Of a stretch of DNA of 64,000 nucleotides, positions 1 through 64,000 are shown piece after piece. Positions within the stretch are counted from its first letter, which is position 1; each line of letters begins with the position of its first letter. The position numbers and the translations under genes were made by a program. The DNA lies in the IMG/VR virus record IMGVR_UViG_3300044680_000280, positions 310,001-374,000 of that record; one strand, given 5' to 3'. The notes under the pieces were generated by a model. The model worked only from the letters and a program-made list of their open reading frames with translations. It did no database searches and had not been told where the DNA came from.

Positions 1-189
1 TTCTTTGTCGTCACGCTTCCGCCTCTCGGCGAGCATCGTGTCGGCCATCTCGGCCGCATCGGCGGCAAGATCCTCCCTTTCATCTTCGCCTACCGGGGTC
101 ATGGAGCTGCTCGAGAAGGCGCCCCTGATGACGGCGGCAGCGAAGCGATCCCAGGCCTTGCGCTCCTCTTTCGTTCGAATTCGATCCAT
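1..189 (-). CDS. hypothetical protein, truncated by window edge (MDRIRTKEERKAW...)
   Basis: Open frame from ATG 189 to the window end; A-motif at 201-207, 11 nt upstream; not in the ORF track. Confidence 0.7.
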   Translation of the reverse strand, partial: MDRIRTKEERKAWDRFAAAVIRGAFSSSSMTPVGEDEREDLAADAAEMADTMLAERRKRDDKE

Positions 190-289
190 GTTCCTCTACA
201 TACACCGACGCGGAGCGGGAGCCGAGCCCGAAAGGGGCTGGATAGTTGACCGATTTGCATGGCTTCGAGCCGGTGTACTTATATTCTAC

Positions 290-511
290 ATGAGCACAGA
301 GGACATCGTAAGGCTTACGCTCTGCATCATCCTATTCACGTTAATATGTCTCGCCTTGTCGGGCGTCTTGGACGAAGGGTCCGACAAGTCGAAGTCCGTG
401 GCGGAGAAGGGCGACGCTCTGTTCACTGAAGCCTGCGTTAACCAAGAGAACAGCGGGTCACCCCCTGAAAGCGGTGTATGGATAAAAAAGAACACCCATG
501 CCCACCGTTGA
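290..511 (+). CDS. small membrane protein
   Basis: A-motif at 271; N-terminal hydrophobic helix LTLCIILFTLICLAL. Confidence 0.7.
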   Translation: MSTEDIVRLTLCIILFTLICLALSGVLDEGSDKSKSVAEKGDALFTEACVNQENSGSPPESGVWIKKNTHAHR

Positions 512-1289
512 CGACGCTGCTTCGCCCCGACCTCAATTTGGCGTCATCTTTGACGTTGACGGGGTCCTTCTGGACTCCCTTCCCGCGCACCTGGACGTTT
601 GTCGAAAAAGGGGTCTCGAGTATGGGCTCAACCTCTCGATCCCGGACCCCGCGGCTTTCCGTTCGATGGTCCGTCAGGGCGTGAAGATCAGCCCCATGGT
701 CGACTTCTTCCGAGCGGTCGGCTTTCCGAGTGACCTAGCCGAACGTGCGGATTACGACTACCAACACAACTTCAGCCGTGAGTACACGTCTCCCCTCTTC
801 CCCGGTGTTTCCGAGATGCTGGCACGGTTCAAGACGGCCAACTGGGAGATGGGAATCGTGACGTCGAATACACGGGGAAATATTCGAGAATCTCTTGGAA
901 GTCTCAAGACGTACTTTCGGCACGAAAGCATATTCACCCGAGAGGACGGGATCTCCAAAGCGGTCGCCATCGAGTGCCTTACCGACCTGTTCTATCTCAA
1001 ACCCCACCAGGTCGTCTATATAGGAGACCAACCCGCCGATGCCAAGGCCGCTCTCGACGCGGGCGTCCGTTTCCTGGGCGTCACCTACGGTTGGGGTATC
1101 GAACGGGGAGACAACGGCATGGAGACGGTCGGTCACCCCAAGGAAATAGCCGATTATCTTCTCGCCGGTTTTACGGGCGGTACAACCCCGACGGAATCTT
1201 CGCCTTTGAGCGAGGATGCCCACATTTCATCAACACGTACATCGGCAAAACCTGCTCCTGCGACGACGCGCCAGTCCAGGAGGTCTTGA
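498..1289 (+). CDS. HAD-family hydrolase (phosphoglycolate phosphatase-like)
   Basis: Motif I FDVDGVLLDS, motif II IVTSN, motif IV YIGDQPAD. Confidence 0.9.
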   Translation: MPTVDDAASPRPQFGVIFDVDGVLLDSLPAHLDVCRKRGLEYGLNLSIPDPAAFRSMVRQGVKISPMVDFFRAVGFPSDLAERADYDYQHNFSREYTSPLFPGVSEMLARFKTANWEMGIVTSNTRGNIRESLGSLKTYFRHESIFTREDGISKAVAIECLTDLFYLKPHQVVYIGDQPADAKAALDAGVRFLGVTYGWGIERGDNGMETVGHPKEIADYLLAGFTGGTTPTESSPLSEDAHISSTRTSAKPAPATTRQSRRS

Positions 1290-1386
1290 AGCATGGGGCA
1301 GACAAAGCACGGCTCTCTAGGTTCAGTAAGCAACCTACACCTAACCACTTTCTTTTGTACGGCGTTGGGAAAGTGGCTTGCTCGCT

Positions 1387-1530
1387 GACCGTGCTCGGTT
1401 AGACTCTCCGTTGTCGAGGCGGTGAGTCGGTCCTGAGCACGGGCCGGTCTTTACAGCGTCGCAAGCCGGGCGAAACGACCGGCTAGAGCCCTGATTCGGT
1501 GTTCCACCACCGGGTCGGGGCTCGTGACTT
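1387..1530 (+). ncRNA. candidate structured RNA (three hairpins)
   Basis: Non-coding gap. Stems at 1389-1396/1435-1442, 1464-1469/1479-1484 and a 15-bp stem 1486-1500/1509-1523 with G-U pairs. Confidence 0.4.
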
Positions 1531-1593
1531 TTGTGGGTTTGGATTGCGGCTAGGACTGTGCCTTTCGTCGGACCCGCGGTGTATTAAAAAGGA

Positions 1594-2019
1594 ATGTCAA
1601 CAATTAATCCGGGAGACATCGTGCAACTCAAGTCGGGCGGTCCCAACATGACCGTCTCTCACCTCAACTCGGAGGGTGGGCATAGGGCTCACTGCTTCTG
1701 GTTTGATGGAAATACCCGACGAGATGCGGAATTTAATTCATGCACCTTGAATAAGGTTACGCCTAAGGTTACGCCAAAGAAGGAACCTCTCCCTCATGGT
1801 GGGTATCTCGAGTACAGTGGTGTCATCATTAATGTGACGCCTACACACCGCAACTTTGCTGTTTCAGTGCAGGTCGATGGGTTCGGGGATTTCGTGGCGT
1901 ATACCGCAGTCGGTCAACATGCACCACCAGTAGGTGCCGTGGCTAAGATACGAATTTACGAAAATCCCAGTCTCAATCGCATCCTAGAGTGGTCGACTTG
2001 CCATCACTCATCGGTGTAA
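1594..2019 (+). CDS. DUF2158/YodC-family N-terminus with unrelated C-terminal domain
   Basis: GDIVQLKSGGPNMTV...CFWFDG signature; A-motif at 1577. Confidence 0.8.
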   Translation: MSTINPGDIVQLKSGGPNMTVSHLNSEGGHRAHCFWFDGNTRRDAEFNSCTLNKVTPKVTPKKEPLPHGGYLEYSGVIINVTPTHRNFAVSVQVDGFGDFVAYTAVGQHAPPVGAVAKIRIYENPSLNRILEWSTCHHSSV

Positions 2020-2028
2020 TGGGACGGC

Positions 2029-2340
2029 ATGAGCACCGATAGGCAAACCCTCATCGAGGACATTCCCTACGGCGCCATTGTTACGGTTCACGGAAATGAG
2101 GGCTCCGTCGTGTCCTACATCGAACGCGACCTCAGTATACGGTCATTCACGATGTCCAGGCGACCCTACCACTGGCACCCTTTCTTCATGGTGCCTCACG
2201 TGTCCTTGGAGATGGAACGCTTCTTGATCGACTCCCTCTGGAGGGAGTCGCCACATGCGGACGAGGTAGTGGTCGCTCGAAGCCTCAACTCGGACGGTAG
2301 TGTTGACCGCTTCCTCTGGTCAATCAAACACGTGCTTTGA
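2029..2340 (+). CDS. hypothetical protein
   Basis: A-motif at 2012, 10 nt upstream. Confidence 0.7.
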   Translation: MSTDRQTLIEDIPYGAIVTVHGNEGSVVSYIERDLSIRSFTMSRRPYHWHPFFMVPHVSLEMERFLIDSLWRESPHADEVVVARSLNSDGSVDRFLWSIKHVL

Positions 2341-3004
2341 CGAATGGTCTTGCCAGTTCGAGCACACGAACGACTTGGGTGAGGTCAAACTGGTCGTCGA
2401 TCCTCACACCGGACTCCATGTCGATCCAGTAGGACTGCTCGAGGGGAATGGCGTTCAACCGTTCGATGACGTCGACGACATTGTCGGGGTTGATGCCGCC
2501 GGCGTACCCCACGGAGATTCCAGGTGGGGGCGCCACCCACTCCGCTTGGGCATCGATACCCCGACCCCCGGATGGGTCCAGGAGAACGCTCGCCGCGTAG
2601 TAATTCCTACCGATCGCTCGAACTTCATCGGCGGCGGCTTTGAGGCTTGGTTCGTTCTTTGCTTGAAGTATGAACTCCAGACGGCGCCAAAGTCGAGCAA
2701 GTTCGACGAAAAGGGGGCTCGGTCGCCAGCCGTTCACTTGAACTCGTTGGTACAAGTGGGATGGGAGACAGAAGCCGCTACCGTCGAGGACGTCTCGGGC
2801 GTAGCTACCGCATAGGTGGGCCGCGAGTGGCATGACGGGCATGCTGGCGACCCATTCATCGCTCGGGTACCGCGGCGTCCCGGTCCGTGCGGCCGAAAAG
2901 AGGATGCCCCATTCGACGAAGGGGAACTCCTTGGAGATACGTCGTAACTCCGAATGGGATACCTCGTCGTCGGCGCCCGTGATCGTGACCTTATTTAGAT
3001 ACAT
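2324..3004 (-). CDS. phosphoribosylanthranilate isomerase-like TIM-barrel protein
   Basis: VTITGAD, VEWGIL, YAGGINPDNV and WIDMESGVR motifs typical of phage PRAI-like proteins. Confidence 0.75.
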   Translation of the reverse strand: MYLNKVTITGADDEVSHSELRRISKEFPFVEWGILFSAARTGTPRYPSDEWVASMPVMPLAAHLCGSYARDVLDGSGFCLPSHLYQRVQVNGWRPSPLFVELARLWRRLEFILQAKNEPSLKAAADEVRAIGRNYYAASVLLDPSGGRGIDAQAEWVAPPPGISVGYAGGINPDNVVDVIERLNAIPLEQSYWIDMESGVRIDDQFDLTQVVRVLELARPFVKARV

Positions 3005-3210
3005 GAACCTACTCCGACTTTACCGTCACACACCAGGAGCTCTGTGTCGTCGTCCAGCATGTAGGAGTAGCGCTTGTAGACGTCTTTGGCCTTTTCCAGT
3101 GTCTCTGGATCGAGCTTATCGGCCTCCGTTAGGAGCTCAACGGTGTGCTTGATTAGATTCCGCGTTTCACGGAAGAGCTCGTATTGCCAGGGGGCGATTC
3201 CGTAGGGCAT
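2995..3210 (-). CDS. hypothetical protein
   Basis: A-motif at 3221, 10 nt upstream. Confidence 0.7.
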   Translation of the reverse strand: MPYGIAPWQYELFRETRNLIKHTVELLTEADKLDPETLEKAKDVYKRYSYMLDDDTELLVCDGKVGVGSCI

Positions 3211-3254
3211 GACTCTCTATTACACCGGCGGTGCCCCCCTTTTGGTGTAAAGGT

Positions 3255-3470
3255 AGAAGGAGGGCACGCCAGTTCTGGTGTCACCGTTGGGAACCCCCCT
3301 CGGCAGCCCTGCAAAAGCTTCAGCCGAGGGGGGCTTCGGTCTTTCTCGGGGCGACTGCATTTGAATCTCAATCACCCCTCAGTGGGGACAGGAAGACAAA
3401 CCCGTCGTTTCAATCCTATGTACGGACGGGCGAAGATAAAGACGTCGAGCACCCTGTTGGGGCACTAACC
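3255..3470 (+). ncRNA. candidate structured leader/ncRNA
   Basis: TGGTGTAA at 3243 is not followed by an ATG. 11-bp stem CCCCCCTCGGC 3294-3304/3323-3333, further stems, and a copy of the 21-bp element. Confidence 0.35.
3369..3389 (+). repeat. dispersed 21-bp element copy 1 (CAATCACCCCTCAGTGGGGAC)
   Basis: One mismatch to the copies at 22985, 25968 and 42027. Confidence 0.85.
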
Positions 3471-3493
3471 ATGTGGGAGGTGGGGTACAAACA

Positions 3494-3736
3494 ATGGCAA
3501 AGACTGCTAAGCAGAAGGAATGGACGCCGAAGCGGCTGCGTAAGGCGGTCACGGCGGGATCGAATGCCGAAAAGGTCGAGCTACTTCAGGAGATCGGGGT
3601 TTTGAAGAGTGACGGCACGCTGACCGAACGCACCGAGGACTGGGGCAATAAGCCAACGCGGACCCCGGAGATTGCGCTGGAGAATAAGAGGGACCCGATG
3701 GTTGAAAGGCCGGCACGACGGAGATCGTGTCGTTGA
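3494..3736 (+). CDS. hypothetical basic protein
   Basis: ORF with upstream GGAGG. Confidence 0.6.
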   Translation: MAKTAKQKEWTPKRLRKAVTAGSNAEKVELLQEIGVLKSDGTLTERTEDWGNKPTRTPEIALENKRDPMVERPARRRSCR

Positions 3737-3978
3737 AACCGATCAAAATCGGAGAGTACCCCATCAAGGGTCGTGCCGCCGATGTGCTGAAAGAGGCAAT
3801 TCGAGAAGCCAACGGCGTGCTTGCGGGCGGGGGTCTGTACCCTGAGACGCTGACCGTGCTTTCCCGTGCTGTGATCGCCATGGCGCCCGTCGTCGAGGCG
3901 GCGATTCAATACTCTGCCGGTAATGTGCCCCTACTGGAATTGGACGACGCTGTTCTCAAATTTGGGGAGTCGGCCTAG
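3727..3978 (+). CDS. hypothetical protein
   Basis: Overlapping-operon ORF. Confidence 0.6.
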   Translation: MSLKPIKIGEYPIKGRAADVLKEAIREANGVLAGGGLYPETLTVLSRAVIAMAPVVEAAIQYSAGNVPLLELDDAVLKFGESA

Positions 3979-4012
3979 GACGTGGTGTAAGGTCGTCGCA
4001 GAGGTACCAACC

Positions 4013-4441
4013 ATGATCAAGCAACTTTTCACCACCATTACATTCGCCGCTCCCCTAATGGTGGGCACGGTGCTCTTCGCGGCATGTGCCACCCCACCCA
4101 AGACCTCAGTGACCCCGCCGGCTCCCCCCGTTGTGGTTGCGACGGTCGCGCCCGCTCCTCCGAAGAATTGGTGTCAGGAGGCATGTGACCACATTGCCCA
4201 CACTTTTTCGTGCTCCGAGGGGAACGAAGCCGCGTGTGTTTCGGCCTACGAGACCATCGAAAAGGCGCCCATTCAAGGCATCGGGGGTCCGGGCTTCTGC
4301 CGGCAGATTGCCGAGGCGGCGAACGTCTCTTCGGTGTGTGACATCGGCATCAAGTGTACGGAACCGAATCCTGCGGGGCTCCTGATGCAGCCCCAGCGGT
4401 GCACGTGGGTCGACGTTTGCGGCAACAGGTGTGTCGACTGA
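4013..4441 (+). CDS. Cys-rich lipoprotein
   Basis: Signal peptide with lipobox LFAAC, Pro-rich linker, paired Cys. Confidence 0.7.
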   Translation: MIKQLFTTITFAAPLMVGTVLFAACATPPKTSVTPPAPPVVVATVAPAPPKNWCQEACDHIAHTFSCSEGNEAACVSAYETIEKAPIQGIGGPGFCRQIAEAANVSSVCDIGIKCTEPNPAGLLMQPQRCTWVDVCGNRCVD

Positions 4442-4770
4442 TGTCGGTTCCGGAGTCTCTACGAGTTGTCCTTTTCGTCGAGGGCGATTACTGGATCGCC
4501 CAAGGACTCGAGGTTGACCAGAACGCCCATGCGAGGACGCCCGCAGGGGCGCTTGCGAATCTGAGGGTGATTCTACGTCTACGAGCGGGATTCGATGAGA
4601 AAGCGGGTCGTCCGTTCCTGTCGCGATCTCGCCGGGCGGACGATGAAATGTTTACCCTTTTCGAGGAAGGGCTCCGCTGGGCGTGTCCCCCGAAGTCCAT
4701 GATGGAAGGGACACCGCCGTTCTCTGAGGTCCGTATGGTGCACAGAGCAGATGGAGTGCTCATCGGATGA
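4441..4770 (+). CDS. HicB-like antitoxin-fold protein
   Basis: DYWIAQGLEVDQNAHARTPAGALANL resembles the HicB N-terminal pattern. Confidence 0.5.
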   Translation: MSVPESLRVVLFVEGDYWIAQGLEVDQNAHARTPAGALANLRVILRLRAGFDEKAGRPFLSRSRRADDEMFTLFEEGLRWACPPKSMMEGTPPFSEVRMVHRADGVLIG

Positions 4771-4997
4771 TGACAAGTAAAGAGCAATGGGGAGTGTGGA
4801 TGCGGCCACTGTATCCCAATGTGGCCGAAGCTCAATGGTACCCGCCGCACTCACCGGACAAAGTTGTGGGGTCCTTGTTATTGGCCACTAGCGAGGCCGA
4901 CAGGCTGACCCGCGACGAATCAGTCGGTGGAGGCACTTGGCCTTGTTGGGCCTTTGAGGCGAAACCCTACGACCCGAGAGTTGGCGCGTCATTTTAA
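4767..4997 (+). CDS. hypothetical protein
   Basis: ATGA overlap with the previous gene. Confidence 0.55.
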   Translation: MMTSKEQWGVWMRPLYPNVAEAQWYPPHSPDKVVGSLLLATSEADRLTRDESVGGGTWPCWAFEAKPYDPRVGASF

Positions 4998-5010
4998 AGG
5001 AGCAACCGGA

Positions 5011-5178
5011 ATGAGCAACGATTTTGATGTAGAACTTTGGGCAACCTACCTTCGCATCGCCCTGGACAGCACGGCCGGTTCGAGCGACTCCCCATCGAAC
5101 ATCGTGGATAAGGCGAACGAGATCGCCAAGATAGCCGAGAGACTCGAACGAGAGACACGGCTAGCGTCGCGGGGCTAG
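5011..5178 (+). CDS. hypothetical protein
   Basis: AAGGAG upstream of ATG 5011. Confidence 0.6.
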   Translation: MSNDFDVELWATYLRIALDSTAGSSDSPSNIVDKANEIAKIAERLERETRLASRG

Positions 5179-5245
5179 AGTTCCCATACCCGAGGGCCGA
5201 ACTTTTCGGACGGTCGCGCTATCCCGTCGGTGTAATGATAGAGGT

Positions 5246-5518
5246 ATGAACAACTCCACGTTTGAGGTCGGATCGACGGTTTATCTGAAGTCGGGCGGAC
5301 CCCGCATGACGGTCATCGATGTGAAAGATGGGCCTCTCTACCGAGAGGTCCACTTGGCGTGGTTTTCGAATGGGGACCTAAAAACGGCCCAGATGGTATC
5401 CGATGCTCTGACGGATGTGAATCCCGCGGTTCCGCCGAAGCCCGCCCGTCCACCGGCCATTCCACCGGCTCCCACGAAGGAGTCCCTCTTTGGGCTCCTT
5501 CGTGGGAACTTAGGGTAG
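5246..5518 (+). CDS. DUF2158/YodC-family protein with Pro-rich tail
   Basis: GSTVYLKSGGPRMTV...LAWF; A-motif at 5228. Confidence 0.8.
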   Translation: MNNSTFEVGSTVYLKSGGPRMTVIDVKDGPLYREVHLAWFSNGDLKTAQMVSDALTDVNPAVPPKPARPPAIPPAPTKESLFGLLRGNLG

Positions 5519-5712
5519 GGGTTTGACATCCTATTTCGTACGTGGCATCTTTGACGGCAATGCTGGCCTCTTAGGAGGCGCAGCAAGCCTCTCGTGCTCT
5601 TGCGGTGAGGGCTGATCCAGCGCCAATGAGCCGGAAACGGACGACGCTGGATCGGTTGTTTACCTCTTTAACGGGGATACCGTTCCGAAGGAATGACGAT
5701 GAGAGGTTCACC

Positions 5713-5973
5713 ATGGCAAACGCGACCACGATGAAGGAACTCTACGACGCCTGCAAGGTCTGGAAGGAAGGCGACGACGTAGGCTTCGCCAACGTCATTA
5801 AGTGCTACCTCAGCTTGACAGACCGCAGCCCGCGCGTCTTGGCGGACGAGTTCGAAGCGGCGATCTCGACCGTCTCTCGATGGGCCAGTGGGTTCGCTAA
5901 GCCGAGACCCCGGATGCAGCGGGAGATCGTGGGCTGGATTGGCAAGCAGGCGGAGATGAGGCTATGCACGTGA
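5713..5973 (+). CDS. XRE-like helix-turn-helix protein
   Basis: LADEFEAAISTVSRWASG HTH pattern. Confidence 0.7.
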   Translation: MANATTMKELYDACKVWKEGDDVGFANVIKCYLSLTDRSPRVLADEFEAAISTVSRWASGFAKPRPRMQREIVGWIGKQAEMRLCT

Positions 5974-6182
5974 TCAGATCATCCGGTGAGAGGATTCGGA
6001 TCGCACATGCCATTGCCCGATTGAGAATCATCCTAGACCAGGTCGAACAGACGCTCGACGTGGACGCGCCCCCGGGGCCGGATGTCGGTCAAGCGGTCGC
6101 TCATACTGGTGTCGATCTTGCATGTTCGATTGCCCGTCTGGAAGCCTACATGCGTGCGGAAGAAGATAACGGTGGGGCGTGA
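5964..6182 (+). CDS. hypothetical protein
   Basis: Overlapping-operon ORF. Confidence 0.6.
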   Translation: MHVIRSSGERIRIAHAIARLRIILDQVEQTLDVDAPPGPDVGQAVAHTGVDLACSIARLEAYMRAEEDNGGA

Positions 6183-6691
6183 TGCCCGATTGGCTCAGTC
6201 ACTTGCTCATCTTTTTCAATGAAACGGGGGTTACCGAAGGCAAGCAGATCCTCTCCCTCTCTGAGCAGTGGCAACCCTTCACGGAAGAACAGTGGGTGAG
6301 ACTGGACTACCGAGTTCGGTCGGTCTGCGTCCGGGAGGCGATGTCGTTCTTCAATATGAGGCTTTTCAAGAGGCTCGGGGTATGTAAGCAGATTATCGAT
6401 CTGTGTGACCGTGCAGGTCGTGGTGAGATAGTCGCCCTTGTTGAGTGGAGCGAAGCTCGCGCCCTGGCGTCAGGTAAGGGTCTGCCAGTCGAGATCGTGA
6501 GAGCAACGCGAGAGCCGTCGTTGGTTGGGTCCTGGGTGGTTCGTGAGTTGGCGTCGTTGGTGTCTAGGAAACGAGGGGCACTGACGTGCGTTGCTCAAGC
6601 CACGTACAAGCTCATCGAGGAAGAGATCCGAGTAACGAGAGCCGCTCGTCTAACCGTCTGGTCGCATCTGATGGACGAGGACTCGGTGTAA
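6179..6691 (+). CDS. hypothetical protein with W-tag (paralog of 52628-53119)
   Basis: C-terminus RLTVWSHLMDEDSV*; shares EQWVRLDYRVRSVC with the paralog. Confidence 0.75.
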   Translation: MMPDWLSHLLIFFNETGVTEGKQILSLSEQWQPFTEEQWVRLDYRVRSVCVREAMSFFNMRLFKRLGVCKQIIDLCDRAGRGEIVALVEWSEARALASGKGLPVEIVRATREPSLVGSWVVRELASLVSRKRGALTCVAQATYKLIEEEIRVTRAARLTVWSHLMDEDSV

Positions 6692-6700
6692 GGATAGGCT

Positions 6701-7528
6701 ATGTCCGAACCGAAAGAGCTAATTCGTGGAGTCGCAGACGCAGAAGTGCGTACGGTTTCAATTGACGTGCCATACGGTCAGGGCTGGCGCGTCTCCGTTG
6801 GGAAGGTTTCTCTCACGTCGGATTCGTCTTTAGCGTCCGTCACCGTCGTAGGACCCAACGGGGGCTTGCGGACCATCGGAATCGACTTGGACAAGGTCAT
6901 TTTACTCAATCCGCCGATGGACATTCCGACTCCCGACAGGGCGGTCGTTCACCATGTCGCAAACGTCATGAACGACGTACGGCGCAGTCGCTTGCTGGGC
7001 GGCTCGGTCGCGAACACAGAATCCGCAACGCAGCTTCTTCTTGAACTCGTCCGAGGGGATGAGTCATCTTTGGGGAGAAGCGTCCTCATCCGTAAGGACC
7101 GTACGAAGGGCACCTATACGGCGCGTTGGATGGAACGGAACGTCATCGGACAGGGGATGACGCTTGAACAAGCCCTTCAGGAACTTAAGGCGGTCATCCT
7201 CTTTCAGGAGAAAATTGACGAGGAGGTTCTTGCCGCGGCTGAGGGAGATCAGCGTCTTGGGTCAGACTCTTTCATCGAATTCGCGCTGAACGTTCCCATA
7301 AACGATCAGTGGCGGGTCACCATGGCACGGATCGGTGCGGACTTGGCTCCCATCGCACATGTGGTTTTTCAATGCCTCGACGGGCGAGAGCATATTACGG
7401 GCATCCATCTTGACAAGGGGATCCTGCTGTGTCCACTCATTCACTTACCAAATCCGACCCCTGAGGTCATGAGCCAGATAGTGTCGAGAATGAATGAAGA
7501 ACGGGCTCGGTCACGGACCTACAGGTAG
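6701..7528 (+). CDS. hypothetical protein with internally duplicated domain
   Basis: DVPYGQGW...GIDLDKVILLNP and NVPINDQW...GIHLDKGILLCP; A-motif at 6684. Confidence 0.75.
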   Translation: MSEPKELIRGVADAEVRTVSIDVPYGQGWRVSVGKVSLTSDSSLASVTVVGPNGGLRTIGIDLDKVILLNPPMDIPTPDRAVVHHVANVMNDVRRSRLLGGSVANTESATQLLLELVRGDESSLGRSVLIRKDRTKGTYTARWMERNVIGQGMTLEQALQELKAVILFQEKIDEEVLAAAEGDQRLGSDSFIEFALNVPINDQWRVTMARIGADLAPIAHVVFQCLDGREHITGIHLDKGILLCPLIHLPNPTPEVMSQIVSRMNEERARSRTYR

Positions 7529-7557
7529 GTCCACTTCGGTCTCAATTCGCAAAAGCA

Positions 7558-7839
7558 GTGGGTCGAAACCATGGGTACATTACAGTCCAGAAGGAAAATG
7601 TAGGTGGTCTAATGGGTCGTCCCGGTGGTAACAGTGGCAAAGGTGGGCGCAATTACCGCCTGAACTGGAAAGACCACGACGGAGTGTCAAGATACTCGAA
7701 GTGGTCGATCCACCTCAACTCTGCTGGGAAGGCTGTCATCTGCTTTGACGGGCAACCCATGACGGGCACCCGCTCCTTCGCTTCCGTGGAGAACGCAAAG
7801 CGGCGGGTGGAGAAGATGATAAGAAAGGCGAAACTATAA
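7558..7839 (+). CDS. hypothetical basic protein
   Basis: ORF; TAATG overlap with the next gene. Confidence 0.55.
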   Translation: MGRNHGYITVQKENVGGLMGRPGGNSGKGGRNYRLNWKDHDGVSRYSKWSIHLNSAGKAVICFDGQPMTGTRSFASVENAKRRVEKMIRKAKL

Positions 7840-8042
7840 TGGCTCAGCACGTCAAGCCCGCTGATCACCCGAACTGTCCCGAATGCCGAGGGGAGACGGT
7901 CGAAGAGCTCCCCGGTGCCCCCGAGTGCTCTCTCGGGTGCCACTTCTACATCCGGAGCCTGGGCGCTTGGTTCGACGCTGACGTGCGAGGGGGCCCGCCC
8001 CTCGCAACGCGGCCGCCGTGCGCCCCCGAGGACGTTGTTTGA
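7839..8042 (+). CDS. small Zn-finger-like protein
   Basis: CPEC...CSLGC. Confidence 0.55.
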   Translation: MAQHVKPADHPNCPECRGETVEELPGAPECSLGCHFYIRSLGAWFDADVRGGPPLATRPPCAPEDVV

Positions 8043-8079
8043 GGTTGAACGTGGTTTCGATCTACGCTGTACTTCCGCC

Positions 8080-8283
8080 ATGGAAACCGTCGAACGTCTG
8101 ATGAAGGAGAACGAAGAGCTTCGGGCTCAGGTCAAAAAGCAACTCGTTTTGCTGAGGTCGGCAGAGTACGAGCTTTACAATGTGCGAGTACGGATGATAG
8201 CCGAAGACAAATACAAAGGCGACGCGTGGACCAGGCTCAACGCGCTACTTCATCTCATTCATGTGGCTACGGTCTCGACATGA
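8080..8283 (+). CDS. hypothetical coiled-coil protein
   Basis: B-promoter at 8045; ATG 8 nt after the TA of the -10 element. Confidence 0.7.
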   Translation: METVERLMKENEELRAQVKKQLVLLRSAEYELYNVRVRMIAEDKYKGDAWTRLNALLHLIHVATVST

Positions 8284-8528
8284 ACGGCAAGGCCCGACTC
8301 ATCGTTCACGGTGTGACAGTAGAGACTTGGACGAAGCGGTACGGCGTTTTACCGTTCAGTCATCCGTGCTCCGAGTGCGGCCGTATGTTGACGACCACGA
8401 TTCCGTTTGCTCAGGGCACGCTTCGCGGCCTGGCGGCTCCTCGCTGCGTTTGCGGAAATGAGGCAACCCCTTACGGTCTCGTTCGAGACTCGGCCTATGG
8501 AGACCTGTTTACGGGTCGGGAACGTTGA
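8280..8528 (+). CDS. small Zn-finger-like protein
   Basis: CSEC...CVCG; ATGA overlap. Confidence 0.6.
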   Translation: MNGKARLIVHGVTVETWTKRYGVLPFSHPCSECGRMLTTTIPFAQGTLRGLAAPRCVCGNEATPYGLVRDSAYGDLFTGRER

Positions 8529-9124
8529 TCGAAGTCGTACACGTCGAAACCGCCGAAGGTTGGGTACAAGGCGACGATCCGGATCTATCGGTCGGGCGGC
8601 GGGTGGTACCCCGGAGCGAGGAGAAGGAGAGGGTCGAAATTCGATCCTCTCTGGTCGGGCGTCGGTGTACCCTGATCGACATGAGCACACTTCTCGAGGA
8701 GCTGAGAAACGCCGGGTTTCAATACCACTCGAATCCGTTATTGGACCGAGCCGCGGATGAGATTGAACGGCTCACGAATGAGCTGGATGTGCTGATCGAT
8801 AACATTTGGCACGCGGGTAAGAACGAGTCAGACATCGTTGCCATCTCGAAGATCGTGGGGTACGAAGGGATCGGTAACCTCATTAGGATGGTCGAGGACC
8901 TCAAGAAGCGTGCCGACGAGGCCGAGAGTTACAAGGCGCAGGTCGAGGAACTTACGCAGAGGCTCGAAAGGGGGCGCATCCTCGAAGCTGCGGAGTCCGC
9001 GGTGACGTGCTTGTCGCACCGTACAGAGTGTCATGCAACGGGTTGCCTTTGCCATGACTGCCGGTCCTTCCGTTTTGCCACCCAGTTACTCGAATCCGTT
9101 AGAAGGGTTGACTCTAAAGATTGA
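8525..9124 (+). CDS. hypothetical coiled-coil protein (possible start 8681)
   Basis: LLDRAADEIERL phage-type motif, C-terminal Cys cluster. Confidence 0.6.
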   Translation: MIEVVHVETAEGWVQGDDPDLSVGRRVVPRSEEKERVEIRSSLVGRRCTLIDMSTLLEELRNAGFQYHSNPLLDRAADEIERLTNELDVLIDNIWHAGKNESDIVAISKIVGYEGIGNLIRMVEDLKKRADEAESYKAQVEELTQRLERGRILEAAESAVTCLSHRTECHATGCLCHDCRSFRFATQLLESVRRVDSKD

Positions 9125-9185
9125 TCCGTGAGCGGGTTGAACTCCGGCGAATCCCCGCTGTACTAGGAGGGAAGGAGTTACGACG

Positions 9186-9395
9186 ATGAAAGCCTACGGA
9201 CTCAATCGAATCGAAGATGGGGATGATGACGCGGTTGGCTGCGCCAGCAACGGGCGTGCCACCCACATTTACAGCGTCACTGGACGTTCGTACCGAAGCC
9301 TTCGAGGCGGCCGTAAGGATGCAGCTCGCCGTACCCACAAGCGCCGCGCCCGTGCCGAGGGCAAAAACATTACCCGCAACTGCGGCGAGGAATGA
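9186..9395 (+). CDS. small basic protein
   Basis: B-promoter at 9137 and SD. Confidence 0.65.
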   Translation: MKAYGLNRIEDGDDDAVGCASNGRATHIYSVTGRSYRSLRGGRKDAARRTHKRRARAEGKNITRNCGEE

Positions 9396-9408
9396 AAGGG
9401 AAACGACA

Positions 9409-9657
9409 ATGGTGATTGTTCAGACCGACTACCAATACAACGCTGAGGAATGGTGGGACGCGGCTAACGCACTGGCGAACAGCATGCGCGACCCGACGTT
9501 TACGCGCGTTTTCAATCTGATCACGCTGGCCGATGAGGTCAAAGTGGAGGAGAGCGACTTCGAGTCCTTCCTGTCGGCCGCTCGCAAGCTCGAGGGGTGG
9601 AGTGATGGCCCCGCAAAGGCCCCAAATCCGATTCTGTTTTCGTACGAGGAGAACTGA
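9409..9657 (+). CDS. hypothetical protein
   Basis: SD-like AAAGGG upstream. Confidence 0.65.
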   Translation: MVIVQTDYQYNAEEWWDAANALANSMRDPTFTRVFNLITLADEVKVEESDFESFLSAARKLEGWSDGPAKAPNPILFSYEEN

Positions 9658-9660
9658 CCG

Positions 9661-10308
9661 ATGAGTCAATGGAGGCTGTTCGAGAGTGGGTTTAACTACG
9701 ACACGATCGAGGCGGAGAGCGTCGAGGCGGCTCTCGAGGTCGCCAAGGACAATGTCGACCGAGACAATTACGAATCGTCCGACAAGACCTTCTACGTTGA
9801 CGTGCTTGTGCAGCGGGACCCGACGTTCGCGGTGTGGGGCCAGGGGGTGAGCAGTAGCGAGCTCATCCGCAACGGGAAGGCAACGGATCGAGCTCGTGCT
9901 CAGGCGGTCGAGCGCTCTGGCCCGATCGAGGGTGATAGGTGGGCGGTCGAGGTCACCTGCTCGAAAGATAAAATCGGCACCGAGGCTATACCCGACGAAG
10001 CGACCGAGTTTTACGCCGAGCTCGAGGGGGAGGAAGAGTCGTCGGCGTTAGTGGCCGTGGAGCCAGAGGAGCCCAAGTGCCCGAACGGGAAACACACGTG
10101 GGAGGAAACGAGCCTCCGTGGTAACGCGGGAGGAGTCATCATCAAGGAAACCTGTTCGACGTGCGGCTGTGTTCGCACGACGAACACGTGGGCTCAGAAC
10201 CCATCGACTGGTCAGCAGGGGCTGAGGTCGGTCGAGTACACCGTTTCGGACGACGACGATCAAGACCAGGTGGTCGACTACCCCGACAGTGCCGAGAGAG
10301 TCTATTGA
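9661..10308 (+). CDS. acidic hypothetical protein with C-terminal Zn-ribbon
   Basis: CPNGKHTW...CSTCG. Confidence 0.65.
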   Translation: MSQWRLFESGFNYDTIEAESVEAALEVAKDNVDRDNYESSDKTFYVDVLVQRDPTFAVWGQGVSSSELIRNGKATDRARAQAVERSGPIEGDRWAVEVTCSKDKIGTEAIPDEATEFYAELEGEEESSALVAVEPEEPKCPNGKHTWEETSLRGNAGGVIIKETCSTCGCVRTTNTWAQNPSTGQQGLRSVEYTVSDDDDQDQVVDYPDSAERVY

Positions 10309-10634
10309 GATCTGTTCAGCCGAAATGCTACCACGCATGCGGTCGCAAAGCCGCGGTTGGGCGACTTTTCTGCTCTACCAAATGTGCCGCAGAATGGGCT
10401 GAGGAACTCGCTCGCGGCAACGAAGACGAATGGTGTGTGCCTTGCCAGGCGTGGCAATCCGCTTCCGTGACGACCACAAACAAGCTCGGATGCGGGCATA
10501 TGCGGGTTGGTCTCCTCGAAGGCATGAAACATGCCGATGCGTCGAAAAAGTACGGGGACGCTATTGGGGGTCAGATAGCGCACTGGGGAGAGGAAAGATT
10601 CACCTCGGAAGAAACACGAAAGGACGAGCTATGA
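10305..10634 (+). CDS. Cys-rich hypothetical protein
   Basis: CGRK...FCSTKC; TTGA overlap. Confidence 0.55.
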   Translation: MRSVQPKCYHACGRKAAVGRLFCSTKCAAEWAEELARGNEDEWCVPCQAWQSASVTTTNKLGCGHMRVGLLEGMKHADASKKYGDAIGGQIAHWGEERFTSEETRKDEL

Positions 10635-10855
10635 TAATTTGGTCCGGAGGTCCACCGCCCGTGCATAAGGGCTCTGCGCCAGTCGATTCAAGACGAGAGA
10701 ACGGGTGGGAACCGATACCCCCGCCGCAGAAGTGCGACCTGTGCAATAAGCTGGCTCGGTACCAACACAAGGAGGGCGGGTTTCGGTGCGCGTCTTGCCC
10801 GTGTCCGCCCTCATCGAAATCTCGCCCTGACGGATGGCATTGCGTCGATGGGTAA
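10631..10855 (+). CDS. small Cys-rich protein
   Basis: ATGA overlap; CDLC...CASC. Confidence 0.55.
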   Translation: MIIWSGGPPPVHKGSAPVDSRRENGWEPIPPPQKCDLCNKLARYQHKEGGFRCASCPCPPSSKSRPDGWHCVDG

Positions 10856-10866
10856 GGGTTGACCAG

Positions 10867-11082
10867 ATGAGGTACTACATCGAAATCGCCCTTCTCGATC
10901 CCGAGACTGATGCGACGGTCGAGACCAGAAAGATGTCAAACGTCTACGACGACCTCATCGACGCGACGAACGACGTCCGTTCCGTTCTTGTCACTGGCGG
11001 TGATCAGTCCGTATGTGTCAGTGTGCGGAATGTCGCGACGGGCAAATTGCTCTATCAGGAGTTCGGCAAGATCTTCCGATGA
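10867..11082 (+). CDS. hypothetical protein
   Basis: Operon ORF. Confidence 0.6.
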   Translation: MRYYIEIALLDPETDATVETRKMSNVYDDLIDATNDVRSVLVTGGDQSVCVSVRNVATGKLLYQEFGKIFR

Positions 11083-11249
11083 ACGGGAGAACCGTTGGTG
11101 TGTGGATTGGTGCCATGCCTACCATTACGGTCCAGTACTTACCGGATACTCTTCCCCCGTCGATCTCCTCGGAGGAAGACTATACGATACGTAGGATAAA
11201 GTATGAACGGTGGGAGCACCTTCGAAGGAAGTGCGTGCTCGAGGGGTAA
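11079..11249 (+). CDS. hypothetical protein
   Basis: ATGA overlap. Confidence 0.5.
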   Translation: MNGRTVGVWIGAMPTITVQYLPDTLPPSISSEEDYTIRRIKYERWEHLRRKCVLEG

Positions 11250-11761
11250 GCGTCGATGTGCTGCCCGGTGTTGGGGGTATGGTCATCAGCGGATCGGAGC
11301 AGATTCTGAAGTGGTTTCAACTTCCCGGGGGCGTCTTCGAGCAACTCAACTTGAAACTCGTGGAGGAAACGACTTACACGGAAGGGGAGTCGAAAGATGG
11401 CGAGGGCGCAAGTCAGACGTCCGGTGTATGTATGCCCCCTATGGGAACGGAAAAAGGTGACGACGTCGCAGAGCGGTTGGGTAAGGCGTTCGGACGATTG
11501 GAGCAGTGGGACTTACGGGTTCGGGACGTGTGGCTCCATCCGAAGCAGATTGCTGAGCTCAAGGGGTCAAAGGCGTACGATCCCGTGGCGGACCGGCAAC
11601 TGCGGGACTTCTTCATCAAGTTGAGGGGCGCCTCCTACGTTGGCATGATTTATGGTGCCCGTGTCTTCGAGTCCGATGCCGTGCTGGAGGACCACGTCGT
11701 GCTGGCCCCCGACGGGCTTGATGCGAAGATTGAAGGTTCTGCCGCCTGTATGCCGTTCTGA
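11210..11761 (+). CDS. protein with C-terminal half resembling an HK97-fold major capsid protein segment (start may be 11279)
   Basis: AFGRLEQWDLRVRDVWLHPKQIAEL...IYGARVFESDAV pattern, recognised from memory of large-phage MCPs. Confidence 0.45.
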   Translation: MGAPSKEVRARGVSVDVLPGVGGMVISGSEQILKWFQLPGGVFEQLNLKLVEETTYTEGESKDGEGASQTSGVCMPPMGTEKGDDVAERLGKAFGRLEQWDLRVRDVWLHPKQIAELKGSKAYDPVADRQLRDFFIKLRGASYVGMIYGARVFESDAVLEDHVVLAPDGLDAKIEGSAACMPF

Positions 11762-11796
11762 TCGGTGTAAGGACAAGGTTGGAGGGTTTATTCCCC

Positions 11797-12087
11797 ATGA
11801 CCGAGATCGAACGACTCGAGATTCAACGACTGACGGCGGAGATTCGACGTGCGAGCGAGATCAACACTCTCACGTTGCTCGTCCAGAGCAAGATGAGGCT
11901 CACGAACATCTTTTGCTCCGAAGCCACGTGCGGGAAGGTGGCGACGTTGTCCATCGAAGGTGGGGAAGACAGCATCTATTCCATGTGGATCCAATGCGAC
12001 AACCACGGGCGGGACAGAAAGGGCGCTCGGGAATTCGAGTTCGCTAAGTTCTGTCGTCGGCTCAACACTTTGATCAGTGGGGAGTGA
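11797..12087 (+). CDS. hypothetical protein
   Basis: A-motif at 11763; Cys cluster. Confidence 0.6.
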   Translation: MTEIERLEIQRLTAEIRRASEINTLTLLVQSKMRLTNIFCSEATCGKVATLSIEGGEDSIYSMWIQCDNHGRDRKGAREFEFAKFCRRLNTLISGE

Positions 12088-12142
12088 TGGAACCTTGCCA
12101 GTGTGGGCGGGTAGAGCCGTGGATCACTGTTTTACTGGGACC

Positions 12143-12436
12143 ATGAAGCATCACGACTGGGTGCAAGAGACCCCACATCAGCCGTTGCATTTCCCCGAAA
12201 ACAAGCAATGGGTATGCCACGGTTGCGGAACTCGCATTATCTCTGTGGCTAGGCCCCAGGTCCTTGAGGATGACGCGGTCTGCTACACCGCGCGGCGAGT
12301 TGACACGGTCACTGGTGACGTTGTCTTGGAATTCTTCGGAAAGAAGTCATTACCTTACATTGTGACAGACTGCAATCTTCAGGGGCTTCACTTACTCTAC
12401 TTCGGTCTCATGGCGACCTGGGTCGCGAAATCCTGA
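12143..12436 (+). CDS. hypothetical Zn-binding protein
   Basis: HDW...WVCHGCG. Confidence 0.55.
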   Translation: MKHHDWVQETPHQPLHFPENKQWVCHGCGTRIISVARPQVLEDDAVCYTARRVDTVTGDVVLEFFGKKSLPYIVTDCNLQGLHLLYFGLMATWVAKS

Positions 12437-12717
12437 GCCTCTTCATCCGCAATCCTAGCGAGGACCTCCCCGTGACACGGTAGCGGGGCACACCAACACC
12501 CGAGGATCTTGCCCTTGAGCTCGTTCTTGACCCTCAGGACCATGTTGGGTTGAGCCAGAAGCCACTCCTCGTAGCGTCTGATCGCTTCCGTTCGAGAGGA
12601 GACTCGGAACTCGGCGAGGGTATCTTTCTTGTGGCTGAACGGGTTTCCCCAGGGTGACGGACGCCCGATGTAGACGTCGTAACGCCTCTTCTTGCAGTGG
12701 ACGACAGAGGTGGTCAT
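12397..12717 (-). CDS. DUF4326-family protein
   Basis: VVHCKK..YDVYIGRPSPWGNPF and LGCWCAPLPCHGEVL signature. Confidence 0.9.
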   Translation of the reverse strand: MTTSVVHCKKRRYDVYIGRPSPWGNPFSHKKDTLAEFRVSSRTEAIRRYEEWLLAQPNMVLRVKNELKGKILGCWCAPLPCHGEVLARIADEEAQDFATQVAMRPK

Positions 12718-12735
12718 GATCCACCCTGCTCCTCG

Positions 12736-13182
12736 TCACTTTGCCGGGACATAACGGGTAGTTGTACGAGGCCCCCGAGCCATGATGCCGGCCAGGGACG
12801 GGGAGAGACAGCCCTTGTGGTCACCCGGATAGACGATCTCATCTCCCGTACGTTTCGGATCCGGTGTGGGGTGAGCTCTATACTCAAAGACTGCGGAGCA
12901 GATAGCCCATTTCAATACCTCTTGGCCCCATGACCCATCCTTCAACTGATTGGTATCCAACTTCGTACCATCCATGAAAACGTCGAATTCGGAGGCGAGG
13001 ACGCCTAGGCCCCAGGCCCAGACGCCGATTTCCCCGGGACGTGAGTGCACCACGGCCGCGTGGACTTCGATTCTAAGTCTCTCGGCGTCGACGCGGGCCA
13101 TCTTCGCGGTGCCCCGTCGAATGGCCTCCTCTATAGTGAGGCGTTCGTCTTTGGTCAACTTGTACGCGTGATGTGTATGCAT
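12736..13182 (-). CDS. hypothetical protein
   Basis: A-motif at 13192. Confidence 0.7.
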   Translation of the reverse strand: MHTHHAYKLTKDERLTIEEAIRRGTAKMARVDAERLRIEVHAAVVHSRPGEIGVWAWGLGVLASEFDVFMDGTKLDTNQLKDGSWGQEVLKWAICSAVFEYRAHPTPDPKRTGDEIVYPGDHKGCLSPSLAGIMARGPRTTTRYVPAK

Positions 13183-13185
13183 ACC

Positions 13186-13356
13186 TCAGGATACACCGAC
13201 TCTGTGGAGCCACATAGACACTGCGGCTCCGATGGCGATGATCGTCGCTGCACCCATGACCGCTGGAGCTGAAAAGGCTACTCCGACGGCCGCGAGCAAG
13301 GTCGAACCGACCGCGACGCTAAGCTCCGTAAGAGTGCGGGCTTCGTCTTTAGTCAT
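13186..13356 (-). CDS. small membrane protein (56 aa)
   Basis: GGAG SD; two hydrophobic segments; below the track cut-off. Confidence 0.6.
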   Translation of the reverse strand: MTKDEARTLTELSVAVGSTLLAAVGVAFSAPAVMGAATIIAIGAAVSMWLHRVGVS

Positions 13357-13597
13357 GGTGCTCTCCTTGGATGACCTTTGGACCGGGGAGACCCGGCTTC
13401 ATTCCGAAGAGCTTGGCGACTCTGTCCAAACAATTCCGGCACGATCCATGCTCGACCAGGTTGGCCATGATCTCACGAGCTTTCGTGTTCTCGTTCTGAA
13501 GACTTTCGATTTCGGCCAGTGCGGCCTCTAGAACCTCAAGTCGGTGTTTGTCCTCCACAATGGCGAACTGGAGGCGCTCTTTCGTAGCTTTGCTCAT
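13349..13597 (-). CDS. hypothetical coiled-coil protein
   Basis: A-motif at 13609. Confidence 0.7.
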   Translation of the reverse strand: MSKATKERLQFAIVEDKHRLEVLEAALAEIESLQNENTKAREIMANLVEHGSCRNCLDRVAKLFGMKPGLPGPKVIQGEHHD

Positions 13598-13645
13598 GTC
13601 CTATATACTACACCGGGTCCCCGCCCTCGGTGTAAAGATAGTCTC

Positions 13646-14569
13646 ATGCCGTTGGACGATGATGAGGTGCGGGTCCTAAATCTACGAATCCTGAATCTTG
13701 AGAACCATCTCGCGACGGTCAACGCGGTTCTTTCTCGTATGGCATTGCTTGAGACACCCTCGGTTGAGCCCCCAACCCCACCAGAGACCCCACCAGAGGT
13801 TGAATTCGATGAAACGGACCTCGCACGTATTTGGGTGGAGTGGGGTGAAGTTGAGGGCCGCATTGTTAACGACGGGCACCACCCCATTACTGAGCACTAT
13901 CCCGACAGTGCGTCCGGGTTCGAGTTGTACAGGGAAGAGTGGCTCGAACTACGAATGGGGTCTGAGGAATCGACATGGAACTCAGCTCAACAGAGCGCGG
14001 CTAGAGTTGTCAGGGCTATGCCGAATCCTTATGTGTTACAAGAGAGGGCTCAGGATGCATGGCATTCCATGTCCAGGTACATACAAGAAACGGGGCATCA
14101 TCCGTTTCTGTACGAGGGGAGAGAGTACGCTGATTCGGCGGCGGGGTTCGAGTTGTTCATTGACTATTGGGTAGAGAGATACGTGGGCTTGTGGGGTCGT
14201 GGGTCCTCAAGGTATGAGCTCCAAACCCGCATTGTGAATCGTATTGTCACCGCAACGCCGAACCCCTATTTGCTAAGGGCGCAGGGCCCGGGTCTTCGGG
14301 ATGAATTTCCAATACAGGCCATCGCATTGACCTCAGACTTCGAGGACGTGCCTCCAAACGTCGTCAAGGCCGAGTCAATACTATTGACTCCTGAGGAAGT
14401 GGCTAGACTCACAGGTTACCTCAAACCCTACGAAATGTCGGTCGGTCAGTTGGCCACCAACCTTTTGCGAGAATGGCTCACCACCCATCGAGAGTATGAA
14501 ATTGCAGCGGTGGATCAATCACCCAAGACCATTTGGGACCACATTATGGACGTCCCCACTGAGGGGTGA
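13646..14569 (+). CDS. repeat-domain protein (2 copies of HP..YPD..GFE..W..PNPY) with W-tag
   Basis: A-motif at 13628; C-terminus KTIWDHIMDVPTEG*. Confidence 0.8.
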   Translation: MPLDDDEVRVLNLRILNLENHLATVNAVLSRMALLETPSVEPPTPPETPPEVEFDETDLARIWVEWGEVEGRIVNDGHHPITEHYPDSASGFELYREEWLELRMGSEESTWNSAQQSAARVVRAMPNPYVLQERAQDAWHSMSRYIQETGHHPFLYEGREYADSAAGFELFIDYWVERYVGLWGRGSSRYELQTRIVNRIVTATPNPYLLRAQGPGLRDEFPIQAIALTSDFEDVPPNVVKAESILLTPEEVARLTGYLKPYEMSVGQLATNLLREWLTTHREYEIAAVDQSPKTIWDHIMDVPTEG

Positions 14570-14898
14570 CTGGGATGGCAAAAGCACGAGGCATGATTGT
14601 CTACCGGGGATCGAGCACCAACCTGCTCGATACGGACAGATTCTACGCAAATTCAGACCCCACAATGGGGTACCGAATTGTGAACCCAGGTTACACACGG
14701 AACGGGGAGACGATAGAGGTCGAAGCTGAACAGGACGGGGAACACGGGAATCGCCCTTCAGGTGAGACCCTCACCTTTCTCTTCATTTCTACCCATTCCG
14801 TTGTGAACATCGTCGGTGGTGCCGATCTGATTCCTATTCCCATCGAACTTAACGGACCTCGGAAGACAATATGGGAACATTTGGTGGGTGAAGGGTGA
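14566..14898 (+). CDS. hypothetical protein with W-tag
   Basis: C-terminus RKTIWEHLVGEG*. Confidence 0.75.
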   Translation: MTGMAKARGMIVYRGSSTNLLDTDRFYANSDPTMGYRIVNPGYTRNGETIEVEAEQDGEHGNRPSGETLTFLFISTHSVVNIVGGADLIPIPIELNGPRKTIWEHLVGEG

Positions 14899-14919
14899 AA
14901 AGTGGTGTAAAATCGGGGA

Positions 14920-15255
14920 ATGCCTCCCTCTGAGAACCACTCAGAATGTGATGCTCGCATCGAGGCACTCCACTCAGAATGTGATGCTCGCATCGTGACA
15001 CTCCAGTTGGAAGTGCGGCGGCTCGATACACGGCTTATTTGGCTCAATACACGGCTCGTAACTCTAGAGGCAACGGTTGAGGAACGGAATGATGAACCGG
15101 AGACGACCTTAGCTTCCGAGGACGGATCACCCCCGTTCCGTGTGCCCAGTCTCTGGTCCTCGGATATCGTGGTATCCCATATATTCGAAGAACATAAGGA
15201 CGACGGTTCACCTAGGGTCTCAGCTTGGGATCACATAATGAGTGAGGACGCTTGA
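14920..15255 (+). CDS. coiled-coil protein with W-tag
   Basis: TGGTGTA at 14903; C-terminus RVSAWDHIMSEDA*. Confidence 0.75.
   Translation: MPPSENHSECDARIEALHSECDARIVTLQLEVRRLDTRLIWLNTRLVTLEATVEERNDEPETTLASEDGSPPFRVPSLWSSDIVVSHIFEEHKDDGSPRVSAWDHIMSEDA
14937..14995 (+). repeat. 26-bp direct repeat, period 33 (HSECDARI x2)
   Basis: ccactcagaatgtgatgctcgcatcg at 14937 and 14970. Confidence 0.9.
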
Positions 15256-15257
15256 CC

Positions 15258-16523
15258 ATGCCCGACGAAGTCACCACCCGAATTGAAGCGCTCGATAGAC
15301 GGATCTCCGACATCGAATCCCTTTACGGTAACCTCAGGGTGGTCAACTTTGAGAGCCAGGTTCGAGCTGCGTGGGCTCCCATTGAGGAGCAGATCCAATC
15401 GAGCGGACGTCACCCTCTCGAGTTCAACGGTTCTACCTACCCCGACACAAGTAGTGGATTTGAGAGGTTCCGTATCGACTGGATCTACGGCATCGTTGCT
15501 GTTGCTGAGACATCCCCACTGTACAACATCAGACTTCAAATTGCGTCTCTAGTGGTGATGTCAGTTCCCAACCCCTACATGTCACTAATCAATGTAGGAA
15601 ATCCAGACATTAATATGGGCTCCGGGGAGTGGGTACAGGTAGGAACCACTCGGTTTGCTGCTGCATACGAGAGTGCGATTCGAAGCTTATGGGGCAGGGC
15701 GATACCGCAAGAGTACGCGAGAGATTGGGTGGGATTTGAGTCTTTTCGTCAGGATTGGGTGACTCTACAGTTGCAGGATTACCCAACGACGAGTCCCGGA
15801 TACGCCGCTAGGGAGCCTATTATTAGGCGAGTGGTGGACGAGACGCCGAATCCGTATCCACGTATGGACAACCCTCAACGGGACATTCCCACTGCGACGA
15901 CTCTTGTCGATCTCGTACAGGCGGGCTCGTCGGCTGATGTAAGGGTCATCGCATTCATAGGTCGGGTTCGAGCTGCATGGGGGGAATCCGCTGCCTTCAT
16001 TGCGAGTAACGGTAGTCACCCCTTGCGTCCCATCTTTGGCATCTATGGTGAATCCGAAGAAGAGTACAATCGTTTCGTCGAGGATTGGATCAGCACTTTT
16101 ATCAGCGAAGATGTGACTGAGGATGAGCCGGACGACACCTATAAAACGATACTCGCGAATGGCGTCGTGTCTGAGACCCTTAACCCCTTTCGAACTCGTC
16201 GGCTTCACGCCTCGGTAGCCGGTGGTTCGATCGCGCCTACCGGCGGAACAGTTACGAATCAAATCGCCGACGATACGGTCGGATACGACATCGCTCTTCA
16301 GGAGTTCTTCATCCGGTTGCCGAATGTCACGCATTCCCAGATGCTTGAGTTTCAGAACGAAGTCTCTCACGTCGTACCCACCCGGGCGGGGGACGCTGTC
16401 GTTGCCTATATGAGGCGCACGGTAGGGGGTTTTTTCGGGACCGTAAAGCGAGATCCCTCGCCCGTTGAAAAAATTGAACCCAAGGTCTCCATTTGGGACC
16501 ATTTAATGGAAGGAGACCGGTAA
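15258..16523 (+). CDS. repeat-domain protein (3 copies) with W-tag
   Basis: Three ...GFE.F..DW...VV...PNP[YF] units; C-terminus KVSIWDHLMEGDR*. Confidence 0.8.
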   Translation: MPDEVTTRIEALDRRISDIESLYGNLRVVNFESQVRAAWAPIEEQIQSSGRHPLEFNGSTYPDTSSGFERFRIDWIYGIVAVAETSPLYNIRLQIASLVVMSVPNPYMSLINVGNPDINMGSGEWVQVGTTRFAAAYESAIRSLWGRAIPQEYARDWVGFESFRQDWVTLQLQDYPTTSPGYAAREPIIRRVVDETPNPYPRMDNPQRDIPTATTLVDLVQAGSSADVRVIAFIGRVRAAWGESAAFIASNGSHPLRPIFGIYGESEEEYNRFVEDWISTFISEDVTEDEPDDTYKTILANGVVSETLNPFRTRRLHASVAGGSIAPTGGTVTNQIADDTVGYDIALQEFFIRLPNVTHSQMLEFQNEVSHVVPTRAGDAVVAYMRRTVGGFFGTVKRDPSPVEKIEPKVSIWDHLMEGDR

Positions 16524-16539
16524 TGAAAGATATGAGGCG

Positions 16540-17028
16540 TCACACATGCCAAAGGAGAGAACGTGGCGCCACGGTGCAGATTCCCTTGGAGGCGGTCACT
16601 AGAGCCGCCTCCTCCCGTGGGTCTAAAGAGACCGTCACCGCGTACTTGGGGTTGCCCGAGATGATCTTAATAGATGGCACATAACGCCGCAGACTCGTAA
16701 TAATGTCCACTTCTCTGCCCGCCGCTGACTCCCGTAGAAGCTCGGGAAGCAGCGTCAAGGTTCTCTCGAGCAGGATTCCTCCCAGTGCCTTTATGGATTG
16801 TTCGAGTGTCACTACCGATGGCAGACGTTCCAGGCTCGAGGTCCGCTGCCAAGCCACGTCGTCTAGTACCTTTGTGGCCGCCAAGACGATCTGGTAGAGA
16901 TCGAGCAGGTCCCTCGCCCTAATGCAGGGCTCATGATTGCATTCCTCAAAAGAACATTTGTGACCCATACCCTCATGGTGGTCTTTACGGTCCTGAGCAC
17001 TTGCTACTGCGTTCACAAAACTACCCAT
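16540..17028 (-). CDS. hypothetical protein
   Basis: Operon ORF, GAAGG upstream. Confidence 0.6.
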   Translation of the reverse strand: MGSFVNAVASAQDRKDHHEGMGHKCSFEECNHEPCIRARDLLDLYQIVLAATKVLDDVAWQRTSSLERLPSVVTLEQSIKALGGILLERTLTLLPELLRESAAGREVDIITSLRRYVPSIKIISGNPKYAVTVSLDPREEAALVTASKGICTVAPRSLLWHV

Positions 17029-17269
17029 TGTCTTGCCCTTCCTCTTCCAGCATGTGTTCAAAGACTGTTTTGGAATTAACCGGTTTTACGGGAATTTCTT
17101 GTGGTTGAGGAACGACTACGGGCTGCTCTGGCACCACCGCTCGTCGGGCTCTCCATCGGTTCCAAAGGGAACCAAAGAGGTTGTTGCGCACCGCGGTGGA
17201 TAGAGCGGCAAAGAACATGCTCACCGCGGTGTATGCCCCAACCTCCATAATGGTGTCGCGCGGTGTCAT
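17021..17269 (-). CDS. small membrane protein with W-tag variant
   Basis: Hydrophobic N-terminus; KTVFEHMLEEEG near the C-terminus. Confidence 0.7.
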   Translation of the reverse strand: MTPRDTIMEVGAYTAVSMFFAALSTAVRNNLFGSLWNRWRARRAVVPEQPVVVPQPQEIPVKPVNSKTVFEHMLEEEGQDNG

Positions 17270-17727
17270 GTCACTTCTCTCGCAGTGGCCTGTAGACCCG
17301 AACAATGCTGCCCTCGTATCCGCGTTCTAACCAGTCAGCTAACAGACGAAGTGCTCGTGACCTACTGACGAACTGCGGCTTCTTTGGGGAAGCAACGTAC
17401 CGTCCGTCGTCTTGCACGTACCATCCGTCTGACGTCTTGACGCGGTACCCTACGTACGTACGAATCCTTTTGCGGACCTTACGGATGGCATCATCCCAAT
17501 CATCGGCATTCAGAAGCCCCCTCTCGTCGAGCACTCTCCTCACGGTGAAGTTTAGTATGTTCTGCATGCACCCCCCTTTTTCAAATGGGGGTAACAGGAT
17601 GATAGTGCCCGTTCCTTCATGCCAATAAAATACATGTGCATGAATAGTCTGTTTCGGGGTGAACCCTAGACTCTTCAGCAGGCCGGAGATAAGTCTTGAG
17701 TCGTACAGCATGTCACTTCTCTCGCAG
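17267..17727. repeat. 19-bp direct repeat flanking gene 17271-17711
   Basis: catgtcacttctctcgcag at 17267-17285 and 17709-17727. Confidence 0.9.
17271..17711 (-). CDS. HicA-like N-terminal domain fused to a second small domain
   Basis: LLKSLGF...HAHVFYWH...LPP resembles HicA; C-terminal part similar to 25601-25891. Confidence 0.5.
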   Translation of the reverse strand: MLYDSRLISGLLKSLGFTPKQTIHAHVFYWHEGTGTIILLPPFEKGGCMQNILNFTVRRVLDERGLLNADDWDDAIRKVRKRIRTYVGYRVKTSDGWYVQDDGRYVASPKKPQFVSRSRALRLLADWLERGYEGSIVRVYRPLREK

Positions 17728-18531
17728 GGCGGAGGGGGTACCCCTCTCTTCGAGAAGTTGAAGAACGGTCTTTTTCTGGTCCCGCCAGGCCACGTACTCG
17801 TCCTTCGTCATGCCGAGCCACGTCCAGACCTCGACACTGCGATCGACCGATTGGCGTTTCTTCCAGTCGTCTAAGTCTTTCAAAACCTCTTCTGGCTCGG
17901 CGCACCCGTGATCCAGACGGTCCATGAAAGGACCGTCTATGTAGTCGTCCTTCCACGAATCGAACCGTTGAGCCAGCTTCGCAAGTCGCCTCTTGGCATC
18001 ATATTGGGCTTGGACCTTCCGGACATAAGCCTCTTCGACGCCGTTGTGGTGATTGTGAAACGCTCGGTAGAGGGCTTCGGCGTCCTCGGGGGACAGTTGC
18101 GGGGCAAGCCTATGGTAGAGTGAAAACGAGTGGCGATCGATGCCCGTTGCCACTCGACCGAGTCCGTAGATGCCGTGAGCGAGGAGTAGAAGCGGAGACG
18201 TCAAGATTAGAGCAGGCAGACCGAGAAGAGCAATGCCGATTTCAGCCGAACCGTAACCACTGGTCCCGCTGATCAAATCCCAAGTGACGCGGGTGAAAAC
18301 GTTCTCTTCAGCGTCAATGTTGATCGTCCAGACGACTCCGCCTTCGACCTGACCGTGTATGGCCAATCGGGCGGGCTGTTCTTCTTCGCTCCCAAAATAG
18401 TCCTTCTTGACCTCACGCGGTAGGTGGAGCGCCTGGATAACAGTCAGCTTCTTCGTGCTGGGGAAGTCAAGAGCCAGCACGGGGGCGATGATCTGGGAAC
18501 CGAGAATGGGTCCTAACGCGTCGATGTTCAT
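17713..18531 (-). CDS. membrane protein
   Basis: AAAGGA SD; central hydrophobic segment. Confidence 0.7.
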   Translation of the reverse strand: MNIDALGPILGSQIIAPVLALDFPSTKKLTVIQALHLPREVKKDYFGSEEEQPARLAIHGQVEGGVVWTINIDAEENVFTRVTWDLISGTSGYGSAEIGIALLGLPALILTSPLLLLAHGIYGLGRVATGIDRHSFSLYHRLAPQLSPEDAEALYRAFHNHHNGVEEAYVRKVQAQYDAKRRLAKLAQRFDSWKDDYIDGPFMDRLDHGCAEPEEVLKDLDDWKKRQSVDRSVEVWTWLGMTKDEYVAWRDQKKTVLQLLEERGTPSALREK

Positions 18532-18546
18532 TTTGTGTCCTTTTCA

Positions 18547-18852
18547 TCACCCAATGTAGGAGCGCTCGTGACCGCACCCCCGGCAATAATTGCTGGGCCA
18601 AGAGGCCTCGTTTTTGCACTTTTTGTTGAGGCAAGGTACGCCTTTGGACGTATCCTTGGGGGGATGAGGTTTCGGAAGCGAGCTAGGCGGCTTTTCGGTC
18701 GTCAGCATGTCGATGTGAAACAGCTCCTCGTAAACCGACTGGCCGCTGAACCACTTGCAGAGGACCCTGACCCTGTCCTCGGCGATGGTACTGGAGTAGA
18801 TGGTCATGGCTGGGCCGCCAGACTTGAGGTAGACGACGTCTCCGATCCGCAT
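18547..18852 (-). CDS. DUF2158/YodC-family protein with C-terminal Zn-ribbon
   Basis: GDVVYLKSGGPAMTI...CKWF; tail CLNKKC...CRGCG; A-motif at 18863. Confidence 0.8.
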   Translation of the reverse strand: MRIGDVVYLKSGGPAMTIYSSTIAEDRVRVLCKWFSGQSVYEELFHIDMLTTEKPPSSLPKPHPPKDTSKGVPCLNKKCKNEASWPSNYCRGCGHERSYIG

Positions 18853-18986
18853 GCCTTACTCTTACACCGTTTGAGAAGCCCCACCCCGTGTTCTTGGCAA
18901 TTTGGTCGCAACGGGGCGGGGGTGGTCGTAGGCCGGGGAGCTAGATAATCGTAGCATACCGGACGAGACCGGTGTATGGTGTCGGT

Positions 18987-19280
18987 ATGGGTGCACATTG
19001 GGCAACCGAACTCAAGGCGAAGCTGGACGAGGCCGATCCTTCTGATGACGCCGTGTTCGCTGAGCTCGTAGGGACCACTCTCGAAGCGACCAACACGTCG
19101 GACGCAGATGCGGCCGAGATACTGGGCGTCTCCCGTCCGACGGTCACTCGGTGGAGGCTGAGACAGTCCGTACCCCATCCGGCTATTCGGTCGACGATCT
19201 TCAAAATGCTGAAGGATCAGATCAGCCTACACACACTCAAGCATTTTCGTCGGCTTCGGCGCGGACAGAACCTTCTGTAG
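18987..19280 (+). CDS. XRE-like helix-turn-helix protein
   Basis: AAEILGVSRPTVTRW..PHPA; A-motif at 18970. Confidence 0.8.
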   Translation: MGAHWATELKAKLDEADPSDDAVFAELVGTTLEATNTSDADAAEILGVSRPTVTRWRLRQSVPHPAIRSTIFKMLKDQISLHTLKHFRRLRRGQNLL

Positions 19281-19296
19281 GGACTAGGACTTTTTA

Positions 19297-19551
19297 ATGG
19301 CAACTGAATTTATCCAAGCGGTTAGAGACAATGAAGACGTCGAGGGCAGTCCCGTTGCACGAGCACGAAAGGCGATTCTGCTCGCGGTCAACTCGACTCT
19401 CGACAAGGTTGAGGTGGAGTGGGAATACGAAGGTCTGTCCAGCACTCTTTCACATGTTGAGGTAAACTTCACCTTTAAGGATGATGGGGATCGATCCGTG
19501 GCCGCCCGTGTGGGACTCAAGTATTCTTGTCAGACCTCACCCAACGAATAA
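19297..19551 (+). CDS. hypothetical protein
   Basis: ORF. Confidence 0.55.
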   Translation: MATEFIQAVRDNEDVEGSPVARARKAILLAVNSTLDKVEVEWEYEGLSSTLSHVEVNFTFKDDGDRSVAARVGLKYSCQTSPNE

Positions 19552-19554
19552 CCG

Positions 19555-19891
19555 TCACGACTCGTCCTCAACGAGGTGGTCCCAAACGGTTCGGCGCGGT
19601 GCTGGAGTCCCCTTTGGGCGGGGATCAAAGGGGATCTTGACGTCCTGTCCAGGTGACAACGGGGGGAGTTTCCCTTCCGCCCTCAACCGTTCCCCTAGTT
19701 CTGAGAAGAGGAGTCTCCCTTGTGCGGTCCTACGATAACCGTCATCTTGGTCAATTGAATCCCAAGGTAAGTCGGCGTAGTACTTTCCGAAGCATCTGTT
19801 GCAGGCCCAATTGACAGAACCCTTCCATAGAAGAATCCCCGCAGCACGGGCACACCGTCAACGGTCCGGTCGCTTCGTAGGTGGGCTTCAT
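19555..19891 (-). pseudogene. frameshifted paralog of 21062-21379 (Zn-finger, W-tag)
   Basis: A-motif at 19902. MKPTYEATGPLTVCPCCG continues in the +1 frame as WACNRCFGKY...GERLRAEGKLP...RRTVWDHLVEDES*. Length is 337 nt (3n+1). Confidence 0.75.
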
Positions 19892-19918
19892 TCTGCCATT
19901 ATACACCGCCGGTTCCCG

Positions 19919-20143
19919 TTACTTTTTGACCGTCTCGAGGAGTTTGAAGGCCTCATTGAACGGTAGAGCCATGCTGGCAAGTCGCGACGAGGAGACGGTG
20001 TGGGCAAGCTCCCAGATCCCATCATTGGGGTTATAGAACCAAGCGGGACCCTCGACCTTGCGAATGATCCACCTGTCCTTGTCGGCCGTGCGAAAAAGGA
20101 CGACCCCATCTTCGCGTGTGAATACTGTAGCTTCAATTTTCAT
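19919..20143 (-). CDS. hypothetical protein
   Basis: ATGA overlap with the upstream gene. Confidence 0.65.
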   Translation of the reverse strand: MKIEATVFTREDGVVLFRTADKDRWIIRKVEGPAWFYNPNDGIWELAHTVSSSRLASMALPFNEAFKLLETVKK

Positions 20144-20667
20144 CGTGGTGGCGCCCCGTTCTGTTCCATGCAGGCGACGCCCATGGCCGCGATTTTTCGG
20201 ACGCTGTGAAGAGCCGCGACGCTGGCCCCCGGGTCCACGTTTCGAGACACGATGCGCATCGCTTCGGTCAGGTAGTCCTGCATGTAGACCAGCCATTCGG
20301 TCACGCTGTGGCGTCCGCCGCTTGACGTGGTCGCCAGATTCCATTTGGCCTCCTGGTACGCACGTTCCACGTTGATGGCTTCGTACACCTCGGCTCTCGA
20401 GGTTAGCAGGGGTACGGTCCGCGTCGGATTCCCGCTGAGTGGGGGTGGGAAGTTCACCGGGTCGCATTTGGAACACCCACATGTCCGCACTAGACCATGA
20501 TTTATGCCTCTCGGGGAGTTGCACGGGCAACCGTCCGTCATCCAAGAGTTTTCTATCAAAAGAGGTTTCCCACAACCTTTACAGTGGAGCGAAATAAGGT
20601 CGCACGCGTGCTTCTCACCACGCCCTCTACAGTTGACGGTTCCGTGTTCACACTCGTTTTCGTGCAT
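20140..20667 (-). CDS. Cys-rich N-terminus fused to a MazG-like NTP pyrophosphohydrolase domain
   Basis: EAINVERAYQ..KW...EWLVYMQDYLTEA...RKIAAMGVACMEQ phage MazG-like pattern. Confidence 0.55.
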   Translation of the reverse strand: MHENECEHGTVNCRGRGEKHACDLISLHCKGCGKPLLIENSWMTDGCPCNSPRGINHGLVRTCGCSKCDPVNFPPPLSGNPTRTVPLLTSRAEVYEAINVERAYQEAKWNLATTSSGGRHSVTEWLVYMQDYLTEAMRIVSRNVDPGASVAALHSVRKIAAMGVACMEQNGAPPR

Positions 20668-20679
20668 GTGGCCTCCTAC

Positions 20680-20781
20680 CTATCGGCGACTGATCTCGTA
20701 CATTTGCCCGGCCATGAATCCCATGACGAATGCGAGGAAGTAATCATAGTGCGCATTCACCCACATCCACAGGGTCGGCAT
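20680..20781 (-). CDS. 33-aa hydrophobic peptide
   Basis: A-motif at 20792, 10 nt upstream; MPTLWMWVNAHYDYFLAFVMGFMAGQMYEISRR. Confidence 0.6.
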   Translation of the reverse strand: MPTLWMWVNAHYDYFLAFVMGFMAGQMYEISRR

Positions 20782-20838
20782 GACTCTTTTCTACACCGAC
20801 GCCCTCTCCCGGTGTAATGCCTTTTCGCGAGGCGAACG

Positions 20839-21078
20839 ATGGAACAGGTGAAGTACCCCAAGTTCGAGTTTTCGGACCTACTCTACCGCAAAACGGTTGT
20901 GTCCGGGCACACGTTTGTGGCAAAGGAGGACGAAAACACTAGTAACCTCGTCGTCTGCTCCGTGTGCGGACTCGAAGGATGGGGCGTTCGCGAGGCGGGC
21001 GTCGACTCGATCAAGAGCTACTCGCCAAACAAGCCGTGCACATCGAAGGTTAGGACGGTAGTCAATCCTCATTCGTGA
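20839..21078 (+). CDS. small Zn-finger-like protein
   Basis: A-motif at 20810; CSVCG. Confidence 0.6.
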   Translation: MEQVKYPKFEFSDLLYRKTVVSGHTFVAKEDENTSNLVVCSVCGLEGWGVREAGVDSIKSYSPNKPCTSKVRTVVNPHS

Positions 21079-21379
21079 GGTGATCCCAGACAGTAAGGCG
21101 AGCCCTCGGGGTGAACGCGACTTGGATGTCTTGATCTGGAGGTAACAAGGGCAGTTTCCCTTCTACCCGCAGGCGCTCCCCGGTCTCTGCGAATAGTTTG
21201 CGCCCTTCTTTGACATGAGAGTTGAGGGGGTCGTGGCCGAGAATTGTATGTGGTAAGTACTGACAATACTTACTGAAACAATCATCGCAGGCGAAAAGTT
21301 GCTTCTTATCCACCGAGATCCCACAGCACGGGCACACCGTCAACGGCCCTTCGGGTTCATAGGCGGGTTGCAATATCAT
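21062..21379 (-). CDS. Zn-finger protein with W-tag
   Basis: CPCCG...CDDC; RLTVWDHLTNED*; A-motif at 21390. Confidence 0.8.
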   Translation of the reverse strand: MILQPAYEPEGPLTVCPCCGISVDKKQLFACDDCFSKYCQYLPHTILGHDPLNSHVKEGRKLFAETGERLRVEGKLPLLPPDQDIQVAFTPRARLTVWDHLTNED

Positions 21380-21430
21380 GCGGGTTCTTTACACCGTAAC
21401 TTTACGGTGTACCGGTGTAGAGAAGTAATC

Positions 21431-21715
21431 ATGAAAATCACCGACAGACAACAGCAACTCATGGGGGCATATACCCTGGCGTTCGGCACCCCCGCCTTTC
21501 TGCTTCTACTCAACGGTTGGGAGTGGAGTCTCATGACCGACGCCGAGCGCGTCACGTCGCTTCTGGCAACGGTCCTCTTTTCAATCGGCCTTGCCTGCGT
21601 GGTTCATGTGCCGTTTTGTAACGATGTCGTCGTGGCAAAATGTGCACGTGAGGGGTGTCGCCGTCCATGCTCCGACATGAGTTATCTCTGTGAAGTAGAT
21701 CACATGTCCCCGTAG
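21431..21715 (+). CDS. two-TM membrane protein with Cys tail
   Basis: A-motif at 21413. Confidence 0.7.
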   Translation: MKITDRQQQLMGAYTLAFGTPAFLLLLNGWEWSLMTDAERVTSLLATVLFSIGLACVVHVPFCNDVVVAKCAREGCRRPCSDMSYLCEVDHMSP

Positions 21716-21770
21716 GGATGACCATGGACCGTATGGTCATCCGCTCGAATCGAGCGATCTAGCAAACTCC

Positions 21771-22163
21771 TCAGGTTGCAGGGGTAACAGCCTCTCGTAG
21801 CAGTCGTATGTCCTCTGGCACTGGAATTTTCCCGGGATGTGCGTATTCGCACCTACAGCAGTCGATCCAATCTCCCCCAACACACAAGGGGGACTTGAGT
21901 TGACGCTTGTCGAAGTCCGCCGTGTAGACGCAATACTCGGGCGTGTGGTGGGACAATGGGACCCCACATTTAGGGCACTCTCGTGAGATGCCCATCATCT
22001 CAAATACGGTGTCGGGGTTGTGGTCGACATGAAGCTCAACTCCCCCAGACGGGGGGTAGTATAGGCGAATATTTTTGAACGACTTCCCCCATTTGAGCGT
22101 GAGATGTTCGACAAGCAGGTCGGTAATTTCAGTGGACGTCCAACTGTATTTCTCGGTGGGCAT
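21771..22163 (-). CDS. hypothetical Cys-rich protein
   Basis: ORF; CPKCG. Confidence 0.55.
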   Translation of the reverse strand: MPTEKYSWTSTEITDLLVEHLTLKWGKSFKNIRLYYPPSGGVELHVDHNPDTVFEMMGISRECPKCGVPLSHHTPEYCVYTADFDKRQLKSPLCVGGDWIDCCRCEYAHPGKIPVPEDIRLLREAVTPAT

Positions 22164-22169
22164 CTGCGA

Positions 22170-22307
22170 TCATCTCCCGATGTAACGTGAATCGTTCCAC
22201 CCGTGGCAGTCCGGGGTGCATTCAATGTACATACTGAATCCGAAAAGGGCGACCAAAACCACAATGGCCCCCAAGGTGAGCACGGTGATGAGGGCGGCGG
22301 TTTTCAT
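22170..22307 (-). CDS. small membrane protein (45 aa)
   Basis: MKTAALITVLTLGAIVVLVALFGF...; below the track cut-off. Confidence 0.5.
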   Translation of the reverse strand: MKTAALITVLTLGAIVVLVALFGFSMYIECTPDCHGWNDSRYIGR

Positions 22308-22310
22308 TCC

Positions 22311-22691
22311 TCACACCCTTGCGATCCAGCGTTCGGGGTCGTCCAACTCTCGAAATCGGCCTTGTCTGATCCAGGTGAGGGCTTTCGGACCATCATAGAC
22401 CACCTCCACCATGGGGATGCCGTGCCTCCCGTGCATGGCAGTCGCGAACTTATCTCGACCCGTGTATGTTGAGAGCGCGGCGGCTACCCTCTCGTCCTTG
22501 TCGTCCTTGTCAGCTTCGGCGAACCTTTTGTGAAAGACCGCTTCGTCCAGAGCTTGGAACTCCTCCGGAAAACTGCGGATGAGAAGGCGTTGGAGTTTGA
22601 GCCGACGGATCCGCCTCTTGTAGTACTCTTCCTGGGTCTCGTTTCCGCGGGGGTCGGGGTCCGTTGTGAGAAATTCGTAAAGGACGCTCAT
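22311..22691 (-). CDS. hypothetical protein
   Basis: ATGA overlap. Confidence 0.65.
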   Translation of the reverse strand: MSVLYEFLTTDPDPRGNETQEEYYKRRIRRLKLQRLLIRSFPEEFQALDEAVFHKRFAEADKDDKDERVAAALSTYTGRDKFATAMHGRHGIPMVEVVYDGPKALTWIRQGRFRELDDPERWIARV

Positions 22692-22903
22692 CGCCTTGCC
22701 CATTCGGGTAGCCTTTTATTGAGCTGATAAAGAACATTCTTGATGTTCTTTTCAACAGCGAGAGCGGTACGTTCTGGTAGCTCCTCGTGAGTCAGTGGAT
22801 GGTGGTATATGTAATCGGCTCCGTTGCTAAGGTCGCTCTGCACACCATCGATGATGGCCAGGTACGCCATTTGCTTCGGAGTGAGCTTCTTTTCTTTTGT
22901 CAC
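22688..22903 (-). CDS. hypothetical protein
   Basis: GTGA overlap, GAGGAGG SD. Confidence 0.65.
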   Translation of the reverse strand: MTKEKKLTPKQMAYLAIIDGVQSDLSNGADYIYHHPLTHEELPERTALAVEKNIKNVLYQLNKRLPEWARR

Positions 22904-23298
22904 AGGTCCGCCTCCTCTTCTGTGAGGTCGAGGGACTCGAGCTGAAGGAGTACGTCGTTTTTGAGTTTCCCGTCGGTCGGACTCGTCCCCATTGAGGGGT
23001 GATTGAGATTCCTACTCAAACGTTCCAAGAAGTTGAGTCGCTCGAGTTGTAGCTTGAGCTTGAGGATTTTGATCGTGCGGTACGGGCGCGAACGTGGCTT
23101 GGCACTGTAGTTCCAAAGTTTGTTGCAGCGGCACATCTTGTCGGCAATCTGGATCGCCTCCTCGTAGGGCCACTCTTTTTTGGGGTACTCCTCATACCAT
23201 TGCGGGTTTCCGTCGTGCCCGACCGGCTCGCACCATACGCCGTACAGCCCGGAGGGCGCGGCGTACACTTCGTTGGGGAGAGTCTCTAGAGAGTCCAT
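22900..23298 (-). CDS. hypothetical protein
   Basis: A-motif at 23309 places the start at 23298. Confidence 0.7.
   Translation of the reverse strand: MDSLETLPNEVYAAPSGLYGVWCEPVGHDGNPQWYEEYPKKEWPYEEAIQIADKMCRCNKLWNYSAKPRSRPYRTIKILKLKLQLERLNFLERLSRNLNHPSMGTSPTDGKLKNDVLLQLESLDLTEEEADL
22985..23005 (-). repeat. dispersed 21-bp element copy 2
   Basis: Reverse complement CAATCACCCCTCAATGGGGAC, extends with GAGTCC. Confidence 0.85.
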
Positions 23299-23367
23299 GT
23301 GGGATGAATACACCGGCCCTGCTTCTCGGGCTTGAACTTTGTACGACCTTGCGGTGTAATCTGAGCC

Positions 23368-23673
23368 ATGGCAGGCACCAAGTCGAAAATGCTGCGGTTA
23401 CGCGCGGAAGCGATCAAGGACAGTTTGAACTTAGGCCTTGCTCAGTACGAGAGCTTTCTGAAGGAGAACTCTCGGATCCTGGCTTCACTGAAATGGCGAC
23501 GCCAAAACCCCGAGCTCGCTGAAAAGTACGAGAAAATCGCGGGAAACACATTTGATGCGCACAAAATGTGGCTTGCGGAGGTGAAGGTGGACCTCGCGCC
23601 GCTCGTTGCTCGTACCAAACAGAGACTTCAACTCGTGGACGAAATCCTCCAACGTTCCATATCCTCGTCGTGA
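23368..23673 (+). CDS. hypothetical helical protein
   Basis: B-promoter at 23332 and A-motif at 23352. Confidence 0.75.
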   Translation: MAGTKSKMLRLRAEAIKDSLNLGLAQYESFLKENSRILASLKWRRQNPELAEKYEKIAGNTFDAHKMWLAEVKVDLAPLVARTKQRLQLVDEILQRSISSS

Positions 23674-24239
23674 ACCTTCCCGATTGCGTAACCGTCCTCC
23701 CCGATTTTCTGACGGGTTCGGAAGCCGCGTCACTCTTCGATGCCCTCATGCAGGAGGTTGCGTGGCGGCAGACGCATGTTCGGATGTACGGGAAGAGCAT
23801 CCCCGTGCCCCGCCTCATTGCCTGGTACGGAGATCCCGGAGCCAATTACACGTACTCTGGAATCGAGAACGTCTCTCAAATGTGAACGCCCGCCCTCGTC
23901 GGAATCAAACCGAAGGTCGATGCCCTGCTCCCCCGAGGACTCAAATTCAACGGTGTCCTCTTGAATTACTACCGGGACGGAAAGGACAGGATCGGCTACC
24001 ATTCGGACGATGAGAAGGAACTCGGAGAGACTCCGTTCATCGCCTCCCTCTCCATCGGCGCCACCCGGCGGTTCCACCTCAAACACAAGGAAACGAAGGA
24101 CCGCGTCGAGATCCCTCTGACAAGCGGTACCCTCGTCATCATGCATGGGCTATGCCAGAAACTATGGCAACATGCGGTGCCGTCCGAATCTCGACCGACC
24201 GGTCCTCGAATCAATCTGACGTACCGACAGGTCGTTTAG
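23670..24239 (+). pseudogene. alkB: AlkB-family 2OG-Fe(II) dioxygenase (ALKBH2/3-like) with in-frame TGA at 23883-23885
   Basis: PRLIAWYGD..YTYSG, LNYYRDGKDRIGYHSDDE, IASLSIGATRRF, WQHAVP and RINLTYR are all in one frame. The TGA falls at the usual W of the WTP motif. Confidence 0.85.
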
Positions 24240-24583
24240 CGGGCCGGCGGGGGAGCCGGGGTGATGTTGACCGTGAAAACGGGCGGAGGCGGCGGAACGG
24301 TTGGAATTAGGCTCGGATTCTTGCTTTGTAGGCTCTTGATCGCAACGTCGTGCCATGCGTCGATGAAAGAGTCGGCGTCGAGGGCCATTGCGATAACCGT
24401 TATCGCCGCAAGAACACAGATGACGACACGGACGATTCGTTGAGTCGTTTGGTATTCGTTGCTGGCGGCCTTCGTTTGGCGGGTCTTCTCTCGCTCGCGA
24501 CGCGTAGCTTCCCTTTCGGTGATCTGGGCCTTTAGGACCTCGGCTCGTTTTTCAGCATTGAGGAGGTAGGTGAATAGGGTCAT
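24236..24583 (-). CDS. membrane protein with coiled coil
   Basis: A-motif at 24597; one TM segment. Confidence 0.7.
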   Translation of the reverse strand: MTLFTYLLNAEKRAEVLKAQITEREATRREREKTRQTKAASNEYQTTQRIVRVVICVLAAITVIAMALDADSFIDAWHDVAIKSLQSKNPSLIPTVPPPPPVFTVNITPAPPPAR

Positions 24584-24595
24584 GGTGAATACTTA

Positions 24596-24871
24596 TTACA
24601 CCGAGGGATCCATGAGATGGTCCCAAACCGTCTTCACTGGAATCTCTTCTTTCGGGGCCGCGGGCGGGTCATTTCCGTAAATGATTGACTCGCTGAGCAC
24701 GGGATGCCCCTCGCAGCATCTTTCATCCCACACGAAATGCGGATTTGCTGCGTGACGGCGAGTTGCTTTGGCGGCTCGTTCTGCGTCGGAAGGGGAATCA
24801 TGGTCGCTGCATCGAAGGCACCAACACTTTCCGCACCCCGCACACACCACTTCTATGCAATGGTTACCCAC
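24596..24871 (-). CDS. Cys-rich protein with W-tag
   Basis: CAGCG.CWC..C; KTVWDHLMDPSV*. Confidence 0.7.
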   Translation of the reverse strand: MGNHCIEVVCAGCGKCWCLRCSDHDSPSDAERAAKATRRHAANPHFVWDERCCEGHPVLSESIIYGNDPPAAPKEEIPVKTVWDHLMDPSV

Positions 24872-24941
24872 AGTGGACTCCCCATATAGCGATCACAGAG
24901 GCGATCGACCACAAGAGAACCGCTACAATGTCGTCTTCCAT
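24864..24941 (-). CDS. 25-aa hydrophobic peptide
   Basis: A-motif at 24951; MEDDIVAVLLWSIASVIAIWGVHCG. Confidence 0.55.
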   Translation of the reverse strand: MEDDIVAVLLWSIASVIAIWGVHCG

Positions 24942-24985
24942 GAAATATCTTACACCGATCGCCCGGGCGGTGTAAGAAAGATGGC

Positions 24986-25399
24986 ATGGACCTCAGAACC
25001 ACCGCCCTCATCGAGGACTTCGCCAAAGCTATCCTTGAGCTACGGTCCGCTCTCCAGAAGCTCATTGGGTGGACCATGGGGGGCACTTGCTCGGACTGTG
25101 ACAAGTTTCGAGAGGGGGCGCCGCGCGATTGGCTCCATCACGTCGAATGTGATCACCTGAAGGCGATCAACGAGGCCTATGTCCTCCTCGGACTACCTCC
25201 CGAAAAAGGACACACGTACAAAGACCCCAAGGGAGAGATGAAGCGTCTCGCAGACGAACGTCTGGCGGCCTGGTCGGTTAAGTACCGTGAAGCCGCCGAG
25301 GAGCTACGGCATTGCCGTTCGCTTCGGGACGGGGCGAGCGCCGTGACCTGCCCCGAGCCTCCGGAGACCAAAACCACGGAAAGCCCAGAGGGAACATGA
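24986..25399 (+). CDS. hypothetical protein
   Basis: A-motif at 24968. Confidence 0.7.
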   Translation: MDLRTTALIEDFAKAILELRSALQKLIGWTMGGTCSDCDKFREGAPRDWLHHVECDHLKAINEAYVLLGLPPEKGHTYKDPKGEMKRLADERLAAWSVKYREAAEELRHCRSLRDGASAVTCPEPPETKTTESPEGT

Positions 25400-25611
25400 A
25401 AAAGACGATCAATGCGAGCGCCAAGCCGTCTAAAAGCTCTACCCGAGCCAAAGAGAAGCGTAAAATCAAAGAGATAATTGATTGCGAGGGCTTCCACTAC
25501 GGCCTCGTCTCCTACAGCGACTTCGAAGACGTCAAGGATGAGCGTTTCCACGAGCTCCTCAAAGCGTATCGTTTGGCCGCGGGGGCAATCGAAGAGTACC
25601 TCAATCTTTGA
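25396..25611 (+). CDS. hypothetical protein
   Basis: ATGA overlap, GAGGG SD. Confidence 0.65.
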   Translation: MKKTINASAKPSKSSTRAKEKRKIKEIIDCEGFHYGLVSYSDFEDVKDERFHELLKAYRLAAGAIEEYLNL

Positions 25612-25891
25612 GCAGATGGTCCCATATGGTCATGGTCGGCTTCTCGCGAACCTCCTCTTTGAGGGTTTTTCTGACCACACGGATGATCTTTGCTCGGTTT
25701 ATGCTTACACGGCCGTGATGGGAATCTTCCCAGGCCTTCAATAATTCACGAGCACGGGCTCGGGTCATGACTTCTGGCCTTTGGTGCGTGTCATACACGC
25801 CCTGCACGTTTAACCCGACCCTCGGGTTAAACGTGACGTACCATTTGTGCCTCTGCGTCCTAACCAGGTACCCTAGGACCTCCTTATTCAT
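25601..25891 (-). CDS. hypothetical protein with W-tag
   Basis: MTIWDHLLKD*. Confidence 0.7.
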   Translation of the reverse strand: MNKEVLGYLVRTQRHKWYVTFNPRVGLNVQGVYDTHQRPEVMTRARARELLKAWEDSHHGRVSINRAKIIRVVRKTLKEEVREKPTMTIWDHLLKD

Positions 25892-25958
25892 CGTGTGCGA
25901 TCCTCTCCCACACGCTCAACTTGGCGCTGAGCCATCGGGCGATGAAATTGGGAATCAT
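25884..25958 (-). CDS. 24-aa peptide consisting mostly of a W-tag variant
   Basis: MIPNFIARWLSAKLSVWERIAHDE*; starts 9 nt after the 21-bp element. Confidence 0.45.
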   Translation of the reverse strand: MIPNFIARWLSAKLSVWERIAHDE

Positions 25959-25967
25959 GACGTTGGG

Positions 25968-25988
25968 GTCCCCATTGAGGGGTGATTG
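25968..25988 (-). repeat. dispersed 21-bp element copy 3
   Basis: Reverse complement CAATCACCCCTCAATGGGGAC. Confidence 0.85.
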
Positions 25989-26190
25989 GGAAACCCTTAG
26001 GGTTTCAAAGACCACATACACCGACGCCAAAGGGGAACGACAATGAGAAAGGCTTGACACCGCCCGGGGACTCGTTAAACTCCGCTCGAAAGACGAGGCC
26101 CCATGAAGTTCGTTTTTGCCGCCGTGTTTTGCGCCATTTCCGTCACCGGGATTGCCGCCGTTTGCGGTTTCTTCTCTCCCTGAACTTCCC

Positions 26191-26394
26191 ATGAAGACCA
26201 AACTGACATCTCTCGACGTTGCCCGCCGTATCGCTAACGGTAAGTGCCCGCTCGATATTTTGGATCACGTTCTCGTGGGAGAACTGACCAGGAGAGCCGT
26301 CGAGGACGGGTTCATCCGTCATAACTACGGTTGCAACGACGACTGGGGCGGGTACTCGGTGACCGACAAGGGGCGCAAGGCACTGGAAGGCTAA
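26191..26394 (+). CDS. small winged-helix-like protein
   Basis: YSVTDKGRKAL wing motif. Confidence 0.55.
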   Translation: MKTKLTSLDVARRIANGKCPLDILDHVLVGELTRRAVEDGFIRHNYGCNDDWGGYSVTDKGRKALEG

Positions 26395-26651
26395 CCTACC
26401 GGCTCCGGAATGGTATACTGGTCCGTGACCAGGTCTCGCGAGGAAACCTACAGGCTTGCTCTGACCGTGCTCGAGGTAGCCCGTAAGAACGGGGACATCG
26501 TGAGTGCGGCTATCGCCTCCGCGGTCATCGCTGCCATTCACCGGTGCGAAAGGAACTGACCATGCCTGATTTCATCGTCGAAATGAGAATTCTCTGTGAG
26601 ACCCTCAAGCGAATCGAACGGCTGTCAACTCGTCGGTGTAATGGGGCTCTC

Positions 26652-27179
26652 ATGGAAGATGAAGTCACCAAATTGCGCCAGCAGGTCGAACAACTGCTAG
26701 GGGACATCCACGCGGTTTCCGAGGACTATGCGGACGCCAAGAAGCGTGCCGAAGAGGCAGAGGGTAAGCTCGACCGTATCCTCAAGCTGCCCCGGAAGTC
26801 CTACGGAGGTGATGTCAATGCTGACGGTTGGAACAACGCCCTCGATGAGATTCAGATCATCGTCGGGGCTCGGCGGGCCGTTTCACCAGAGGAGCGCGTC
26901 GAGACCGCTCCGTATCATTACACGTTCTACGTGCGTCCCCACAGAAACAGCAAACAAGAACCGTGCCCTATCAACAAACTTCACGTGGCGGTTGAAGCGG
27001 ACGGGACGGCCTGTCCGCCTCCGACGGCCTGTCCGGACTGTAAAACGGACCTGCTTTTTCGCCTCGCCACTAGGGGCCCAGCCAACGTGTTCGAGATCCT
27101 CGACAGAGACGAAGGTGTCGTATACGATGAGGACATCAAGAATCTGTGGGGCTCTCTCCTGGAGTCGGAAACGGTGTAA
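26652..27179 (+). CDS. coiled-coil protein with W-tag variant
   Basis: A-motif at 26634; KNLWGSLLESETV*. Confidence 0.7.
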   Translation: MEDEVTKLRQQVEQLLGDIHAVSEDYADAKKRAEEAEGKLDRILKLPRKSYGGDVNADGWNNALDEIQIIVGARRAVSPEERVETAPYHYTFYVRPHRNSKQEPCPINKLHVAVEADGTACPPPTACPDCKTDLLFRLATRGPANVFEILDRDEGVVYDEDIKNLWGSLLESETV

Positions 27180-27188
27180 GGTAGTAGT

Positions 27189-27539
27189 ATGGCATACAAA
27201 CTGACTGTCTACGATTACACCCCCAACGAGGCGGAGCTTCTCGCGATGTCGGAGGCCACGCGAAAGCACGCCGCCCGCACGGCTAAAATCGATAGTGAGC
27301 GCCTCAGCGTACGGGTCGTGAGCACACAAACTGCTCAGATCAACGACAACCCACTCTATTGTTGCCAAACGGCGACCGAGGTCAAACTCGATGGCCGGGA
27401 CTTGAATACCCGCGTCCCCGAGGAGCGACAAATCTATTTTTCGGTTCGAAATGGAATGTGCCACCAAGAGGCACAAATCATACCGGACCCGAGCCGCCTC
27501 CGTTTGGTGCAAATCATCGAAGGACCGTTGGTTCCCTGA
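27189..27539 (+). CDS. hypothetical protein
   Basis: A-motif at 27172. Confidence 0.75.
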   Translation: MAYKLTVYDYTPNEAELLAMSEATRKHAARTAKIDSERLSVRVVSTQTAQINDNPLYCCQTATEVKLDGRDLNTRVPEERQIYFSVRNGMCHQEAQIIPDPSRLRLVQIIEGPLVP

Positions 27540-27573
27540 CGAAACGAACACCGATCCGGTGTATAACTAGGGC

Positions 27574-27954
27574 ATGAATCGTCGAAGCTTTCTCACGTCC
27601 GCCTTTACGGGCGCTCTCGTGTTTATCGCCAGCAAATTACCGTGGAACAACTACGGCGCCGTGTTCGAGGTCGTCTACGAGGACCCCGATGGGAGCGGGA
27701 TGGACTATAGAGGTCACCTTGGCTCACACGTGTTCAATGCCAAACGATGCTGCAACAACTGCACCATCATCTTTGCTGCATTTGCGCCGGGCTCGGACGT
27801 CGACAACGGACCTTGCTTCGTTCCAGGGGAGCTGAAACCAATCAACGGGGCGGCAAAGAGACTCCAGGCTGAGATCGATGTCTCAAGGTTGGATTGTCTC
27901 GTTCCCCTACAAGAGCAGACTCAACGCACGTGGTACGCCGCGCCGCGAGTCTAG
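27574..27954 (+). CDS. putative Tat-exported protein
   Basis: MNRRSFLTSAF twin-arginine signal; A-motif at 27557. Confidence 0.7.
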   Translation: MNRRSFLTSAFTGALVFIASKLPWNNYGAVFEVVYEDPDGSGMDYRGHLGSHVFNAKRCCNNCTIIFAAFAPGSDVDNGPCFVPGELKPINGAAKRLQAEIDVSRLDCLVPLQEQTQRTWYAAPRV

Positions 27955-27966
27955 CCTAAGGGAATC

Positions 27967-28317
27967 GTGACACCCCTCGCTGAAGTCGCTCGGTCCCTTC
28001 TCTGCGAGGGCGGTCTCGTTGCCCGCCAGTGGGCTCAAGACACGTCGAGGGAAGGTGTACGGTGGATTTTCATGGAGAAGCCAGAAGGACTCTCTGAAGA
28101 CGAACTGGCACTCGCCGCGGGACTCGTGGAGATGATGGCCGAGAGGGCCGGGCAACTTCCCCCCGACTGGACCGCCTCGGTTACCCGTCAGGGGGAACCG
28201 ATCTACCTCTTTGACCCCTCGCTGTTCCGATCCCGTAGGATGGCAGAGGAAGGTGGTCCGGAGCCCCTTCGGCGACGGGGTATCTACGCCATGCCCAATT
28301 TTCTGACGTGGGCGTAG
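27967..28317 (+). CDS. hypothetical protein resembling the partner protein of DUF6036-type nucleotidyltransferase pairs
   Basis: LAAGLVEMMAERAGQLPPDW...PEPLRRRGIYAMPNFLTWA pattern recalled from memory. Confidence 0.5.
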   Translation: MTPLAEVARSLLCEGGLVARQWAQDTSREGVRWIFMEKPEGLSEDELALAAGLVEMMAERAGQLPPDWTASVTRQGEPIYLFDPSLFRSRRMAEEGGPEPLRRRGIYAMPNFLTWA

Positions 28318-28340
28318 CTGAGCGGTGTAACAGCCTTGTT

Positions 28341-28730
28341 ATGAGCGATCACGCCAAGGTTGTAGAGGACGCCAAGTCGCTCGTAGCAGCGATTAACACC
28401 CTGAGGGGGTTCGGCATCGGGATCCCCCAGGAGTTCGCTCGACTCGGTCAGTTTGCCGAGAGCCTCCTTGAAGCCGTCGAACACTTCGATCGGTGGAACA
28501 CGGAGAACTGCTCCGATGAGCAATCCGTCAAAAACGCCCAGGAGGATCGCGATAAGGTCGAGGCCAAACTAGAAGAGGAGCAGGAGCTACGCAGGATCTA
28601 CCAGGAGAAGCTGTACAAGGCGAAAGACTGGCTTCGAAAGCTGTGTGACGTAGAGTACATCTACAGAGAATCGACCCTTCTCCTAGCGCTCGAGGACCTT
28701 AGGGTGCCTGACCCATATGGTAAGTTGTAG
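28341..28730 (+). CDS. coiled-coil protein
   Basis: A-motif at 28323. Confidence 0.7.
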   Translation: MSDHAKVVEDAKSLVAAINTLRGFGIGIPQEFARLGQFAESLLEAVEHFDRWNTENCSDEQSVKNAQEDRDKVEAKLEEEQELRRIYQEKLYKAKDWLRKLCDVEYIYRESTLLLALEDLRVPDPYGKL

Positions 28731-28797
28731 ACGGTGAACCCAAAGGCCTCAAAAAGAGTGAGACCAACGTCAATTTCGTCGGTGTAGACTTTACCCA

Positions 28798-29250
28798 GTG
28801 GATCCCGTATTCGTAAAAGTCAACGCCCGCGTCGATGCATCAGCGTCGGCCCTCGTCGTGGCCCTAAGTGAGTTCCCCGAGCTCTGCGTGACTGACAGTT
28901 GGGGTGTCGAGTCCTCCTCGCCTACTGTGGACGTATGGTTCACGTACGGGCGGACCCTTCACGAAGCAGCGGAATTCCTCGTGTGGCTCCCCGAGCACAT
29001 GCCCATTTTCCATGACCACGGCGCTACGTTGAAGGGTCGGAGCGTGAGGGTGCCAGACAAAGGAAAGACCCTCGTGTTCGAGTTGAGCGTGCTGCCTGAA
29101 CTCGTCGACCACGTTGCCTCAAACCTCTGTAAGCTGAGTCGTGAGTACAACGGTGAAACATACCCGCCCGTGCCTCCCCCGCAACCCGCGCTGCTCGAGG
29201 CGGCCCCCAAGTCCGAGATCCAACGAGTCCCGACCCGGCGGAAGAGGTAG
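28798..29250 (+). CDS. hypothetical protein
   Basis: A-motif at 28780; GTG start. Confidence 0.7.
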   Translation: MDPVFVKVNARVDASASALVVALSEFPELCVTDSWGVESSSPTVDVWFTYGRTLHEAAEFLVWLPEHMPIFHDHGATLKGRSVRVPDKGKTLVFELSVLPELVDHVASNLCKLSREYNGETYPPVPPPQPALLEAAPKSEIQRVPTRRKR

Positions 29251-29424
29251 TCAGTCCCTCGAGAAGTCTGTTACTTCTTTCGCAAAGTTCGTGATGCGGG
29301 TACGCGCCTTGCCAAGCACGGAGTCCTTCCCGATATTCTTGATCTTCTTTTGGATCTTGTACGTGGCGACGGCTCCGACGGCGACTCCGCTGATGAACGT
29401 GGCGGCAAAAATGTATAGAATCAT
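29251..29424 (-). CDS. small single-TM protein
   Basis: AAGGAG SD; hydrophobic N-terminus. Confidence 0.65.
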   Translation of the reverse strand: MILYIFAATFISGVAVGAVATYKIQKKIKNIGKDSVLGKARTRITNFAKEVTDFSRD

Positions 29425-29876
29425 AGGATCTCCTTGGTGACCGGTGACCTGTGTGGGTCGTGAACTCGAACCCCGTCCTCGTAAATACTCTCCGCAAGTT
29501 CGTGAACAATCACACTTGTGAGGAACTGGCGCATGAATTCCCGCCAGTAGTTTTTGGTGAGTTCTGATCCGCTCTCCTCGTAGCTGGTCATCCGTGTGAA
29601 AGACACCTCTACGACCGGGGCGCGCGGCTCGAAGTGGCCATCTCTGGATACCACCCGAGTGTAACACTTGACCAGGATGCCGTTTTCGTCAGCATCGGCG
29701 CTGAGGTTTTCGATCCAAGGGAACGCCGACGGACTCAATTGGAAGGTCCGAGCAAACGCCTGAAGTTCCTCGATGACCCTCTTTTGCTTGGAATCGGGCC
29801 TGAAATGGCAGTCCGAGTAGACATAAATGCCCATGGCCGGCGGGGGCGCGACCTGTCTGATGTTCGGGCTCACCAC
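29421..29876 (-). CDS. conserved phage-type hypothetical protein
   Basis: A-motif at 29886; HELAES..DGVRVHDPH. Confidence 0.7.
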   Translation of the reverse strand: MVSPNIRQVAPPPAMGIYVYSDCHFRPDSKQKRVIEELQAFARTFQLSPSAFPWIENLSADADENGILVKCYTRVVSRDGHFEPRAPVVEVSFTRMTSYEESGSELTKNYWREFMRQFLTSVIVHELAESIYEDGVRVHDPHRSPVTKEIL

Positions 29877-29925
29877 TCCAACAAATACACCGGGAAGGCA
29901 GGTTCCGTTGGTGTAATGGTAAGGC

Positions 29926-30396
29926 ATGAGCTTCAAAAGCCAACTCGTCCGGTTCGGGCTCCCTCTCATGCTTCGCACCCACAGCGACATCGAAGCCGTT
30001 TGGGAGAAAGAGTCGAAGCCCGCCCTGACCATGCTCGGAACGGTCAAGGAAATCTGCAAGACCGCTACCGATCTGAAGAAAACCAGCGGCCATGGAGCCG
30101 CCGGCACCTTTCAGATCAATGACGCCTGGCTCATGAGGACCATCGAAAAACACTGCGCGAAGTACCAGCTCGACTACAACAATCCGGTGGGGTCACCTGA
30201 CGACGTCCACTACACACTCGAACCCAAACATACGATCGGGTACCTCGTCAAACACAGTCTGACCGGTTACACGCTCGAGGTGATTGAGGCACTCGATGTT
30301 CGACTCACGGTGCTTCGTCGGTTCGGACGCCTCGCGGGTTGCAGTCTGACGATCGTCACTCGAGAAGAGAAAAGCGGTCCCGTTAAGGTGGTCTAG
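29926..30396 (+). CDS. hypothetical protein
   Basis: TGGTGTA at 29909. Confidence 0.7.
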   Translation: MSFKSQLVRFGLPLMLRTHSDIEAVWEKESKPALTMLGTVKEICKTATDLKKTSGHGAAGTFQINDAWLMRTIEKHCAKYQLDYNNPVGSPDDVHYTLEPKHTIGYLVKHSLTGYTLEVIEALDVRLTVLRRFGRLAGCSLTIVTREEKSGPVKVV

Positions 30397-30399
30397 CCC

Positions 30400-30663
30400 C
30401 TAACTGTACTCCTTCTCAATTCCGTCGTCAGCCCACGGTCCAGTTGGGGCATCGATCGGATCGTCCTGTCCCCGCGCATCGATGCACAGATCGTGCGCCT
30501 CTTGAAGCACACCGTTGAGTATCGCTTGTTGGTTTTGGTTTCGATCGTTGCTGGCCACCCCCAGTGCACGACCGATCTTGCTTTGGAGGCGACCGATCAC
30601 GATGAGCAGGTCCCGACGTGTGGGTTTACGCCTGTCGTTCCGCCTATTGCTCTGCGATTTCAT
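30400..30663 (-). CDS. hypothetical protein
   Basis: ATGA overlap. Confidence 0.6.
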   Translation of the reverse strand: MKSQSNRRNDRRKPTRRDLLIVIGRLQSKIGRALGVASNDRNQNQQAILNGVLQEAHDLCIDARGQDDPIDAPTGPWADDGIEKEYS

Positions 30664-30717
30664 CGAGTGCGTCGCTGTGCGTCCGTCAGAGGGTCCGAGT
30701 AATACGTTATCCGCACC

Positions 30718-31059
30718 TTATCGCCGATGACAGAGATAACAGAAACCGCCCTTGCTGCGTTTATCCCCATGACGTTCGGATCTCTCACACTCTTCGAGAG
30801 AGTCGTACTTGTATTCTGGAAGAACGTCGTCGTCGCACAGATCGGGTGCCGCCTTTCGGACCCGTTTGACGACGAGAAGCCCGTTCCGTAAAACGGCACG
30901 TTCTTCGGTCTCCGCCTCGAACTCCTCGTCGATCATGGCCAGCGCCTCGACGTCACGATCGAGCTTGGCGAGCAGCTCTGGCTTCAGTGTGTCTCCAAGC
31001 TCCTGAAGGTCGAGTAACTCTTGGGGTGTGAGATAAATTTTGTGAATCGGGATTCGCAT
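30718..31059 (-). CDS. hypothetical protein
   Basis: B-promoter at 31100. Confidence 0.7.
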   Translation of the reverse strand: MRIPIHKIYLTPQELLDLQELGDTLKPELLAKLDRDVEALAMIDEEFEAETEERAVLRNGLLVVKRVRKAAPDLCDDDVLPEYKYDSLEECERSERHGDKRSKGGFCYLCHRR

Positions 31060-31101
31060 TTCCGTCTCTTGGATGGAGTACAGCGCGCACGATGGTGGAG
31101 T

Positions 31102-31425
31102 TCAAGCCGATTTTTTCTTGACCGCCTGGTTGATGTCCAGCAGGGCCCGACAGATCTGACAGACATCGCAGGTGCATGGGGACTCTGTCTTGTTCGCGTT
31201 AAGGCGTTCTCCTGCCAATCGGGCGCCTTTTCGCAGGATTCCCCGGATCTGTTTGAGCACCTTCTTCTTCTCGTTCAACTCGGCATGGATGACGTCCGTC
31301 TGCTCGTTGGTCGTCGTGAGCATCATGTCGAGCTCTTCAATACGGGTTTTCAGCCCGTCGTTTTCGGTGGTGAGTTTTTTGATCACCATCTTGTAGCCTC
31401 TCGAAATCAGATCTAGAGTGCTCAT
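31102..31425 (-). CDS. coiled-coil protein with CxCxxC
   Basis: A-motif at 31436. Confidence 0.7.
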   Translation of the reverse strand: MSTLDLISRGYKMVIKKLTTENDGLKTRIEELDMMLTTTNEQTDVIHAELNEKKKVLKQIRGILRKGARLAGERLNANKTESPCTCDVCQICRALLDINQAVKKKSA

Positions 31426-31506
31426 GTCACATCTTTACACCGAAAACCGCCTCGCTCGGGGTTGAAATGGCCTTTCGCTCCGGACGGTTCGGTGTAAGGA
31501 TGGGGT

Positions 31507-32154
31507 ATGGGCCAAACGACCGAGACGAACCCTCTCCTCTGCGTTGATTGCGGCGCTCCAGAGGACTCCCCATGCTCTCCGACGTGTTCCGTGCACTCCG
31601 TTCCCCCGTGCCCCGAATGCGGCGCCCCGGCCGATACGGACTGTCTCCCTTCGTGCTCTGAAGTAGAGGTGGAGGTAGAGGAACCGCCCTCCGACGAGTT
31701 CTTGGACAAGATCATTGAGTGCTATGCATGTTCCCCGCCGGAAGTTGAGACTCGGATGAGATACTCGATCGAACTTCTGGCGTGGCTCATTTCTGTGTAC
31801 CCCGTGTCCGTTAAGGCGGGGGACATGGACGGAATCGAGCTTCCTTGCGAAATCGATCTTGCGAAATTTCTCGGCCTCCTCGATGAGGTATCCTGGGTCG
31901 GAATTACCAACACATTCCCGGCTACCCGTACCCTCAGTTACGGCGCCGCTGTCGAGGGTGTGTACAGAGGGAGACATGTCGTCGTCATGCTTTTTACTCG
32001 AGCTCCGGACAACGTCAAACCTGCGTACGAGATGGTCGTGAATGAGGGAGGCAAGGAGCTCACGTTCGTCAAGCTCGAGGAGCCGCCGACAACTGACGTT
32101 GCTCCGACTGCGGAGCCCGCGGCAGCCCCATCTGAGGCAGCTACGGGGACTTGA
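31507..32154 (+). CDS. acidic protein with duplicated Cys-rich N-terminus
   Basis: CVDCGAP..SPCSPTC / CPECGAP..TDCLPSC; A-motif at 31490. Confidence 0.75.
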   Translation: MGQTTETNPLLCVDCGAPEDSPCSPTCSVHSVPPCPECGAPADTDCLPSCSEVEVEVEEPPSDEFLDKIIECYACSPPEVETRMRYSIELLAWLISVYPVSVKAGDMDGIELPCEIDLAKFLGLLDEVSWVGITNTFPATRTLSYGAAVEGVYRGRHVVVMLFTRAPDNVKPAYEMVVNEGGKELTFVKLEEPPTTDVAPTAEPAAAPSEAATGT

Positions 32155-32155
32155 C

Positions 32156-32236
32156 GTGATCGTTTACTACCTTTTCGGAGCATTTGCGGGCATGTGCCTC
32201 CTGGCGTTCGTCGTTGGCATGCTTTGGCCCCGCTGA
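32156..32236 (+). CDS. 26-aa membrane peptide
   Basis: VIVYYLFGAFAGMCLLAFVVGMLWPR. Confidence 0.45.
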   Translation: MIVYYLFGAFAGMCLLAFVVGMLWPR

Positions 32237-32293
32237 AGTCGGTTGAACCTTTCGACGTCTCGCGTTGTATTCTTCTCCAGAAGGGGAACGACA

Positions 32294-32488
32294 ATGACTC
32301 GAAGCATGGCGGTTCAGCTCGACAAAAAGGGCGACATTTACGTGGACAATTGGGAGGACGGTTTCGGGGTGTTCGGCACGGAATCGGGCTTCTGCTACGA
32401 GCTGTGCTCTGACAGGGGGACTGCTGAGGAGCAGGCAAAGAACCTCCGTGAGAAGCTCGGCATCGTTTCGTGGGGTCAGGATCTGTGA
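32294..32488 (+). CDS. hypothetical protein
   Basis: B-promoter at 32243 plus SD. Confidence 0.7.
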   Translation: MTRSMAVQLDKKGDIYVDNWEDGFGVFGTESGFCYELCSDRGTAEEQAKNLREKLGIVSWGQDL

Positions 32489-32700
32489 TGCCCGAGACCC
32501 ATCGGCACATCGAGGCGAAGTGCGAGAGCTGCGGAGCAAAACTTCGCGTTCGCGTCGGCCTCAAGTCGACCGCCCGTTCGATCAACTGCTCGTGTGGGGT
32601 CCGGTATGTGTACTCGTGCTGGAATCTTCGAGAGTTGCCGGATGGAGGGGGTTTCGTCGACAAGTTCGAGGCGTATCCGATTCCGAAAAAGACCCGGTGA
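32488..32700 (+). CDS. Zn-ribbon protein
   Basis: CESCG...CSCG. Confidence 0.6.
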   Translation: MPETHRHIEAKCESCGAKLRVRVGLKSTARSINCSCGVRYVYSCWNLRELPDGGGFVDKFEAYPIPKKTR

Positions 32701-32787
32701 CTTTCACTGCCGGGGTGCTAAAGTGTATCCCAATGACGTTGTGCGCGTTTGCGGCGCGTCAGGTTGAGCCCCCGTAAGGGGGCTCAG

Positions 32788-33222
32788 TCATTTTGTCACC
32801 ATCGGGTTCTCTTTGTAGACCGGTGTGATGACGACGTTGGGGTTTGGTAGGTCGTCGCCGTCGTCGTCGTAGCACTCGTAATTCCAAATAGACCATCGGG
32901 CGAACTGCATTGAGTTGATGGCGGCGGCTAGTTCGCTCGGGTAGATGATCGACGCGATGTCCGCCGAATTAATGGCAACACCTTTGATCAAGTCGATTTG
33001 ACCGAAGGTGTCCGTACTTGGGTCATCATTCTTTCGAAACAGGATGGTGCACAGCCCTGGGTATCGAATCTTCCCACTGATGCGGCCTTCCACGATTTGC
33101 CAGCCATTTCCCAGGGGAATGTCCGAGAGTTGGACACGGTAGTACACCACCTCAAGAGATGGCCTCACCCCTTCGTGTGGGATAGTAGCTCCGCAATTCG
33201 GACATTCGATGGGTGTGGTCAT
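32788..33222 (-). CDS. hypothetical protein sharing a domain with 6701-7528
   Basis: DIPLGNGW...GQIDLIKG. Confidence 0.65.
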   Translation of the reverse strand: MTTPIECPNCGATIPHEGVRPSLEVVYYRVQLSDIPLGNGWQIVEGRISGKIRYPGLCTILFRKNDDPSTDTFGQIDLIKGVAINSADIASIIYPSELAAAINSMQFARWSIWNYECYDDDGDDLPNPNVVITPVYKENPMVTK

Positions 33223-33235
33223 GACTCGTGATCCC

Positions 33236-33565
33236 TTACGCGACTAGGGTTCCGCACCAGTAACAGTTTCGTCCGACGTCGTTGACTCGTTGGCAACTGG
33301 AGTTTGGGCACGGGGCCTCCCTCGGCGGGATGAGCTTCCACTGTCCAGTAACCCTGGCCGTATGGTGCATGTACAAAACCCTACCACGGTGTCTTGGAGC
33401 GACATACTCCACCGGGGCCATCACCCACGAGTCCTCCCCGGCATCGTTCTCTTCGTTCGGGCGGATCACGTAGCAATGGGCTCCGACGAGCATGTCCTTG
33501 ATCGAAGCGGATGTGTTGTCGCTTCCAACGAATTCCCAAACCTGCCCCACCCTCACGTCGGTCAT
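33236..33565 (-). CDS. protein with conserved C-terminal Zn-ribbon tail
   Basis: CPNSSCQRVNDVGRNCYWCG. Confidence 0.75.
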   Translation of the reverse strand: MTDVRVGQVWEFVGSDNTSASIKDMLVGAHCYVIRPNEENDAGEDSWVMAPVEYVAPRHRGRVLYMHHTARVTGQWKLIPPREAPCPNSSCQRVNDVGRNCYWCGTLVA

Positions 33566-33568
33566 GGG

Positions 33569-34156
33569 TCAATATCCGCCACGAATGTGTTTCTGAAGGT
33601 CCAGGTCAAGAGCAATGCGAGTGAGGGCATCCGCGTGGTGGAGAAACTCGTTTCTTCGGTCGAGCCTTCGCGCGGTTTCCTGATCCTCTTTATCAAAGTC
33701 ATCGGCAACGTGCCGAGCCGCACTCCTCAGTTCTTCTGCTCGAGATCGAATGTATCGTACGACCGGATCTCCGAGACGAATCTCGATCTCTTCAGGTGAT
33801 AGTCCCCCCGCGAGCATGGCAGCAATACGAGCTCGTCCATCGAGTCTGTTAAACGCCACACGAATGTTCGGGTGATCGGAGGCGAATCTCCGCATGTCTT
33901 GCACTTCGATACAAAAGCGCCAGCCTTTTTCCTCCTCATGGGTGGATGCCCGGGCACTCAGGTAGAAACCCAGGGCGGGCGGGAACACCGTTGGGTCGTC
34001 GGATGCGAGCACATTCACCGGGGTGTGCTCGTTGTTCGTGCTCAACAGAATGACACCCACGTGTATCGCCCCCATAAGGTCGAGTACGTTCGAGTACGTG
34101 GTGATGGTTTCTGGTTCGGGCATCGAGAGGTACTTCAGACACTCGCGGGTCAACAT
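33569..34156 (-). CDS. hypothetical protein
   Basis: A-motif at 34167. Confidence 0.7.
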   Translation of the reverse strand: MLTRECLKYLSMPEPETITTYSNVLDLMGAIHVGVILLSTNNEHTPVNVLASDDPTVFPPALGFYLSARASTHEEEKGWRFCIEVQDMRRFASDHPNIRVAFNRLDGRARIAAMLAGGLSPEEIEIRLGDPVVRYIRSRAEELRSAARHVADDFDKEDQETARRLDRRNEFLHHADALTRIALDLDLQKHIRGGY

Positions 34157-34367
34157 GCTCTGTTAATACACCGGGAGCCGTCGCTTCAGATGGTGTAAGA
34201 ATGGGGTATGCGCATCATCGGGCGGATCGGATACGCTGACCATCAAGATGCGAGAACCTCTCGGGGAGCTCTCGGACGAGCAGGTTGCGGCTCTTATGGC
34301 TCCGCGTACCGGTCAAGTGGGCGTTTCTGATTGAACCTTGATCCCTTCCGTGCTCTATTGACCTCCC

Positions 34368-34736
34368 ATGAGCAGCACACCCATTGAGATACCCGTTGCC
34401 ATTCGTAGGGTACGTTTCAATCCGTTACCCGGGGTATCTTTTCGCCTCACCATGTGGGAGACTCGCGAAAAGTCCCTCCTGGGGGGCAACACGATCAGTT
34501 ACCGTCTCATGATGCACGTGACGGGGCATCCGGCCGTTGAGCTCTTCAATGGAACCCAGTTCTCCGTACTCAAACACACTACGGAGTCGGATGAGGCTCT
34601 GAGCCTTCTAATGTTTTACCTTGTGTTCGCGAAAGAGGCGAACCCCGCTACTGCGAAACATCACCAGGAATTCGTCGAAAAATACGCCGTCACCCTTTGG
34701 TCCGAGGTAGAGGACCGATTTGGAGGACTCCCGTGA
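34368..34736 (+). CDS. hypothetical protein
   Basis: B-promoter at 34331. Confidence 0.7.
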   Translation: MSSTPIEIPVAIRRVRFNPLPGVSFRLTMWETREKSLLGGNTISYRLMMHVTGHPAVELFNGTQFSVLKHTTESDEALSLLMFYLVFAKEANPATAKHHQEFVEKYAVTLWSEVEDRFGGLP

Positions 34737-35080
34737 TTGAGAGAGCTGTGGAACGAGTGCGTGTAGGGGCGGCCATTGGGACAGCGTACCTGTCCACCGG
34801 GGTTGCGTATCTGTCGTCCGGTCTGGCCAAGCTGGGGGTCGTTTCCCACGGGTACGCTTGCGGTAGGCACATGGACGCTATCGATGCCCACGAGCTGTGC
34901 CACGACTGGAATGGGACCACGCGGCACATCGAACAGATGGCGCTGGAAGTCGAGCTTCAGAAGGCATGGGAACTCACCGAGGAGCTCCGCCTTCGGGAAC
35001 GACGGTTCGGCCCCCTACCTGCTGACGAAGTCAACCAGATGAAGGCTGAGTCCACCGTGCGGCTTTCGGGGTCCAAGTGA
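34733..35080 (+). CDS. hypothetical protein
   Basis: GTGA overlap, GGAGG SD. Confidence 0.6.
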   Translation: MIERAVERVRVGAAIGTAYLSTGVAYLSSGLAKLGVVSHGYACGRHMDAIDAHELCHDWNGTTRHIEQMALEVELQKAWELTEELRLRERRFGPLPADEVNQMKAESTVRLSGSK

Positions 35081-35511
35081 GCGCGGCGCCCGGCTACTAC
35101 GTGTCGGCTATAAGAGGAGAACTCGTTGCATTGCCCGCCGGACCGTTTGCAACTCATGCCGAGGCCATCGCATCCGTCGACAGTGTTCGAACGCGATGGG
35201 CGGATTTGGACCCGTCAACACACTTTGCGGCCTGGGGCACGTGCCGGGTTCGCGCGGATGGAGAGGCTGCTCCCGAGAAGCCGAAGCGCCGTGTGCGCCT
35301 GCCGCTGTTTGATCCGTTGCCGAGCAAAGGTCGATTTCGCGTGTACGTGAACTCTATCGGCTCACTCTGTTGGCGCCCCGCTGGCGCCCCGATCCCCGAT
35401 AACGGACGATGGGAAGAACTTGCACGCGTGAACATGCCGCGTGGACGAGAAACCGACCTCAACGGCGTGTTTGCTGCATATGACGCGTTGCTTAGGGTGT
35501 ACGCGTTATGA
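35077..35511 (+). CDS. hypothetical protein
   Basis: GTGA overlap; GYYVSAIRG...AGPFATHAEA phage-type motif. Confidence 0.6.
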   Translation: MSAAPGYYVSAIRGELVALPAGPFATHAEAIASVDSVRTRWADLDPSTHFAAWGTCRVRADGEAAPEKPKRRVRLPLFDPLPSKGRFRVYVNSIGSLCWRPAGAPIPDNGRWEELARVNMPRGRETDLNGVFAAYDALLRVYAL

Positions 35512-35621
35512 GTACGGATCTCTACTCTGGTGAGTGCAAGCATTCTTGTGCGTCAACCGGATAAGCATGGCTTGAACTTCTCGCTGGCCGGGCTGTACTC
35601 CCCCCAAGGAAGAAAAAACGA

Positions 35622-35852
35622 ATGATTACATTTGCAGCCGTGATGTCGTGCGACCATCCTGAATGTGAAACGAAGGTTGAAGTTAAACTTTACCTCAGGA
35701 TGAAGACTGGACGAGTCGGGTATGACGGAGGAGTGGGACGAGAAGTCCCAGAGCTGGGTTTTAATCACCCCTTAGGTTGGAGCGAGGAGCAGGACTGTTC
35801 CGGTCGGATGCGAAACTTTTGTAAGGAGCACGTCCAGGGGGAACGACGATGA
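35622..35852 (+). CDS. small Cys-containing protein
   Basis: B-promoter at 35572 plus AAGGA. Confidence 0.65.
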   Translation: MITFAAVMSCDHPECETKVEVKLYLRMKTGRVGYDGGVGREVPELGFNHPLGWSEEQDCSGRMRNFCKEHVQGERR

Positions 35853-36130
35853 AGGCCGCCGACAAGATTTGGATCTACTACCAGTTTTTCACGAAGGAGC
35901 CCGCGTTCAAGGAGATCCTTCGTGATGATCCGAGGCTCGAATGGGACGCTCCGGGCACCCCTCCGGGCACAGTCCGTTACTCCCATCGAAAAGGGGGGAA
36001 GTGGACCTACGCCAACTTCGGCAACACCAAGCAGGAAGCCGCGGACAGCGCCAATCGTTACGATTTCGAAAAGATCGCGAAACTCGAAGCCGAGATCACT
36101 AGGATCAAGGCGAGACTCGTCAAGCCGTAA
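35849..36130 (+). CDS. hypothetical protein
   Basis: ATGA overlap. Confidence 0.65.
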   Translation: MKAADKIWIYYQFFTKEPAFKEILRDDPRLEWDAPGTPPGTVRYSHRKGGKWTYANFGNTKQEAADSANRYDFEKIAKLEAEITRIKARLVKP

Positions 36131-36168
36131 AGGTTGAACTTCCCTCACTCCAGCGCTGTACTACTCCC

Positions 36169-36528
36169 ATGCTCACCAACTTTTCGATCGGTCGCCGCTA
36201 CCTTTGCACTCCAAAGGGTCGCGCCCACTTCTACTTCACGATCCTCGGTCCCGGGCCGAACTACGCGGACAAGCCGTCGAAGACGCACAAACTGTGCCGC
36301 ATCGACGTTCTCCCCGACCATCTCAACATGCCCGGCGGATCGTCCAACGGTTCCGTGGCGACCTACTCCCACTCACATTTGAAGAAATACGGGAAGCTCG
36401 TCGAGGTCAAGTCGCTCGAGGTGAAGCCTGGGGCCTTCTGTATGTACGCGGAGTATGTTACGCTCGAGGGTGAGACCGTCTCGATCAGTCTGGAGGGCGA
36501 GAACCGAGCCCCCGCGAGCCTCACATGA
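36169..36528 (+). CDS. hypothetical protein
   Basis: B-promoter at 36134. Confidence 0.7.
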   Translation: MLTNFSIGRRYLCTPKGRAHFYFTILGPGPNYADKPSKTHKLCRIDVLPDHLNMPGGSSNGSVATYSHSHLKKYGKLVEVKSLEVKPGAFCMYAEYVTLEGETVSISLEGENRAPASLT

Positions 36529-36725
36529 AAACTCGAATGACCAAGGTCGACCGTACTGCCGCGTGGTCCAGGCTCGGTAAAGAGATCTCGCGCTGGCAGA
36601 AGCTCAGTGAAACGGACCTCTTTGAGGAGGTCAAAAGGGAATGGCCCAGCGTCGTCAGCGCGACGCGCGATGAGTGCCTACGATTTCTCGTGCTCAACTT
36701 TGTGTCGCGTCACTTCGACGCGTAG
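36525..36725 (+). CDS. hypothetical protein
   Basis: ATGA overlap. Confidence 0.6.
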   Translation: MKTRMTKVDRTAAWSRLGKEISRWQKLSETDLFEEVKREWPSVVSATRDECLRFLVLNFVSRHFDA

Positions 36726-36758
36726 TAGTCGGAGTCGGAGTCGGTGTACTGATAAGGC

Positions 36759-37007
36759 ATGGACGATCCTCACGTTGAGGTTTGGGTAAAGTGTCTCCCG
36801 TGCAACGGAACGGGTGACGAGCCCCATTTGCCTTTCGAGCAGTACAAGCCCTGGGAAGTACCGCTGGACATCATTGCGACCGGTCATCCACGTCCGTGCC
36901 TCCAGTGCAATGCTCATCACACTGGGAAGCATCCTGGACGAGTTATGATTCTGGTGCCGGTGTCTGAGCTCAAGCCCGCCGTGGACCGTGGGGTGGTCGA
37001 GGCATGA
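36759..37007 (+). CDS. DnaJ-type Cys-motif small protein
   Basis: CLPCNGTG...CLQC; A-motif at 36742. Confidence 0.65.
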   Translation: MDDPHVEVWVKCLPCNGTGDEPHLPFEQYKPWEVPLDIIATGHPRPCLQCNAHHTGKHPGRVMILVPVSELKPAVDRGVVEA

Positions 37008-37303
37008 AGCCCTGCCCCAACTGCGGCTCGACGAGCCCACGGCGCTTGCACGACCCGGACACGGGGGTCTGCAAGAACGAGTACGGTTGTCTCTCCCGCT
37101 GCTGCCGACGCCGCAAGGAAGAGGACGACAAGCGATTCGGGGGCAAGCGGCGGGTGCAGTGCACCGCAACGACCGGACATCTGAGCATCACCTTCTGTGA
37201 GCTGGGAGAAGGGCACACGGGACTCCACCAACGCAATACGAAGCAGTGGGGAGGTAACTGCACGCACCCTCTGGCCGCCGCTCTCCACGCGGGGCTCGCG
37301 TAA
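37004..37303 (+). CDS. Cys/His-rich basic protein
   Basis: ATGA overlap; CPNCG. Confidence 0.55.
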   Translation: MKPCPNCGSTSPRRLHDPDTGVCKNEYGCLSRCCRRRKEEDDKRFGGKRRVQCTATTGHLSITFCELGEGHTGLHQRNTKQWGGNCTHPLAAALHAGLA

Positions 37304-37311
37304 ACCCATAC

Positions 37312-37794
37312 CTACTTCCGAAGGGCTAGCTTCGTTCCCGTGGCGACCGAGTTAACGAAGATCAAGTACCCGAGAGCGACGTACGGCATCGCGTGAAGAA
37401 TCTCGGGCATCGGGGTGATCAGGACGAGCTCGATGAGTGCGACGAAACCGAGCGCCTTTCGCTTGCAGAAAAACGCACGAGCCGTCCACTCGTAGACCGT
37501 CGGGGCGCTGAAAAGCAGGGCTCCCGCGACGATGACGAGGTAGGAGGCGAGGAGCGGCATCGGGGTCGTCGCCGTGATCGCCAGGTGGCTGATGCAGTAG
37601 GCAAACGACGGGACGACTGCTCCGAACGCCCCACCCATTAGGGTAGCAAGGCAGTTCTCCGGGCGGCACGCAACCTGAATCTGCTCGACCACACCCATCG
37701 CATTGATTTCGGTCTTCGACCGCTTCGCGCTGACCTTGCGGGCCGACTTCGGTGACTCTTCCTCGGGTCCAATGAGCTTCAGATTCGGGTTCAT
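37312..37794 (-). CDS. multi-pass membrane protein
   Basis: B-promoter at 37837, AAGGAG SD, four hydrophobic segments. Confidence 0.75.
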   Translation of the reverse strand: MNPNLKLIGPEEESPKSARKVSAKRSKTEINAMGVVEQIQVACRPENCLATLMGGAFGAVVPSFAYCISHLAITATTPMPLLASYLVIVAGALLFSAPTVYEWTARAFFCKRKALGFVALIELVLITPMPEILHAMPYVALGYLIFVNSVATGTKLALRK

Positions 37795-37878
37795 CGTTGT
37801 CTCCTTGGGAATGAGTACAACGCGACAAGTGGGAAGGTTCAAACCCCAAATGGAGTGAATCGGTGTATACGCCTATTC

Positions 37879-38340
37879 ATGACGAAGGACGAACGAATTC
37901 AAGCTCTTTGCATCAGCCTCGCCAGCTTCATTGCTGAGATTGACACCAGTAGCATCAAGGTCGCGACCTATTTGGAACAGAGGTTGCGTCCGATTCTCTC
38001 CGAAGTAAGCAATGACCTGCTTGACCAAGTCGGGAACGACGGTCGGAAGTTGCTCGAGCCATCAGCGCTACCACCGGGCGACGTGGTGAACCCCGTGGAC
38101 TGTCGCCATGGGAATTCCGAATCCGAATGTTGGGTGTGTGCTGACAGCCGTGCCGATGAGACCATTCAAAAACTCCGAGATTCTCTTATCTCTTCAAGGG
38201 AAACTCTGCTCGACTGCCATCGAGCCCTGAGAAGTCTGAAACCGTATCAAGCGATGCTCGTCGCCGAGCTCGAAGAGGCCTTCAAGAAGATCGATGAGAT
38301 TCTCAGTGGGACTTGCGGAGGTCCACGCTCCGAGATATAA
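37879..38340 (+). CDS. hypothetical protein
   Basis: A-motif at 37861. Confidence 0.7.
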   Translation: MTKDERIQALCISLASFIAEIDTSSIKVATYLEQRLRPILSEVSNDLLDQVGNDGRKLLEPSALPPGDVVNPVDCRHGNSESECWVCADSRADETIQKLRDSLISSRETLLDCHRALRSLKPYQAMLVAELEEAFKKIDEILSGTCGGPRSEI

Positions 38341-38468
38341 TCATGGGGATCCTCGGAAGATATTGGCGCCTTAGATCCGAAGGGGTTGTGCTGGGGCTGC
38401 GACCAAGCTTACTGGCACCCCGTGGGGTTGACCGACCGTAACAAGTCGGCGGCCCCACGTTCTTTCCA

Positions 38469-39239
38469 TCAGAATTGCAGTTTCGGACTGTCGCCCGGGT
38501 CGTCGCCCGCTATCGGCTCATCGTTCAATATGCCTCTGGCGATGCATATATCCCAGAAGGCATACCAAACAGTTCGAGTCTCCGCGCGGACTGCATTCAA
38601 GGCGCGGAGAACAATGTTTTTGTCGTCCTCGTTTTCTGCCTTCTCGTAGATGTCTCGTAGATGTTGGATACTGGTATGGAGGACACCCAATCCTGACACC
38701 CAATCCACGTCCTGTTTGATATTTGAGTCGTCGGGTATCAACTTCGTCAGGGCCCAAAGGACACGGTAGATGTCCCCCGTTGAGAGGACGAATCGGTCAG
38801 GATCAGAAGAGTTCCACCGTTTCTCGAACTCGGTTTTCCATTCAGGAGGGGGGTAGAGAGGTGCTTCTGGCGCCCCTCGGAGAAGGAACTTCTTGAGGCT
38901 CGGGAACTCTTGAGCGAGCTTGCATACGCTTGCCCACTGTCGGCTCGTCGGAGCCCTCAGAACGCCATCGAGCGCCTCATTCAAGTGCTCAACCGGGATT
39001 CCGTGCTCAGTGGCGAAGTGAGCACACTGTCGGTCATTTGGATCACAATCCCAACGACGGCCTCGGATAATACGCTTGAGCTCAGTGGCAAGCGAGACGT
39101 TCGTGTAGGCGGCGATGTCGGTCGGAAGCGGGGGCTCGACGTAGACGTACGGTCTCTCTTCTTCCTCGAGAATGTGTTCCCACACCGACTTTTTCGGCTC
39201 CCGCATGGGAGCCTTTGCACGGCGCAAGCTGATTGCCAT
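38469..39239 (-). CDS. hypothetical protein with N-terminal W-tag
   Basis: KKSVWEHILEEEE at about residues 16-28; A-motif at 39251. Confidence 0.75.
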   Translation of the reverse strand: MAISLRRAKAPMREPKKSVWEHILEEEERPYVYVEPPLPTDIAAYTNVSLATELKRIIRGRRWDCDPNDRQCAHFATEHGIPVEHLNEALDGVLRAPTSRQWASVCKLAQEFPSLKKFLLRGAPEAPLYPPPEWKTEFEKRWNSSDPDRFVLSTGDIYRVLWALTKLIPDDSNIKQDVDWVSGLGVLHTSIQHLRDIYEKAENEDDKNIVLRALNAVRAETRTVWYAFWDICIARGILNDEPIAGDDPGDSPKLQF

Positions 39240-39261
39240 GCACCTATACGTACACCGATCC

Positions 39262-39657
39262 TCACGAGACGACTAGAACGGTTTTTGGGGCTAGTTTCCT
39301 GTCAACCGACACGTGCACGGCGCTGGGTGAACCGTCATCCATGAGCGATAAACACCCTAGGATGCCCCGACGGTTCAAGGCCGAGTCGACGACCATCTTG
39401 ATCCGATGCCACGCGTACTGGCGGATGGCGGCGAAGTCCTCCGGGTACAGGGCGATTTGTATGGCCTCCGTAGGGATTCGGTTGATCAAATCGAGGACTT
39501 CGGGCGGGCACCTATTGTCCAGCTCTTTTTCCAGCTCTTGTATTCGATTCCACAAGAGAACTTCCTCTCGAGTGGCTTCGTGTTCTTCACAAGGTGAGCG
39601 GAAACCGACTCTTTCAATCCACCCCGTCGAGTCTTTGTAGTTGAAATCGAAACCCAC
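39262..39657 (-). CDS. hypothetical protein
   Basis: A-motif at 39668; GTG start. Confidence 0.7.
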   Translation of the reverse strand: MGFDFNYKDSTGWIERVGFRSPCEEHEATREEVLLWNRIQELEKELDNRCPPEVLDLINRIPTEAIQIALYPEDFAAIRQYAWHRIKMVVDSALNRRGILGCLSLMDDGSPSAVHVSVDRKLAPKTVLVVS

Positions 39658-39794
39658 ACCGTATCAGTACACCGACGCCCGTAAAATCCTAGGTAGACCG
39701 TTCCCACAAATAAAACGCTTGTACACCCACCCTAAGCTTCAAACGCCGAAGACATTGTCAGGCAAAGCCCGACGCAACGACGGAATGCGTGTCC

Positions 39795-40346
39795 TTACAT
39801 CAAATCGGCGGGGTCGCCCGGCTCGGCGTCCGCCGGACCATCGAACTCAACCGAACCCTTGACGAGGTCCTTTTTGAACTGTCGCTTGAGGAACTTCTCG
39901 AGCGCGACCAGGAACTCGGGCGAGTTGGCGACATCCGAGACGTCCGCCGTCGCTGTAAATAGGACGTTCATCTTGTGGTAAAAAGGCTGCTTGTTCATGG
40001 TGTCAGTACGGCGTGGCGAGTGTGGGGGTTCAAGTGCTTCGTCCATGAGGTGGCTCCAAATGGTGCGACGCGGTCCGTTTGGAGCCACCTTGGGCTCCTC
40101 CTTCAGCTCTTCGACCAAAGACTGACGCTCATCCCGCTCTCGAATGATTCGTCGTAAGACGTCGACGGCGCCCCCATCCGGCCCATGTTCACCGACGTGT
40201 TGGACGAGTATTTGTAGCAGCTCCCCGTACGTGCCTGGAACCGCCATTGCTTCCCCATCCTGAAGCTGAGACAGGAGATCGGAAACGGCATCGAGCTCCC
40301 CTGGGAGCAGGTCACCGAGCAAGTCTCGTTGGAGGGTAAAAGGCAT
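39795..40346 (-). CDS. in-frame fusion of a W-tagged protein and a second gene (own start at 39998)
   Basis: A-motif at 40360; internal RRTIWSHLMDE; internal B-promoter at 40028 points to ATG 39998. Confidence 0.7.
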   Translation of the reverse strand: MPFTLQRDLLGDLLPGELDAVSDLLSQLQDGEAMAVPGTYGELLQILVQHVGEHGPDGGAVDVLRRIIRERDERQSLVEELKEEPKVAPNGPRRTIWSHLMDEALEPPHSPRRTDTMNKQPFYHKMNVLFTATADVSDVANSPEFLVALEKFLKRQFKKDLVKGSVEFDGPADAEPGDPADLM

Positions 40347-40520
40347 CGTCAGATTTACCTACACCGGATCTGGACTTACGGCCCGACGGGGGTTTCATCT
40401 TCCACTTGTCGATCGCGTTAGGGTATGATCCCCCTCGTGGCTCGCGTTGTGAGACGTGGTCGGAACTTTTAGGAACTGTTTTAAGTTGAACCCTAGGGGA
40501 GACCGCGCTGTACTCCCCCC

Positions 40521-40880
40521 ATGGAAGACCGGCTCATTCTAATCTCAGCCTTTTGGCGGAACGATTGCCCCGACGGAGTCGGCTGCACGTTCGAGTTCCA
40601 AGGGAACGATGGGGAAACGATGGCGAAGTTGATCGAGGATACCGTCAAGGTGTACGATCAGCACCCTGAGGTTCCCGTCGAGGAGTACGTTGAACAGTTG
40701 CGAGCGATTGGGCTGACCCCGATAGATCTCCGAGACGAGCAGATGCTGATGCTCGCGATGATCAACATCGCCTGGCTCGAGCGTCGCGGCCACATTCCGA
40801 CGGATGAGTTCAACGGAATGCTCTACGTGCGGTTGATCAAAGGTGAACCCACTCCGTCGAAGGTGCCCTTCACCAACTGA
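40521..40880 (+). CDS. hypothetical protein
   Basis: B-promoter at 40486. Confidence 0.75.
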   Translation: MEDRLILISAFWRNDCPDGVGCTFEFQGNDGETMAKLIEDTVKVYDQHPEVPVEEYVEQLRAIGLTPIDLRDEQMLMLAMINIAWLERRGHIPTDEFNGMLYVRLIKGEPTPSKVPFTN

Positions 40881-40883
40881 GTC

Positions 40884-41558
40884 TCAGAGGTGGTGGAAGT
40901 CGATTTCGATGTGGCTGATTTCGTTGCGATCGATTCGGCGAGGTAGGTAGTCCAGTGGGTACTTGCCGTTTGTTTTGTAAACTTGCCGCCGATGGTCGGC
41001 TCTTTCAATGTTGATGATCGCATCGGTGACCCGCGTCCAACCACCACGAAACACACGGACAGCATCCAAGGACAGTGGGTTGGCGGTGTAGAAGGGCGGT
41101 ATCTGTGGGTGAATGCTCGAGCCGTCGTGGAAGTACATCACTGGGGGTGTGGAGAAAAGCAACCCCTCTTTCTCTCCCCAGAGCTTCCCATCTTGCGTGA
41201 AGACTCGCAGCTCCATTGATGTGTCGATCCTCGGGACGTCCGTAATGGAAAGAACCGCCTCTTTGAAGGTTCTTACGATGCGGGACCCTCTTCTGGCGGC
41301 GCACTGCTCCTCGTACATCTGACGTATGCGGCCCGGTTCTAAATTGCTGAATGGATCGTTCTCTCGTCGCGGCCACAGGCGATTGAGCTCGTTGAGGTCG
41401 ACGGGTAGGGAAATCCGACTGAACCTCGTTCCAGGGAGTTTATCCTCGGGAGTTCTCTCGACAGCCTCTTTGGTCGCTGCGTTGGCACGGGAACCCGCAA
41501 AGAGAGCGGTGGGAATGGCGGCAAGGCCGGATAGAAGGGATCTTCTGGTGGTGTGCAT
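40884..41558 (-). CDS. putative Tat-exported protein
   Basis: MHTTRRSLLSGLAA...ANA signal; TGGTGTA at 41569. Confidence 0.7.
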   Translation of the reverse strand: MHTTRRSLLSGLAAIPTALFAGSRANAATKEAVERTPEDKLPGTRFSRISLPVDLNELNRLWPRRENDPFSNLEPGRIRQMYEEQCAARRGSRIVRTFKEAVLSITDVPRIDTSMELRVFTQDGKLWGEKEGLLFSTPPVMYFHDGSSIHPQIPPFYTANPLSLDAVRVFRGGWTRVTDAIINIERADHRRQVYKTNGKYPLDYLPRRIDRNEISHIEIDFHHL

Positions 41559-41633
41559 GGAGAAAGGTTACACCAACGCCTGGGCGTTTTGGGATTCTTC
41601 GGCAATTTCTCCCAACGGTGTAATCTTTCTCCC

Positions 41634-41981
41634 ATGAGCACCCAATTGCAAATGAATGCTCGGTATGCCGAGACCCGCATCGAAAACGCGAAGGGTCAGA
41701 CCATGGACGAGGTGGTCGAGGAGATGCGACAGAAGCACTGGGTGCCACTTCGCCGGGCTCTACTGCTGGAAGGTGTGACCCTAAGTCGCTACTGCGACTT
41801 TCTCAACGCTTGGCGAAAAGGGATCACGCGTTACATAACCCACGGTTGGCCGGAATTTTGCTACATTCGTCTGCAACCGGGGTCGATTTCGTCGCTGGCG
41901 CACCCGGATCAAGGTCGCGGGCTGACCGAGGTAGGGGTTGTAGACGAGGTTCATGCAGGAAATACAGCGAATGAGCTCTAG
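41634..41981 (+). CDS. hypothetical protein
   Basis: A-motif at 41616. Confidence 0.65.
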   Translation: MSTQLQMNARYAETRIENAKGQTMDEVVEEMRQKHWVPLRRALLLEGVTLSRYCDFLNAWRKGITRYITHGWPEFCYIRLQPGSISSLAHPDQGRGLTEVGVVDEVHAGNTANEL

Positions 41982-42026
41982 AAGTTCAAGAGTTGCGGGA
42001 AGCTAAAGTTTTCCGGAAACCCTACC

Positions 42027-42047
42027 CAATCACCCCTCAATGGGGAC
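42027..42047 (+). repeat. dispersed 21-bp element copy 4
   Basis: CAATCACCCCTCAATGGGGAC(GAGTCC), intergenic. Confidence 0.85.
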
Positions 42048-42179
42048 GAGTCCTGGAAGGCCCCGAGACGGGTCGAGTCGTGACGGGACTCACTCGAGGT
42101 ACGCTGAGAACGGAGCGTTGAATTTTTCACTTGAACCCGGGTCGGGTTGTGGCTTTACTGTCAACACAAGGAGACAACG

Positions 42180-42443
42180 ATGAAGACTTTTCAGGTGGCA
42201 GATCGTGAACACATGGGCGGACACGTTGCGGTTCTCAAGCGGGTGGACAACGCCGAAGTTCAAGTGCCCCCGTCGAAGGGGTTCTACGTCCGGGCCATCC
42301 GAGCCGATGGTTCCCCCAGCACGATCGGCTTCTACTCCGACGAGCATACGGCCAACACCGAAATCTCGTTCCTGAAAGGGAACCGTATCCCGGACCCCAA
42401 GCTGGCGGACGCCGTCGACTTCGACATCGTTCCCGGCCGCTGA
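42180..42443 (+). CDS. hypothetical protein
   Basis: B-promoter at 42131, AAGGAG SD. Confidence 0.75.
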   Translation: MKTFQVADREHMGGHVAVLKRVDNAEVQVPPSKGFYVRAIRADGSPSTIGFYSDEHTANTEISFLKGNRIPDPKLADAVDFDIVPGR

Positions 42444-42486
42444 TTCCGACACACAGAAGACCTCTCACCCACACGCAAGAAAGACC

Positions 42487-42624
42487 ATGGAGACCGACAA
42501 CCAGACCAACGAACAGAACGAGCAGACCAACGAACAGGAGATGCCTGACGCCGAACCGGAGTTCAAACTCACGGTACGGAAGCTCGAAATGCCCGTGCGA
42601 CCGCGCGGCGTCCTGGCCGAGTAA
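42487..42624 (+). CDS. 45-aa peptide, acidic leader plus basic C-terminal core (RiPP precursor-like)
   Basis: METDNQTNEQNEQTNEQEMPDAEPEFKLTVRKLEMPVRPRGVLAE*; followed by a terminator. Confidence 0.7.
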   Translation: METDNQTNEQNEQTNEQEMPDAEPEFKLTVRKLEMPVRPRGVLAE

Positions 42625-42639
42625 CCGACAACCAAAAAC

Positions 42640-42677
42640 AAACGGGGTGTGGGCCTTAAAAGGTTCACACCCCGTTT
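42640..42677. terminator. intrinsic terminator, possibly bidirectional
   Basis: AAACGGGGTGTG / CACACCCCGTTT 12-bp stem between convergent genes. Confidence 0.8.
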
Positions 42678-42695
42678 CTATTCCATACCGTGGAA

Positions 42696-43046
42696 TCACT
42701 CGTCTTCCACGAGGCGTTGCCATAAGGTCGTTCGTGGCTCGGAAGGGGGCTCCTCAGGGCACGGTTCTTTCGTGAGGGTTAGGAGGTACTTCCAGACAGG
42801 ACAGTCGTTGTCGTGTCGCCTCTCGTTGGGCATGATGCTTTCAGAGTCGAATCCGCAGAACAGACATTCCCCTGCCTGTTCTGCGTACTCAACGGCATCC
42901 TGACCGATTTCGGCTCGGGCGATGAGCTCCTCAAGAACGCTTTCAAATTCATCCCACACCTTCTTGGCGTATTCGGGCGAACTGAGCGCCTGGGTCCTCC
43001 TGGCTTTTTTCAGGAGCGCAAGGGCCTCTTCCCCGGAACAGGGCAT
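42696..43046 (-). CDS. hypothetical protein with W-tag variant
   Basis: RTTLWQRLVEDE*; CLFCG..HDNDC. Confidence 0.7.
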   Translation of the reverse strand: MPCSGEEALALLKKARRTQALSSPEYAKKVWDEFESVLEELIARAEIGQDAVEYAEQAGECLFCGFDSESIMPNERRHDNDCPVWKYLLTLTKEPCPEEPPSEPRTTLWQRLVEDE

Positions 43047-43333
43047 CAGTTCGCGGCCGTGTTCCGCGGAGAAGCCTCGGGAGTCGGCATGGCGTCGTTG
43101 TGTCCCCTGTCCCAAGCTTCAACCTGCTCCATAGTAGGCTCGCACCCGACCCAAATTCGTTGTGCGTTGTAGGCCGACATGTCGTAGGAGATGGGGTCGA
43201 CGAGGGCCGCCGTCTCCGCGGCGGCTTCCGTGAGGGTCTCGAGGATTTCGTCGAGATCGAACTGCTCCTTCTTAAGTTCAGCCTCCACGAGGGCCTTGAT
43301 GGATCGCTGAAAGTCCGAGAGCTCTCTGGTCAT
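43046..43333 (-). CDS. hypothetical protein
   Basis: A-motif at 43345. Confidence 0.7.
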   Translation of the reverse strand: MTRELSDFQRSIKALVEAELKKEQFDLDEILETLTEAAAETAALVDPISYDMSAYNAQRIWVGCEPTMEQVEAWDRGHNDAMPTPEASPRNTAAN

Positions 43334-43413
43334 GCTCTAAGCGTTACACCGCCCGGAGCCCCGGGGACGAATCTTTTTCGATCTTCCGCTTCCCGTCGGT
43401 GTAATGCTAGAGC

Positions 43414-44424
43414 ATGGAGATCACCGAGGTGGACGCCATTCGGCTTACTCACTGTGGCCCTATCGCGAAACGGCCCTGTTTCGAATGTGACTTGCCTTGG
43501 ATCGAACGGACCTGTAAAAAGATCGAGGAAACTGAGGTCGTAAGTCTTGCTCCGTGGATCGGTCAGACCCTGCAAACGGCCGTCGAGGCAATTATTGCCG
43601 ACACCTCGAAGAAAAAGGAGTACCTATCCTCCTTCAATTTGTTGGTTCGGAACGATCGTCATATCGATCGTTCCCCGGACCCGGAGTTTCCCGAACTCGC
43701 GGTCAATAAGTATGGGTGGTCGTATAATGTGTCACGGGACTATGTCGTCCAAAAAGGAGACGATATTTTACTCTGGGTCAACACTTACTACCACCATTTG
43801 TGCAGCAAAAGGCGCGTGGAACGGCTCTATCGCGAGCAGTTTGAGGGCATTTTCAAGTCGGCTGGAGTAGAAGCAACCCTCACCAGCATTCCCAACGAAT
43901 ACTGCCCATGCGATAATTGCGGACCCTGGTTCACGGCTCAAATGCCGTTCGGAACGCTGAAGCTTGGGTGGCGGAAAAGGGTCATCAACATCGATTGGTC
44001 TGACACGGGTTTGGACCTACAAGACCTCTTTATCAATGAGAGCACGACCAAAGGCGCGCATTTCATTCACGCTTGGGGTGTCAAGAAGGCGGTCGAGTAC
44101 CTACAGTTGATAGTGAAACATATGCCTGCGAACAACGACCTCGAAGTGAAGAGACGAGAGATCCTCGCGATCCACTACCACAACGCTTTGCTCCACACGG
44201 TCAAGTTGCAAGACGCTTTAAAAAAGGTCGTCAGTTTACTCGGTAGCCCCGAGGCTACCGCTCAACTATCAGCCTTCTCCGTGGCCAAAGCCGCTCTCGA
44301 GAGCACCGTCTCCCCTCCCAACCCTCTTGCCAACCTTTATGATCAGGGGTTCCATACGGGTCACTTGTTTCCCGAGTACATGCATCTGCCTATGAGACCG
44401 GAAGACCCGTACATCGAGCCTTGA
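43414..44424 (+). CDS. conserved phage-type hypothetical protein
   Basis: IPNEYC...PWF...LGWRKRVINIDWS...IHAWG; A-motif at 43397. Confidence 0.75.
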   Translation: MEITEVDAIRLTHCGPIAKRPCFECDLPWIERTCKKIEETEVVSLAPWIGQTLQTAVEAIIADTSKKKEYLSSFNLLVRNDRHIDRSPDPEFPELAVNKYGWSYNVSRDYVVQKGDDILLWVNTYYHHLCSKRRVERLYREQFEGIFKSAGVEATLTSIPNEYCPCDNCGPWFTAQMPFGTLKLGWRKRVINIDWSDTGLDLQDLFINESTTKGAHFIHAWGVKKAVEYLQLIVKHMPANNDLEVKRREILAIHYHNALLHTVKLQDALKKVVSLLGSPEATAQLSAFSVAKAALESTVSPPNPLANLYDQGFHTGHLFPEYMHLPMRPEDPYIEP

Positions 44425-44613
44425 CAGTTACGGTGGGGTGACTTACTCATGTGGTGGGCCCTACCATCGTAGGCCTCATCTCGCTCTGTTCGACCTACCC
44501 TCGAACTCACTGCGGGACAAAGAGGGAGATCCTCGGCGGGGTGCATTTTTCTCTAGTGCGCTGGTCGGTTTCGGGGTGGGCGGGAGCGACCAGTTGCTCG
44601 CTGGAGAACGACG

Positions 44614-45612
44614 ATGCCCACCAACAAGAAGAAGCGAATCCGTGCCCGCATGGCCAAAACGGGTGAGTCCTACGTGACCGCCAAACGCCACGTCGATCCG
44701 CCGCCGACCGAAGAGAAACCCCTCGTTGAGGAGCGGCCCGTTGCCCACTTCAGAGATGAAAAAACTGGGTTGTACTTGGATTCGTATCCGCCCGAAATCA
44801 CATATGACAACCTGAACGACAAAATGGCCCGAGCCCCAACCTATGCAACGATAGGTGAGGGTCACGCCCACTACATTTATCAGAAGCACAATGCCCCATT
44901 GAGAGTTCGCGAAGATGCCACAAGCTTCGTCGTCACTATGTACTATGACTTTGATGAGGCGGCAGCCATTCGAGATCTTTGCAATGTTGGTTGTAATGAA
45001 ATCCTCATCGTTCGGGACGAAATAGGATCTATCGGGGGAGCCACGGGAAGCCGCCCCATCATAGCATCTTGGCTCGGTTCGACCGTACAAAGTACAAGTG
45101 GTAAGTACTACGACTCCATCGGTGAACTGCAACAGGTTATCCTGTACTATAAGAGACTCAAGGGAAGCCTCCCCATCGTCGCGATCACGCATCCTAAAGA
45201 GCTGCGATGGGAATTCAAAGCTGGAAACCTGTCGTGGTTTATTAGAGTCTCGACTTTGGTGAAGCACGGCAACAAGGAATCGGTTCTCAGCTCCTACTTC
45301 AAGACGGATGAGGGACTGAAGGCTCTCACGTCCTTGTGGAACAAAGGCTTCGAGCCTGTTACGCCCTTCGTTGAGACTGTGCTTCGCACGAAGGCCCCTA
45401 CTCCCGAGGTTAACGAACAGGCGGTCGAAATCCTTGCAAAGTCCGAAGTAGCACGGCTACGGCGTGTTGAAGCTGCGGCTAGGACGTGTCTCGAACAACT
45501 TCGAACCCCGAGCTCCACGTACACCCTCAGGGAAACCTCACTTGAGTGCATACTCCTTCAGGCGTTCGACGTTCAGGTTCCCCTTCAGAATCAACCGCCA
45601 CCGACTTCTTGA
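44614..45612 (+). CDS. hypothetical protein
   Basis: N-terminal KKRIRARMAKTGESY motif; long ORF. Confidence 0.7.
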   Translation: MPTNKKKRIRARMAKTGESYVTAKRHVDPPPTEEKPLVEERPVAHFRDEKTGLYLDSYPPEITYDNLNDKMARAPTYATIGEGHAHYIYQKHNAPLRVREDATSFVVTMYYDFDEAAAIRDLCNVGCNEILIVRDEIGSIGGATGSRPIIASWLGSTVQSTSGKYYDSIGELQQVILYYKRLKGSLPIVAITHPKELRWEFKAGNLSWFIRVSTLVKHGNKESVLSSYFKTDEGLKALTSLWNKGFEPVTPFVETVLRTKAPTPEVNEQAVEILAKSEVARLRRVEAAARTCLEQLRTPSSTYTLRETSLECILLQAFDVQVPLQNQPPPTS

Positions 45613-45641
45613 ATTTTAGGCCTTTTGGTGTAAGGTAGAGG

Positions 45642-46298
45642 ATGACCGCGTACTTCGACAAGAAGGGCATCGACCTGGCGAACATGGAGAGGTCGCTGAA
45701 AAACGGCGTCCTCTCTCTGACAGCCTTCGGGACGCAGATCGACGAACTCGAGCAGGAACTCGTCTGGGATGTCACGATCGCAACAGAGTTCCCTGGGTTC
45801 CCGCCAGACCTAGCAACCGAGGTCAATGAGGCCATCCTCAAACGTGGCACGGTGACTCAACCCCTCAACGCCTCTCGCCCGTCGTTCGAGACAGTGGAAG
45901 ATCACGTGTACAACTTGTCGTCTCTTGTCGGAGACTTCCACTCAATCTTCCACAAAGTCTCACAGCGCAAGATTGTCGGGTTCTCCGACGATCCTCGGAG
46001 CCCGCTCCGAGTCCTCTACGCGAAGTCCGAGGAAAAACGGGAAATGATGGTCGAGAGGAAAAACAGGGACGCCAAAATCAAGGAGCTTTACGTCCAACGC
46101 CGCCCCTTGACTCGAAAGAAGCGCCTCAAGGGTCATTTGTCCGAAAAAGACGCTGCTGACCTCGCTCGAATTGAGAGAGAGATCAATGACCTACAGATGT
46201 TGGAGGCGGCGGCCCAACCTCCGTTCGCGAACGTTCTCATAGAGGCGCTGGAAGACTTGAACAAGACGATGGAGCTTCACTTTCGGGTCAAATCTTGA
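45642..46298 (+). CDS. hypothetical helical protein
   Basis: TGGTGTA at 45626. Confidence 0.75.
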   Translation: MTAYFDKKGIDLANMERSLKNGVLSLTAFGTQIDELEQELVWDVTIATEFPGFPPDLATEVNEAILKRGTVTQPLNASRPSFETVEDHVYNLSSLVGDFHSIFHKVSQRKIVGFSDDPRSPLRVLYAKSEEKREMMVERKNRDAKIKELYVQRRPLTRKKRLKGHLSEKDAADLARIEREINDLQMLEAAAQPPFANVLIEALEDLNKTMELHFRVKS

Positions 46299-46344
46299 GT
46301 CGATTTTTTCTTGCATCCGGGTTCCGATGGTGTATAACTTTGAT

Positions 46345-46524
46345 GTGCGCCTGGAGCCGGGACACTGATGGCCCGACTCAGCCGCAGTTACGTGAGTAAG
46401 GAGAGCCCTCGAGCCTAGTCCAACAGGGGGTGTTGTGGGGTCGGGTTAGCTACCCGAATGATTCGGATTCCCCAGTCCGCACGGCCGCCGCCCTTGGATC
46501 CAGGACGGCGGCCGTTTCTTTTTG
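46345..46524 (+). ncRNA. candidate rod-shaped small RNA with its own promoter and terminator
   Basis: TGGTGTATAACT at 46328, no ORF; GCCCGACT pairs with GGTCGGGT and CCGCAG with TTGTGG. Confidence 0.5.
46481..46524 (+). terminator. intrinsic terminator
   Basis: ACGGCCGCCG 46481-46490 / CGGCGGCCGT 46506-46515 followed by TTCTTTTTT. Confidence 0.85.
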
Positions 46525-46559
46525 GTTCCTCTCACGTCTCTTCGGTGTAGCTACTCAGA

Positions 46560-47090
46560 ATGCCCTCAGAGATCAGCAAGAAGTACACGCCCAAAACCAC
46601 TCCGGAGAAACTGGGCTACCTCGTAGAGGAGTGTGGAGAAACCCTCGCGGCAGTGGGCAAAACTCTTCGGTGGGGGTTGGAGAGCTACAATCCCGAGCTC
46701 CCCGTCGCTGAGCGGGAAACAAACCGTGATTGGATCCTGCGGGAGATTCACGACCTCGAGCGGGCGATCACCCTCGTCCGAGAGGCCCTTACAAAAGTCC
46801 GGGTCACCTACGACCACAAGAGTGACGTCCTCTACGTGAAGAATACGGAGACGGACATCTACAGCAGTCAGGAGCTCCCGGACGACACCTTCGTCATTGT
46901 GAACCGAGACTACCACGGGAATCCCGTTGGTCTCCAAGTCCTCGAAGCGAGCAAGACGACCACGGCTTGGCACCTCTACGAGAAGGCTATTCCCAAATAC
47001 TTGTTTGTCGCGGTCTCCGATTGGATCAGTCGGCTCGGTACTCGAGCCGAACTCATCGGTCATTTAGTACAAGGAGAGGAAAAGTCATGA
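46560..47090 (+). CDS. MazG-like domain fused to DUF2283 domain
   Basis: LVEECGE...REIHDL (MazG-like) and VTYDHKSDVLYV...GNPVGLQVLEAS (DUF2283); A-motif at 46543. Confidence 0.65.
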   Translation: MPSEISKKYTPKTTPEKLGYLVEECGETLAAVGKTLRWGLESYNPELPVAERETNRDWILREIHDLERAITLVREALTKVRVTYDHKSDVLYVKNTETDIYSSQELPDDTFVIVNRDYHGNPVGLQVLEASKTTTAWHLYEKAIPKYLFVAVSDWISRLGTRAELIGHLVQGEEKS

Positions 47091-48043
47091 ACATGGCCGA
47101 ACTAGAGTTACGGTTGCGCCGCCAATTTTCCATCGACGCTGGGGAAGCCCTTGTCGACTACATGAACGCCACCGTGGTGAGTAAACTTCAAGCGCTCAAT
47201 GTCATCTGTCGGCACAGCATCTGTCCGCCCGGGGCTTGCGGCCCCTGTTACGACGATAGAGAGTGGCAGGATGAAGTCGCACGAGCCTCTTACGGTAACT
47301 TCTGTCCCCAATGTGGGGCAAAAATGCCCGGTCAGCACGAACTGTCCTGCATGTATGTGTTACCGGCCGATGAGTGTGTTGACGCACTGGTCGATGAGGG
47401 CGTTAACGTGCCCACGCCACCTTCTTCCGAGTCTGAAGATTCGCGCGACCACCTCATCGACGATCTCAGTCGCCAACTCACCGAAATGACCGAACGTTAC
47501 TCGATGGCAATGGGGCCCGGTTCATCGTTTGCCGTCGTCAACCACTTTGAGCGGGCTAAAGAGCTCCTCGGCGCCGGTCAGGAATTCATCGACGAAGCCG
47601 TCGAACGGGTTCTCAAGGCTCGACAAGAACGGGAAGCTGCCCTCGAAGCCGAACTCGCTGAGGCAAAGAAGGACCGCGACACCCTACGAGACCGTGCGGT
47701 CGAAGCTCTACAGCAAAGGGATCGAGCCCGGGATGAAACGGACGCTATTCGAAAGGAGCTGAACGCCCTTAAAGACCAGGGACCATTTGTGCGTTCCGTC
47801 AAAAAATCGCCCAAATCTGACACGTACCGCGTCCCCCGAGCAAAGTGCATCACGTGTGATACGGAATTGAGTTTCCGCCAACACCTTCCCGCCGTACCCG
47901 AGTCTCCTGAAGACCCACCCGGGCCGGCTTTCAATGTTTTCGTTCACACCGACCCCTGTTCGCAAGGATGGGTGTGTCCAGCCGGGGGAAAGATCATCGG
48001 GGCGAATGGATTGGTGCGTTTAAACGAAGCGCCGATGCCCTAG
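47087..48043 (+). CDS. coiled-coil protein with Zn-finger motifs
   Basis: ATGA overlap; CPQCG, CITC. Confidence 0.7.
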   Translation: MNMAELELRLRRQFSIDAGEALVDYMNATVVSKLQALNVICRHSICPPGACGPCYDDREWQDEVARASYGNFCPQCGAKMPGQHELSCMYVLPADECVDALVDEGVNVPTPPSSESEDSRDHLIDDLSRQLTEMTERYSMAMGPGSSFAVVNHFERAKELLGAGQEFIDEAVERVLKARQEREAALEAELAEAKKDRDTLRDRAVEALQQRDRARDETDAIRKELNALKDQGPFVRSVKKSPKSDTYRVPRAKCITCDTELSFRQHLPAVPESPEDPPGPAFNVFVHTDPCSQGWVCPAGGKIIGANGLVRLNEAPMP

Positions 48044-48297
48044 CCGTTCCATGTTGTCCGCTTTAGCCATTGCTCGCGCTGCCAATCGGGACCCGTGGTG
48101 ACGGTAGCTTGGCGATCCCGTAGAGTCTTCTCCCCAAGAGCGGCGACCTCGAGCTTGTCCGCAATGCGATCTAGCTCGATGGCGGCCTGCCTAGGATTGA
48201 ACCCTAAGGGCTTGGTCAAAAGGCGGTGTCTCAGGCTGTCAAGTTCCCGAAGAACCGTGTTCACGTCCGTCACTTTGAAATTCTGCTGAAAAGGCAT
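48040..48297 (-). CDS. hypothetical protein
   Basis: GAGGG upstream of ATG 48297. Confidence 0.55.
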   Translation of the reverse strand: MPFQQNFKVTDVNTVLRELDSLRHRLLTKPLGFNPRQAAIELDRIADKLEVAALGEKTLRDRQATVTTGPDWQREQWLKRTTWNG

Positions 48298-48333
48298 AGC
48301 GCGACCCTCATTCGTCCGGTGTACTACTGTAGG

Positions 48334-48549
48334 ATGAGAGTTCTCTGGTGCTCGTGCCAATGGCAGGTACAACTTTTCAGTAGGGTGTGGACAATTCGTA
48401 GCCCTCTCTGTCAGGCTCACGGGTGGAAGTCCCTTCACCGCTGGCACCGACTGGGGCCCAAGAAGCGGTCTGTCCTGGCTCCAAAGAGCATCCTTCGGAG
48501 CCTCGGAACGGAGCGTCTCAAAAAGGCATTGGATCCGACGAAGCCCTGA
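48334..48549 (+). CDS. small Trp/Arg-rich basic protein
   Basis: A-motif at 48317. Confidence 0.6.
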   Translation: MRVLWCSCQWQVQLFSRVWTIRSPLCQAHGWKSLHRWHRLGPKKRSVLAPKSILRSLGTERLKKALDPTKP

Positions 48550-49030
48550 CCCGGAGGCGAACCTCGTTTGCCTCTTTCAGCGAAAAAAGCCTCAGATCGG
48601 TGATGTTCTGTGGGCGTTCGGTCGCCAAACGCGACACGAACGCCCGTACCGCCATCCCGATCTTTTTGTCCTGCTCCTCGAGTGACGGATCCAAGTGCAC
48701 CCACGGGCCGTCGAACAGGTAAACATGCCCAAAGATTTTGGGCGGCTCATCCGAATTCCACGCACGGTACTCGACGAAAGCGTCCGGCTCCTTACCGCGG
48801 CAATACTCCTCTTGGGCTTCCGTCAGAATCCGTTCGGTCTCCTCCTCGGTGTCCATGTAGTTACGCCAAGCGCCCGTGAGGATCGACTGGATCTCTCCGT
48901 CAACGTAACGGACGAGTTGGTCTCGGTTGGGTCCGTTCCACTGTCGTCCGCCGTTAGCCACGTTGCCGATCCCAGCGGCGAGGTAGTTCGTGATGGCGAC
49001 AACGATCTGGTCGATTTTTTTGGGTTCCAT
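48518..49030 (-). CDS. hypothetical protein
   Basis: A-motif at 49041. Confidence 0.7.
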   Translation of the reverse strand: MEPKKIDQIVVAITNYLAAGIGNVANGGRQWNGPNRDQLVRYVDGEIQSILTGAWRNYMDTEEETERILTEAQEEYCRGKEPDAFVEYRAWNSDEPPKIFGHVYLFDGPWVHLDPSLEEQDKKIGMAVRAFVSRLATERPQNITDLRLFSLKEANEVRLRVRASSDPMPF

Positions 49031-49074
49031 TTGACCATAGTACACCGGTCGTGAGTGGTGTAATCCTAGAAGGT

Positions 49075-49392
49075 ATGGCTTACGATGCGGACACCGTCAC
49101 GGCTCAGGTGGCTCCTCAGTTGGACCGTCTGTTCGCCCCCTGGCGGGTAGGTCGACCCGATGGGTGGATTCCCGACCCACGAACGAAGGAACTCGTCTGC
49201 ATCGGTCTGTGGCTCCGTGAGGAACTCACCCGTCTAGGACTATCCGATACGGACCGTAAGACGCAGGAAGGCTACTATCATCGGCACAGCCGTAGCGACG
49301 AGAACCTTTACGAGCTTGCTGCCAAGGTTCTCAATGATGCGGTCGCTGGGGATATTCCTCAGAATCGCAAACCTCATCGACGGTGGGGCTGA
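49075..49392 (+). CDS. hypothetical protein
   Basis: TGGTGTA at 49056. Confidence 0.7.
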   Translation: MAYDADTVTAQVAPQLDRLFAPWRVGRPDGWIPDPRTKELVCIGLWLREELTRLGLSDTDRKTQEGYYHRHSRSDENLYELAAKVLNDAVAGDIPQNRKPHRRWG

Positions 49393-49394
49393 CC

Positions 49395-49607
49395 TCAGTC
49401 CTTGTCGTTGATGCGATAGAGGTTGATGTAGACGTTGTCCTTCCACGAGATCACGGCGCAAGGATCGAGTTGAATCGAGATTCCTTGCTCGTCTTCCCAA
49501 GCCGCACCGATTCGGTGAAAACGTTTCGCTTCTTTATCCCCTTTGTCTCCCGTCGGCTTGACCTTTACGGTCATGATGTAGTCCGGTTTTCTCGACGCGT
49601 TTGCCAT
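49395..49607 (-). CDS. small conserved protein, ssDNA-binding-like beta fold
   Basis: RIGAAW...GISIQLD; B-promoter at 49637. Confidence 0.65.
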   Translation of the reverse strand: MANASRKPDYIMTVKVKPTGDKGDKEAKRFHRIGAAWEDEQGISIQLDPCAVISWKDNVYINLYRINDKD

Positions 49608-49788
49608 GAGTCGAATACAACGCAGGTAGTCGAAAGGTTCAAGAGTACGTGGCTAGGAGATTTTGCACAGGAGCTTGTTGGCTCCGTACAAGCCAGAGTA
49701 GGTCTGTCTCGGCGTACCGAGCATTCGTTTGAAGTGTAAGGTCGATGCTTACACGAGCACTTCCCCGCCACACCCCGCGCAACGTTTG

Positions 49789-50094
49789 TCAGGCATCCGG
49801 ATTAGATACCTCAGACTTGAGTTTCGTCAAGAGTCGCTCGATTCCGAGGGCGATGTTGTCGTAAATGGGGCGCCTCATCGCTGGGTGCGGGGCGGTCCGA
49901 CCGTTTTTCCAACGTTCGAAACTCGACACGCTCAAACCGAACCGTACTCTGAGGACCTTCTCCTCGTCAAATACCCTCAGTTCTACCATCCGGTTGATAA
50001 GTTCTCGAAAAGTATCAGAGCTGTGCGTGGGGGCCGCCTTCAGATCCTCCATGAGTTTCGTGAGTTCTGCGATACGGTTGGACACGGTAAACAT
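49789..50094 (-). CDS. XRE-like helix-turn-helix protein
   Basis: FGLSVSSFERWKNGRTAPHPAMR. Confidence 0.7.
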   Translation of the reverse strand: MFTVSNRIAELTKLMEDLKAAPTHSSDTFRELINRMVELRVFDEEKVLRVRFGLSVSSFERWKNGRTAPHPAMRRPIYDNIALGIERLLTKLKSEVSNPDA

Positions 50095-50151
50095 TCTACT
50101 ACACCAAGATTCTCGATGAGTCAAGACCTCAGCCGGTGTAACCTGGGAACT

Positions 50152-50886
50152 ATGGGCAACCCGCAAGACCGCATCATTTTCGCTTTGGACCTTCCCACCT
50201 ACAAGGAAGCCGCCGGTTACGTTTCCGCTCTGCGGGAACACGTCGGCTGCTTCAAGGTGGGGCTCGAGCTTTTTATGGTTGATGGCCCTTTAATGGTTCA
50301 CCATATTCAACACGTACACAAAAGGTCGGTCATGCTCGACCTGAAGTTTCACGATATCCCTGAAACCGTTGCGCGAGCCCTCGTCCAGGCGGGGGATATG
50401 GGCGTGCGGTTCGCCACGATTCACGTGCAGCAAAGAGCAACGATGAAGAAGGCTGTCACGGTGGCAAAGCAGTACGGCATCCAACTCCTCGCCGTGACAG
50501 TTCTGACGTCGATGACGGACGATGACCTTTTCGACCTGGATATGTCGCCGCCGTTCCTTGGTTTTTTCCCCGGTGGAGTATCGAACCGTGTCGAACGTCT
50601 GGCAAAGCTTGCCTGGTCGGAGGGTGTCACGGGCTTCGTTTGCTCTCCCATGGAGGTGAAGCGGCTCCGTAACAGTTTGCCCAATGCTGTCCTCGTGACC
50701 CCAGGAGTGCGTCCCGCGGGTAGTGATGTCGGAGACCAAAAACGAATCGGGACGCCGTCTCAAGCTATTTCTGACGGAGCAAACTACATCGTCGTAGGTC
50801 GTCCGATTCGAGATGCCGCCGATCCTGTCGCCGCCGCGGCTCTGATCGCAAAAGAGATCGACTTCGACTTGGTGGACTCCCCTTGA
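50152..50886 (+). CDS. pyrF: orotidine 5'-phosphate decarboxylase
   Basis: IIFALD, FKVGLELF, MLDLKFHDIPETV, VTPGVRP and YIVVGRPI signatures; A-motif at 50134. Confidence 0.95.
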   Translation: MGNPQDRIIFALDLPTYKEAAGYVSALREHVGCFKVGLELFMVDGPLMVHHIQHVHKRSVMLDLKFHDIPETVARALVQAGDMGVRFATIHVQQRATMKKAVTVAKQYGIQLLAVTVLTSMTDDDLFDLDMSPPFLGFFPGGVSNRVERLAKLAWSEGVTGFVCSPMEVKRLRNSLPNAVLVTPGVRPAGSDVGDQKRIGTPSQAISDGANYIVVGRPIRDAADPVAAAALIAKEIDFDLVDSP

Positions 50887-50920
50887 CGTGTTCCCCGGAC
50901 GGGGTAGGATTCGAGCCACC

Positions 50921-51031
50921 ATGAAACAAGAAAGCTCCGAAACCGTTCTAAACATCGTCATTACGACCGCCCTTCTCGCCCTCGGGGTGGCGTTCATCAT
51001 CGGTTCTTACCAAGGGTGGCTCACGCAGTAA
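50921..51031 (+). CDS. 36-aa membrane peptide
   Basis: TTGACG-N16-TAGGAT upstream; single TM. Confidence 0.6.
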   Translation: MKQESSETVLNIVITTALLALGVAFIIGSYQGWLTQ

Positions 51032-51084
51032 GGTTGAACCGACCGCCCTTCCGTGTTGTACTCCCGTTAAAGGACGAGCGAACC

Positions 51085-51429
51085 GTGGCGAACAAGATCA
51101 AATGGGCGTGCCCCAGGTGCGGCGCTCCGGCAAACGAACACGGTAAGGGTGGTCACGACACATGCCACTCTCATAAGCGCGGTGCGGATCCCAACAACGC
51201 ATGCATGGGGTTCATCTGCGATTGCGACTGGGAGACCGGACCTGAGCACGGAGAATCCTACCAGGATCCGTGCGAGGAAGCTTACTGCTACCATTGCGGA
51301 TGGGGTGGCACGTTTCCCGAGAAGCCGAAGGGTCTCCAGTCGTGGGAAAAGAAAGCCCTTGATGCAGGGTGGACGATGCCCGAAGCTCGTATGGCAGAAC
51401 TCGGGCTCGCCACGGAAAAGAAGAAGTAA
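51085..51429 (+). CDS. Cys/His-rich Zn-binding protein
   Basis: B-promoter at 51034; CPRCG, CDC, CYHCG. Confidence 0.7.
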   Translation: MANKIKWACPRCGAPANEHGKGGHDTCHSHKRGADPNNACMGFICDCDWETGPEHGESYQDPCEEAYCYHCGWGGTFPEKPKGLQSWEKKALDAGWTMPEARMAELGLATEKKK

Positions 51430-51433
51430 CCCC

Positions 51434-51721
51434 ATGTCCGTCTTTGTCACGAAAGGCATGCGAATTCGAGCCAAGTGGTTCGAGGCTCGCCTGGAGTCCC
51501 TCTCTGGAGGAGTGCCCAAGGTCGGAGCCGTCGAAAAGGTGGTGACGGGCGTCGTCCGTCACGTTCGTGGAGATCATCCGACGGATCCGAAGACGGTTCG
51601 GGTCTACGTGGAGTCGGAGGACGGACTTGGCGTTCCGTGTGGCCGCTGTCAGGTTCGCGAGATGGAGATTCACCCAGAACACATCGTCGAGGTACTCAAT
51701 TCCCGGACTGTCGTCGGCTAA
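51434..51721 (+). CDS. hypothetical protein
   Basis: VRHVRGDHPTDP; CGRC. Confidence 0.65.
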   Translation: MSVFVTKGMRIRAKWFEARLESLSGGVPKVGAVEKVVTGVVRHVRGDHPTDPKTVRVYVESEDGLGVPCGRCQVREMEIHPEHIVEVLNSRTVVG

Positions 51722-51778
51722 GTACCCGCCAAACGAACGCGGCGCCGAGGATCGCTCCGATGATTGTCGCTGCTTTGA

Positions 51779-52312
51779 TCATGGTCCTACCACCTTCGTC
51801 CCGCACCAGTAGCAGTTCTTTCCGATGTCGTTTTTCCGTTGACAGCTAGAGTTCGGACAAAGAGCCTCCTTCGGGGCTCCTGTCGTTGCTGTCGAGTCGC
51901 CAGCCTGAACGGTGAGTTGCCACCAATTGTAGAAGTCGAATCGTTCGATCTGCGTTGTGCCGACGGGCTCTACTTCAATGGTCGGTTCCCCCAGCCGATT
52001 ACCTAAGGTCACTAAGTGCCTACGAAAGGTGAACTTCTGACCTTGTGACCAAATCCTTGACCCCGTGCTCACTACGATGGTGTCCCCATCCTTGATGGGT
52101 GTGAGGTCCTTCTCGTGAAAGGTGTGCATGGACGTGTTCGTTGGATCCACACTGAACCGTATAGACCATAGTCCCGACGGGGGAGTACCTCCGATCTGGT
52201 CGTACACGACTCCAAGCCAGGACGAGGTTGGTACCCGGACGGGATCCCCTATTTTGGGGACGTAAGAAGCAGCGGCTACGGGATACATCCCGCCAAACGG
52301 GTACCCGAACAA
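51779..52312 (-). CDS. SH3-like protein with conserved C-terminal Zn-ribbon tail
   Basis: KIGDPVRV...; CPNSSCQRKNDIGKNCYWCG. Confidence 0.75.
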   Translation of the reverse strand: MFGYPFGGMYPVAAASYVPKIGDPVRVPTSSWLGVVYDQIGGTPPSGLWSIRFSVDPTNTSMHTFHEKDLTPIKDGDTIVVSTGSRIWSQGQKFTFRRHLVTLGNRLGEPTIEVEPVGTTQIERFDFYNWWQLTVQAGDSTATTGAPKEALCPNSSCQRKNDIGKNCYWCGTKVVGP

Positions 52313-52313
52313 C

Positions 52314-52562
52314 TCAGCCCTCTTTGGTCTTCAGTTTCGAAGCGTTGTCGTCGAGGAAGCCGCGAATCTCGTCGGCCATGTCGAGCACCTTCTCCCACTG
52401 CTCCTTGTAGAGCGTGACGGGGAAGCGCCCGAGGCCGTAGAGCGAGACGCCGCCCTTCTCGGAAACCTTGAGGCTGATTGCTCGCTTCGGTTGAGCCTTG
52501 AGCTTCTCGTTCTCAGCTCGGAGTCGATTGAGTTCGGCTTGGACTTCGGGATCGAGGGTCAT
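52314..52562 (-). CDS. conserved small hypothetical protein
   Basis: LKVSEKGGVSLYGLGRFPVTLYKEQW motif; A-motif at 52573. Confidence 0.85.
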   Translation of the reverse strand: MTLDPEVQAELNRLRAENEKLKAQPKRAISLKVSEKGGVSLYGLGRFPVTLYKEQWEKVLDMADEIRGFLDDNASKLKTKEG

Positions 52563-52627
52563 GCCTTTTTATTACACCGTTTTTTTACACTCGCCGCAGG
52601 TTTTTGGCTCGGTGTACGCTATTGGGT

Positions 52628-53119
52628 ATGCCGGAGTGGCTTTCTAGCCTGCTCAGATTATTCACCGATAATGGGGTCAGGAACGGGATCGTCTCGGATC
52701 TAGCCAGTCGGTGGGGCGTTCTGTCTGACGAACAGTGGGTGAGACTGGACTACCGAGTCCGGTCGGTTTGCATCCGTGAAGCGGTGAGTCACACGAACGG
52801 TATTACGATTCTCGCTGTTTGTGAGACCGCGGCAACTCTATGTGACCGTAGAGGTCGAGGTGAGCCCGTCACTGATGCCGAATGGTTGGACGCCCGCCGC
52901 AAGGCGTCGGCGGTGACAGGGAGTCCGGCGGTGGTGGCGTTGGCGTCGACGTTGGCAGCATCGAATTCGATGCCATGTGCATGGTTGGCGGCGAGTTCGG
53001 CATCGTCGTTGACCCGCATTGCCCAAGCCACCTACGACCTCATCGACCAAGAAATCGATTTGACGCGAGCCGCCAGACCCAAAGCCATGACGATCTGGGA
53101 GCACATAATGGAGAATTGA
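52628..53119 (+). CDS. paralog of 6179-6691 with W-tag
   Basis: A-motif at 52610; MTIWEHIMEN*. Confidence 0.8.
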   Translation: MPEWLSSLLRLFTDNGVRNGIVSDLASRWGVLSDEQWVRLDYRVRSVCIREAVSHTNGITILAVCETAATLCDRRGRGEPVTDAEWLDARRKASAVTGSPAVVALASTLAASNSMPCAWLAASSASSLTRIAQATYDLIDQEIDLTRAARPKAMTIWEHIMEN

Positions 53120-53141
53120 CCCTAGAACCTGCGGTCGCAGT

Positions 53142-53366
53142 CTAGAAGCAGTCCTCGTTGCTGTACTCGATGCTGTCGGTTCCCATATCGTCGGCGGAGA
53201 CGGGGGCGCGCCTTGAGGTGTGGCGAACGTGGGCCGCGGCGGGGGGTGCCGCCTCGCAAACCGCGTGACGGACGGGGTTGCCCTTCACCCATTCGATTTT
53301 TTCGCCGACACGGACGCGGCGGTTGCAGACCTTGCAGAACGAAGCGAACTTTGCTGTGAGGACCAT
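53142..53366 (-). CDS. small Zn-binding protein
   Basis: AKFASFCKVC..GEKIEW..HAVC. Confidence 0.65.
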   Translation of the reverse strand: MVLTAKFASFCKVCNRRVRVGEKIEWVKGNPVRHAVCEAAPPAAAHVRHTSRRAPVSADDMGTDSIEYSNEDCF

Positions 53367-53451
53367 TTTTCTGTTCTCCCTCTCACTCATATAGAACGGA
53401 CCGTTCCGGAGGAACTTGAGAAAAATTCGGCGTTGCGGTGTAAGGGACCGC

Positions 53452-54024
53452 ATGCTCTCGGATCAAACGAAGGAAGCCATTCTCACCGAGTATCTCAAAA
53501 ATGGTGGGCGTCACCAAAAGCCGCCTGAGACCTCATTTGGACCGAAAACTGGGTTCCGTTGTACGTGCGGCGGCCCCCTTTACCAAAGGTACGACCTCTT
53601 CGAGTCGCGACTTCCCCCGCGCAAAGGTCCTCGTCGTAGCAAAAACCGTCGGATCGCCAAAAAGCAACTCAAGAGGTGGCTCGAGGAAGAATGCATGCTT
53701 TATCGGTTCGAGTTCGCGTTGAACCTTCTACGAGGCCCCCGCGGGTATATCTGCGGCTCTTGTTACAGAAACGTTGGATTTTACGAGGCCATCGGCCGCA
53801 ACACCTTCATTGTTGAGCAACTCCCGGACGGCGCTCTGCCGATTTACGACCGAGATCCTGATGTTACGGCGTTCGATCCCGCCTCAGGACAAGCTCTTAC
53901 GGTAGAGAACGTCCTCCCCGGCTCCCAAACCGTAGAGGTCCTCGATCGTTTGGATCCGATACCCCTCCCCAAAGAGGAAGGTACGGATCTCCAGGTTCCC
54001 AACCTTGGCGTCGACGAGGACTGA
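53452..54024 (+). CDS. Zn-finger protein carrying a segment resembling a major capsid protein N-terminal region
   Basis: A-motif at 53436; IGRNTFIVEQLPDGALPIYDRDPDV. Confidence 0.55.
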   Translation: MLSDQTKEAILTEYLKNGGRHQKPPETSFGPKTGFRCTCGGPLYQRYDLFESRLPPRKGPRRSKNRRIAKKQLKRWLEEECMLYRFEFALNLLRGPRGYICGSCYRNVGFYEAIGRNTFIVEQLPDGALPIYDRDPDVTAFDPASGQALTVENVLPGSQTVEVLDRLDPIPLPKEEGTDLQVPNLGVDED

Positions 54025-54366
54025 ACGGACGCCGAACTCACGGGCGCCCTCAACCTCGACGTTCCGGACGAGGAAGGAAGCGATGTGCCGACCCCGCATG
54101 TCGGGACGGACCGTGATGTTTTTAATCTCGAGCGCGGTCGGTTCTGCCATGTGCCGCTGGTAGATTACGGCTCCGATGACATTCCCTCTTGAAAGAGCCA
54201 CGAGAGCCCGTTTGGTCTCATCCTTGAGCTGGGAGTGGACCTTTTGGAGCCATCCGTCGAAGTCTGGGTAGTCCTCGTGTGGGATCCAGAGTCGCGGTCC
54301 CCGCAGGTAGTTCAAGATCTCATCCGCCCGCCGGTCCATCCCGTCGCTGGTGAACAGGAATTCCAT
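53884..54366 (-). CDS. GNAT-family acetyltransferase
   Basis: IKNITVRPDMRGRHIASFL (motif A), F..EGY. Confidence 0.85.
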   Translation of the reverse strand: MEFLFTSDGMDRRADEILNYLRGPRLWIPHEDYPDFDGWLQKVHSQLKDETKRALVALSRGNVIGAVIYQRHMAEPTALEIKNITVRPDMRGRHIASFLVRNVEVEGAREFGVRSVLVDAKVGNLEIRTFLFGEGYRIQTIEDLYGLGAGEDVLYRKSLS

Positions 54367-54369
54367 GGC

Positions 54370-54603
54370 TCAGACCTTCCGCTTTTTTGCCGTCTTTTTC
54401 TTCGCCTGCTTCTTTGGCGCCGGGGCCTTGATCTCGGTAGCCGCAATCAACCAGTCGAGATGTGACAACTCGGCGTTGTTCACGAGCATATTGTAGGCAA
54501 TATGCTCGGCGAGCTCCGTAGGTGTGTAGAGCTTGTAAAAAATGCTCCTCCACTGGAGCTCGACTTCGCACTCGAAGTTTACGAGAAACGTTCGCATCCC
54601 CAT
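54370..54603 (-). CDS. hypothetical protein with Lys-rich tail
   Basis: A-motif at 54615. Confidence 0.7.
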   Translation of the reverse strand: MGMRTFLVNFECEVELQWRSIFYKLYTPTELAEHIAYNMLVNNAELSHLDWLIAATEIKAPAPKKQAKKKTAKKRKV

Positions 54604-54663
54604 GCTCCTTCTATTACACCGTTTGAACTTCGGGCAACCCCGGGTCGTACTGGAGAGGAACAC

Positions 54664-54861
54664 ATGGCCACCAAACCCGTCTTCCCGATTGGCGCCGCCG
54701 TCTACATCGATGGTCGCGATGCCGCGATCGTTCGAGCCGCCTTTCCCGAGGGCTCGTCATCTTTTCTGTTCCCGCACTACAAGGTGCACGTCATCGGCGG
54801 CGACAGAAACATGGCCGTTTCGATGTCCCGCGTTGGGGTGAAACGGAAGGAATCGGTGTAA
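54664..54861 (+). CDS. small SH3-like protein
   Basis: B-promoter at 54623, GAGG SD. Confidence 0.7.
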   Translation: MATKPVFPIGAAVYIDGRDAAIVRAAFPEGSSSFLFPHYKVHVIGGDRNMAVSMSRVGVKRKESV

Positions 54862-54870
54862 CTGTACAGA

Positions 54871-55179
54871 ATGGCCCACGTGTGGACTACAACGCTGCCC
54901 GACAAGACTACAGTGTGGGTGTATTCGCGCTTCTACCATCAGGGTGTCCACTACAACGGGACCTGCTGTCAATACTGCGGAGCCCAAAAGTGCACCGTTC
55001 CGGGGAGCCGTGCGGGTCTTGTTCGCACCCTCTACATCACATTCAAATACGGCAAACCGTATCGTTTTAGTCCCAAAGCCCCGATCTGCATTCGAGAGGA
55101 CGAGACCTTTGCCGTTGAGGTACCCAAACCTCTCCCGAACAGGATGACGGTCTATGACCATCTGCTGAGCCCGAGCTAA
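54871..55179 (+). CDS. Cys-containing protein with W-tag variant
   Basis: A-motif at 54854; RMTVYDHLLSPS*. Confidence 0.75.
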   Translation: MAHVWTTTLPDKTTVWVYSRFYHQGVHYNGTCCQYCGAQKCTVPGSRAGLVRTLYITFKYGKPYRFSPKAPICIREDETFAVEVPKPLPNRMTVYDHLLSPS

Positions 55180-55225
55180 AGTTTCTCAGGGGACTTCCGT
55201 TCCATTGAGTAAGAGGGTACGAACG

Positions 55226-55438
55226 ATGCGAGACTTCACCAACATCTCCCTGCACAGCCCCCGCATGATGGAGCACCACGAGACGGATCCTCGGTTCGAG
55301 CGGTTCGTCAAGCTCGCCAGCAGCATGACCGCCTTTCGGGTCTCGGTGCACGAGGTGTCCAGCGCCCTCAGGTCGATGGGCGCCAACGAGGGCGAGATTT
55401 TCATCGTCATCCACGCTGTGAAAATACTGGAGTCTTAG
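55226..55438 (+). CDS. hypothetical protein
   Basis: GAGGG upstream. Confidence 0.6.
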   Translation: MRDFTNISLHSPRMMEHHETDPRFERFVKLASSMTAFRVSVHEVSSALRSMGANEGEIFIVIHAVKILES

Positions 55439-55465
55439 CCTGCTCATCCGGTGTAAGGTTCTCTT

Positions 55466-55738
55466 ATGAACCGCACCGTTGTCGCTGCCATCCTCTGCGC
55501 CCTTTCCGTCGCCGCCTGCGAGGGTCCCCAGACGCAGCACATTTTTCGCATCCGAGCTCCGTCCGACGTCGTCTACGTTCCCATCGTCGACCACTCGAGG
55601 GAGCACGACAAGGCACTGCAAGAAGCCATCGATAAGGCCGTTCGGGCACAGGAAGTGCAAGATCTCCGGCAAGAAGTTCGTTCCGAGTTGCTCGATATCC
55701 CGAACGGCCCGTCGACCCGCTCGCTCACTCAGCAATAA
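55466..55738 (+). CDS. lipoprotein
   Basis: Lipobox VAAC; A-motif at 55449. Confidence 0.7.
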   Translation: MNRTVVAAILCALSVAACEGPQTQHIFRIRAPSDVVYVPIVDHSREHDKALQEAIDKAVRAQEVQDLRQEVRSELLDIPNGPSTRSLTQQ

Positions 55739-55754
55739 CCGTGTAGGCTTACGT

Positions 55755-55925
55755 GTGCCTAAATTCACCATCCAAGTCCGTCAGTCTCCCCTCATACCTG
55801 ACATCCGGTGCAGGGGCTGCAACGTTCGGCCACCTCGAGACGTGACAGGATGGTTTATCGCAGCCGTCCATCTGATTCTCTGCCCCGATTGTCGTAAGAA
55901 ACCGCTCAAACGTCATCATACGTAG
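55755..55925 (+). CDS. small Zn-finger protein
   Basis: CRGC...CPDC; CCGTGTA variant upstream. Confidence 0.55.
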   Translation: MPKFTIQVRQSPLIPDIRCRGCNVRPPRDVTGWFIAAVHLILCPDCRKKPLKRHHT

Positions 55926-55947
55926 CATTCTGGTGTACGGATAAAAC

Positions 55948-57309
55948 ATGCGAACCTCCTTCTGTGGGCGACTTCGAGACCGTGCTGAGGCCTTTTGGCA
56001 AAAGCACAAGAACTGGGAAGCCCCGCCGATCCCGAAGAACGTTCGACGAGTCGTGGGTGCGGTTCAAACTTTGCTCCCATTCCTGGCGGACAGGGAGGAC
56101 ACCCTTATCCAAAAGACGCTGAAGGGCATCTCTCTCGCTGAAGCCGTATACCGCATAGTGGAGGGGAACCGCCTGATTTCCGAGTATTCGGCGTACCTAG
56201 AACAGTGGGATTTGGTCCAGTCGTCAAACCGTAACCTTGCCCAACTGCTCTCTCAGTCGAAGATCTTGGAGATGCTTCCCTGCAATGAGATCCCGCTTTC
56301 CCACGGTGAGGCCAAATTCTGGGAGATTAATTCCGAGCAGGGGAAGTTTCTACTTGGAATTGGCGAGTACAACTCCAGCCTCGCTTATCCGGAGAATTTC
56401 GACGTACCAGGACTCCTGAACAGCCTCTGGAGCTGGTACGGGAACTGTATAACGATAAGTGTCCCTAAAAGGGGACACGGTAATCTGAGTTTGGAGTCCT
56501 TCCAAGAGCACCACGGGGAAATCCTCGGGAGCGCAAAGGCCACGTACGAACACTTCCTCTCGCAGCATCGCCGCTTTAAGGCGAATGGTAAGTCACGAAC
56601 TTACCTCTTCTACGGACCCCCCGGCACCGGAAAGAGCACCTTTTCTCGTAGACTGGCCTTGGAAACGAGCTCCCGCGTGCTCATCATCGACGCAACCTCC
56701 ATCTCTTTTTGGGGGTGCGACGAACTTCTCTACCTGCTATCAGCTCTTCAACCGGAGTTTGTTCTGCTGGACGACATTGATCGTGCTTCGAGTTCCATGT
56801 TTCTGCCGCTCCTCGAAAGGGTCAAACAAGAGGTGCCGGAAACGTCGTTCGTAATCACGGTCAACGATGTCTCGAAGCTCGACAAGGCACTGTTTCGACC
56901 CGGTCGGATCGATACCGTGCATGAATTTCTTTCTCCGGTGGAGGACGACCGCCGTGAAGTCATCTTGGGTTATCTCAAGCAGAGTCTTCAAATCGTGGAC
57001 AAGGAGACCCTGGAATTCCTAGTCAAAAGTACGGAAGGAATGTCTCAAGACTACCTCAGAGAGCTCGTTCTACGCCTCGACTACGAGGATGTGCCGAGCG
57101 CCCTCCTTTCTGTCATGAATCTGTGGAATCTTTCAGGCGGGAAATCTTCGAACAGCGCACCGGTTCCGGTCGGGTCTTCGTCAGAGCCAGAAGAGTCAGA
57201 GTCGGAGCCAAAGTCGGATAGACAACCACCGGTAAATATGACCAAAAGCACCGTTTCCTGGCGGTCTGTAAAAGATGGCTCAGTTTCGTCATACCCGATT
57301 GCCCGTTGA
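55948..57309 (+). CDS. AAA+ ATPase
   Basis: Walker A YGPPGTGKST, Walker B LLDDID, SRH ITVND...ALFRPGRID. Confidence 0.92.
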   Translation: MRTSFCGRLRDRAEAFWQKHKNWEAPPIPKNVRRVVGAVQTLLPFLADREDTLIQKTLKGISLAEAVYRIVEGNRLISEYSAYLEQWDLVQSSNRNLAQLLSQSKILEMLPCNEIPLSHGEAKFWEINSEQGKFLLGIGEYNSSLAYPENFDVPGLLNSLWSWYGNCITISVPKRGHGNLSLESFQEHHGEILGSAKATYEHFLSQHRRFKANGKSRTYLFYGPPGTGKSTFSRRLALETSSRVLIIDATSISFWGCDELLYLLSALQPEFVLLDDIDRASSSMFLPLLERVKQEVPETSFVITVNDVSKLDKALFRPGRIDTVHEFLSPVEDDRREVILGYLKQSLQIVDKETLEFLVKSTEGMSQDYLRELVLRLDYEDVPSALLSVMNLWNLSGGKSSNSAPVPVGSSSEPEESESEPKSDRQPPVNMTKSTVSWRSVKDGSVSSYPIAR

Positions 57310-57318
57310 GTCTCAATT

Positions 57319-57771
57319 ATGAGTAAACTTCACCACATTTCCCGCAGGTTCGGTTCCCAAGACTCAGCGCGAAGAGCCGTAAGCGCCCTCGTTTCCTCCC
57401 TCCTGGATTACGTTGAGGTTCATGCAACGGGGGACGTTCGCAACGGTCGTCTAGCACCATTTACGGTCTCTGTGACCGTCGATAACCTGGACGATAAAGT
57501 CCTTGCCGTGTCCCTTATGGGAGCGTTCGGCGCTCTTTCTCCGACGATGGCGGAGGACTCGGCGATCGGGTTCGAGGATTCGAACTGGCACCCCCGAGTC
57601 CTGACCTGGGGAGATGAGAAATGGGGAAGCGTGGACCCGACAGTCATGATTCCCTCGTCCATTCGGGTCTACAGCGACGGTTCAGCTCTGGCGGTCCATG
57701 ACGGGGAGGTGAGTAAACCGTTCCCGTCCCTGTCCGAACTCTCAACAACATATCGCATCGACGTCCATTAG
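57319..57771 (+). CDS. hypothetical protein co-transcribed with the AAA+ ATPase
   Basis: ORF 9 nt downstream of the ATPase. Confidence 0.65.
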   Translation: MSKLHHISRRFGSQDSARRAVSALVSSLLDYVEVHATGDVRNGRLAPFTVSVTVDNLDDKVLAVSLMGAFGALSPTMAEDSAIGFEDSNWHPRVLTWGDEKWGSVDPTVMIPSSIRVYSDGSALAVHDGEVSKPFPSLSELSTTYRIDVH

Positions 57772-57790
57772 CTCGGTGTATACTAAGGGG

Positions 57791-58255
57791 ATGGTGTATC
57801 AGCCTAGGTCGGGAGATATTGTTCGGAGTGTCATACCCGATTGCCCGTTGAGCGCTCGAATTGGTGTGGTGCGGTCGCTGACTCCGGGTGGGTCGTACAA
57901 CGTTGCCTTTTCGAATACCTCCGTGGCCGTGTATACAGCCGATGAGATCGTCCCGCTCGTGGAAGGGGTAAATCGAGTCGAGCTGATCGGCGGTGTAAGC
58001 GCCATGGGTACTTATGCTGGGAAGTACCTACATAGTCCGGTGCACGGAATCTCCATCGACTGGGACCAGCACGGACGTGGAACTTTTCTGTTCGTCAACT
58101 CCGTACAAGCGTGTGATTGGGATCGTCTCAGACTCGTTGACAAAGTTGGTATGTCGATGACAGCCCCGAGGGAGATCCCGTGCCCAAACAAGAGCTGCCA
58201 ACGGAAGAACGATATCGGACGAAACTGCTACTGGTGCGGAACCCTCGTAGTATAA
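57791..58255 (+). CDS. SH3-like protein with conserved C-terminal Zn-ribbon tail
   Basis: A-motif at 57774; CPNKSCQRKNDIGRNCYWCG. Confidence 0.8.
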   Translation: MVYQPRSGDIVRSVIPDCPLSARIGVVRSLTPGGSYNVAFSNTSVAVYTADEIVPLVEGVNRVELIGGVSAMGTYAGKYLHSPVHGISIDWDQHGRGTFLFVNSVQACDWDRLRLVDKVGMSMTAPREIPCPNKSCQRKNDIGRNCYWCGTLVV

Positions 58256-58264
58256 TCAAGGCTC

Positions 58265-58651
58265 ATGCCGTATAGCGAAAAAGTCATCAATCACTTCGAG
58301 AATCCTCGCAACGTTGGCTCCCTCGATAAGAACGATCCGAACGTCGGAACGGGCGTCGTCGGCGCCCCGGCCTGTGGAGACGTGATGAAGCTCCAGATCC
58401 TCGTCAACGACGACGGGGTCATCGAGGATGCTAAATTCAAAACCTTTGGGTGTGGAAGCGCGATTGCCAGTTCGTCCCTCGCGACCGAGTGGATCAAAGG
58501 CAAAACGCTCGACGAGGCGCAAGCCCTCAAGAACACGTCCATCGTCGAGGAACTCTGTTTGCCTCCCGTCAAAATTCACTGCTCTGTCCTGGCCGAGGAT
58601 GCCATCAAGAGCGCCATCGCTGATTACAGGAAAAAGAAGGGTTTGACTTGA
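58265..58651 (+). CDS. iscU: Fe-S cluster scaffold protein
   Basis: YSEKVINHFENPRNVG, GAPACGDVMKLQI, FGCGSAIASS, LPPVKIHCSVLAEDAI. Confidence 0.97.
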   Translation: MPYSEKVINHFENPRNVGSLDKNDPNVGTGVVGAPACGDVMKLQILVNDDGVIEDAKFKTFGCGSAIASSSLATEWIKGKTLDEAQALKNTSIVEELCLPPVKIHCSVLAEDAIKSAIADYRKKKGLT

Positions 58652-58947
58652 CTGGCTGGGGTGCATACGTTGTTGTCATGAATCGTACACTGTTGGTCAA
58701 GTTTCCGTTTTTCCACGCTTTCAAATTACTGTTTGGGTATGGCGCAGTGGTCTGTCTGGACGATGGTCTGGAGGGCCACGAACCAGATTTGTACGTTACG
58801 GTGTCTGTCCGACCAGAAGTTGGAGACGGTAAATCTAGATCCACCATCCAAGGTAAGCTGACTCGCGAGGGCTTCTTTCCACGGGGAACTTGGGGAGGCG
58901 GTGGAACGTGGGGTGAATCAGGTTTAAGGTGGGGTAAGAAAGCCTGA
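58648..58947 (+). CDS. hypothetical protein
   Basis: TTGA overlap with iscU; weak support. Confidence 0.4.
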   Translation: MTGWGAYVVVMNRTLLVKFPFFHAFKLLFGYGAVVCLDDGLEGHEPDLYVTVSVRPEVGDGKSRSTIQGKLTREGFFPRGTWGGGGTWGESGLRWGKKA

Positions 58948-59016
58948 AGGCTCACTCCCTCTTTAATTCGTGATACCGCTCTGTCTCTTTCAATTCGGCT
59001 TGACAGAGCCTAACAC

Positions 59017-60090
59017 TTAAACAGGATGACTCTCAATCCAATCCAACACTCGACGAACAATAAGGTTGACTGACTCCAGAGCCTCTCGGGCCTCCTCCGG
59101 TCGGACACCGGGTAACGGTCCAGAGGGATTGTCCGCCAAGAGTCGCCCAGGGTGGATCCACTGGCGAGTTTGACAGAGGCGATCTGCTCTGTCCCGAGCC
59201 TTCGGATCTAGGATCGCGTTCGGTCCCCCTTTTGACGCGCTACTCAAAAGCTCATCAAATGACCACCTTGTAGGTGATTCATTGAAGGTCTTAGACGCTA
59301 GTGTGCCAGAGCCTGTATCTCTAGCCCGCTTGACGACGAACGTTAAAGCCCCCTCCGATAGCGCTGCCGCAAGAACACATATTGTGATGGACGATGTGGA
59401 CGGATTCGCCCTTTGTAGCTCGTCGCATGTGGCGGTCCACCACACTCGAAATCTTCCGTGTCCCAGCGACTCCAATACAGATCCAAAAGCTATTAGGGGT
59501 TCAACAGAGACAGGGCGACCGCTCGTACGTTTTTGAATTACATCTTTGACAATACCGTGGATTTCCGCCATACCGGAACGAGGCTGCTTGTGGAATTGGT
59601 GCGGGACAGTATGACTCGGAAGCCACTGACTATAACTTCGCCCCCGTGGAAACGTAATCATACCGTCGTCTCGCAAAGTGAGCGCCCGGTCATGCAGGTA
59701 GAGGGTGATGGCCACCTCCACATCGTTTTCCGGAATACCATCTTTAATCGCGTTTGCTACAATTACATTGCGAGGCGCCATCGCATTAGCCATCGTCTCC
59801 AAGCGCCCGATATCCTGTAGATAACTGATAACGAAATCAAACGCAAGTGCGTTCCTGTATTCAGGTTCGTAGCCTATGGAAAAATTGGTCAGCATTCCAT
59901 TTTGTGGAAGTTGGTGGCGGCCTTTTTGCGCAGGAAACCCCCGTAACCCGTCGATGATTTCTCCTCGCCGAAAATTCAACCGACTGGCCACCTCAATCAA
60001 CTCATCACACGTCAATCCAGGTTCACGCGGACTATGGTAAACACTGCACTCCAAAGCCCACATAATAACATGCTCAACCGACAAACTCAT
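59017..60090 (-). CDS. lower-GC hypothetical protein, possible C-terminal HEPN-like domain
   Basis: TGGTGTA at 60102; AAALSEGAL...RQWIHPGR. Confidence 0.7.
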   Translation of the reverse strand: MSLSVEHVIMWALECSVYHSPREPGLTCDELIEVASRLNFRRGEIIDGLRGFPAQKGRHQLPQNGMLTNFSIGYEPEYRNALAFDFVISYLQDIGRLETMANAMAPRNVIVANAIKDGIPENDVEVAITLYLHDRALTLRDDGMITFPRGRSYSQWLPSHTVPHQFHKQPRSGMAEIHGIVKDVIQKRTSGRPVSVEPLIAFGSVLESLGHGRFRVWWTATCDELQRANPSTSSITICVLAAALSEGALTFVVKRARDTGSGTLASKTFNESPTRWSFDELLSSASKGGPNAILDPKARDRADRLCQTRQWIHPGRLLADNPSGPLPGVRPEEAREALESVNLIVRRVLDWIESHPV

Positions 60091-60121
60091 ACTCTCCTCC
60101 ATACACCAACGGTTCTCCCGT

Positions 60122-60301
60122 TTATCGAAACATCGGGTCGTCCGAATCCGTCTCGATGATAAGGTCACCGTTCCTTACATCGTCGATCTCGAGAAACTCG
60201 TAAAGCCCAGCCTCTTTGCCGTTGATCTCGAGACATGCCCATCTCCCCTTCGGGAGCACGGCTCCGTCCGGGTGATGTCTCAGGTACACTAAAATGTTCA
60301 T
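60122..60301 (-). CDS. hypothetical protein
   Basis: ATGA overlap. Confidence 0.55.
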   Translation of the reverse strand: MNILVYLRHHPDGAVLPKGRWACLEINGKEAGLYEFLEIDDVRNGDLIIETDSDDPMFR

Positions 60302-60552
60302 TGGACGTCGTCCTCGACTCCGCCGCCGCCCATGAGCTGGGCCTCCAGGCAATCGTACACGCTCTCGGTGATGAGCATGCACCGCATCATTGCTCGATTG
60401 GACAGGGCCTGGGAGTGATACTTGCACGACGCGATCAGTCCTCCGGTAGAGGAGTAGAATACCGTCGGCTTGTTTACGCATACGAAGGGGTTATCGTTGT
60501 CAAGATTCGCCAGGAATAGTGAGGCGAACCCCATGCAGCAGATCCTAGCCAT
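60298..60552 (-). CDS. hypothetical Cys-containing protein
   Basis: TAATG overlap with pyrE. Confidence 0.6.
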   Translation of the reverse strand: MARICCMGFASLFLANLDNDNPFVCVNKPTVFYSSTGGLIASCKYHSQALSNRAMMRCMLITESVYDCLEAQLMGGGGVEDDVQ

Positions 60553-61163
60553 TAGCGAGAAAGGTCCGTGATGTGAAACAGACTTAGAACTCGGTAAATT
60601 CGGCCCCTCTCGGTGTCCTTCAATGGGACATCGAGGTTTGGGTATCTGCGCTCGACAACGGTCACGATTCCGACGACCAAGTATTGGTTGGAGTCCTCGA
60701 GTGCTCGGATGGCTTTAATGGAGGACCCGCCCGTTGTGACAACGTCCTCAACCAAAACGACTCTGTTTAGCCTACCCTCGACCGGAGCGGGACCCTCGAT
60801 GAGATTCTTCGTTCCGTGGTCTTTTGCTTCCTTGCGAACGTGAAGGACGTCCAGGGGGAGGTCCTCGAGTGCGGCTTGGAAGCCCACGAGGCTTGCCAGG
60901 TGGCACCCGCCGAGGGCAACGCCCGCCACGGCATCGAATTGACTAACACCGACGAGCTGAAGCACGTGTTGGTGTAGGACGTAGGCGAGGGTCCGTTGAA
61001 TCGAATGGTGCATCGACGACTTTTTGACGTCGATGTAAACGTCCGACTTCTCTCCAGAGGCGAGGGTGAAGGGCTCCCCCTCCGGTGCGATTCGAACGGA
61101 TCGCTCTTTCATGACATCTCTGATTCGATTCAAATGAGGACGGAGATTCTCTCGGATGCTCAT
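60552..61163 (-). CDS. pyrE: orotate phosphoribosyltransferase
   Basis: FTLASGEKSDVYIDVK, VRKEAKDHGT and the PRPP loop VVLVEDVVTTGGS. Confidence 0.93.
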   Translation of the reverse strand: MSIRENLRPHLNRIRDVMKERSVRIAPEGEPFTLASGEKSDVYIDVKKSSMHHSIQRTLAYVLHQHVLQLVGVSQFDAVAGVALGGCHLASLVGFQAALEDLPLDVLHVRKEAKDHGTKNLIEGPAPVEGRLNRVVLVEDVVTTGGSSIKAIRALEDSNQYLVVGIVTVVERRYPNLDVPLKDTERGRIYRVLSLFHITDLSR

Positions 61164-61633
61164 GTGTTCTCCTTCGCCATGCGGGTGCGGTAGCCCGGGA
61201 TGTAATCGTCGAGAATGATGGTGATGCCATCAACGTAGACGTCCCACTCCACTTTCTCGTCGCCCCAGCTCTCGCAGAGAGTGAGCTCATGCGTAACGGG
61301 GTAAGAGGTGTAGATCGAGTTCTTCCATGTGACGGCGAGGTAGTTGTATCTAAGTTGCTGGTTTTCCCCGACTCGAACTTCCGGTCGGTCGATTGCGTAC
61401 AGGTGAATCCCGACGCTTTCGAGAGTCACGTCATTCTGACCTTTTCCGACGTCCTCGGTTGGAGTCAGACGCTTCTGCCTTTTTCCTTCTTCGCTCGAGT
61501 GAAACCCATTGTGTCGACCCGCAAACACCCCGCACTCTTTGCGGCCCTGATCCGAATCGATCAGGACGGCGAGGGTCGTCTGGTACTGGTGGGGGTCGAT
61601 GACGAGCCGTCCCTGGGAGAAGTCGATGAGCAT
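61160..61633 (-). CDS. hypothetical protein
   Basis: TGGTGTA at 61644. Confidence 0.7.
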   Translation of the reverse strand: MLIDFSQGRLVIDPHQYQTTLAVLIDSDQGRKECGVFAGRHNGFHSSEEGKRQKRLTPTEDVGKGQNDVTLESVGIHLYAIDRPEVRVGENQQLRYNYLAVTWKNSIYTSYPVTHELTLCESWGDEKVEWDVYVDGITIILDDYIPGYRTRMAKENT

Positions 61634-61701
61634 GGGTGATTCTTACACCAGGTTCCGCGAAGGATGGTTGAACTTTCGGGCGGGTGTGTTGTATCTATTC
61701 C

Positions 61702-61896
61702 ATGTCTAAGCGCGGGTTTCGATTCTTCGATGATAGGGAATACATGCTCGTTCAGAAGCACACGGGAGAACTCTCTAAGGAAGCGGCCGATGAGCAGGCC
61801 GATCGTCTCCGTAAGGAGGGCTTCTTGGTGCGGGTCGTCAAGAGTGGCCGCTTTTCACACTCTGTCTACTCGCACCTACCGGACGACTCCCCGTAA
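61702..61896 (+). CDS. small hypothetical protein
   Basis: B-promoter at 61668. Confidence 0.7.
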   Translation: MSKRGFRFFDDREYMLVQKHTGELSKEAADEQADRLRKEGFLVRVVKSGRFSHSVYSHLPDDSP

Positions 61897-62157
61897 TTTC
61901 GCCACGGACGCGAGCAGGTCGGATGCGTCCTTGGTCTGCCTCGTCGGCGGACGGTCATCCTCATCGTCGTCCTCTGGTGGAGTCGGTTGAGCTTCGGGAG
62001 GTTTGGGGGTTACGGGTTGGACGGTGTGCTTGATGGGCTTTCCGACGATGAGCTTGGCGATGAAGTCGTCCCAGCTCATGTTGCCCTTCAGTTGACGGGC
62101 GGTCTCGTAGACCTCGTCGCTGAGCTGGGCTTTAATCCATCGGTAACCAGCGGCCAT
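61876..62157 (-). CDS. ribbon-helix-helix-like protein with acidic/Pro tail
   Basis: IKAQLSDEVYE...MSWDDFIAKLI; A-motif at 62173. Confidence 0.6.
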   Translation of the reverse strand: MAAGYRWIKAQLSDEVYETARQLKGNMSWDDFIAKLIVGKPIKHTVQPVTPKPPEAQPTPPEDDDEDDRPPTRQTKDASDLLASVAKLRGVVR

Positions 62158-62269
62158 GACTCATTCTGTTACTACACCGATCCTGGAAGACTCGGGCATT
62201 TAATCCCGGTGTAACTGGAAGTTCACTCTCCGATCCCGTCCTCGTCAAACTGACCAAGTAACGTAATGG

Positions 62270-62479
62270 GTGCGGCGCCGTCGACATCCACTTCGTCTCG
62301 TGTGGTTGTTGATTGTGCTTTGGTTTCGGAGCTGGCGGCTTCTCTGGAGGTGCCCCATCTGCTCGAAGGTCAGGCGCTGGGGAACCGAACACCCGCTCGA
62401 CACGTATCCGATGTTATGCGACATGTGGAACCAGCCGGAGTGCTGTCGTCGAGAGTTTCCTAAATGGGCGTACGCTTGA
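62270..62479 (+). CDS. small Trp/Arg-rich protein
   Basis: A-motif at 62207; RLVWLLIVLWFRSWRLLWRC. Confidence 0.5.
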   Translation: MRRRRHPLRLVWLLIVLWFRSWRLLWRCPICSKVRRWGTEHPLDTYPMLCDMWNQPECCRREFPKWAYA

Positions 62480-62510
62480 ACTTTCCGATGCTCCGCGCCG
62501 TACTCCCGCC

Positions 62511-62933
62511 ATGGGTCTCATCGAACGTTTAATGCGGGAATTCCAGGATCGAAAAGCTCGTTGGCAACCAATTCGAGCAGCCATCCTCGCCCTTTCTGCC
62601 GAAGAACGCCTACAGTTCCTCGCGGAAATGATCACTGAAATCGAGGACAAAACCCCTAAAGGCAGACAGCTTAACAGCCACGATCACCTGTTAGCCGGGC
62701 CCGGTGAGTACACGTTTGGAGCGTCCAGGTTCCGCCTCAGTCGCAAAGTTGCAAAGAGGGTGGATCGCATCGCCAATGCGCACGGCTTTTGTCTGATTGA
62801 GGTCTCGAACTTTCCTGGTGGCGTGGAGTACCAGCGGTGGTTTTCTGGTCCGAGTCGTGGCAGCCCCATCGATGAAGAGACTGAGGTTGCCATTCTATCC
62901 GACATCGAGAAGGATGGGATCCCCTTGTGGTGA
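62511..62933 (+). CDS. hypothetical protein
   Basis: ORF. Confidence 0.65.
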   Translation: MGLIERLMREFQDRKARWQPIRAAILALSAEERLQFLAEMITEIEDKTPKGRQLNSHDHLLAGPGEYTFGASRFRLSRKVAKRVDRIANAHGFCLIEVSNFPGGVEYQRWFSGPSRGSPIDEETEVAILSDIEKDGIPLW

Positions 62934-62992
62934 CACTCGACGTTTGAACTTTCGGCTACACCACGCCGTACTTTCATGAGACAGGAACTTCA

Positions 62993-63175
62993 ATGTCACG
63001 CCCTACCAAAGCATCGCAATTCGTAGAAAGCCTTACAACGACTCAACGTCTCGCACTGATCGAGCTCATTGCTGGTACTGACGAGCTTGTCGGGCAGAAG
63101 AAGGCGACGTGCATACGTGACGCCCGGGCGCTCCTAGTGGGTGCCCTCGATCGCCTCTGCAAAGAATCTTGGTAA
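62993..63175 (+). CDS. hypothetical protein
   Basis: B-promoter at 62944, CAGGA SD. Confidence 0.65.
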   Translation: MSRPTKASQFVESLTTTQRLALIELIAGTDELVGQKKATCIRDARALLVGALDRLCKESW

Positions 63176-63177
63176 CC

Positions 63178-63471
63178 TCAGTCGTCTCCCATCATCTGCT
63201 CAAAAATACTCTTCCGGGGCGGCGGTTCAGGAGGCGCGGGCGGGGGAGACGACGGTGTTCTCGGACGGTTCCCATGCCACGCCTCGATGTTCTCCAGGCT
63301 CCGCCTAGTCGTCGACGGACACGGTAGCTTCTCAGGATCGGTCTCGCCCGTAAAGTTGATTCCCCACGCCTCCCGCAACTCCTGCCATTCTGGGTGGCTA
63401 TCACAGTACTCACATTTTGCGGGGGCATGAAGTACGGATGAGTCGCAGTGGGGGAATTGCTCGATGGGCAT
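63178..63471 (-). CDS. conserved phage-type Cys/His protein with W-tag variant
   Basis: FPHCD..LHAP..CEYCD..W..LREAWGINFTG; RKSIFEQMMGDD*. Confidence 0.75.
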   Translation of the reverse strand: MPIEQFPHCDSSVLHAPAKCEYCDSHPEWQELREAWGINFTGETDPEKLPCPSTTRRSLENIEAWHGNRPRTPSSPPPAPPEPPPRKSIFEQMMGDD

Positions 63472-63521
63472 TCCCTTCCATACACCACGCACCGTGCCGA
63501 CGGGCGGTGAGTCCGATGTTC

Positions 63522-63872
63522 CTACCCCAGGTCCCCGTCCCGATAGGGCCCGTGATCGTCGCCCAGGCTCGGGCGCGCAAGCACGGACATCGCTCCATGC
63601 TTGGGACCCAAGCATCGGCAGGAATGGCCTTCCTTAGATGGCGCCTTCTCCAGCTCGGGAAGGAGCTTCTCAATGGCGGCCTGGACCTTCTTGAAGTCGC
63701 CTACATAGAGCACGTTCGCGCGCCCTCCCGAGTAGTGCCAGTCCACGGCCTGACCGCTCTCCTTGGCGACGGCCTTGACCCACTTCTCGACCCGGTGCGA
63801 ACAGCCGTCGAGAATGATGGCCGAGTGGCCTTTCTTGAACACCTTGTCGTTGCAGGGCGGCGGCGAGGGCAT
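63522..63872 (-). CDS. conserved phage-type hypothetical protein
   Basis: A-motif at 63883; VDWHYSGGRA. Confidence 0.75.
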   Translation of the reverse strand: MPSPPPCNDKVFKKGHSAIILDGCSHRVEKWVKAVAKESGQAVDWHYSGGRANVLYVGDFKKVQAAIEKLLPELEKAPSKEGHSCRCLGPKHGAMSVLARPSLGDDHGPYRDGDLG

Positions 63873-64000
63873 ACCATATCTATACACCGGCGACGCGTCT
63901 GCCGAGCTTCTTGTTCGCCATGAACGGAACGACACCCACAGGACTCGGGAACTTCACGGGTTTCCCGGTTCACTTTCGTCGATGTCTGGCATCGATGACC

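Follow-up and report, generated by a model that had tools for sequence, protein, structure and literature searches.

Genes and tags in the window

The stretch of DNA considered here, referred to as the window, spans 64,000 nucleotides (positions 310,001 to 374,000 of IMG/VR record IMGVR_UViG_3300044680_000280) and is part of a huge-phage contig, for which a 463 kb JGI assembly exists. Scattered along the window are genes whose products differ in size and composition, but which share a roughly 12-residue peptide, P-R/K-x-T/S-I/V-W-D/E-H-L/I-M/L-acidic, found in most cases immediately before the stop codon. The carrier genes, with the position of each tag and its score in a 14-column position-specific scoring matrix (PSSM), are as follows, together with an AAA+ ATPase gene that lies among them.

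6179-6691, plus strand: carrier of 169-170 aa, paralogue of 52604-53119 (45% identity); tag at 6641-6682, ending AARLTVWSHLMDEDSV; PSSM 34.7; the last codons, TCG GTG TAA, are also the CGGTGTAA box of the next gene.
13646-14569, plus strand: carrier of 307 aa by the JGI call (P0041 in the profile search), a repeat protein and paralogue of 15258-16523; tag at 14516-14557, ending QSPKTIWDHIMDVPTEG; PSSM 30.8; a CGGTGTAA box lies 10 nt before the start; first of four consecutive tagged genes.
14575-14898, plus strand: carrier of 107 aa; tag at 14854-14895, ending GPRKTIWEHLVGEG; PSSM 34.4.
14920-15255, plus strand: carrier of 111 aa with a heptad-like N-terminal half (P0038, E 1.1e-05 in the exhaustive profile search); tag at 15208-15249, ending SPRVSAWDHIMSEDA; PSSM 33.1.
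15258-16523, plus strand: carrier of 421 aa, a repeat protein with no homologue among 5.8 billion proteins except itself; tag at 16476-16517, ending EPKVSIWDHLMEGDR; PSSM 35.7.
17021-17269, minus strand: carrier of 82 aa (P0039) with a Pro-rich linker and one borderline hydrophobic stretch (Kyte-Doolittle 1.32 only); tag at 17039-17080, ending NSKTVFEHMLEEEGQDNG; PSSM 28.7.
19555-19891, minus strand: carrier, Zn-ribbon-like paralogue of 21062-21379, frameshifted here at 19820-19822; tag at 19561-19602, ending APRRTVWDHLVEDES; PSSM 35.8; a CGGTGTAT box lies 9 nt before the ATG at 19891.
21062-21379, minus strand: carrier of 105 aa with 3 CxxC/Cx4C pairs; tag at 21065-21106, ending RARLTVWDHLTNED; PSSM 30.8.
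24596-24871, minus strand: carrier of 91 aa with 8 Cys, called as a gene in the sequence L044; tag at 24602-24643, ending PVKTVWDHLMDPSV; PSSM 34.9.
25601-25891, minus strand: carrier of 96 aa, basic; tag at 25604-25642, ending KPTMTIWDHLLKD; PSSM 31.9.
25884-26006, minus strand: possible mini-carrier of about 40 aa; tag at 25887-25928, ending SAKLSVWERIAHDE; PSSM 24.0, leave-one-out 12.6, the weakest accepted member; CGGTGTAT box at 26016-26023.
26544-27179, plus strand: doubtful member of 211 aa, coiled-coil-like; DIKNLWGSLLESETV at 27129-27170, before the stop.
38469-39239, minus strand: carrier of 256 aa with the tag at the N-terminus (residues about 14-27); tag at 39159-39200, MAISLRRAKAPMREPKKSVWEHILEEEE; PSSM 36.6; the start is supported by a CGGTGTAC box 10 nt upstream.
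39795-40346, minus strand: carrier of 183 aa with an internal tag (residues about 91-104) between two parts; tag at 40035-40076, GPRRTIWSHLMDEALE; PSSM 34.5.
42696-43046, minus strand: carrier of 116 aa (P0040); tag at 42699-42740, ending EPRTTLWQRLVEDE; PSSM 27.9.
52604-53119, plus strand: carrier of about 171 aa, paralogue of 6179-6691; tag at 53078-53116, ending PKAMTIWEHIMEN; PSSM 31.8.
54871-55179, plus strand: carrier of 102 aa, Cys-rich; tag at 55135-55176, ending PNRMTVYDHLLSPS; PSSM 29.3; a CGGTGTAA box lies 9 nt upstream.
55948-57309, plus strand: Bcs1/YjoB-like classic-clade AAA+ ATPase, not shown to belong to the system.
63178-63471, minus strand: carrier of 97 aa with a poly-Pro linker; tag at 63181-63222, ending PPRKSIFEQMMGDD; PSSM 30.7; the start is fixed by a TGGTGTAT box.

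All 18 peptides of the initial annotation are present in the sequence, and its central observation is confirmed, although the count of about 18 proved an underestimate and a number of details required correction. The carrier ending at 19555 is interrupted in this assembly by a GGG run at 19820-19822, but is intact, at about 117 aa, in the 463 kb JGI assembly (L043). The peptide KLSVWERIAHDE (25884) sits in an ORF that was called by neither JGI nor Logan. The inclusion of membrane proteins among the carriers is not supported, because the best hydrophobic 19-mer in any carrier has a Kyte-Doolittle mean of no more than 1.46. Likewise, the linker preceding the tag was described as Pro/Lys-rich, but while Pro is enriched 1.9-fold in the 20 residues upstream, Lys is not, and the K/R residues belong to the motif itself at positions -4 and -3.

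A distinct motif under selection as a peptide

Whether the motif is more frequent at protein termini than in shuffled sequence had been named beforehand as a point on which the proposal could fail. A loose regular expression gives 16 hits that lie within 10 residues of a stop in ORFs of at least 50 codons, as compared to a mean of 0.2 in 30 mononucleotide shuffles and 0 in the reversed sequence. The PSSM scores the 18 instances at 19-36.6, with the next best six-frame hit in the window at 8.4. In leave-one-out scoring, 17 instances score 12.6-34 and form a sharply separated class, whereas KNLWGSLLESETV (stop 27179), which lacks P/K/R, T/S and H, scores -2.6 and is doubtful. The motif is strongly conserved (Trp 5.4 bits, His 4.8 bits).

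Third codon positions carry about 0.1 bit of information (0.01-0.6 bit in the core), as compared to 1.2-2 bits (1.1-2.0 in the core) at first and second positions, showing that selection acts on the peptide and not on a DNA repeat. This argues against the possibility that the tag is a translated DNA repeat, a chance occurrence, or the remnant of one ancestral C-terminal domain in a diverged paralogue family. Four paralogue pairs do exist among the carriers, but with the tag masked only these 4 links remain among 30 carriers, and no similarity is left outside the tag for about 26 families ranging from 40 to 423 aa. Furthermore, one carrier is a complete DUF1643 domain (residues 1-141 of 189) followed by a 48-residue extension ending in the tag, which is here an appended module. 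Shuffled, reversed and 1 Mb unrelated-locus controls give about 0 C-terminal hits, and a non-functional origin is therefore very unlikely.

Position, predicted structure and distribution

The tags are not limited to the window. Another 12 lie in 47 kb of flanking sequence from the 463 kb assembly; these were not used to build the PSSM and score 16-36.8, against about 0.1 hits in shuffles. In total there are 29 robust tags over about 95 kb, in about 26 unrelated protein families. Of 30 copies, 27 are C-terminal (1.7 expected), while three lie 50-229 residues from a stop, indicating that N-terminal and internal positions are tolerated. AlphaFold2, run on the 17-row tag alignment, predicts a separate 10-residue helix (V22-S31) beginning directly after the T/S, with a pLDDT of about 83 in that block.

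In the C-terminal copies the aromatic residue sits 6-12 residues before the C-terminus, and 7-8 residues in 19 of 27 cases. Because the genes are tightly packed, and the upstream box of the next gene often overlaps the stop, it could be imagined that the tag acts in cis, as a nascent peptide in the ribosome tunnel that causes pausing at termination or coupling to the next gene, and not as a protein-protein motif. This is improbable, as three copies are far from a stop, and the amphipathic pattern, the N-cap, the Pro boundary and the tether all point to a folded docking helix. The two assemblies, otherwise near-identical and differing only by a 1-nt indel, offer no comparative evidence on this reading.

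Elsewhere the tag is rare. The only other occurrence is on a 2 kb metagenome contig with two adjacent tagged genes (W-E/G-Q-L-M-E-D-E), which represents a different genome (64% against 56% GC) with no shared proteins. Searches of GenBank phages, IMG/VR, metagenome contigs, the PDB (with a profile) and the literature gave nothing further, and neither Pfam nor PHROGs provided a named family. A strict back-translated pattern found only 5 chance-level single hits in 596 Gb of bacterial and archaeal genomes, and so the host itself does not use this tag widely.

Candidate partners

No partner was identified for the tag. The initial annotation suggested the AAA+ ATPase at 55948-57309, and one possibility is that the tag is a recognition signal or degron for this enzyme, or for a host protease, that times the removal or remodelling of early proteins. 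The AAA+ gene lies among the tagged genes, and its product belongs to the classic clade, with Cdc48/p97, Bcs1, YjoB and proteasomal Rpt as closest sequence and fold relatives, and has a folded N-domain. However, the family, N-domain included, occurs in other phage contigs that carry no tags (L002, L091), the Phe-Trp-Gly at the pore-loop position is not conserved across the family, Walker B reads D-D, and no protease is nearby. A degron that needs a free C-terminus is also unlikely, since the tags end in acidic residues, which C-terminal degrons such as ssrA are not known to tolerate, and three copies are not terminal. The ATPase is thus a weak candidate, and this reading is very doubtful.

Alternatively, the tag may dock onto a hub enzyme rather than a container, such as a sliding clamp, RNA polymerase, a ribosome-associated factor or a host protein, with many accessory proteins taking turns on one machine. 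Hub-binding linear motifs (the PIP box, the beta-clamp binding motif and the SSB C-terminal tail) are likewise short, terminal, tethered and aromatic or acidic, and let many unrelated proteins share one docking site; the tag has this anatomy, being aromatic plus acidic and occasionally N-terminal or internal. Zn-ribbon-like carriers could be nucleic-acid binders, and the presence of the tag in two genomes with no shared proteins would fit a common host factor. By inspection, however, the motif matches neither the beta-clamp motif (QL[SD]LF) nor the PIP box (Qxx[LIM]xx[FY][FY]), and the PDB and bacterial genome searches described above lend no support. Moreover, the carriers are orphan accessory proteins rather than replication or repair enzymes, with the possible exception of DUF1643, and thirty competitors for one site on a low-copy enzyme is awkward. 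A hub enzyme remains possible but is not favoured.

A comparably tentative reading is that the tag is an import or recruitment signal for an intracellular phage-built compartment or replication factory, working like a nuclear localisation signal or PTS1, such that a receptor or shell protein would recognise the helix and concentrate the carriers where the phage DNA is. Many unrelated carriers are tagged, including enzyme-like ones that need access to DNA or nucleotides, for instance the DUF1643 domain protein and a small P-loop protein (P0042), and the carriers are soluble and acidic, like cytoplasmic effectors. The indifference to position is also a feature of bacterial microcompartment encapsulation peptides, which are defined as a short amphipathic helix joined to the functional domain by a poorly conserved linker, found at either terminus (PMC4594438, PMC12339742), the same anatomy as here. 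Those peptides, however, are about 18 residues long with almost no sequence conservation, whereas the tag is about 12 residues long and strongly conserved. No shell, tubulin or importer gene was seen in the 111 kb examined, no BMC shell domains are present in the window, and nucleus-forming phages are not known to have a linear signal, so that there is no precedent.

A probable cargo-type docking peptide and possible virion packaging

The preferred specific reading, itself tentative and based on analogy only, is that the receptor is part of the phage's own assembly, most likely the prohead scaffold or the inner capsid surface. In phage T4, one short peptide, the capsid targeting sequence (CTS, MKTYQEFIAE), is the only thing shared by a diverse, fast-evolving set of small accessory proteins (PMC3012670, PMC8442874). 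The CTS has an amphipathic pattern and loosely shares K-T-x-x-E-x-I-x-E with the consensus here, and both contain an L/I-x-E element. Against this, the CTS is N-terminal, is cleaved off by the prohead protease and has no Trp or His, so that the invariant Trp of the tag is without counterpart, and the number of carriers here is ten-fold larger. T4 internal proteins are highly basic (PMC8442874), whereas the carriers are significantly more acidic than their neighbours (median -3.3 against -0.8 net charge per 100 aa, p = 0.005). Encapsulin cargo-loading peptides are short C-terminal peptides on flexible linkers, attached to unrelated cargo proteins, that dock inside an HK97-fold shell, the fold of tailed-phage capsids. 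Their consensus is different (Gly/Ser/Leu-rich, with no W-D/E-H core), and the cargo gene normally sits next to the shell gene. No structural, scaffold, shell or protease gene was seen in the 111 kb examined, and thirty or more cargo species, some over 400 aa, is a heavy load for a capsid. No homology to the T4 CTS is demonstrable, and the T4, encapsulin and microcompartment peptides are considered analogues, not relatives.

The initial interpretation, a short amphipathic helix docking onto one common partner and belonging to no named family, is thus partly supported. The enrichment and terminal placement of the tag, its recovery in flanks left out of the model, selection on the peptide, attachment to unrelated proteins and to a complete Pfam domain, tolerance of other positions, the upstream Pro enrichment, the AlphaFold2 helix prediction and recurrence in a second genome were established by the analysis, whereas binding, the receptor and any destination of the carriers are inferred. 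In this view, a Pro marks the end of a flexible, Pro-enriched tether and is followed by K/R residues, and a T/S caps a predicted two-to-three-turn amphipathic helix whose hydrophobic face is I/V, W, L/I and M/L, completed by a conserved His (Gln or Arg in some copies) and an acidic tail. The module would have been added by evolution to about 26 unrelated, mostly small, soluble and acidic accessory proteins of one huge-phage lineage.

The general statement, one peptide for one common receptor, is considered likely. The best reading is a modular cargo-type docking or sorting peptide; the tag looks like an undescribed address label, with all copies inferred to plug into the same site on one abundant receptor, so that a large and changeable set of proteins would be brought to one place. 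Should the more tentative packaging version hold, the carriers would be packed and delivered with the DNA, as T4 does with its diverse internal proteins.

Genomic context of the tagged genes

The window lies on IMGVR_UViG_3300044680_000280, a contig of 406,734 bp, on which two window proteins are found at 100% identity and window position x corresponds to contig position 310,000 + x. The same sequence is present on a 463,523 bp JGI contig (3300044797, Ga0480565_0000004), where window position x corresponds to 262,535 - x, and in a Logan assembly. The copies are identical to the window except for one base, a length difference in a G run at 19820-19822 (GGG in the window and in the Logan contig, GG in the 463 kb JGI contig) that frameshifts a tagged Zn-ribbon-like gene (19555-19891, - strand) in the window but leaves it intact in the JGI copy, and which is either an assembly error or a natural variant. 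The window has a GC content of 56%, no tRNA or Rfam hit, and no nucleotide match in GenBank phages. Of about 126 ORFs most are orphans, and no virion gene was recognized among them. The recognizable genes, scattered among the orphans, are accessory or resemble auxiliary metabolic genes, and include three DUF2158 proteins and an AAA+ ATPase (55948-57309) in addition to the following:
58265-58651, NifU-like Fe-S scaffold
within 49729-50886, OMP decarboxylase
60552-61163, phosphoribosyltransferase
498-1289, HAD hydrolase
53884-54366, GNAT acetyltransferase
2324-3004, PRAI-like
12397-12717, DUF4326

Two classes of promoter-like sequence were found. The first is an 8-mer, YGGTGTAN (mostly CGGTGTAA), that occurs 82 times against 14.5 in shuffles, with about 40 copies ending exactly 8-12 nt (usually 9) before a start codon, including those of genes inside operons. 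Examples are:
5228-5235
13628-13635
21389-21396 (-)
31435-31442 (-) and 31490-31497 (+)
43344-43351 (-) and 43397-43404 (+)
54854-54861
Copies often form divergent back-to-back pairs between divergent genes, and their density is the same in all flanks of this phage. The box looks like a per-gene promoter with very short leaders, or a translation-initiation signal. The box of the next gene overlaps the stop of three tag-listed genes, 6179-6691, 24596-24871 and the doubtful 26544-27179, which explains why these proteins end in SV or TV. The second class is sigma-70-like, TTGAAC-N16-17-(C/T)TGTA(C/T)T, with 12 sites that include the following:
9137-9164
31077-31105 (-)
35572-35599
36134-36162
40486-40514
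49614-49642 (-)
51034-51062
These sites often end only 6 nt before the ATG, which would give leaderless transcripts. None of the genes directly behind this class carries the tag, but the numbers are too small for this to be significant as a clue to timing, and a scan for sigma-70 promoters and terminators showed no enrichment.

A conserved peptide under selection as a peptide

The observation made in the initial annotation, that many window proteins share a terminal peptide, holds, and every peptide that it listed is present in the sequence. A loose pattern gives 16 hits within 10 residues of a stop in ORFs of at least 50 codons, whereas shuffles give 0.2 and the reversed sequence gives 0. Furthermore, an unsupervised comparison of all ORF C-termini recovers the tag as the dominant cluster. 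A 14-column PSSM, spanning -6 to +7 around the aromatic residue, separates the instances from everything else, as the 18 instances score 19-36.6 and the next best six-frame hit in the window scores 8.4. In leave-one-out scoring, 17 of the 18 score 12.6-34, while KNLWGSLLESETV scores -2.6 and should be dropped or regarded as doubtful. The consensus is E/P, P, R/K, K/M/R/L, T/S, I/V, W (F/Y), D/E, H (Q/R), L/I/M, M/L/V, E/D, E/D, D/E, and the strongest columns are W (5.4 bits), H (4.8), M (4.0), T (3.4) and P (3.1).

Alignment of the 18 sites by codon shows that third positions in the core hold 0.01-0.6 bit, and that first and second positions hold 1.1-2.0 bits. A DNA repeat or regulatory site would not show this three-base periodicity, and a DNA-repeat explanation is rejected on these grounds.

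The tag extends beyond the window

A strict back-translated pattern hit the source contig only inside the window, but this pattern catches only the T..W.H..M variants, and examination of contig positions 179,180-290,324 of the 463 kb contig ruled out that the tag is confined to the window. The PSSM, which was built only from window instances, found 12 further tags in the flanks, scoring 16-36.8. They include five consecutive tagged genes upstream, for example with proteins ending in PPKKSVWEHLLEED, SPKKSVWEHMLEDEG and EPRKTVFDHLLGESE, and three more downstream. By comparison, shuffled flanks gave about 0.1 hit, reversed flanks gave 1 hit, and about 1 Mb of unrelated viral loci gave 9 internal hits and no C-terminal one. 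In total there are 29 robust and 2 doubtful tags between contig positions 189,149 and 283,934, a span of about 95 kb with about one tag per 3.3 kb, and the set is thus larger than the initial annotation proposed. No tag lies in the outer 10 kb and 6 kb of the sequence read, although internal gaps of up to 12 kb also exist, so these limits are not established as boundaries. A tyrosine-recombinase (Phage_integrase) gene (2418-3251 of L219, a stretch outside the window; contig about 181.6-182.4 kb) and an N6/N4 DNA methyltransferase gene lie just beyond the last tag on one side, and it is possible that the 463 kb element is temperate or that these genes mark a module boundary.

Position and predicted structure of the tag

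Of 30 strong hits, 27 are C-terminal, against 1.7 expected if placement within the ORF were uniform, and the aromatic residue lies 6-12 residues from the end, at 7-8 residues in 19 of the 27 cases. Three copies are not terminal:
38469-39239, tag near the N-terminus at residues about 14-27, with the start supported by the upstream 8-mer box
39795-40346, internal tag
a flank ORF, internal tag
A free C-terminus is therefore not required. Tags are followed by 0-5 further residues, the last columns of the tag are acidic, and the residues beyond them vary, unlike an ssrA-like degron with its non-polar last residues and free carboxylate at the extreme C-terminus. No hydrophobic helix follows the tag and the tail is acidic, in contrast to cell-surface sorting signals (LPXTG, PEP-CTERM and similar), in which the motif is followed by a transmembrane helix and a basic tail. 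A role as a cis-acting nascent peptide is considered very unlikely.

The 20 residues before the tag are Pro-enriched 1.9-fold. AlphaFold2, run on the last 32 residues of 6179-6691 with the 17 tags as its alignment, gives a break at A-A-R-L-T and then a separate helix, V22-S31 (V-W-S-H-L-M-D-E-D-S), with a pLDDT of about 83. In a helix, I/V (-1), W (0), L/I (+3) and M/L (+4) would form one hydrophobic face, and T/S would be in the N-cap position with D/E at N3, the last point being inferred from the pattern.

The carrier proteins

With the tag masked, BLASTP finds four paralogue relations among 30 carriers, plus one marginal hit (E = 0.009) linking two of those groups, so that about 26 unrelated families remain, and an artefact or paralogy is the least likely of the explanations considered. 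Carrier lengths run from about 40 to 423 aa. Several carriers are Cys-rich with CxxC pairs, two are repeat proteins, one has heptad repeats, and none has a convincing transmembrane helix. As a group they are more acidic than their neighbours even with the tag masked (median -3.3 against -0.8 charges per 100 aa, p = 0.005). No Pfam or PHROG family matches them, with one exception. A flank carrier has a complete DUF1643 domain (residues 1-141, E = 5.8e-28) followed by a 48-residue extension that ends in NRTTVYDHMMAPDEELT, showing directly that the tag is a module added to an otherwise complete domain.

Distribution in other genomes

An exhaustive HMM search of the tag profile against 1.84 billion representative proteins listed six hits at E <= 0.001, five of which are from this phage. 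The one foreign protein, P0042, is 105 aa with a small P-loop and ends in PVPEAPRLSVWEQLMEDET. It is encoded on L094, a 2,078 bp contig with 64% GC from JGI sample 3300044260, and the gene just upstream encodes a protein ending in SSNVWGQLMEDE. Apart from the tag, the L094 proteins do not resemble any window protein by tblastn, and the 8-mer box is not found before genes in L094. The tag is therefore conserved across two clearly different genomes while the carriers differ. Besides the tag, the only feature common to the two genomes is a second shared C-terminal module, a small Cys-rich tail (C-Q-R-x-N-D-I/V-G-x-N-C-Y-W-C-G-T) that ends the 399 aa protein next to the two tagged genes in L094 (pairwise E = 3e-4) and three window proteins, one of which shares only this tail with the others:
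33236-33565 (-)
51779-52312 (-)
57776-58255 (+)
L094 625-1824

All other searches were negative. Back-translated patterns were scanned against IMG/VR (two complete scans and a third, partial one), metagenome contigs, and 596 Gb of bacterial and archaeal genomes, and gave only chance-level single hits, none C-terminal in a real ORF with neighbours. The only C-terminal hit among the 5 matches in the genome collection, at 1304-1341 of L224 (Nanoarchaeota MAG contig JBBSWH010000016.1), is a single ORF of over 100 codons ending in CPNYTIWDQLLDGELHE, which is isolated and probably chance. A tblastn search of 50,697 GenBank phages with two tags gave chance hits only, the best in a non-coding frame, and a PDB profile search gave nothing even at E <= 10. 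Full-text literature searches for the motif strings returned irrelevant hits only. Homology of the carriers was no more informative, as the 421 aa carrier has no homologue among 5.8 billion proteins, and the tail of P0042 finds only itself. Because the strict patterns catch only 10-20% of known tags and the profile search lists only E <= 0.001, diverged relatives can have been missed.

The AAA+ ATPase as a candidate receptor

The ATPase at 55948-57309 belongs to the classic AAA clade. Its closest sequence relatives are p97/Cdc48, AFG2 and Bcs1, and its closest folds are Bcs1, B. subtilis YjoB and proteasomal Rpt subunits over nearly the full length (model pLDDT 79). It has Walker A, an Arg-finger region, a D-D Walker B (no catalytic Glu) that is invariant across its phage family, a conserved N-domain with an invariant Trp161, and a disordered, low-confidence C-terminal tail of about 55 residues. 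The family, including the N-domain, is found on other phage contigs at 42% to about 25% identity, and the two that were read (L002 and L091) carry no tag. The Phe-Trp-Gly at the pore-loop position is not conserved in the family. Proximity is thus the only link to the tag, making the ATPase a weak candidate, and recognition by an AAA+ protein or protease is unlikely. A search for recurrent C-terminal motifs of their own near the AAA+ homologues in L002 and L091 found none that was convincing. In L002, a distant 435 kb relative with 66% GC, two ORFs (ending at 2025 (+) and 10984 (-)) end with a near-identical PVP(A/S)RFDR stretch, the second continuing V-L-E-M-A-A, which is faintly tag-like (aromatic-D-basic-hydrophobic-L-E), but with only two copies in GC-rich sequence this may be chance.

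Comparison with known targeting and docking peptides

Three known systems share the anatomy described here. The capsid targeting sequence (CTS) of T4 is the only feature shared by its diverse internal proteins (PMC3012670; sequence in PMC8442874), just as the tag is shared by about 26 otherwise unrelated families. The CTS, however, lies within the first ~10 residues, whereas only 38469-39239 carries the tag near the N-terminus. When the consensus is aligned by inspection with MKTYQEFIAE (PMC8442874), K, T, E, I and E align but the near-invariant W and H align with Q and F, in a sequence too short for statistics. The CTS directs proteins into the prohead and is cleaved by the prohead protease, and no protease or scaffold gene lies in the 111 kb read. 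Encapsulin cargo-loading peptides are C-terminal and tethered, and bind an HK97-fold shell. The tag likewise follows a flexible linker at the C-terminus, but the encapsulin shell gene is adjacent to its cargo, and no encapsulin shell family was found by Pfam or PHROG among the 126 window ORFs or among the precomputed Pfam hits of the flanks. Microcompartment (BMC) encapsulation peptides are amphipathic helices on a poorly conserved linker at either terminus (PMC4594438, PMC12339742), consistent with the predicted helix, the hydrophobic residues at -1, 0, +3 and +4, and the variable Pro-rich linker of the tag, but BMC-H and BMC-P shell domains are absent from the Pfam scan of the window. Clamp-binding motifs have a conserved leading Gln and the pattern QL[SD]LF (beta-clamp motif) or Qxx[LIM]xx[FY][FY] (PIP box), whereas the PSSM columns show no Gln at the corresponding position and a different spacing. 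Membership in any of these named families fails on at least one defining feature, and these systems are analogues of the tag and not relatives.

Possible implications for protein sorting in a huge phage

The interpretation offered in the initial annotation, a short amphipathic helix that docks onto one common partner, is supported in part. The analysis establishes a conserved module, selected as a peptide and predicted to form a helix on a tether, that is attached mostly at the C-terminus to about 26 unrelated families in one phage lineage. That all copies bind one site on one partner is inferred, and a role in directing proteins into a prohead is suggested by analogy only. By analogy, a cargo-sorting role is preferred. 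Virion packaging is the leading but tentative reading, as the carriers are acidic while the internal proteins of T4 are basic, and no structural genes are nearby. Recruitment into an intracellular phage compartment or factory is possible but rather less favored, and docking on a hub enzyme or host factor is similarly doubtful, with the absence of comparable tags in the bacterial genomes searched arguing against a host hub. Some weight must also be left for an explanation that has not been thought of.

In kind, the tag resembles known targeting peptides, but it is new in sequence, in position and in scale, and no description of it was found in the sources searched. So far it is seen only in one phage, assembled from at least four samples, and in one 2 kb fragment of a second genome. 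How large phages sort their many accessory proteins, some into the virion, some into intracellular compartments and some onto host machines, is largely unknown. A strongly conserved peptide of about 12 residues on about 30 unrelated proteins would make that question directly testable, because one peptide could be used to fish out the receptor, one point mutation (W-to-A) would serve as a control, and the carrier list would be a ready-made catalogue of the cargo. If the tag loads proteins into particles or compartments, it is also a candidate engineering handle, as the T4 CTS and encapsulin peptides have become. A broader possibility, judged somewhat less likely than not, is that the tag is a linear import or sorting signal, with a dedicated receptor, by which a huge phage moves dozens of its own proteins into a self-built compartment, be it a capsid interior, a nucleus-like shell or a replication factory. 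In this view the tag would be the bacterial-virus counterpart of an NLS or PTS1, a portable tag for loading foreign proteins, and the first sequence-defined protein-sorting code in a phage beyond the T4 CTS.

What the first reader, a model, noticed from the sequence alone, without database searches (positions are those of the whole stretch)
8045..62974. Second promoter class TTGAAC-N16/17-YGTA(C/T)T with ECF-sigma geometry
About 18 copies with tightly fixed spacing, for example TTGAACCTTTCGACGTCTCGCGTTGTATT (32243) and TTGAACCTTTCGACTACCTGCGTTGTATT (49637, minus). The -10 shares the GTA core with the A-motif, but CGG is replaced by CGC/CGT/GCC. Some drive leaderless starts 8 nt downstream (8080, 36169, 39998, 40521, 49607). 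Others have leaders with a strong SD, and AAGGAGACAACGATG is shared by 37794 and 42180. Established: B. subtilis sigma-W recognises TGAAAC-N16-CGTA. Inference: two temporal classes, or a host ECF sigma versus a phage sigma.
Basis: partly seen in the sequence, partly recalled or inferred. Interest (0 to 1): 0.62.

Follow-up and report, generated by a model that had tools for sequence, protein, structure and literature searches.

The report
Phage sigma-type leaderless promoter class
The repeated TTGAAC-N16/17-YGTAYT sites are real promoters in the small-gene arm of a roughly 460-kb peat phage, many placed so that the mRNA starts at the ATG. They are most likely read by a fast-evolving sigma factor that the phage itself encodes, not by a host stress sigma.

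Summary
The window has 15 exact TTGAAC-N16/17-YGTAYT sites against 0.03 expected, plus 4 one-letter variants. The 406.7-kb virus record has 29 exact sites (about 36 by weight matrix). All lie at 272-406 kb, nearly all in intergenic gaps. All 36 have a start codon 5-22 nt downstream: 19 within 5-8 nt (no leader), the rest at 12-22 nt, mostly behind a Shine-Dalgarno.

Four related huge phages lack this exact motif. Each has its own version of the same design: TTGATT/TGTAGT, GTTGATC/TGTAGG, GTTGAAr/CGTTGT and TTGAWT/TGTTCY. All share the core TTGA...YGT at -12..-10, then 6 nt and ATG, which is ECF-like geometry. The A motif (CGGTGTA-N10/11-ATG) is identical in every relative.

The phages encode no RNA polymerase. 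They do encode a divergent sigma (375 aa, outside the window) whose sigma-2 domain is split by an insertion. It diverges quickly (26-50% identity), as the B motif does. In two relatives its gene sits directly behind that phage's own B promoter.

Candidate host genomes (Polyangiaceae, inferred from NadA) carry the motif only at chance level. No RNA data exist, so start sites, timing and the sigma assignment remain inferences.

The parts
8045..8073 (+). B promoter: TTGAAC-N17-TGTACT. ATG at 8080, 6 nt after the hexamer (leaderless), 67-aa ORF.
9137..9164 (+). B promoter: TTGAAC-N16-TGTACT. ATG at 9186, 21 nt downstream behind AGGAGG/AAGGAG.
23332..23360 (+). B variant: TTGAAC-N17-TGTAAT. ATG at 23368, 7 nt downstream (leaderless). 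Back to back with a minus-strand A promoter.
31077..31105 (-). B promoter: TTGAAC-N17-TGTACT. ATG at 31059, 17 nt downstream.
32243..32271 (+). B promoter: TTGAAC-N17-TGTATT. ATG at 32294, 22 nt downstream behind GAAGGGGA.
34331..34359 (+). B variant: TTGAAC-N17-TCTATT. ATG at 34368, 8 nt downstream.
35572..35599 (+). B promoter: TTGAAC-N16-TGTACT. ATG at 35622, 22 nt downstream behind AAGGAAG.
36134..36162 (+). B promoter: TTGAAC-N17-TGTACT. Leaderless ATG at 36169, 119-aa ORF.
37814..37842 (-). B promoter: TTGAAC-N17-TGTACT. ATG at 37794 behind AAGGAGACAACG. Divergent from the A promoter at 37861 (+).
40005..40033 (-). B promoter: TTGAAC-N17-CGTACT. Leaderless ATG at 39998.
40486..40514 (+). 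B promoter: TTGAAC-N17-TGTACT. Leaderless ATG at 40521, 119-aa ORF.
41961..41989 (-). B promoter: TTGAAC-N17-TGTATT. Leaderless ATG at 41954.
42131..42159 (+). Weak B variant: TTGAAC-N17-TTTACT, matrix score 14.3, which is below the best shuffled score. ATG at 42180 behind AAGGAGACAACG.
49614..49642 (-). B promoter: TTGAAC-N17-TGTATT. Leaderless ATG at 49607.
51034..51062 (+). B promoter: TTGAAC-N17-TGTACT. GTG at 51085, 22 nt downstream behind AAAGGACGAG.
54623..54651 (+). B promoter: TTGAAC-N17-CGTACT. ATG at 54664, 12 nt downstream behind GGAGAGG. Abuts the minus-strand A promoter ending at 54621.
61668..61695 (+). B variant: TTGAAC-N16-TGTATC. Leaderless ATG at 61702. Divergent from the A promoter at 61650 (-).
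62476..62504 (+). B promoter: TTGAAC-N17-CGTACT. Leaderless ATG at 62511, 140-aa ORF.
62944..62972 (+). B promoter: TTGAAC-N17-CGTACT. ATG at 62993, 20 nt downstream.

Best explanation
The sites are bipartite promoters of the sigma-70 family type with ECF-like geometry. The extended consensus is G-n-TTGAAC-YYY...CCGCG-Y-TGTACT. The hexamers sit at about -35..-30 and -12..-7, counting the A of the ATG as +1.

They head about 36 transcription units of small ORFan genes in one arm (272-406 kb) of a huge phage. About half are placed so that the transcript begins at the A of the ATG (leaderless mRNA). The rest give 5-16 nt leaders that start with a Shine-Dalgarno.

The phage has no RNA polymerase of its own. 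I infer that host core RNA polymerase is directed to these sites by a phage-encoded divergent sigma, P0001. It is 375 aa, lies at record positions 251198-252322 on the minus strand (outside the window), and its sigma-2 domain is split by an insertion. It may act together with a conserved sigma-4-bearing protein, p212.

Sigma and promoter appear to co-evolve. Each related phage keeps the design (TTGA..., N15-17, YGT..., 6 nt, ATG) but uses its own letters.

Shown: the motif, its spacing, its position, its clade-wide variants, and the presence of the sigma-like gene. Inferred: the start site, which protein reads the motif, and the timing.
For: - Motif statistics: 15 matches against 0.03 expected in the window. 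There are 29 exact matches in the record, all at 272-406 kb. The spacer is 17 nt (21 sites) or 16 nt (8 sites).
- An invariant G lies 2 nt upstream of the hexamer, and a pyrimidine-rich tract follows the -35.
- Position: 31 of 36 sites lie wholly in intergenic gaps. All 36 have a start codon with an ORF of at least 57 aa 5-22 nt downstream. Nineteen of those starts are 5-8 nt away.
- The 36 first-gene products share no paralogy, so the motif is conserved in its own right.
- Canonical sigma-70 promoters are not enriched.
- Pfam finds no RNA polymerase beta, beta' or T7-type polymerase.
- Relatives lack the exact motif. Each has its own version as the top bipartite word pair, or as a clear leaderless set: G001 16 copies, G004 71, G018 30, G019 50, G002 38, G003 19.
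- P0001 as a sigma: Pfam Sigma70_r2 at E=7e-4. About 23 of the top 27 structural matches are sigma factors, aligned over their sigma-2 regions; SigB gives Z 7.6, rmsd 2.7 A over 87 residues. Four of 16 database relatives carry PF04542, and one is named a sigma-24 family protein.
- Rates of change: P0001 orthologues are 26-50% identical, against 67-80% for p212.
- The sigma gene lies directly behind its phage's own B promoter in G004 (leaderless) and G002 (20-nt leader).
- A sigma-70-like TTGACA-N18-TAAnnC lies upstream of the sigma gene in G002 and G003, which suggests a cascade started by the host sigma.
- G001 and contig L286 share the TTGATT/TGTAG motif, and their sigmas have similar C-terminal helices.
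- Published ECF promoter features match: AAC in the -35, CGT in the -10, 14-17 nt spacers, near-consensus sites and autoregulation (PMC5758882).
Against: - No transcript data exist for this phage, so no start site is mapped.
- In the window's own phage the sigma gene has no B promoter upstream.
- The Pfam sigma-2 hit is below the curated cut-off. Structural Z values of 5-8 are in the grey zone for helical folds. Foldseek and PDB sequence searches gave nothing significant.
- A sigma-4 domain in P0001 is not demonstrated. Profile comparison with the genuine sigma-4 of p212 gives no match.
- The sigma/promoter co-variation rests on only 5-6 lineages.
- The true host is unknown, so a host alternative sigma cannot be excluded.
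Confidence: 0.55

Rival explanations
1. The sites are read by a host alternative (ECF-type) sigma. The phage borrows a stress sigma that infection activates, and relatives differ because they infect hosts whose ECF sigmas have different specificities.
For: - In this phage the motif (TGAAC-N17/18-GTA) fits the published ECF pattern, including the T-rich tract after the -35.
- The likely hosts are Polyangiaceae, inferred from NadA at 73% identity. From my own knowledge, myxobacteria carry very many ECF sigmas.
- The window phage's sigma-like gene has no B promoter of its own.
Against: - Five Polyangiaceae genomes carry the motif only at control level (10 hits against 9 for the control). All 10 hits lie inside open frames of 330-800 codons.
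- In relatives the -35 lacks AAC (TTGATT, TTGATC).
- G004 has about 70-100 such promoters spread across its genome. That would make nearly its whole programme depend on a normally sequestered sigma.
- The phages encode their own sigma-2 protein, which sits behind a B promoter in two lineages.
Confidence: 0.2
2. The sites are read by the host housekeeping sigma, either as unusual early promoters or after remodelling by a phage sigma-4 protein (p212, or the G000-specific p379). This would be analogous to sigma appropriation.
For: - The invariant -35 core GTTGA resembles TTGACA, and the hexamer spacing is 16-17 nt.
- p212 carries a high-confidence sigma-4 domain (Pfam E=2e-15; structural Z 8-8.8) and a second HTH. 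Both recognition helices are invariant across the clade.
- p379 occurs only in this phage, as does TTGAAC.
Against: - All 29 exact sites, and all but two of the 36 matrix sites, have G where housekeeping sigmas need A at -11. The need for A at that position is from my own knowledge.
- Re-aligning on TA would give a 19-nt spacer and only 4 nt to the ATG.
- Relatives without p379 still have B-type promoters.
- Canonical sigma-70 sites are not enriched in the phage.
Confidence: 0.15
3. The sites are not promoters. They could be operator sites for a repressor or some other DNA-binding signal that happens to lie upstream of genes.
For: No direct transcript evidence exists.
Against: - The motif is bipartite with a fixed 16/17-nt spacer and strict orientation towards the downstream gene.
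- The ATG lies exactly 6 nt after the second hexamer at 15 sites.
- The spacer sequence is not conserved.
Confidence: 0.03

Closest known systems
ECF (group 4) sigma promoters, e.g. B. subtilis sigma-W TGAAAC-N16-CGTA (PMC5758882)
   Same: - AAC in the -35 (in this phage) and a T/C-rich tract just after it.
- A 15-17 nt spacer and a YGT core in the -10.
- Sites very close to consensus.
- In two relatives the sigma gene lies behind its own promoter type.
   Different: - The clade-wide invariant -35 core is GTTGA, and relatives have TTGATT or TTGATC without AAC.
- The -10 block extends to G-Y-TGTAYT.
- The promoters serve dozens to about 100 phage genes, not a small stress regulon.
- Most produce leaderless or very short-leader mRNAs.
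Phage-encoded sigma cascades: SPO1 gp28 then gp33/34, T4 gp55/gp33, and sigma factors of jumbo phages that lack an RNA polymerase (PMC7824862). The SPO1 and T4 details are from my own knowledge.
   Same: - No phage RNA polymerase.
- A phage sigma-like protein redirects host core polymerase to phage-specific promoter classes.
- A possible division of labour between a sigma-2-bearing protein and a sigma-4-bearing protein.
   Different: - The sigma-2 domain is interrupted by an insertion of about 75 aa, larger and Zn-ribbon-like in G002 and G003.
- The promoters have a strong -35 element, unlike T4 late promoters.
- There is extensive leaderless design.
- None of this is shown biochemically.
T7-group RNA polymerase and promoter co-variation (own knowledge)
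   Same: Closely related phages keep the promoter architecture but change specificity letters together with a fast-evolving recognition protein.
   Different: Here the recognition protein is a sigma subunit for the host core enzyme, not a single-subunit polymerase.
Leaderless mRNA promoters of Actinobacteria and Deinococcus, with a -10 6-7 nt before the ATG (PMC3160421, PMC3898074 listed; details from my own knowledge)
   Same: The start codon sits at a fixed 6-7 nt from the -10 element and there is no Shine-Dalgarno.
   Different: The -10 is TGTACT, not TANNNT. The putative host is a myxobacterium, where leaderless mRNAs are only sporadically reported.

Membership tests
Bipartite sigma-70-family promoter | Two conserved elements at a fixed spacing of about 16-18 nt | tested here: met
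   Spacer is 17 nt at 21 sites and 16 nt at 8 sites, with 0-3 sites at any other spacer from 12 to 22.
Bipartite sigma-70-family promoter | Intergenic position, oriented towards a downstream gene | tested here: met
   31 of 36 sites are wholly intergenic. All 36 have a start codon 5-22 nt downstream on the same strand.
Bipartite sigma-70-family promoter | Transcription starts 6-8 nt after the -10 element | not testable with these tools
   No RNA runs hold this sequence. The start is inferred only from an ATG exactly 6-7 nt downstream at 15 of the 29 exact sites.
Housekeeping sigma-A/sigma-70 promoter (TTGACA-N17-TATAAT) | A at position 2 and T at position 6 of the -10 hexamer | tested here: not met
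   Position 2 is G in 29 of 29 exact sites, and position 6 is T. The canonical scan finds 3 sites against 5.3 expected.
ECF-type promoter | AAC in the -35 element | tested here: inconclusive
   Met in this phage (TTGAAC). Not met in the homologous promoter classes of G001 and G004 (TTGATT, TTGATC).
ECF-type promoter | CGT/GT-type -10 core, 14-17 nt spacer, near-consensus sites | tested here: met
   YGT lies at -12..-10 in all five lineages when aligned on the ATG, with spacers of 15-17 nt. Criteria are from PMC5758882.
ECF-type promoter | The cognate sigma gene is autoregulated from the same promoter type | tested here: inconclusive
   A B-type promoter lies directly upstream of the sigma gene in G004 and G002. 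None does in G000, G001 or G003.
Sigma-70 family protein, ECF-like (P0001) | Sigma-2 domain | tested here: inconclusive
   Pfam Sigma70_r2 scores E=7e-4 at 19.7 bits, below the 24-bit cut-off. About 23 of the top 27 VIA matches are sigma factors aligned over their sigma-2 regions, with Z 5.4-7.6. Four family members carry PF04542. Foldseek and the PDB sequence search are not significant.
Sigma-70 family protein, ECF-like (P0001) | Sigma-4 domain that binds the -35 element | tested here: inconclusive
   A C-terminal four-helix region with an HTH-like pattern is present. There is no Pfam r4 hit, and hhalign against the p212 sigma-4 profile gives no match.
Sigma-70 family protein, ECF-like (P0001) | Binds core RNA polymerase and directs initiation at the cognate promoter | not testable with these tools
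   This needs in vitro transcription.
Leaderless mRNA | The 5' end of the transcript coincides with the start codon, with no Shine-Dalgarno | tested here: inconclusive
   The ATG lies 6-7 nt after the -10 at 15 of the 29 exact sites (19 of 36 within 5-8 nt), with C at -1 and no Shine-Dalgarno. No 5'-end data exist.

The most novel reading that the evidence does not exclude
A clade of 350-460-kb phages, probably infecting Polyangiales myxobacteria, may run almost its whole gene-expression programme through two dedicated promoter classes that mostly yield leaderless mRNAs.

Class A (CGGTGTA-N10/11-ATG) is frozen across the clade, as are the DNA-reading helices of a protein with two sigma-4-like domains.

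Class B is read by a sigma whose sigma-2 domain is split by an inserted DNA-binding-like module. This sigma co-evolves with its promoters so fast that each lineage has a private sigma/promoter pair. Together they would form a natural set of mutually orthogonal sigma-promoter pairs.
Probability: 0.4. Interest if true: 0.72.

Novelty: new variant of a known kind. Interest (0 to 1): 0.6.

Why it matters
Huge phages known only from metagenomes have almost no described transcription logic. This work gives two complete promoter classes, a candidate sigma, and five lineage-specific sigma/promoter pairs.

The prediction can be tested with purified proteins and no cultured host. The pairs are also candidate orthogonal expression parts.

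More than 130 genes in one phage have a leaderless design. That is unusual outside Actinobacteria, Deinococcus and archaea, and it bears on how such phages take over translation.

Tried and rejected
- An exact-pattern scan of IMG/VR for the leaderless form of the motif gave 80 single hits consistent with chance and no multi-hit contig.
- Megablast of 12 kb against the phage records found no match.
- Sequencing-run search found only peat DNA runs and no RNA.
- A peptide-word search for P0001 in IMG/VR found nothing. Orthologues came from searching the relatives' records directly.
- The PDB sequence-profile search and Foldseek for P0001 were not significant.
- hhalign of the P0001 family against the p212 family showed no similarity.
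- The motif in five Polyangiaceae genomes was at control level and lay inside coding frames.
- The excess of TTGA-N15 and TTGA-N21-TGTA pairs is probably a 3-nt coding periodicity artefact; most of these pairs lie on the plus strand, opposite the long minus-strand gene arm. It is not a further class.
- Pfam on ten B-driven genes gave no hits.
- Terminator-like hairpins are not enriched.
Full report
**What the window is.** The window is positions 310001-374000 of a 406,734-bp IMG/VR virus record with 55% G+C. A 463,523-bp JGI contig carries the same genes, and a Logan contig joins the record's right end to its left end. The real genome is therefore about 463 kb and circularly permuted, and the 'provirus' label looks like a trimming artefact. 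The source is a peat metagenome with no RNA runs. A crude gene call shows long minus-strand operons of large genes at 0-230 kb. From 230 to 406 kb there are many small genes on both strands.

**Observation.** The exact pattern TTGAAC-N16/17-YGTAYT occurs 15 times in the window against 0.03 expected. It occurs 29 times in the record, and every copy lies between 271.9 and 406 kb. Spacers of 17 nt (21 sites) and 16 nt (8 sites) dominate, and other spacers give 0-3 sites.

There is a G two bases before the -35 and a pyrimidine-rich triplet after it. The run CCGCG-Y precedes TGTACT, with its last G (2 nt before the hexamer) present in 28 of 29 sites. CC precedes the start codon.

A weight matrix trained on the 29 sites finds about 36 sites above the best shuffled score. 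In the window these add 23332, 34331 and 61668, and there is a weaker site at 42131.

**Position and function.**
- 31 of 36 sites lie wholly between predicted genes, and the others overlap a gene end by a few bases.
- All 36 have a start codon heading an ORF of at least 57 codons 5-22 nt downstream.
- Among the 29 exact sites, 14 have the start codon exactly 6 nt after the hexamer and one at 7 nt.
- The remaining sites have starts at 12-22 nt, usually behind AGGAG-like sequences that begin about where transcription would start.
- The products of the 36 first genes are not paralogous, so the motif is not carried along by duplication.
- Ten of these products have no Pfam match.

If the A of the ATG is +1, the hexamers occupy -35..-30 and -12..-7. 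That is classical sigma-70-family geometry, but with G where housekeeping sigmas need A at -11.

**The A motif.** GGTGTA is enriched 10-fold upstream of genes. CGGTGTA-N10/11-ATG occurs 87 times in the record, across the whole genome, with no clear -35. The copies are often in back-to-back divergent pairs, or paired with a B site. Its GTA lies 10-11 nt from the ATG, against 8 nt in class B, so the two classes are not in register.

**Relatives.** A conserved 212-aa protein with sigma region 4 (p212) led to about 20 related huge-phage contigs.

None of five relatives has the exact B motif, while all have the A motif (17-32 copies in three relatives and 7 in the 60%-complete G003, against 0-1 for controls). 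Each relative nevertheless has its own bipartite class with the same design:

| Phage | -35 | Spacer | -10 | Copies |
|---|---|---|---|---|
| G000 (this record) | TTGAAC | N17/16 | YGTAYT | 29 |
| G001 | GGTTGATTC | N16 (hexamer to hexamer) | GGGTTGTAGT | 16 |
| G004, G018, G019 | GTTGATC | N16 | TGTAGG | 71, 30, 50 |
| G002 (complete, 407 kb) | GTTGAAr | N15/16 | CGTTGT | 38 |
| G003 | TTGAWT | N15/16 | TGTTCY | 19 |

Most copies have an ATG 6 nt after the -10 hexamer. Aligned on the ATG, the shared core is TTGA in the -35 and YGT at -12..-10. This is the CGT/GT type of -10 described for ECF sigmas, with spacers of 14-17 nt and near-consensus sites (PMC5758882).

**Who reads it.**
- Pfam finds no RNA polymerase subunits or T7-type polymerase in the record.
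- The sigma region 4 model hits p212, which has two HTH modules. The first has structural matches that are all sigma-4 domains, with Z 8-8.8. It also hits a 379-aa protein found only in this phage.
- A weak region 2 hit in G002 led to a family present in all of the larger relatives. The G000 member, P0001, is 375 aa.
- P0001 has a DIVQEIFLQL-type 2.1-2.2 segment, an insertion of about 75 aa, a region 2.3-2.4-like segment and a C-terminal helical HTH-like part.
- Support for a sigma-2 domain: Pfam Sigma70_r2 at E=7e-4, which is sub-threshold. About 23 of the top 27 structural matches are sigma factors, aligned over their sigma-2 regions, among them SigB, SigI, sigma-28, RpoE, AlgU, SigW, SigK and SigH. 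Four of 16 database relatives carry PF04542, and one is named a sigma-24 protein.
- The sigma-4 assignment for the C-terminus is not confirmed.

**Link between P0001 and class B.**
1. P0001 orthologues diverge quickly (46-50%, 30%, 29% and 26% identity), as the B motif does. p212 is 67-80% identical with invariant recognition helices, as the A motif is invariant.
2. In G004 the sigma gene starts 6 nt after a perfect local B promoter. In G002 it lies 20 nt after one.
3. G002 and G003 share a sigma-70-like TTGACA-N18-TAAnnC upstream of the sigma gene. This suggests the host sigma starts a cascade.
4. G001 and an independent contig, L286, share both the TTGATT/TGTAG motif and similar C-terminal helices in their sigmas.

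Against this, the G000 sigma gene has no B promoter, and the number of lineages is small.

**Host sigma alternatives.** The phage NadA is 73% identical to Polyangiaceae proteins, and all 80 best hits are labelled Myxococcota, delta-proteobacterial or Proteobacteria MAGs. The host is therefore probably a myxobacterium. Five such genomes carry the motif at control level (10 hits against 9), and all hits lie inside long open frames. This is weak evidence, because the true host is unknown and regulons are small. Housekeeping sigma recognition is unlikely because of G at -11. Canonical sigma-70 promoters are not enriched in the phage.

**Verdict.** The motif is a real promoter class. Its geometry is ECF-like and it largely produces leaderless mRNAs. 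It is one lineage's version of a clade-wide, rapidly diversifying class. The phage's own sigma is the best candidate reader (about 0.55). A host alternative sigma (0.2) and a remodelled housekeeping sigma (0.15) remain open.

Phage sigma cascades are well known (PMC7824862). What is new here:
- the sigma-2 domain split by an insertion
- the lineage-private promoter letters
- the scale of the leaderless design

Timing was not testable.

Noticed in passing
window, about 52 sites, e.g. 13615(-)/13628(+), 31442(-)/31490(+), 43351(-)/43397(+): The A-class promoter (C/T)GGTGTA-N10/11-ATG is far more numerous than class B, with 87 exact copies in the record. It spans the whole genome, often as back-to-back divergent pairs, and is letter-identical in four relatives tested. 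Its reader is unknown. p212 has invariant DNA-reading helices and is a candidate.
   Followed up: partly
record G000 187895-188530 (-), locus L002:1171-1809: A 212-aa protein has a genuine sigma-4 domain (residues 46-110) followed by a second LuxR/sigma-4-like HTH (119-189), and no sigma-2. It lies next to a 5'-3' exonuclease gene and is 67-80% conserved across the clade. A further small r4-like ORF follows at 187532-187723.
   Followed up: partly
record G000 395786-396922 (-), locus L001:1408-2547: A 379-aa protein with a C-terminal sigma region 4 was found only in this phage among the five compared. It is followed by a 373-aa protein with a sub-threshold DnaJ J-domain hit.
   Followed up: partly
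loci L283, L284, L285: The IMG/VR 'provirus' record is a trimmed piece. The same genes lie on a 463,523-bp JGI contig, and a Logan contig joins the record's end to its start. The genome is therefore about 463 kb and circularly permuted. The trimmed part carries more phage-like small genes (GmrSD_N, NADAR, FGE-sulfatase).
   Followed up: partly
locus L003:1420-2433 (record about 398.1-399.1 kb): A phage-borne quinolinate synthase NadA is 73% identical to Polyangiaceae proteins, and all 80 best hits are labelled Myxococcota, delta-proteobacterial or Proteobacteria MAGs. It is the only host clue obtained.
   Followed up: partly
window 49729-50886 (+), 498-1289 (+), 55948-57309 (+): Auxiliary-type genes lie in the small-gene arm. 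One is an OMP decarboxylase domain behind a 147-aa N-terminal extension. The others are a HAD-family hydrolase and an AAA ATPase.
   Followed up: no
loci L260:838-1998 and L261:562-1866 (G002, G003): In these two relatives the insertion that splits the sigma-2 domain is much larger and carries Cys-x2-Cys pairs (Zn-ribbon or HNH-like).
   Followed up: no
G002 58510 (+), G003 209794 (-), L286 and L287 about 95 nt upstream of the sigma gene: A conserved sigma-70-like TTGACA, with N18 then TAAnnC in G002 and G003, lies upstream of the phage sigma gene. It is a possible host-sigma entry point of the cascade.
   Followed up: partly
record G000 405965 (+), locus L283:10695-11396: The last B promoter drives a gene with a GmrSD_N (DNA-modification-dependent nuclease, N-terminal) domain.
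   Followed up: no

What the first reader, a model, noticed from the sequence alone, without database searches (positions are those of the whole stretch)
11210..54024. Two separate small genes appear to carry N- and C-terminal fragments of a major capsid protein
53452-54024 contains IGRNTFIVEQLPDGALPIYDRDPDVTAF. 11210-11761 contains AFGRLEQWDLRVRDVWLHPKQIAEL...IYGARVFESDAV. From memory, these match the N-terminal (GRKTFLVEQLPDGALPIYDKDPDV) and C-terminal (AFAQIERHDLRV..IFMN...LWGAQI) parts of HK97-fold MCPs of uncultured large phages; this is not verified here. Each fragment is fused to an unrelated domain. Inference: capsid-derived decoys against MCP-sensing defences (CapRel and Lit are established MCP-sensing systems), assembly modulators, or superinfection blockers.
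Basis: inference. Interest (0 to 1): 0.65.

Follow-up and report, generated by a model that had tools for sequence, protein, structure and literature searches.

The report
Capsid-protein pieces reused as separate genes
A ~400-kb peat-soil jumbo phage carries two small, conserved accessory genes built from pieces of its own major capsid protein: a free-standing axial (A) domain, and the N-terminal arm interrupted by a zinc-ribbon-like insert. They may mimic capsid surfaces that host immune sensors or assembly partners recognise, but this function is untested.

Summary
The window lies in a 406.7-kb phage genome whose own major capsid protein (MCP, 293 aa, outside the window) belongs to the Bacillus phage G gp27 type (PDB 6wkk, E=4e-85).

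Gene 53452-54024 (190 aa) copies the MCP N-terminus. Its N-helix block gives E=2e-4. The MCP family's most conserved block is 81% identical (E=3e-15; profile-profile E=3e-14). A 4-Cys, Arg/Lys-rich insert splits the two blocks. Differences from the MCP gene fall mostly at third codon positions, so it is an old copy under purifying selection.

Gene 11279-11761 (160 aa; ORF from 11210) ends in a ~100-aa domain from a diversified family (56 clusters). This family is homologous to the MCP A-domain: hhalign 98.4%, E=5e-15; the sole PDB sequence hit is phage G gp27, E=8e-10. A confident model (pLDDT 89) matches almost only HK97 capsid proteins. It is a free-standing A-domain rather than a simple C-terminal fragment.

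Both families are sporadic accessory genes, absent from the closest complete relatives. Function is untested. My best guess (0.35) is that they are non-assembling MCP mimics that titrate MCP-binding factors, most plausibly host sensors such as Avs7/8/10, which bind the A-domain. An assembly role, superinfection exclusion and unrelated exaptation remain open.

The parts
11279..11761 (+). P0001 gene as most likely expressed (160 aa, ATG preceded by a GGGGG RBS-like run). The mechanical ORF starts at GTG 11210 (183 aa).
   Evidence: ORF list. Sequence upstream of the ATG. The public gene call for the identical protein is 160 aa (P0004). In-frame codon-usage score is 0.38 for 11279-11431 against -0.69 and -0.38 in the other frames.
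11279..11458 (+). N-terminal extension of P0001 (about 60 aa, acidic and low-complexity in its second half). It is not conserved in the family.
   Evidence: Coding signal is in frame. Most family members lack any extension, and the extensions that exist in other members are unrelated. No Pfam or PHROG hit.
11459..11758 (+). Free-standing HK97 A (axial) domain, homologous to MCP residues ~165-239, followed by a short linker and a terminal strand ending in the conserved C-x-P-[FL] C-terminus.
   Evidence: hhalign 98.4%, E=5e-15. Sole PDB sequence hit is phage G gp27 157-232, E=8e-10. AlphaFold model pLDDT 89, pTM 0.78. In the exhaustive structural search the top 11 of 48,161 chains are all HK97 capsid proteins or encapsulins, Z 5.4-7.3, aligned through to the chain end. 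BFVD and Atlas neighbours are MCPs.
53452..54024 (+). P0002 gene (190 aa; ATG with an AAGGGA RBS 5 nt upstream).
   Evidence: ORF list and sequence. The TTG-to-ATG leader scores as non-coding (-0.72). Homologs start at the equivalent Met.
53455..53544 (+). Copy of the MCP N-terminal helix region (MCP residues 5-34).
   Evidence: BLASTP 33% identity, E=2e-4, collinear with the main block. Homolog P0010 begins ISNETKEAIL against MCP VSNETKQAII. Modelled as a helix (low confidence).
53545..53781 (+). Insert absent from MCPs: four invariant Cys (CxC ... CxxC, zinc-ribbon-like) bracketing an invariant Arg/Lys-rich helix (GPRRS.NRRI.KKQ..W).
   Evidence: Family alignment, invariant columns C37, C39, C101, C104 and the basic run. 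No Pfam family matches. Model shows short strands plus a long helix, pLDDT 66 overall. Zinc or nucleic-acid binding is inference only.
53782..53874 (+). Copy of the most conserved MCP block (MCP 41-71: Y..(G)R..F.VEQLPDGALPIYD.DP.VTAF).
   Evidence: 81% amino-acid identity, E=3e-15. hhalign E=2.7e-14. 79.6% nucleotide identity with 12 of 19 differences at third codon positions, 9 synonymous and 6 non-synonymous codon changes. MCP-family invariant residues 54-63, 65 and 66 are all retained.
53875..54021 (+). Acidic C-terminal tail unique to this member. It overlaps the 3' end of the convergent GNAT acetyltransferase gene (53884-54366, minus strand) by 141 nt.
   Evidence: Homologs end ~10 residues after the MCP block. 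Overlap seen in the ORF list. GNAT: Pfam PF00583 E=5.5e-9. Both frames score as coding.

Best explanation
SHOWN: both genes are real, conserved accessory genes exapted from the phage's own phage-G-type HK97 major capsid protein. P0001 ends in a complete, independently folding A (axial) domain. P0002 is the MCP N-terminal arm (N-helix plus the family's most conserved block), split by a Cys4/basic insert. Neither has the parts needed to build a capsomer: no spine helix or P-domain, and no complete E-loop.

INFERRED MECHANISM: they act as non-assembling mimics of MCP surfaces and compete with monomeric MCP for proteins that recognise those surfaces. The most likely target is host immune sensors of MCP monomers. 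For the A-domain protein this would be Avs7/Avs8/Avs10-type STAND sensors, which bind the capsomer-forming face of the A-domain. The mimic would occupy the sensor, or mask the MCP, without allowing full activation. P0002 retains exactly the residues that are invariant in MCPs while lacking the rest of the fold. This implies it contacts the same partner surface as the MCP segment does. Its basic zinc-ribbon-like insert may add nucleic-acid binding.
For: MCP derivation.

Real genes under selection: P0002 has homologs at 43-48% identity that keep the 4 Cys, the basic run and the MCP block, and substitutions against the MCP gene fall mostly at third positions. The P0001 domain family has 56 clusters at 50% identity with conserved length and a conserved C-terminus.

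Accessory rather than core: no stand-alone copy of either family in LR745208.1 (485 kb, MCP 83% identical), Tunturi_5 or phage G, nor in five MAG bins holding related MCPs. Both genes sit among small hypothetical genes away from the head module. Sporadic, rapidly diversifying small genes are typical of counter-defence loci (established knowledge).

Against: No binding, expression or phenotype data exist. The MCP+P0002 complex job gave no verdict. No RNA runs hold this phage.

For sensors that are activated by binding (Avs, CapRel, Lit), a mimic could trigger the sensor instead of blocking it.

The host and its defence repertoire are unknown.

The motifs the A-domain family shares with the MCP (DLRV, LWGA.V..S..VP) look like fold-core determinants, so they do not show that the capsomer-forming face is preserved.

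The P0002 model is poor (pLDDT 66), and its MCP block is disordered when modelled alone.
Confidence: 0.35

Rival explanations
1. Capsid-assembly accessory or modulator. The MCP-like pieces dock onto MCP, the scaffold or the prohead protease through native MCP interfaces. This would either target the proteins into the prohead (P0002 as an internal, DNA-binding head protein) or tune capsomer formation in the very large capsid.
For: P0002 keeps the invariant MCP residues, which argues for the same contact partner as in the MCP. In one 68-kb relative the P0002-like gene lies ~8 kb from the MCP gene. The basic Cys4 insert suits nucleic-acid binding (inference). In scaffold-dependent HK97-fold phages the MCP N-arm contacts the scaffold (established knowledge, e.g. 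80alpha, PDB 6b0x listed).
Against: Both families are missing from the closest complete relatives that have the same MCP type, so they cannot be essential for this capsid architecture. Neither gene is in the head module of this genome. The complex job gave no verdict.
Confidence: 0.25
2. Exaptation for a function unrelated to capsids. The A-domain would be reused as a generic small alpha/beta scaffold, as is proposed for archaeal Family 4 'A-domain encapsulins'. P0002 would be a zinc-ribbon nucleic-acid-binding regulator that merely inherited MCP-derived flanks.
For: Stand-alone A-domain proteins exist outside viruses, paired with enzymes (PMC8346489). The model matches 2pk8 at Z=5.4. Small uncharacterised proteins with this fold are scattered over many phages. 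The A-domain family has diverged far from the MCP: no full-length MCP appears among its 56 hits.
Against: This does not explain why P0002 holds the MCP block at 81% identity under purifying selection. No conserved enzyme neighbour is seen in five other members' contexts or in the window itself.
Confidence: 0.2
3. Superinfection exclusion or inter-phage competition. The fragments would act as dominant-negative poisons of capsid assembly for co-infecting relatives that use the same MCP type.
For: Truncated subunits that keep one interface are classic dominant negatives (established knowledge). The distribution is accessory and sporadic.
Against: The P0002 block is as close to its own MCP as to foreign MCPs (81% to P0003, P0011, P0012 and P0014), so it would poison self-assembly too unless it is separated in time. 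No timing data exist.
Confidence: 0.12
4. Non-functional debris of MCP gene duplications or illegitimate recombination in a very large genome.
For: A third MCP-piece ORF in this genome (94 aa, genome 217,872-218,156) is an orphan with no homologs. Tunturi_5 carries yet another piece. So fragment generation is evidently frequent in this lineage.
Against: Both window genes belong to conserved families with intact frames, conserved lengths and invariant residues. Synonymous changes are in excess. The codon-usage signal is clear.
Confidence: 0.05

Closest known systems
Bacillus phage G gp27-type HK97-fold major capsid protein (PDB 6wkk; phrog_2522; weakly PF05065)
   Same: Source of both pieces. 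P0001's domain is homologous to the gp27 A-domain (E=8e-10; Z=5.1). P0002 carries MCP residues 5-34 and 41-71.
   Different: Neither protein has the complete fold. P0001 lacks the N-arm, E-loop, spine helix and P-domain strands. P0002 lacks everything after the start of the E-loop and has a Cys4/basic insert. Neither can be a shell-forming subunit.
Family 4 'A-domain encapsulins' (DUF1884 / PF08967; structure 2PK8, PF0899 of Pyrococcus furiosus)
   Same: Proteins of about 100 aa consisting only of the HK97 A-domain (PMC8346489). The structural match is Z=5.4, rmsd 3.1 over 76 of 94 residues. Their function is also unknown.
   Different: No PF08967 hit in any of the 52 members scanned. The P0001 family is phage-encoded, not archaeal or thermophile-encoded. 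It has no upstream enzyme partner. In sequence it is specifically related to the phage-G-type MCP.
Full-length MCP paralogs used as special capsid subunits (e.g. T4 gp24 vertex protein, PDB 1yue)
   Same: A duplicated capsid-protein gene kept in the same genome. 1yue is among the structural matches (Z=6.2).
   Different: Those are complete HK97-fold subunits that occupy lattice positions. The genes here are single sub-domains.
Phage triggers and evasion of MCP-sensing immunity
   Same: These sensors recognise MCP monomers, and Avs7/8/10 recognise specifically the capsomer-forming face of the A-domain (PMC13581612). That is the domain P0001 presents in isolation.
   Different: The papers I found and read describe no phage-encoded MCP-fragment decoy; PMC13728456, a counter-defence review returned, was not opened. 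Binding to any sensor is untested, and the host is unknown.

Membership tests
HK97-fold major capsid protein (phage G gp27 type) | Significant sequence homology to the family | tested here: met
   P0001 domain: hhalign E=5e-15, HMM against PDB E=8e-10. P0002: BLASTP E=3e-15, hhalign E=2.7e-14.
HK97-fold major capsid protein (phage G gp27 type) | Complete fold: N-arm, E-loop, P-domain with spine helix, and A-domain in one ~280-300-aa chain | tested here: not met
   P0001 aligns only to MCP ~165-239 plus the terminal strand. P0002 aligns only to MCP 5-34 and 41-71. PHROG and Pfam capsid models do not match either protein. They are derivatives, not members.
Family 4 A-domain encapsulins (DUF1884 / PF08967) | A ~100-aa protein consisting only of the HK97 A-domain fold | tested here: met
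   Model pLDDT 89. Matches the A-domain to C-terminal part of MCPs, and matches 2pk8 at Z=5.4. Most family members are 95-130 aa.
Family 4 A-domain encapsulins (DUF1884 / PF08967) | Match to the Pfam PF08967 model | tested here: not met
   None of 52 family members hits PF08967 at E<=0.1.
Family 4 A-domain encapsulins (DUF1884 / PF08967) | Two-gene operon downstream of an enzyme (hydrogenase, OsmC, GAPDH, DeoC); thermophilic archaea or Bacteroidetes | tested here: not met
   The context is phage, with small hypothetical genes as neighbours. Found in peat/soil metagenomes. No relative in 185,579 species genomes with the pattern used.
Anti-defence decoy or sponge against MCP-sensing immunity | Binds the sensor (or masks the MCP) and suppresses MCP-triggered defence | not testable with these tools
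   Host and sensor are unknown. The only support is the literature finding that Avs7/8/10 bind the A-domain and the accessory distribution.
Zinc-ribbon proteins (P0002 insert) | Two Cys pairs positioned to chelate zinc; match to a known zinc-ribbon model | tested here: inconclusive
   CxC and CxxC are invariant in 5 of 5 homologs. No Pfam model matches. The fold model is of low confidence.
Virion or prohead structural component | Located in the head module, or present in virion proteomes | tested here: not met
   Location criterion only. The genes lie 155 and 197 kb from the head module, among accessory genes. Proteomics is not available, and the cultured relatives lack the genes.

The most novel reading that the evidence does not exclude
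Jumbo phages of the phage-G capsid lineage encode 'self-mimic' decoys: isolated pieces of their own major capsid protein. One is a free A-domain presenting the capsomer-forming face. The other is the conserved N-arm block on a zinc-ribbon scaffold. These would bind or blind host pattern-recognition receptors that sense MCP monomers (Avs7/8/10-type, CapRel-type). It would be a new counter-defence principle. The same viral free A-domain genes could also be the evolutionary source of the archaeal Family 4 'A-domain encapsulins'.
Probability: 0.2. Interest if true: 0.85.

Novelty: new variant of a known kind. Interest (0 to 1): 0.6.

Why it matters
Stand-alone HK97 A-domain proteins were known only as an enigmatic archaeal/Bacteroidetes family (Family 4 encapsulins). 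This work shows a diversified, unannotated, phage-encoded family (at least 56 clusters at 50% identity) that is demonstrably derived from a specific capsid lineage. Alongside it is a second family that reuses the MCP N-arm.

This shows that very large phages recycle sub-domains of their capsid protein into separate, selected accessory genes. It provides viral candidates for the origin of A-domain encapsulins.

Several bacterial immune receptors have now been shown to bind exactly the A-domain of MCP monomers. That makes a directly testable hypothesis: that these genes are capsid-mimic counter-defence proteins. If they instead prove to be assembly factors, they would bear on how T~52-class giant capsids are built from a small 290-aa subunit.

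Tried and rejected
- **Pfam and PHROGs on both proteins:** nothing useful. Pfam on all family members gave only scattered chance hits.
- **Pairwise BLAST of P0001 against the MCP:** not significant (E=2.1). A single-sequence tblastn of the P0001 domain against 50,697 phage records found no match. Only profiles and structure reveal the relationship.
- **Complex prediction, MCP + P0002(1-150):** no verdict (score 0.06 against a mark of 0.32). It is not evidence either way.
- **P0002 structure prediction:** low confidence (pLDDT 66, pTM 0.37), so no fold search was run on it.
- **Foldseek against PDB with the P0001 model:** no hit at E<=1e-3, although the list is dominated by HK97 MCPs. The exhaustive aligner and BFVD were needed.
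- **IMG/VR scans:** Only one locus was found for the P0002 family.
- **GTDB genome scan for the A-domain family:** nothing. The MCP scan returned MAG bins of many unrelated phyla, most likely mis-binned phage contigs, so no host was inferred.
- **Expression:** no RNA run holds the phage. Contigs laid on 52500-55500 (3,001 letters, within the operators' limit) were identical, so there was no variation to analyse.
- **Promoter and terminator scans:** no more sites than chance.
- **Neighbour annotation:** uninformative apart from a GNAT gene.
- **Literature:** in the papers found and read, no description of phage-encoded MCP-fragment decoys or phage A-domain proteins. One hit, a 2026 review of phage counter-defence (PMC13728456), was not opened. 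The primary phage G capsid paper is not in the library.
- **Split MCP idea rejected:** the two genes are not halves of one disrupted second MCP gene. They lie 42 kb apart, each belongs to its own conserved small-protein family, and together they still lack the spine helix and P-domain.
- **Genetic code:** no alternative code was used or needed.

Full report
**What the window is.** The window is bases 310,001-374,000 of a single 406,734-bp contig with 55% GC. IMG/VR lists the contig as a virus record that is about 85% complete. An identical copy of one of its proteins also sits on a 463.5-kb contig. The phage is found in peat and soil metagenomes from several studies. The window contains many small genes on both strands and no tRNAs.

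**The genome's own major capsid protein.** The head module lies outside the window at about 158-172 kb. It holds a prohead protease (phrog_18299), a Q-rich candidate scaffold, a 206-aa protein in the position where phage G has its decoration protein, and a 293-aa major head protein, P0003 (phrog_2522 E=3e-51; PF05065 below threshold). The P0003 family matches PDB 6wkk at E=3.6e-85. That entry is titled 'Phage G gp27 major capsid proteins and gp26 decoration proteins'. gp27 is the phage G MCP (bioRxiv 10.1101/2024.12.16.628780; annotation). The nearest deposited relatives by MCP are the uncultured 485-kb phage LR745208.1 (83% identity), Tunturiibacter phage Tunturi_5 (309 kb, 47%) and phage G (38%).

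**Checking the observation.** Both ORFs and both quoted peptides are present at the stated coordinates. The 'remembered' MCP motifs are nearly verbatim those of P0003.

**P0002 (window 53452-54024, 190 aa).**
- *Start codon.* The start is the ATG at 53452, which has an AAGGGA RBS. The TTG-to-ATG leader scores as non-coding, and homologs start at the equivalent position.
- *Match to the MCP.* Residues 123-153 (numbered from the TTG) match MCP 41-71 at 81% identity, E=3e-15. Residues 14-43 match MCP 5-34, E=2e-4, collinearly. Family against family, hhalign gives 98.3% probability and E=2.7e-14, with 74% identity over 34 columns. The copied block is the most conserved stretch of the MCP family: residues 54-63, 65 and 66 are invariant there, and all are retained in P0002.
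- *The insert.* Between the two MCP-derived blocks lies a ~79-aa insert that MCPs lack. It has four invariant cysteines (CxC...CxxC) bracketing an invariant Arg/Lys-rich stretch.
- *Conservation.* Four homologs at 43-48% identity (125-154 aa), from different metagenomes, share this whole architecture. One more was found in IMG/VR.
- *Age of the copy.* At the DNA level the block is 79.6% identical to the MCP gene. Twelve of the 19 differences are at third codon positions (9 synonymous and 6 non-synonymous codon changes). So this is an old copy whose peptide is maintained by selection.
- *The tail.* The last ~48 residues are unique to this member. They overlap the convergent GNAT gene by 141 nt.
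- *Structure.* The AlphaFold model is poor (pLDDT 66), and the MCP block is not ordered when modelled alone.

**P0001 (window 11210/11279-11761).**
- *Sequence evidence.* Pairwise BLAST to the MCP is not significant (E=2.1). However, the C-terminal ~100 residues belong to a family. An exhaustive profile search found 56 representative clusters at 50% identity. Forty-four are 38-132 aa, mostly about 100 aa. Twelve are longer (142-358 aa): ten carry the domain at or near the C-terminus, and two (P0044, P0079) have it near the N-terminus with a C-terminal extension. None is a full-length MCP (alignment).
- *Homology to the MCP.* This family's profile aligns to the MCP family at 98.4% probability, E=5e-15, with P0001 87-166 against MCP 165-239 (with only three sequences the result was already 95.7%, E=1e-8). 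Against all PDB sequences it hits only phage G gp27, residues 157-232, E=8e-10. It finds the A-domain region of the MCP in ten records or bins carrying this MCP type. In the reverse direction, the MCP profile ranks the P0001 ORF third among 5,887 genome ORFs (E=2e-4).
- *Structural evidence.* A confident model (pLDDT 89, pTM 0.78; three helices and six short strands) was aligned to 48,161 representative chains. The top 11 are all HK97 capsid proteins or encapsulins (Z 5.4-7.3), and about 48 of the top 50 are as well. They align from the A-domain to the chain end; gp27 aligns over 147-278 at Z=5.1. Foldseek against PDB, BFVD (four hits at E<=1e-3, including MCPs) and the ESM Atlas agree.
- *What it is.* P0001 is therefore not just a C-terminal fragment. 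It is an excised, complete A (axial) domain in which the P-domain excursion is replaced by a short linker before the terminal strand. That last point is inferred from the alignment ranges; no coordinates were inspected.
- *The N-terminal extension.* The ~60-aa extension from ATG 11279 has a clear in-frame codon signal, but it is not conserved in the family.

**Distribution.** Neither family occurs as a stand-alone gene in LR745208.1, Tunturi_5 or phage G. Neither occurs in five MAG bins that hold related MCP contigs, although those bins are incomplete. The contexts of other members are arrays of small hypothetical phage genes, some on contigs of 0.1-1 Mb. Both families are therefore sporadic accessory genes, not core head genes.

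**The lineage produces MCP pieces repeatedly.**
- A third ORF in this genome (94 aa) ends in an MCP 33-64-like motif. It has no homologs.
- P0016, from a 465-kb relative, embeds the MCP N-terminal module between unrelated parts.
- Tunturi_5 gp172 carries MCP 86-114 behind a Tat-like signal.

**Comparison with what is known.** The only described stand-alone A-domain proteins are the 'Family 4 A-domain encapsulins' (DUF1884/PF08967, structure 2PK8). These are ~100 aa, found in thermophilic archaea and a few Bacteroidetes, sit downstream of enzymes, and have unknown function (PMC8346489). The P0001 model matches 2pk8 at Z=5.4. But none of the 52 members scanned hits PF08967, and the context and taxonomy differ. 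So P0001 works like that family in fold but is not a member of it. I found no precedent for the P0002 architecture.

**Mechanism.**
- *What is shown.* Both proteins derive from the MCP, are under selection, have an accessory distribution, and cannot form a full subunit.
- *What is inferred.* They are non-assembling mimics of MCP surfaces that compete for MCP-binding factors.
- *Caveat.* A mimic might activate such sensors rather than block them, and nothing here tests binding.
- *Rivals.* An assembly or prohead-targeting role is weakened because the genes are dispensable in close relatives. Unrelated exaptation remains possible. Superinfection exclusion has the problem that the mimic would poison the phage's own assembly. 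Debris is disfavoured by the conservation. The single complex prediction (MCP + P0002) returned no verdict and is not used as evidence.

**Verdict.** This is a new variant of a known kind, namely exapted HK97 sub-domains. It is of moderate-to-high interest because it defines a sizeable unannotated phage family and gives a testable link to capsid-sensing immunity.

Noticed in passing
Outside the window: G000:C1:217872-218156 (minus strand) = L002:3872-4156: A third MCP-piece ORF (94 aa). It has a Cys-rich N-part and a C-terminus ARKILLVDVLPDGTISTYDK resembling MCP 33-64 (E about 2e-4 to 7e-4). It has no homologs other than itself, so it may be a recent or non-functional fragment.
   Followed up: yes
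P0016 (289 aa), e.g. L005:5001-5870; also on a 465,730-bp contig: A protein in a related huge phage embeds the whole MCP N-terminal module (its residues ~111-175, without a zinc-ribbon insert) between unrelated N- and C-terminal parts. It sits next to a DNA methylase and a thymidine kinase. This is a second, independent fusion type using the same MCP module.
   Followed up: partly
Tunturiibacter phage Tunturi_5, PP885688.1:122430-122723 (gp172, XOB77615.1) = L020:1483-1776 (minus strand): A 97-aa 'hypothetical protein' in a cultured 309-kb relative carries MCP residues 86-114 (E-loop return strand and start of the spine helix; E=1.4e-6). These follow a twin-arginine-like signal sequence (TRRQFFRF...). 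It is an experimentally tractable example of an MCP-piece gene.
   Followed up: partly
window 53884-54024: The 3' end of the P0002 gene and the 3' end of the convergent GNAT acetyltransferase gene (53884-54366, minus strand; PF00583 E=5.5e-9) overlap by 141 nt. Both frames score as coding. The overlapped P0002 tail is absent from homologs, which suggests a lost stop codon that extended the gene.
   Followed up: partly
window 52604-54366: Four consecutive small genes alternate in orientation (+, -, +, -). The 103-aa minus-strand ORF 53142-53453 abuts the P0002 start and has its own Cys pairs (CKVC...C). No promoter- or terminator-like sites occur beyond chance.
   Followed up: partly
whole genome G000: IMG/VR labels the 406.7-kb record a 'provirus' that is 85% complete. 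The identical P0004 and P0085 proteins also occur on a 463,523-bp contig, so the true genome may be about 460 kb. I did not examine the contig ends for host DNA.
   Followed up: no
L031-L041 (GTDB MAG contigs): MCPs 66-93% identical to this phage's MCP sit in MAG bins labelled Lysinibacter, Altiarchaeales, Legionellales, Kerfeldbacteria, Methylobacter, Nitrospirae, Verrucomicrobiota and others. These are most likely huge-phage contigs mis-binned into MAGs. They give no host information.
   Followed up: partly
BFVD and ESM Atlas hits to model me26e843c6d3a: Uncharacterised small proteins (76-155 aa) with an A-domain-like fold appear in many phages. Examples include uncultured Caudovirales proteins of 109 and 155 aa (E<1e-3), with weaker matches in Erwinia phage Y3, Pseudomonas phage PaBG and Haloferax tailed virus 1. 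Atlas clusters of 115 and 142 aa are also hit. Free A-domain-like proteins may be a widespread, unrecognised viral class.
   Followed up: no
L001:8005-8625 (minus strand) and L001:8720-10144 (minus strand), outside the window: Directly upstream of the MCP gene lie a 206-aa protein, in the position of phage G's gp26 decoration protein, and a 474-aa protein with long Gln-rich repeats, a likely scaffold. Neither has a Pfam or PHROG match.
   Followed up: no
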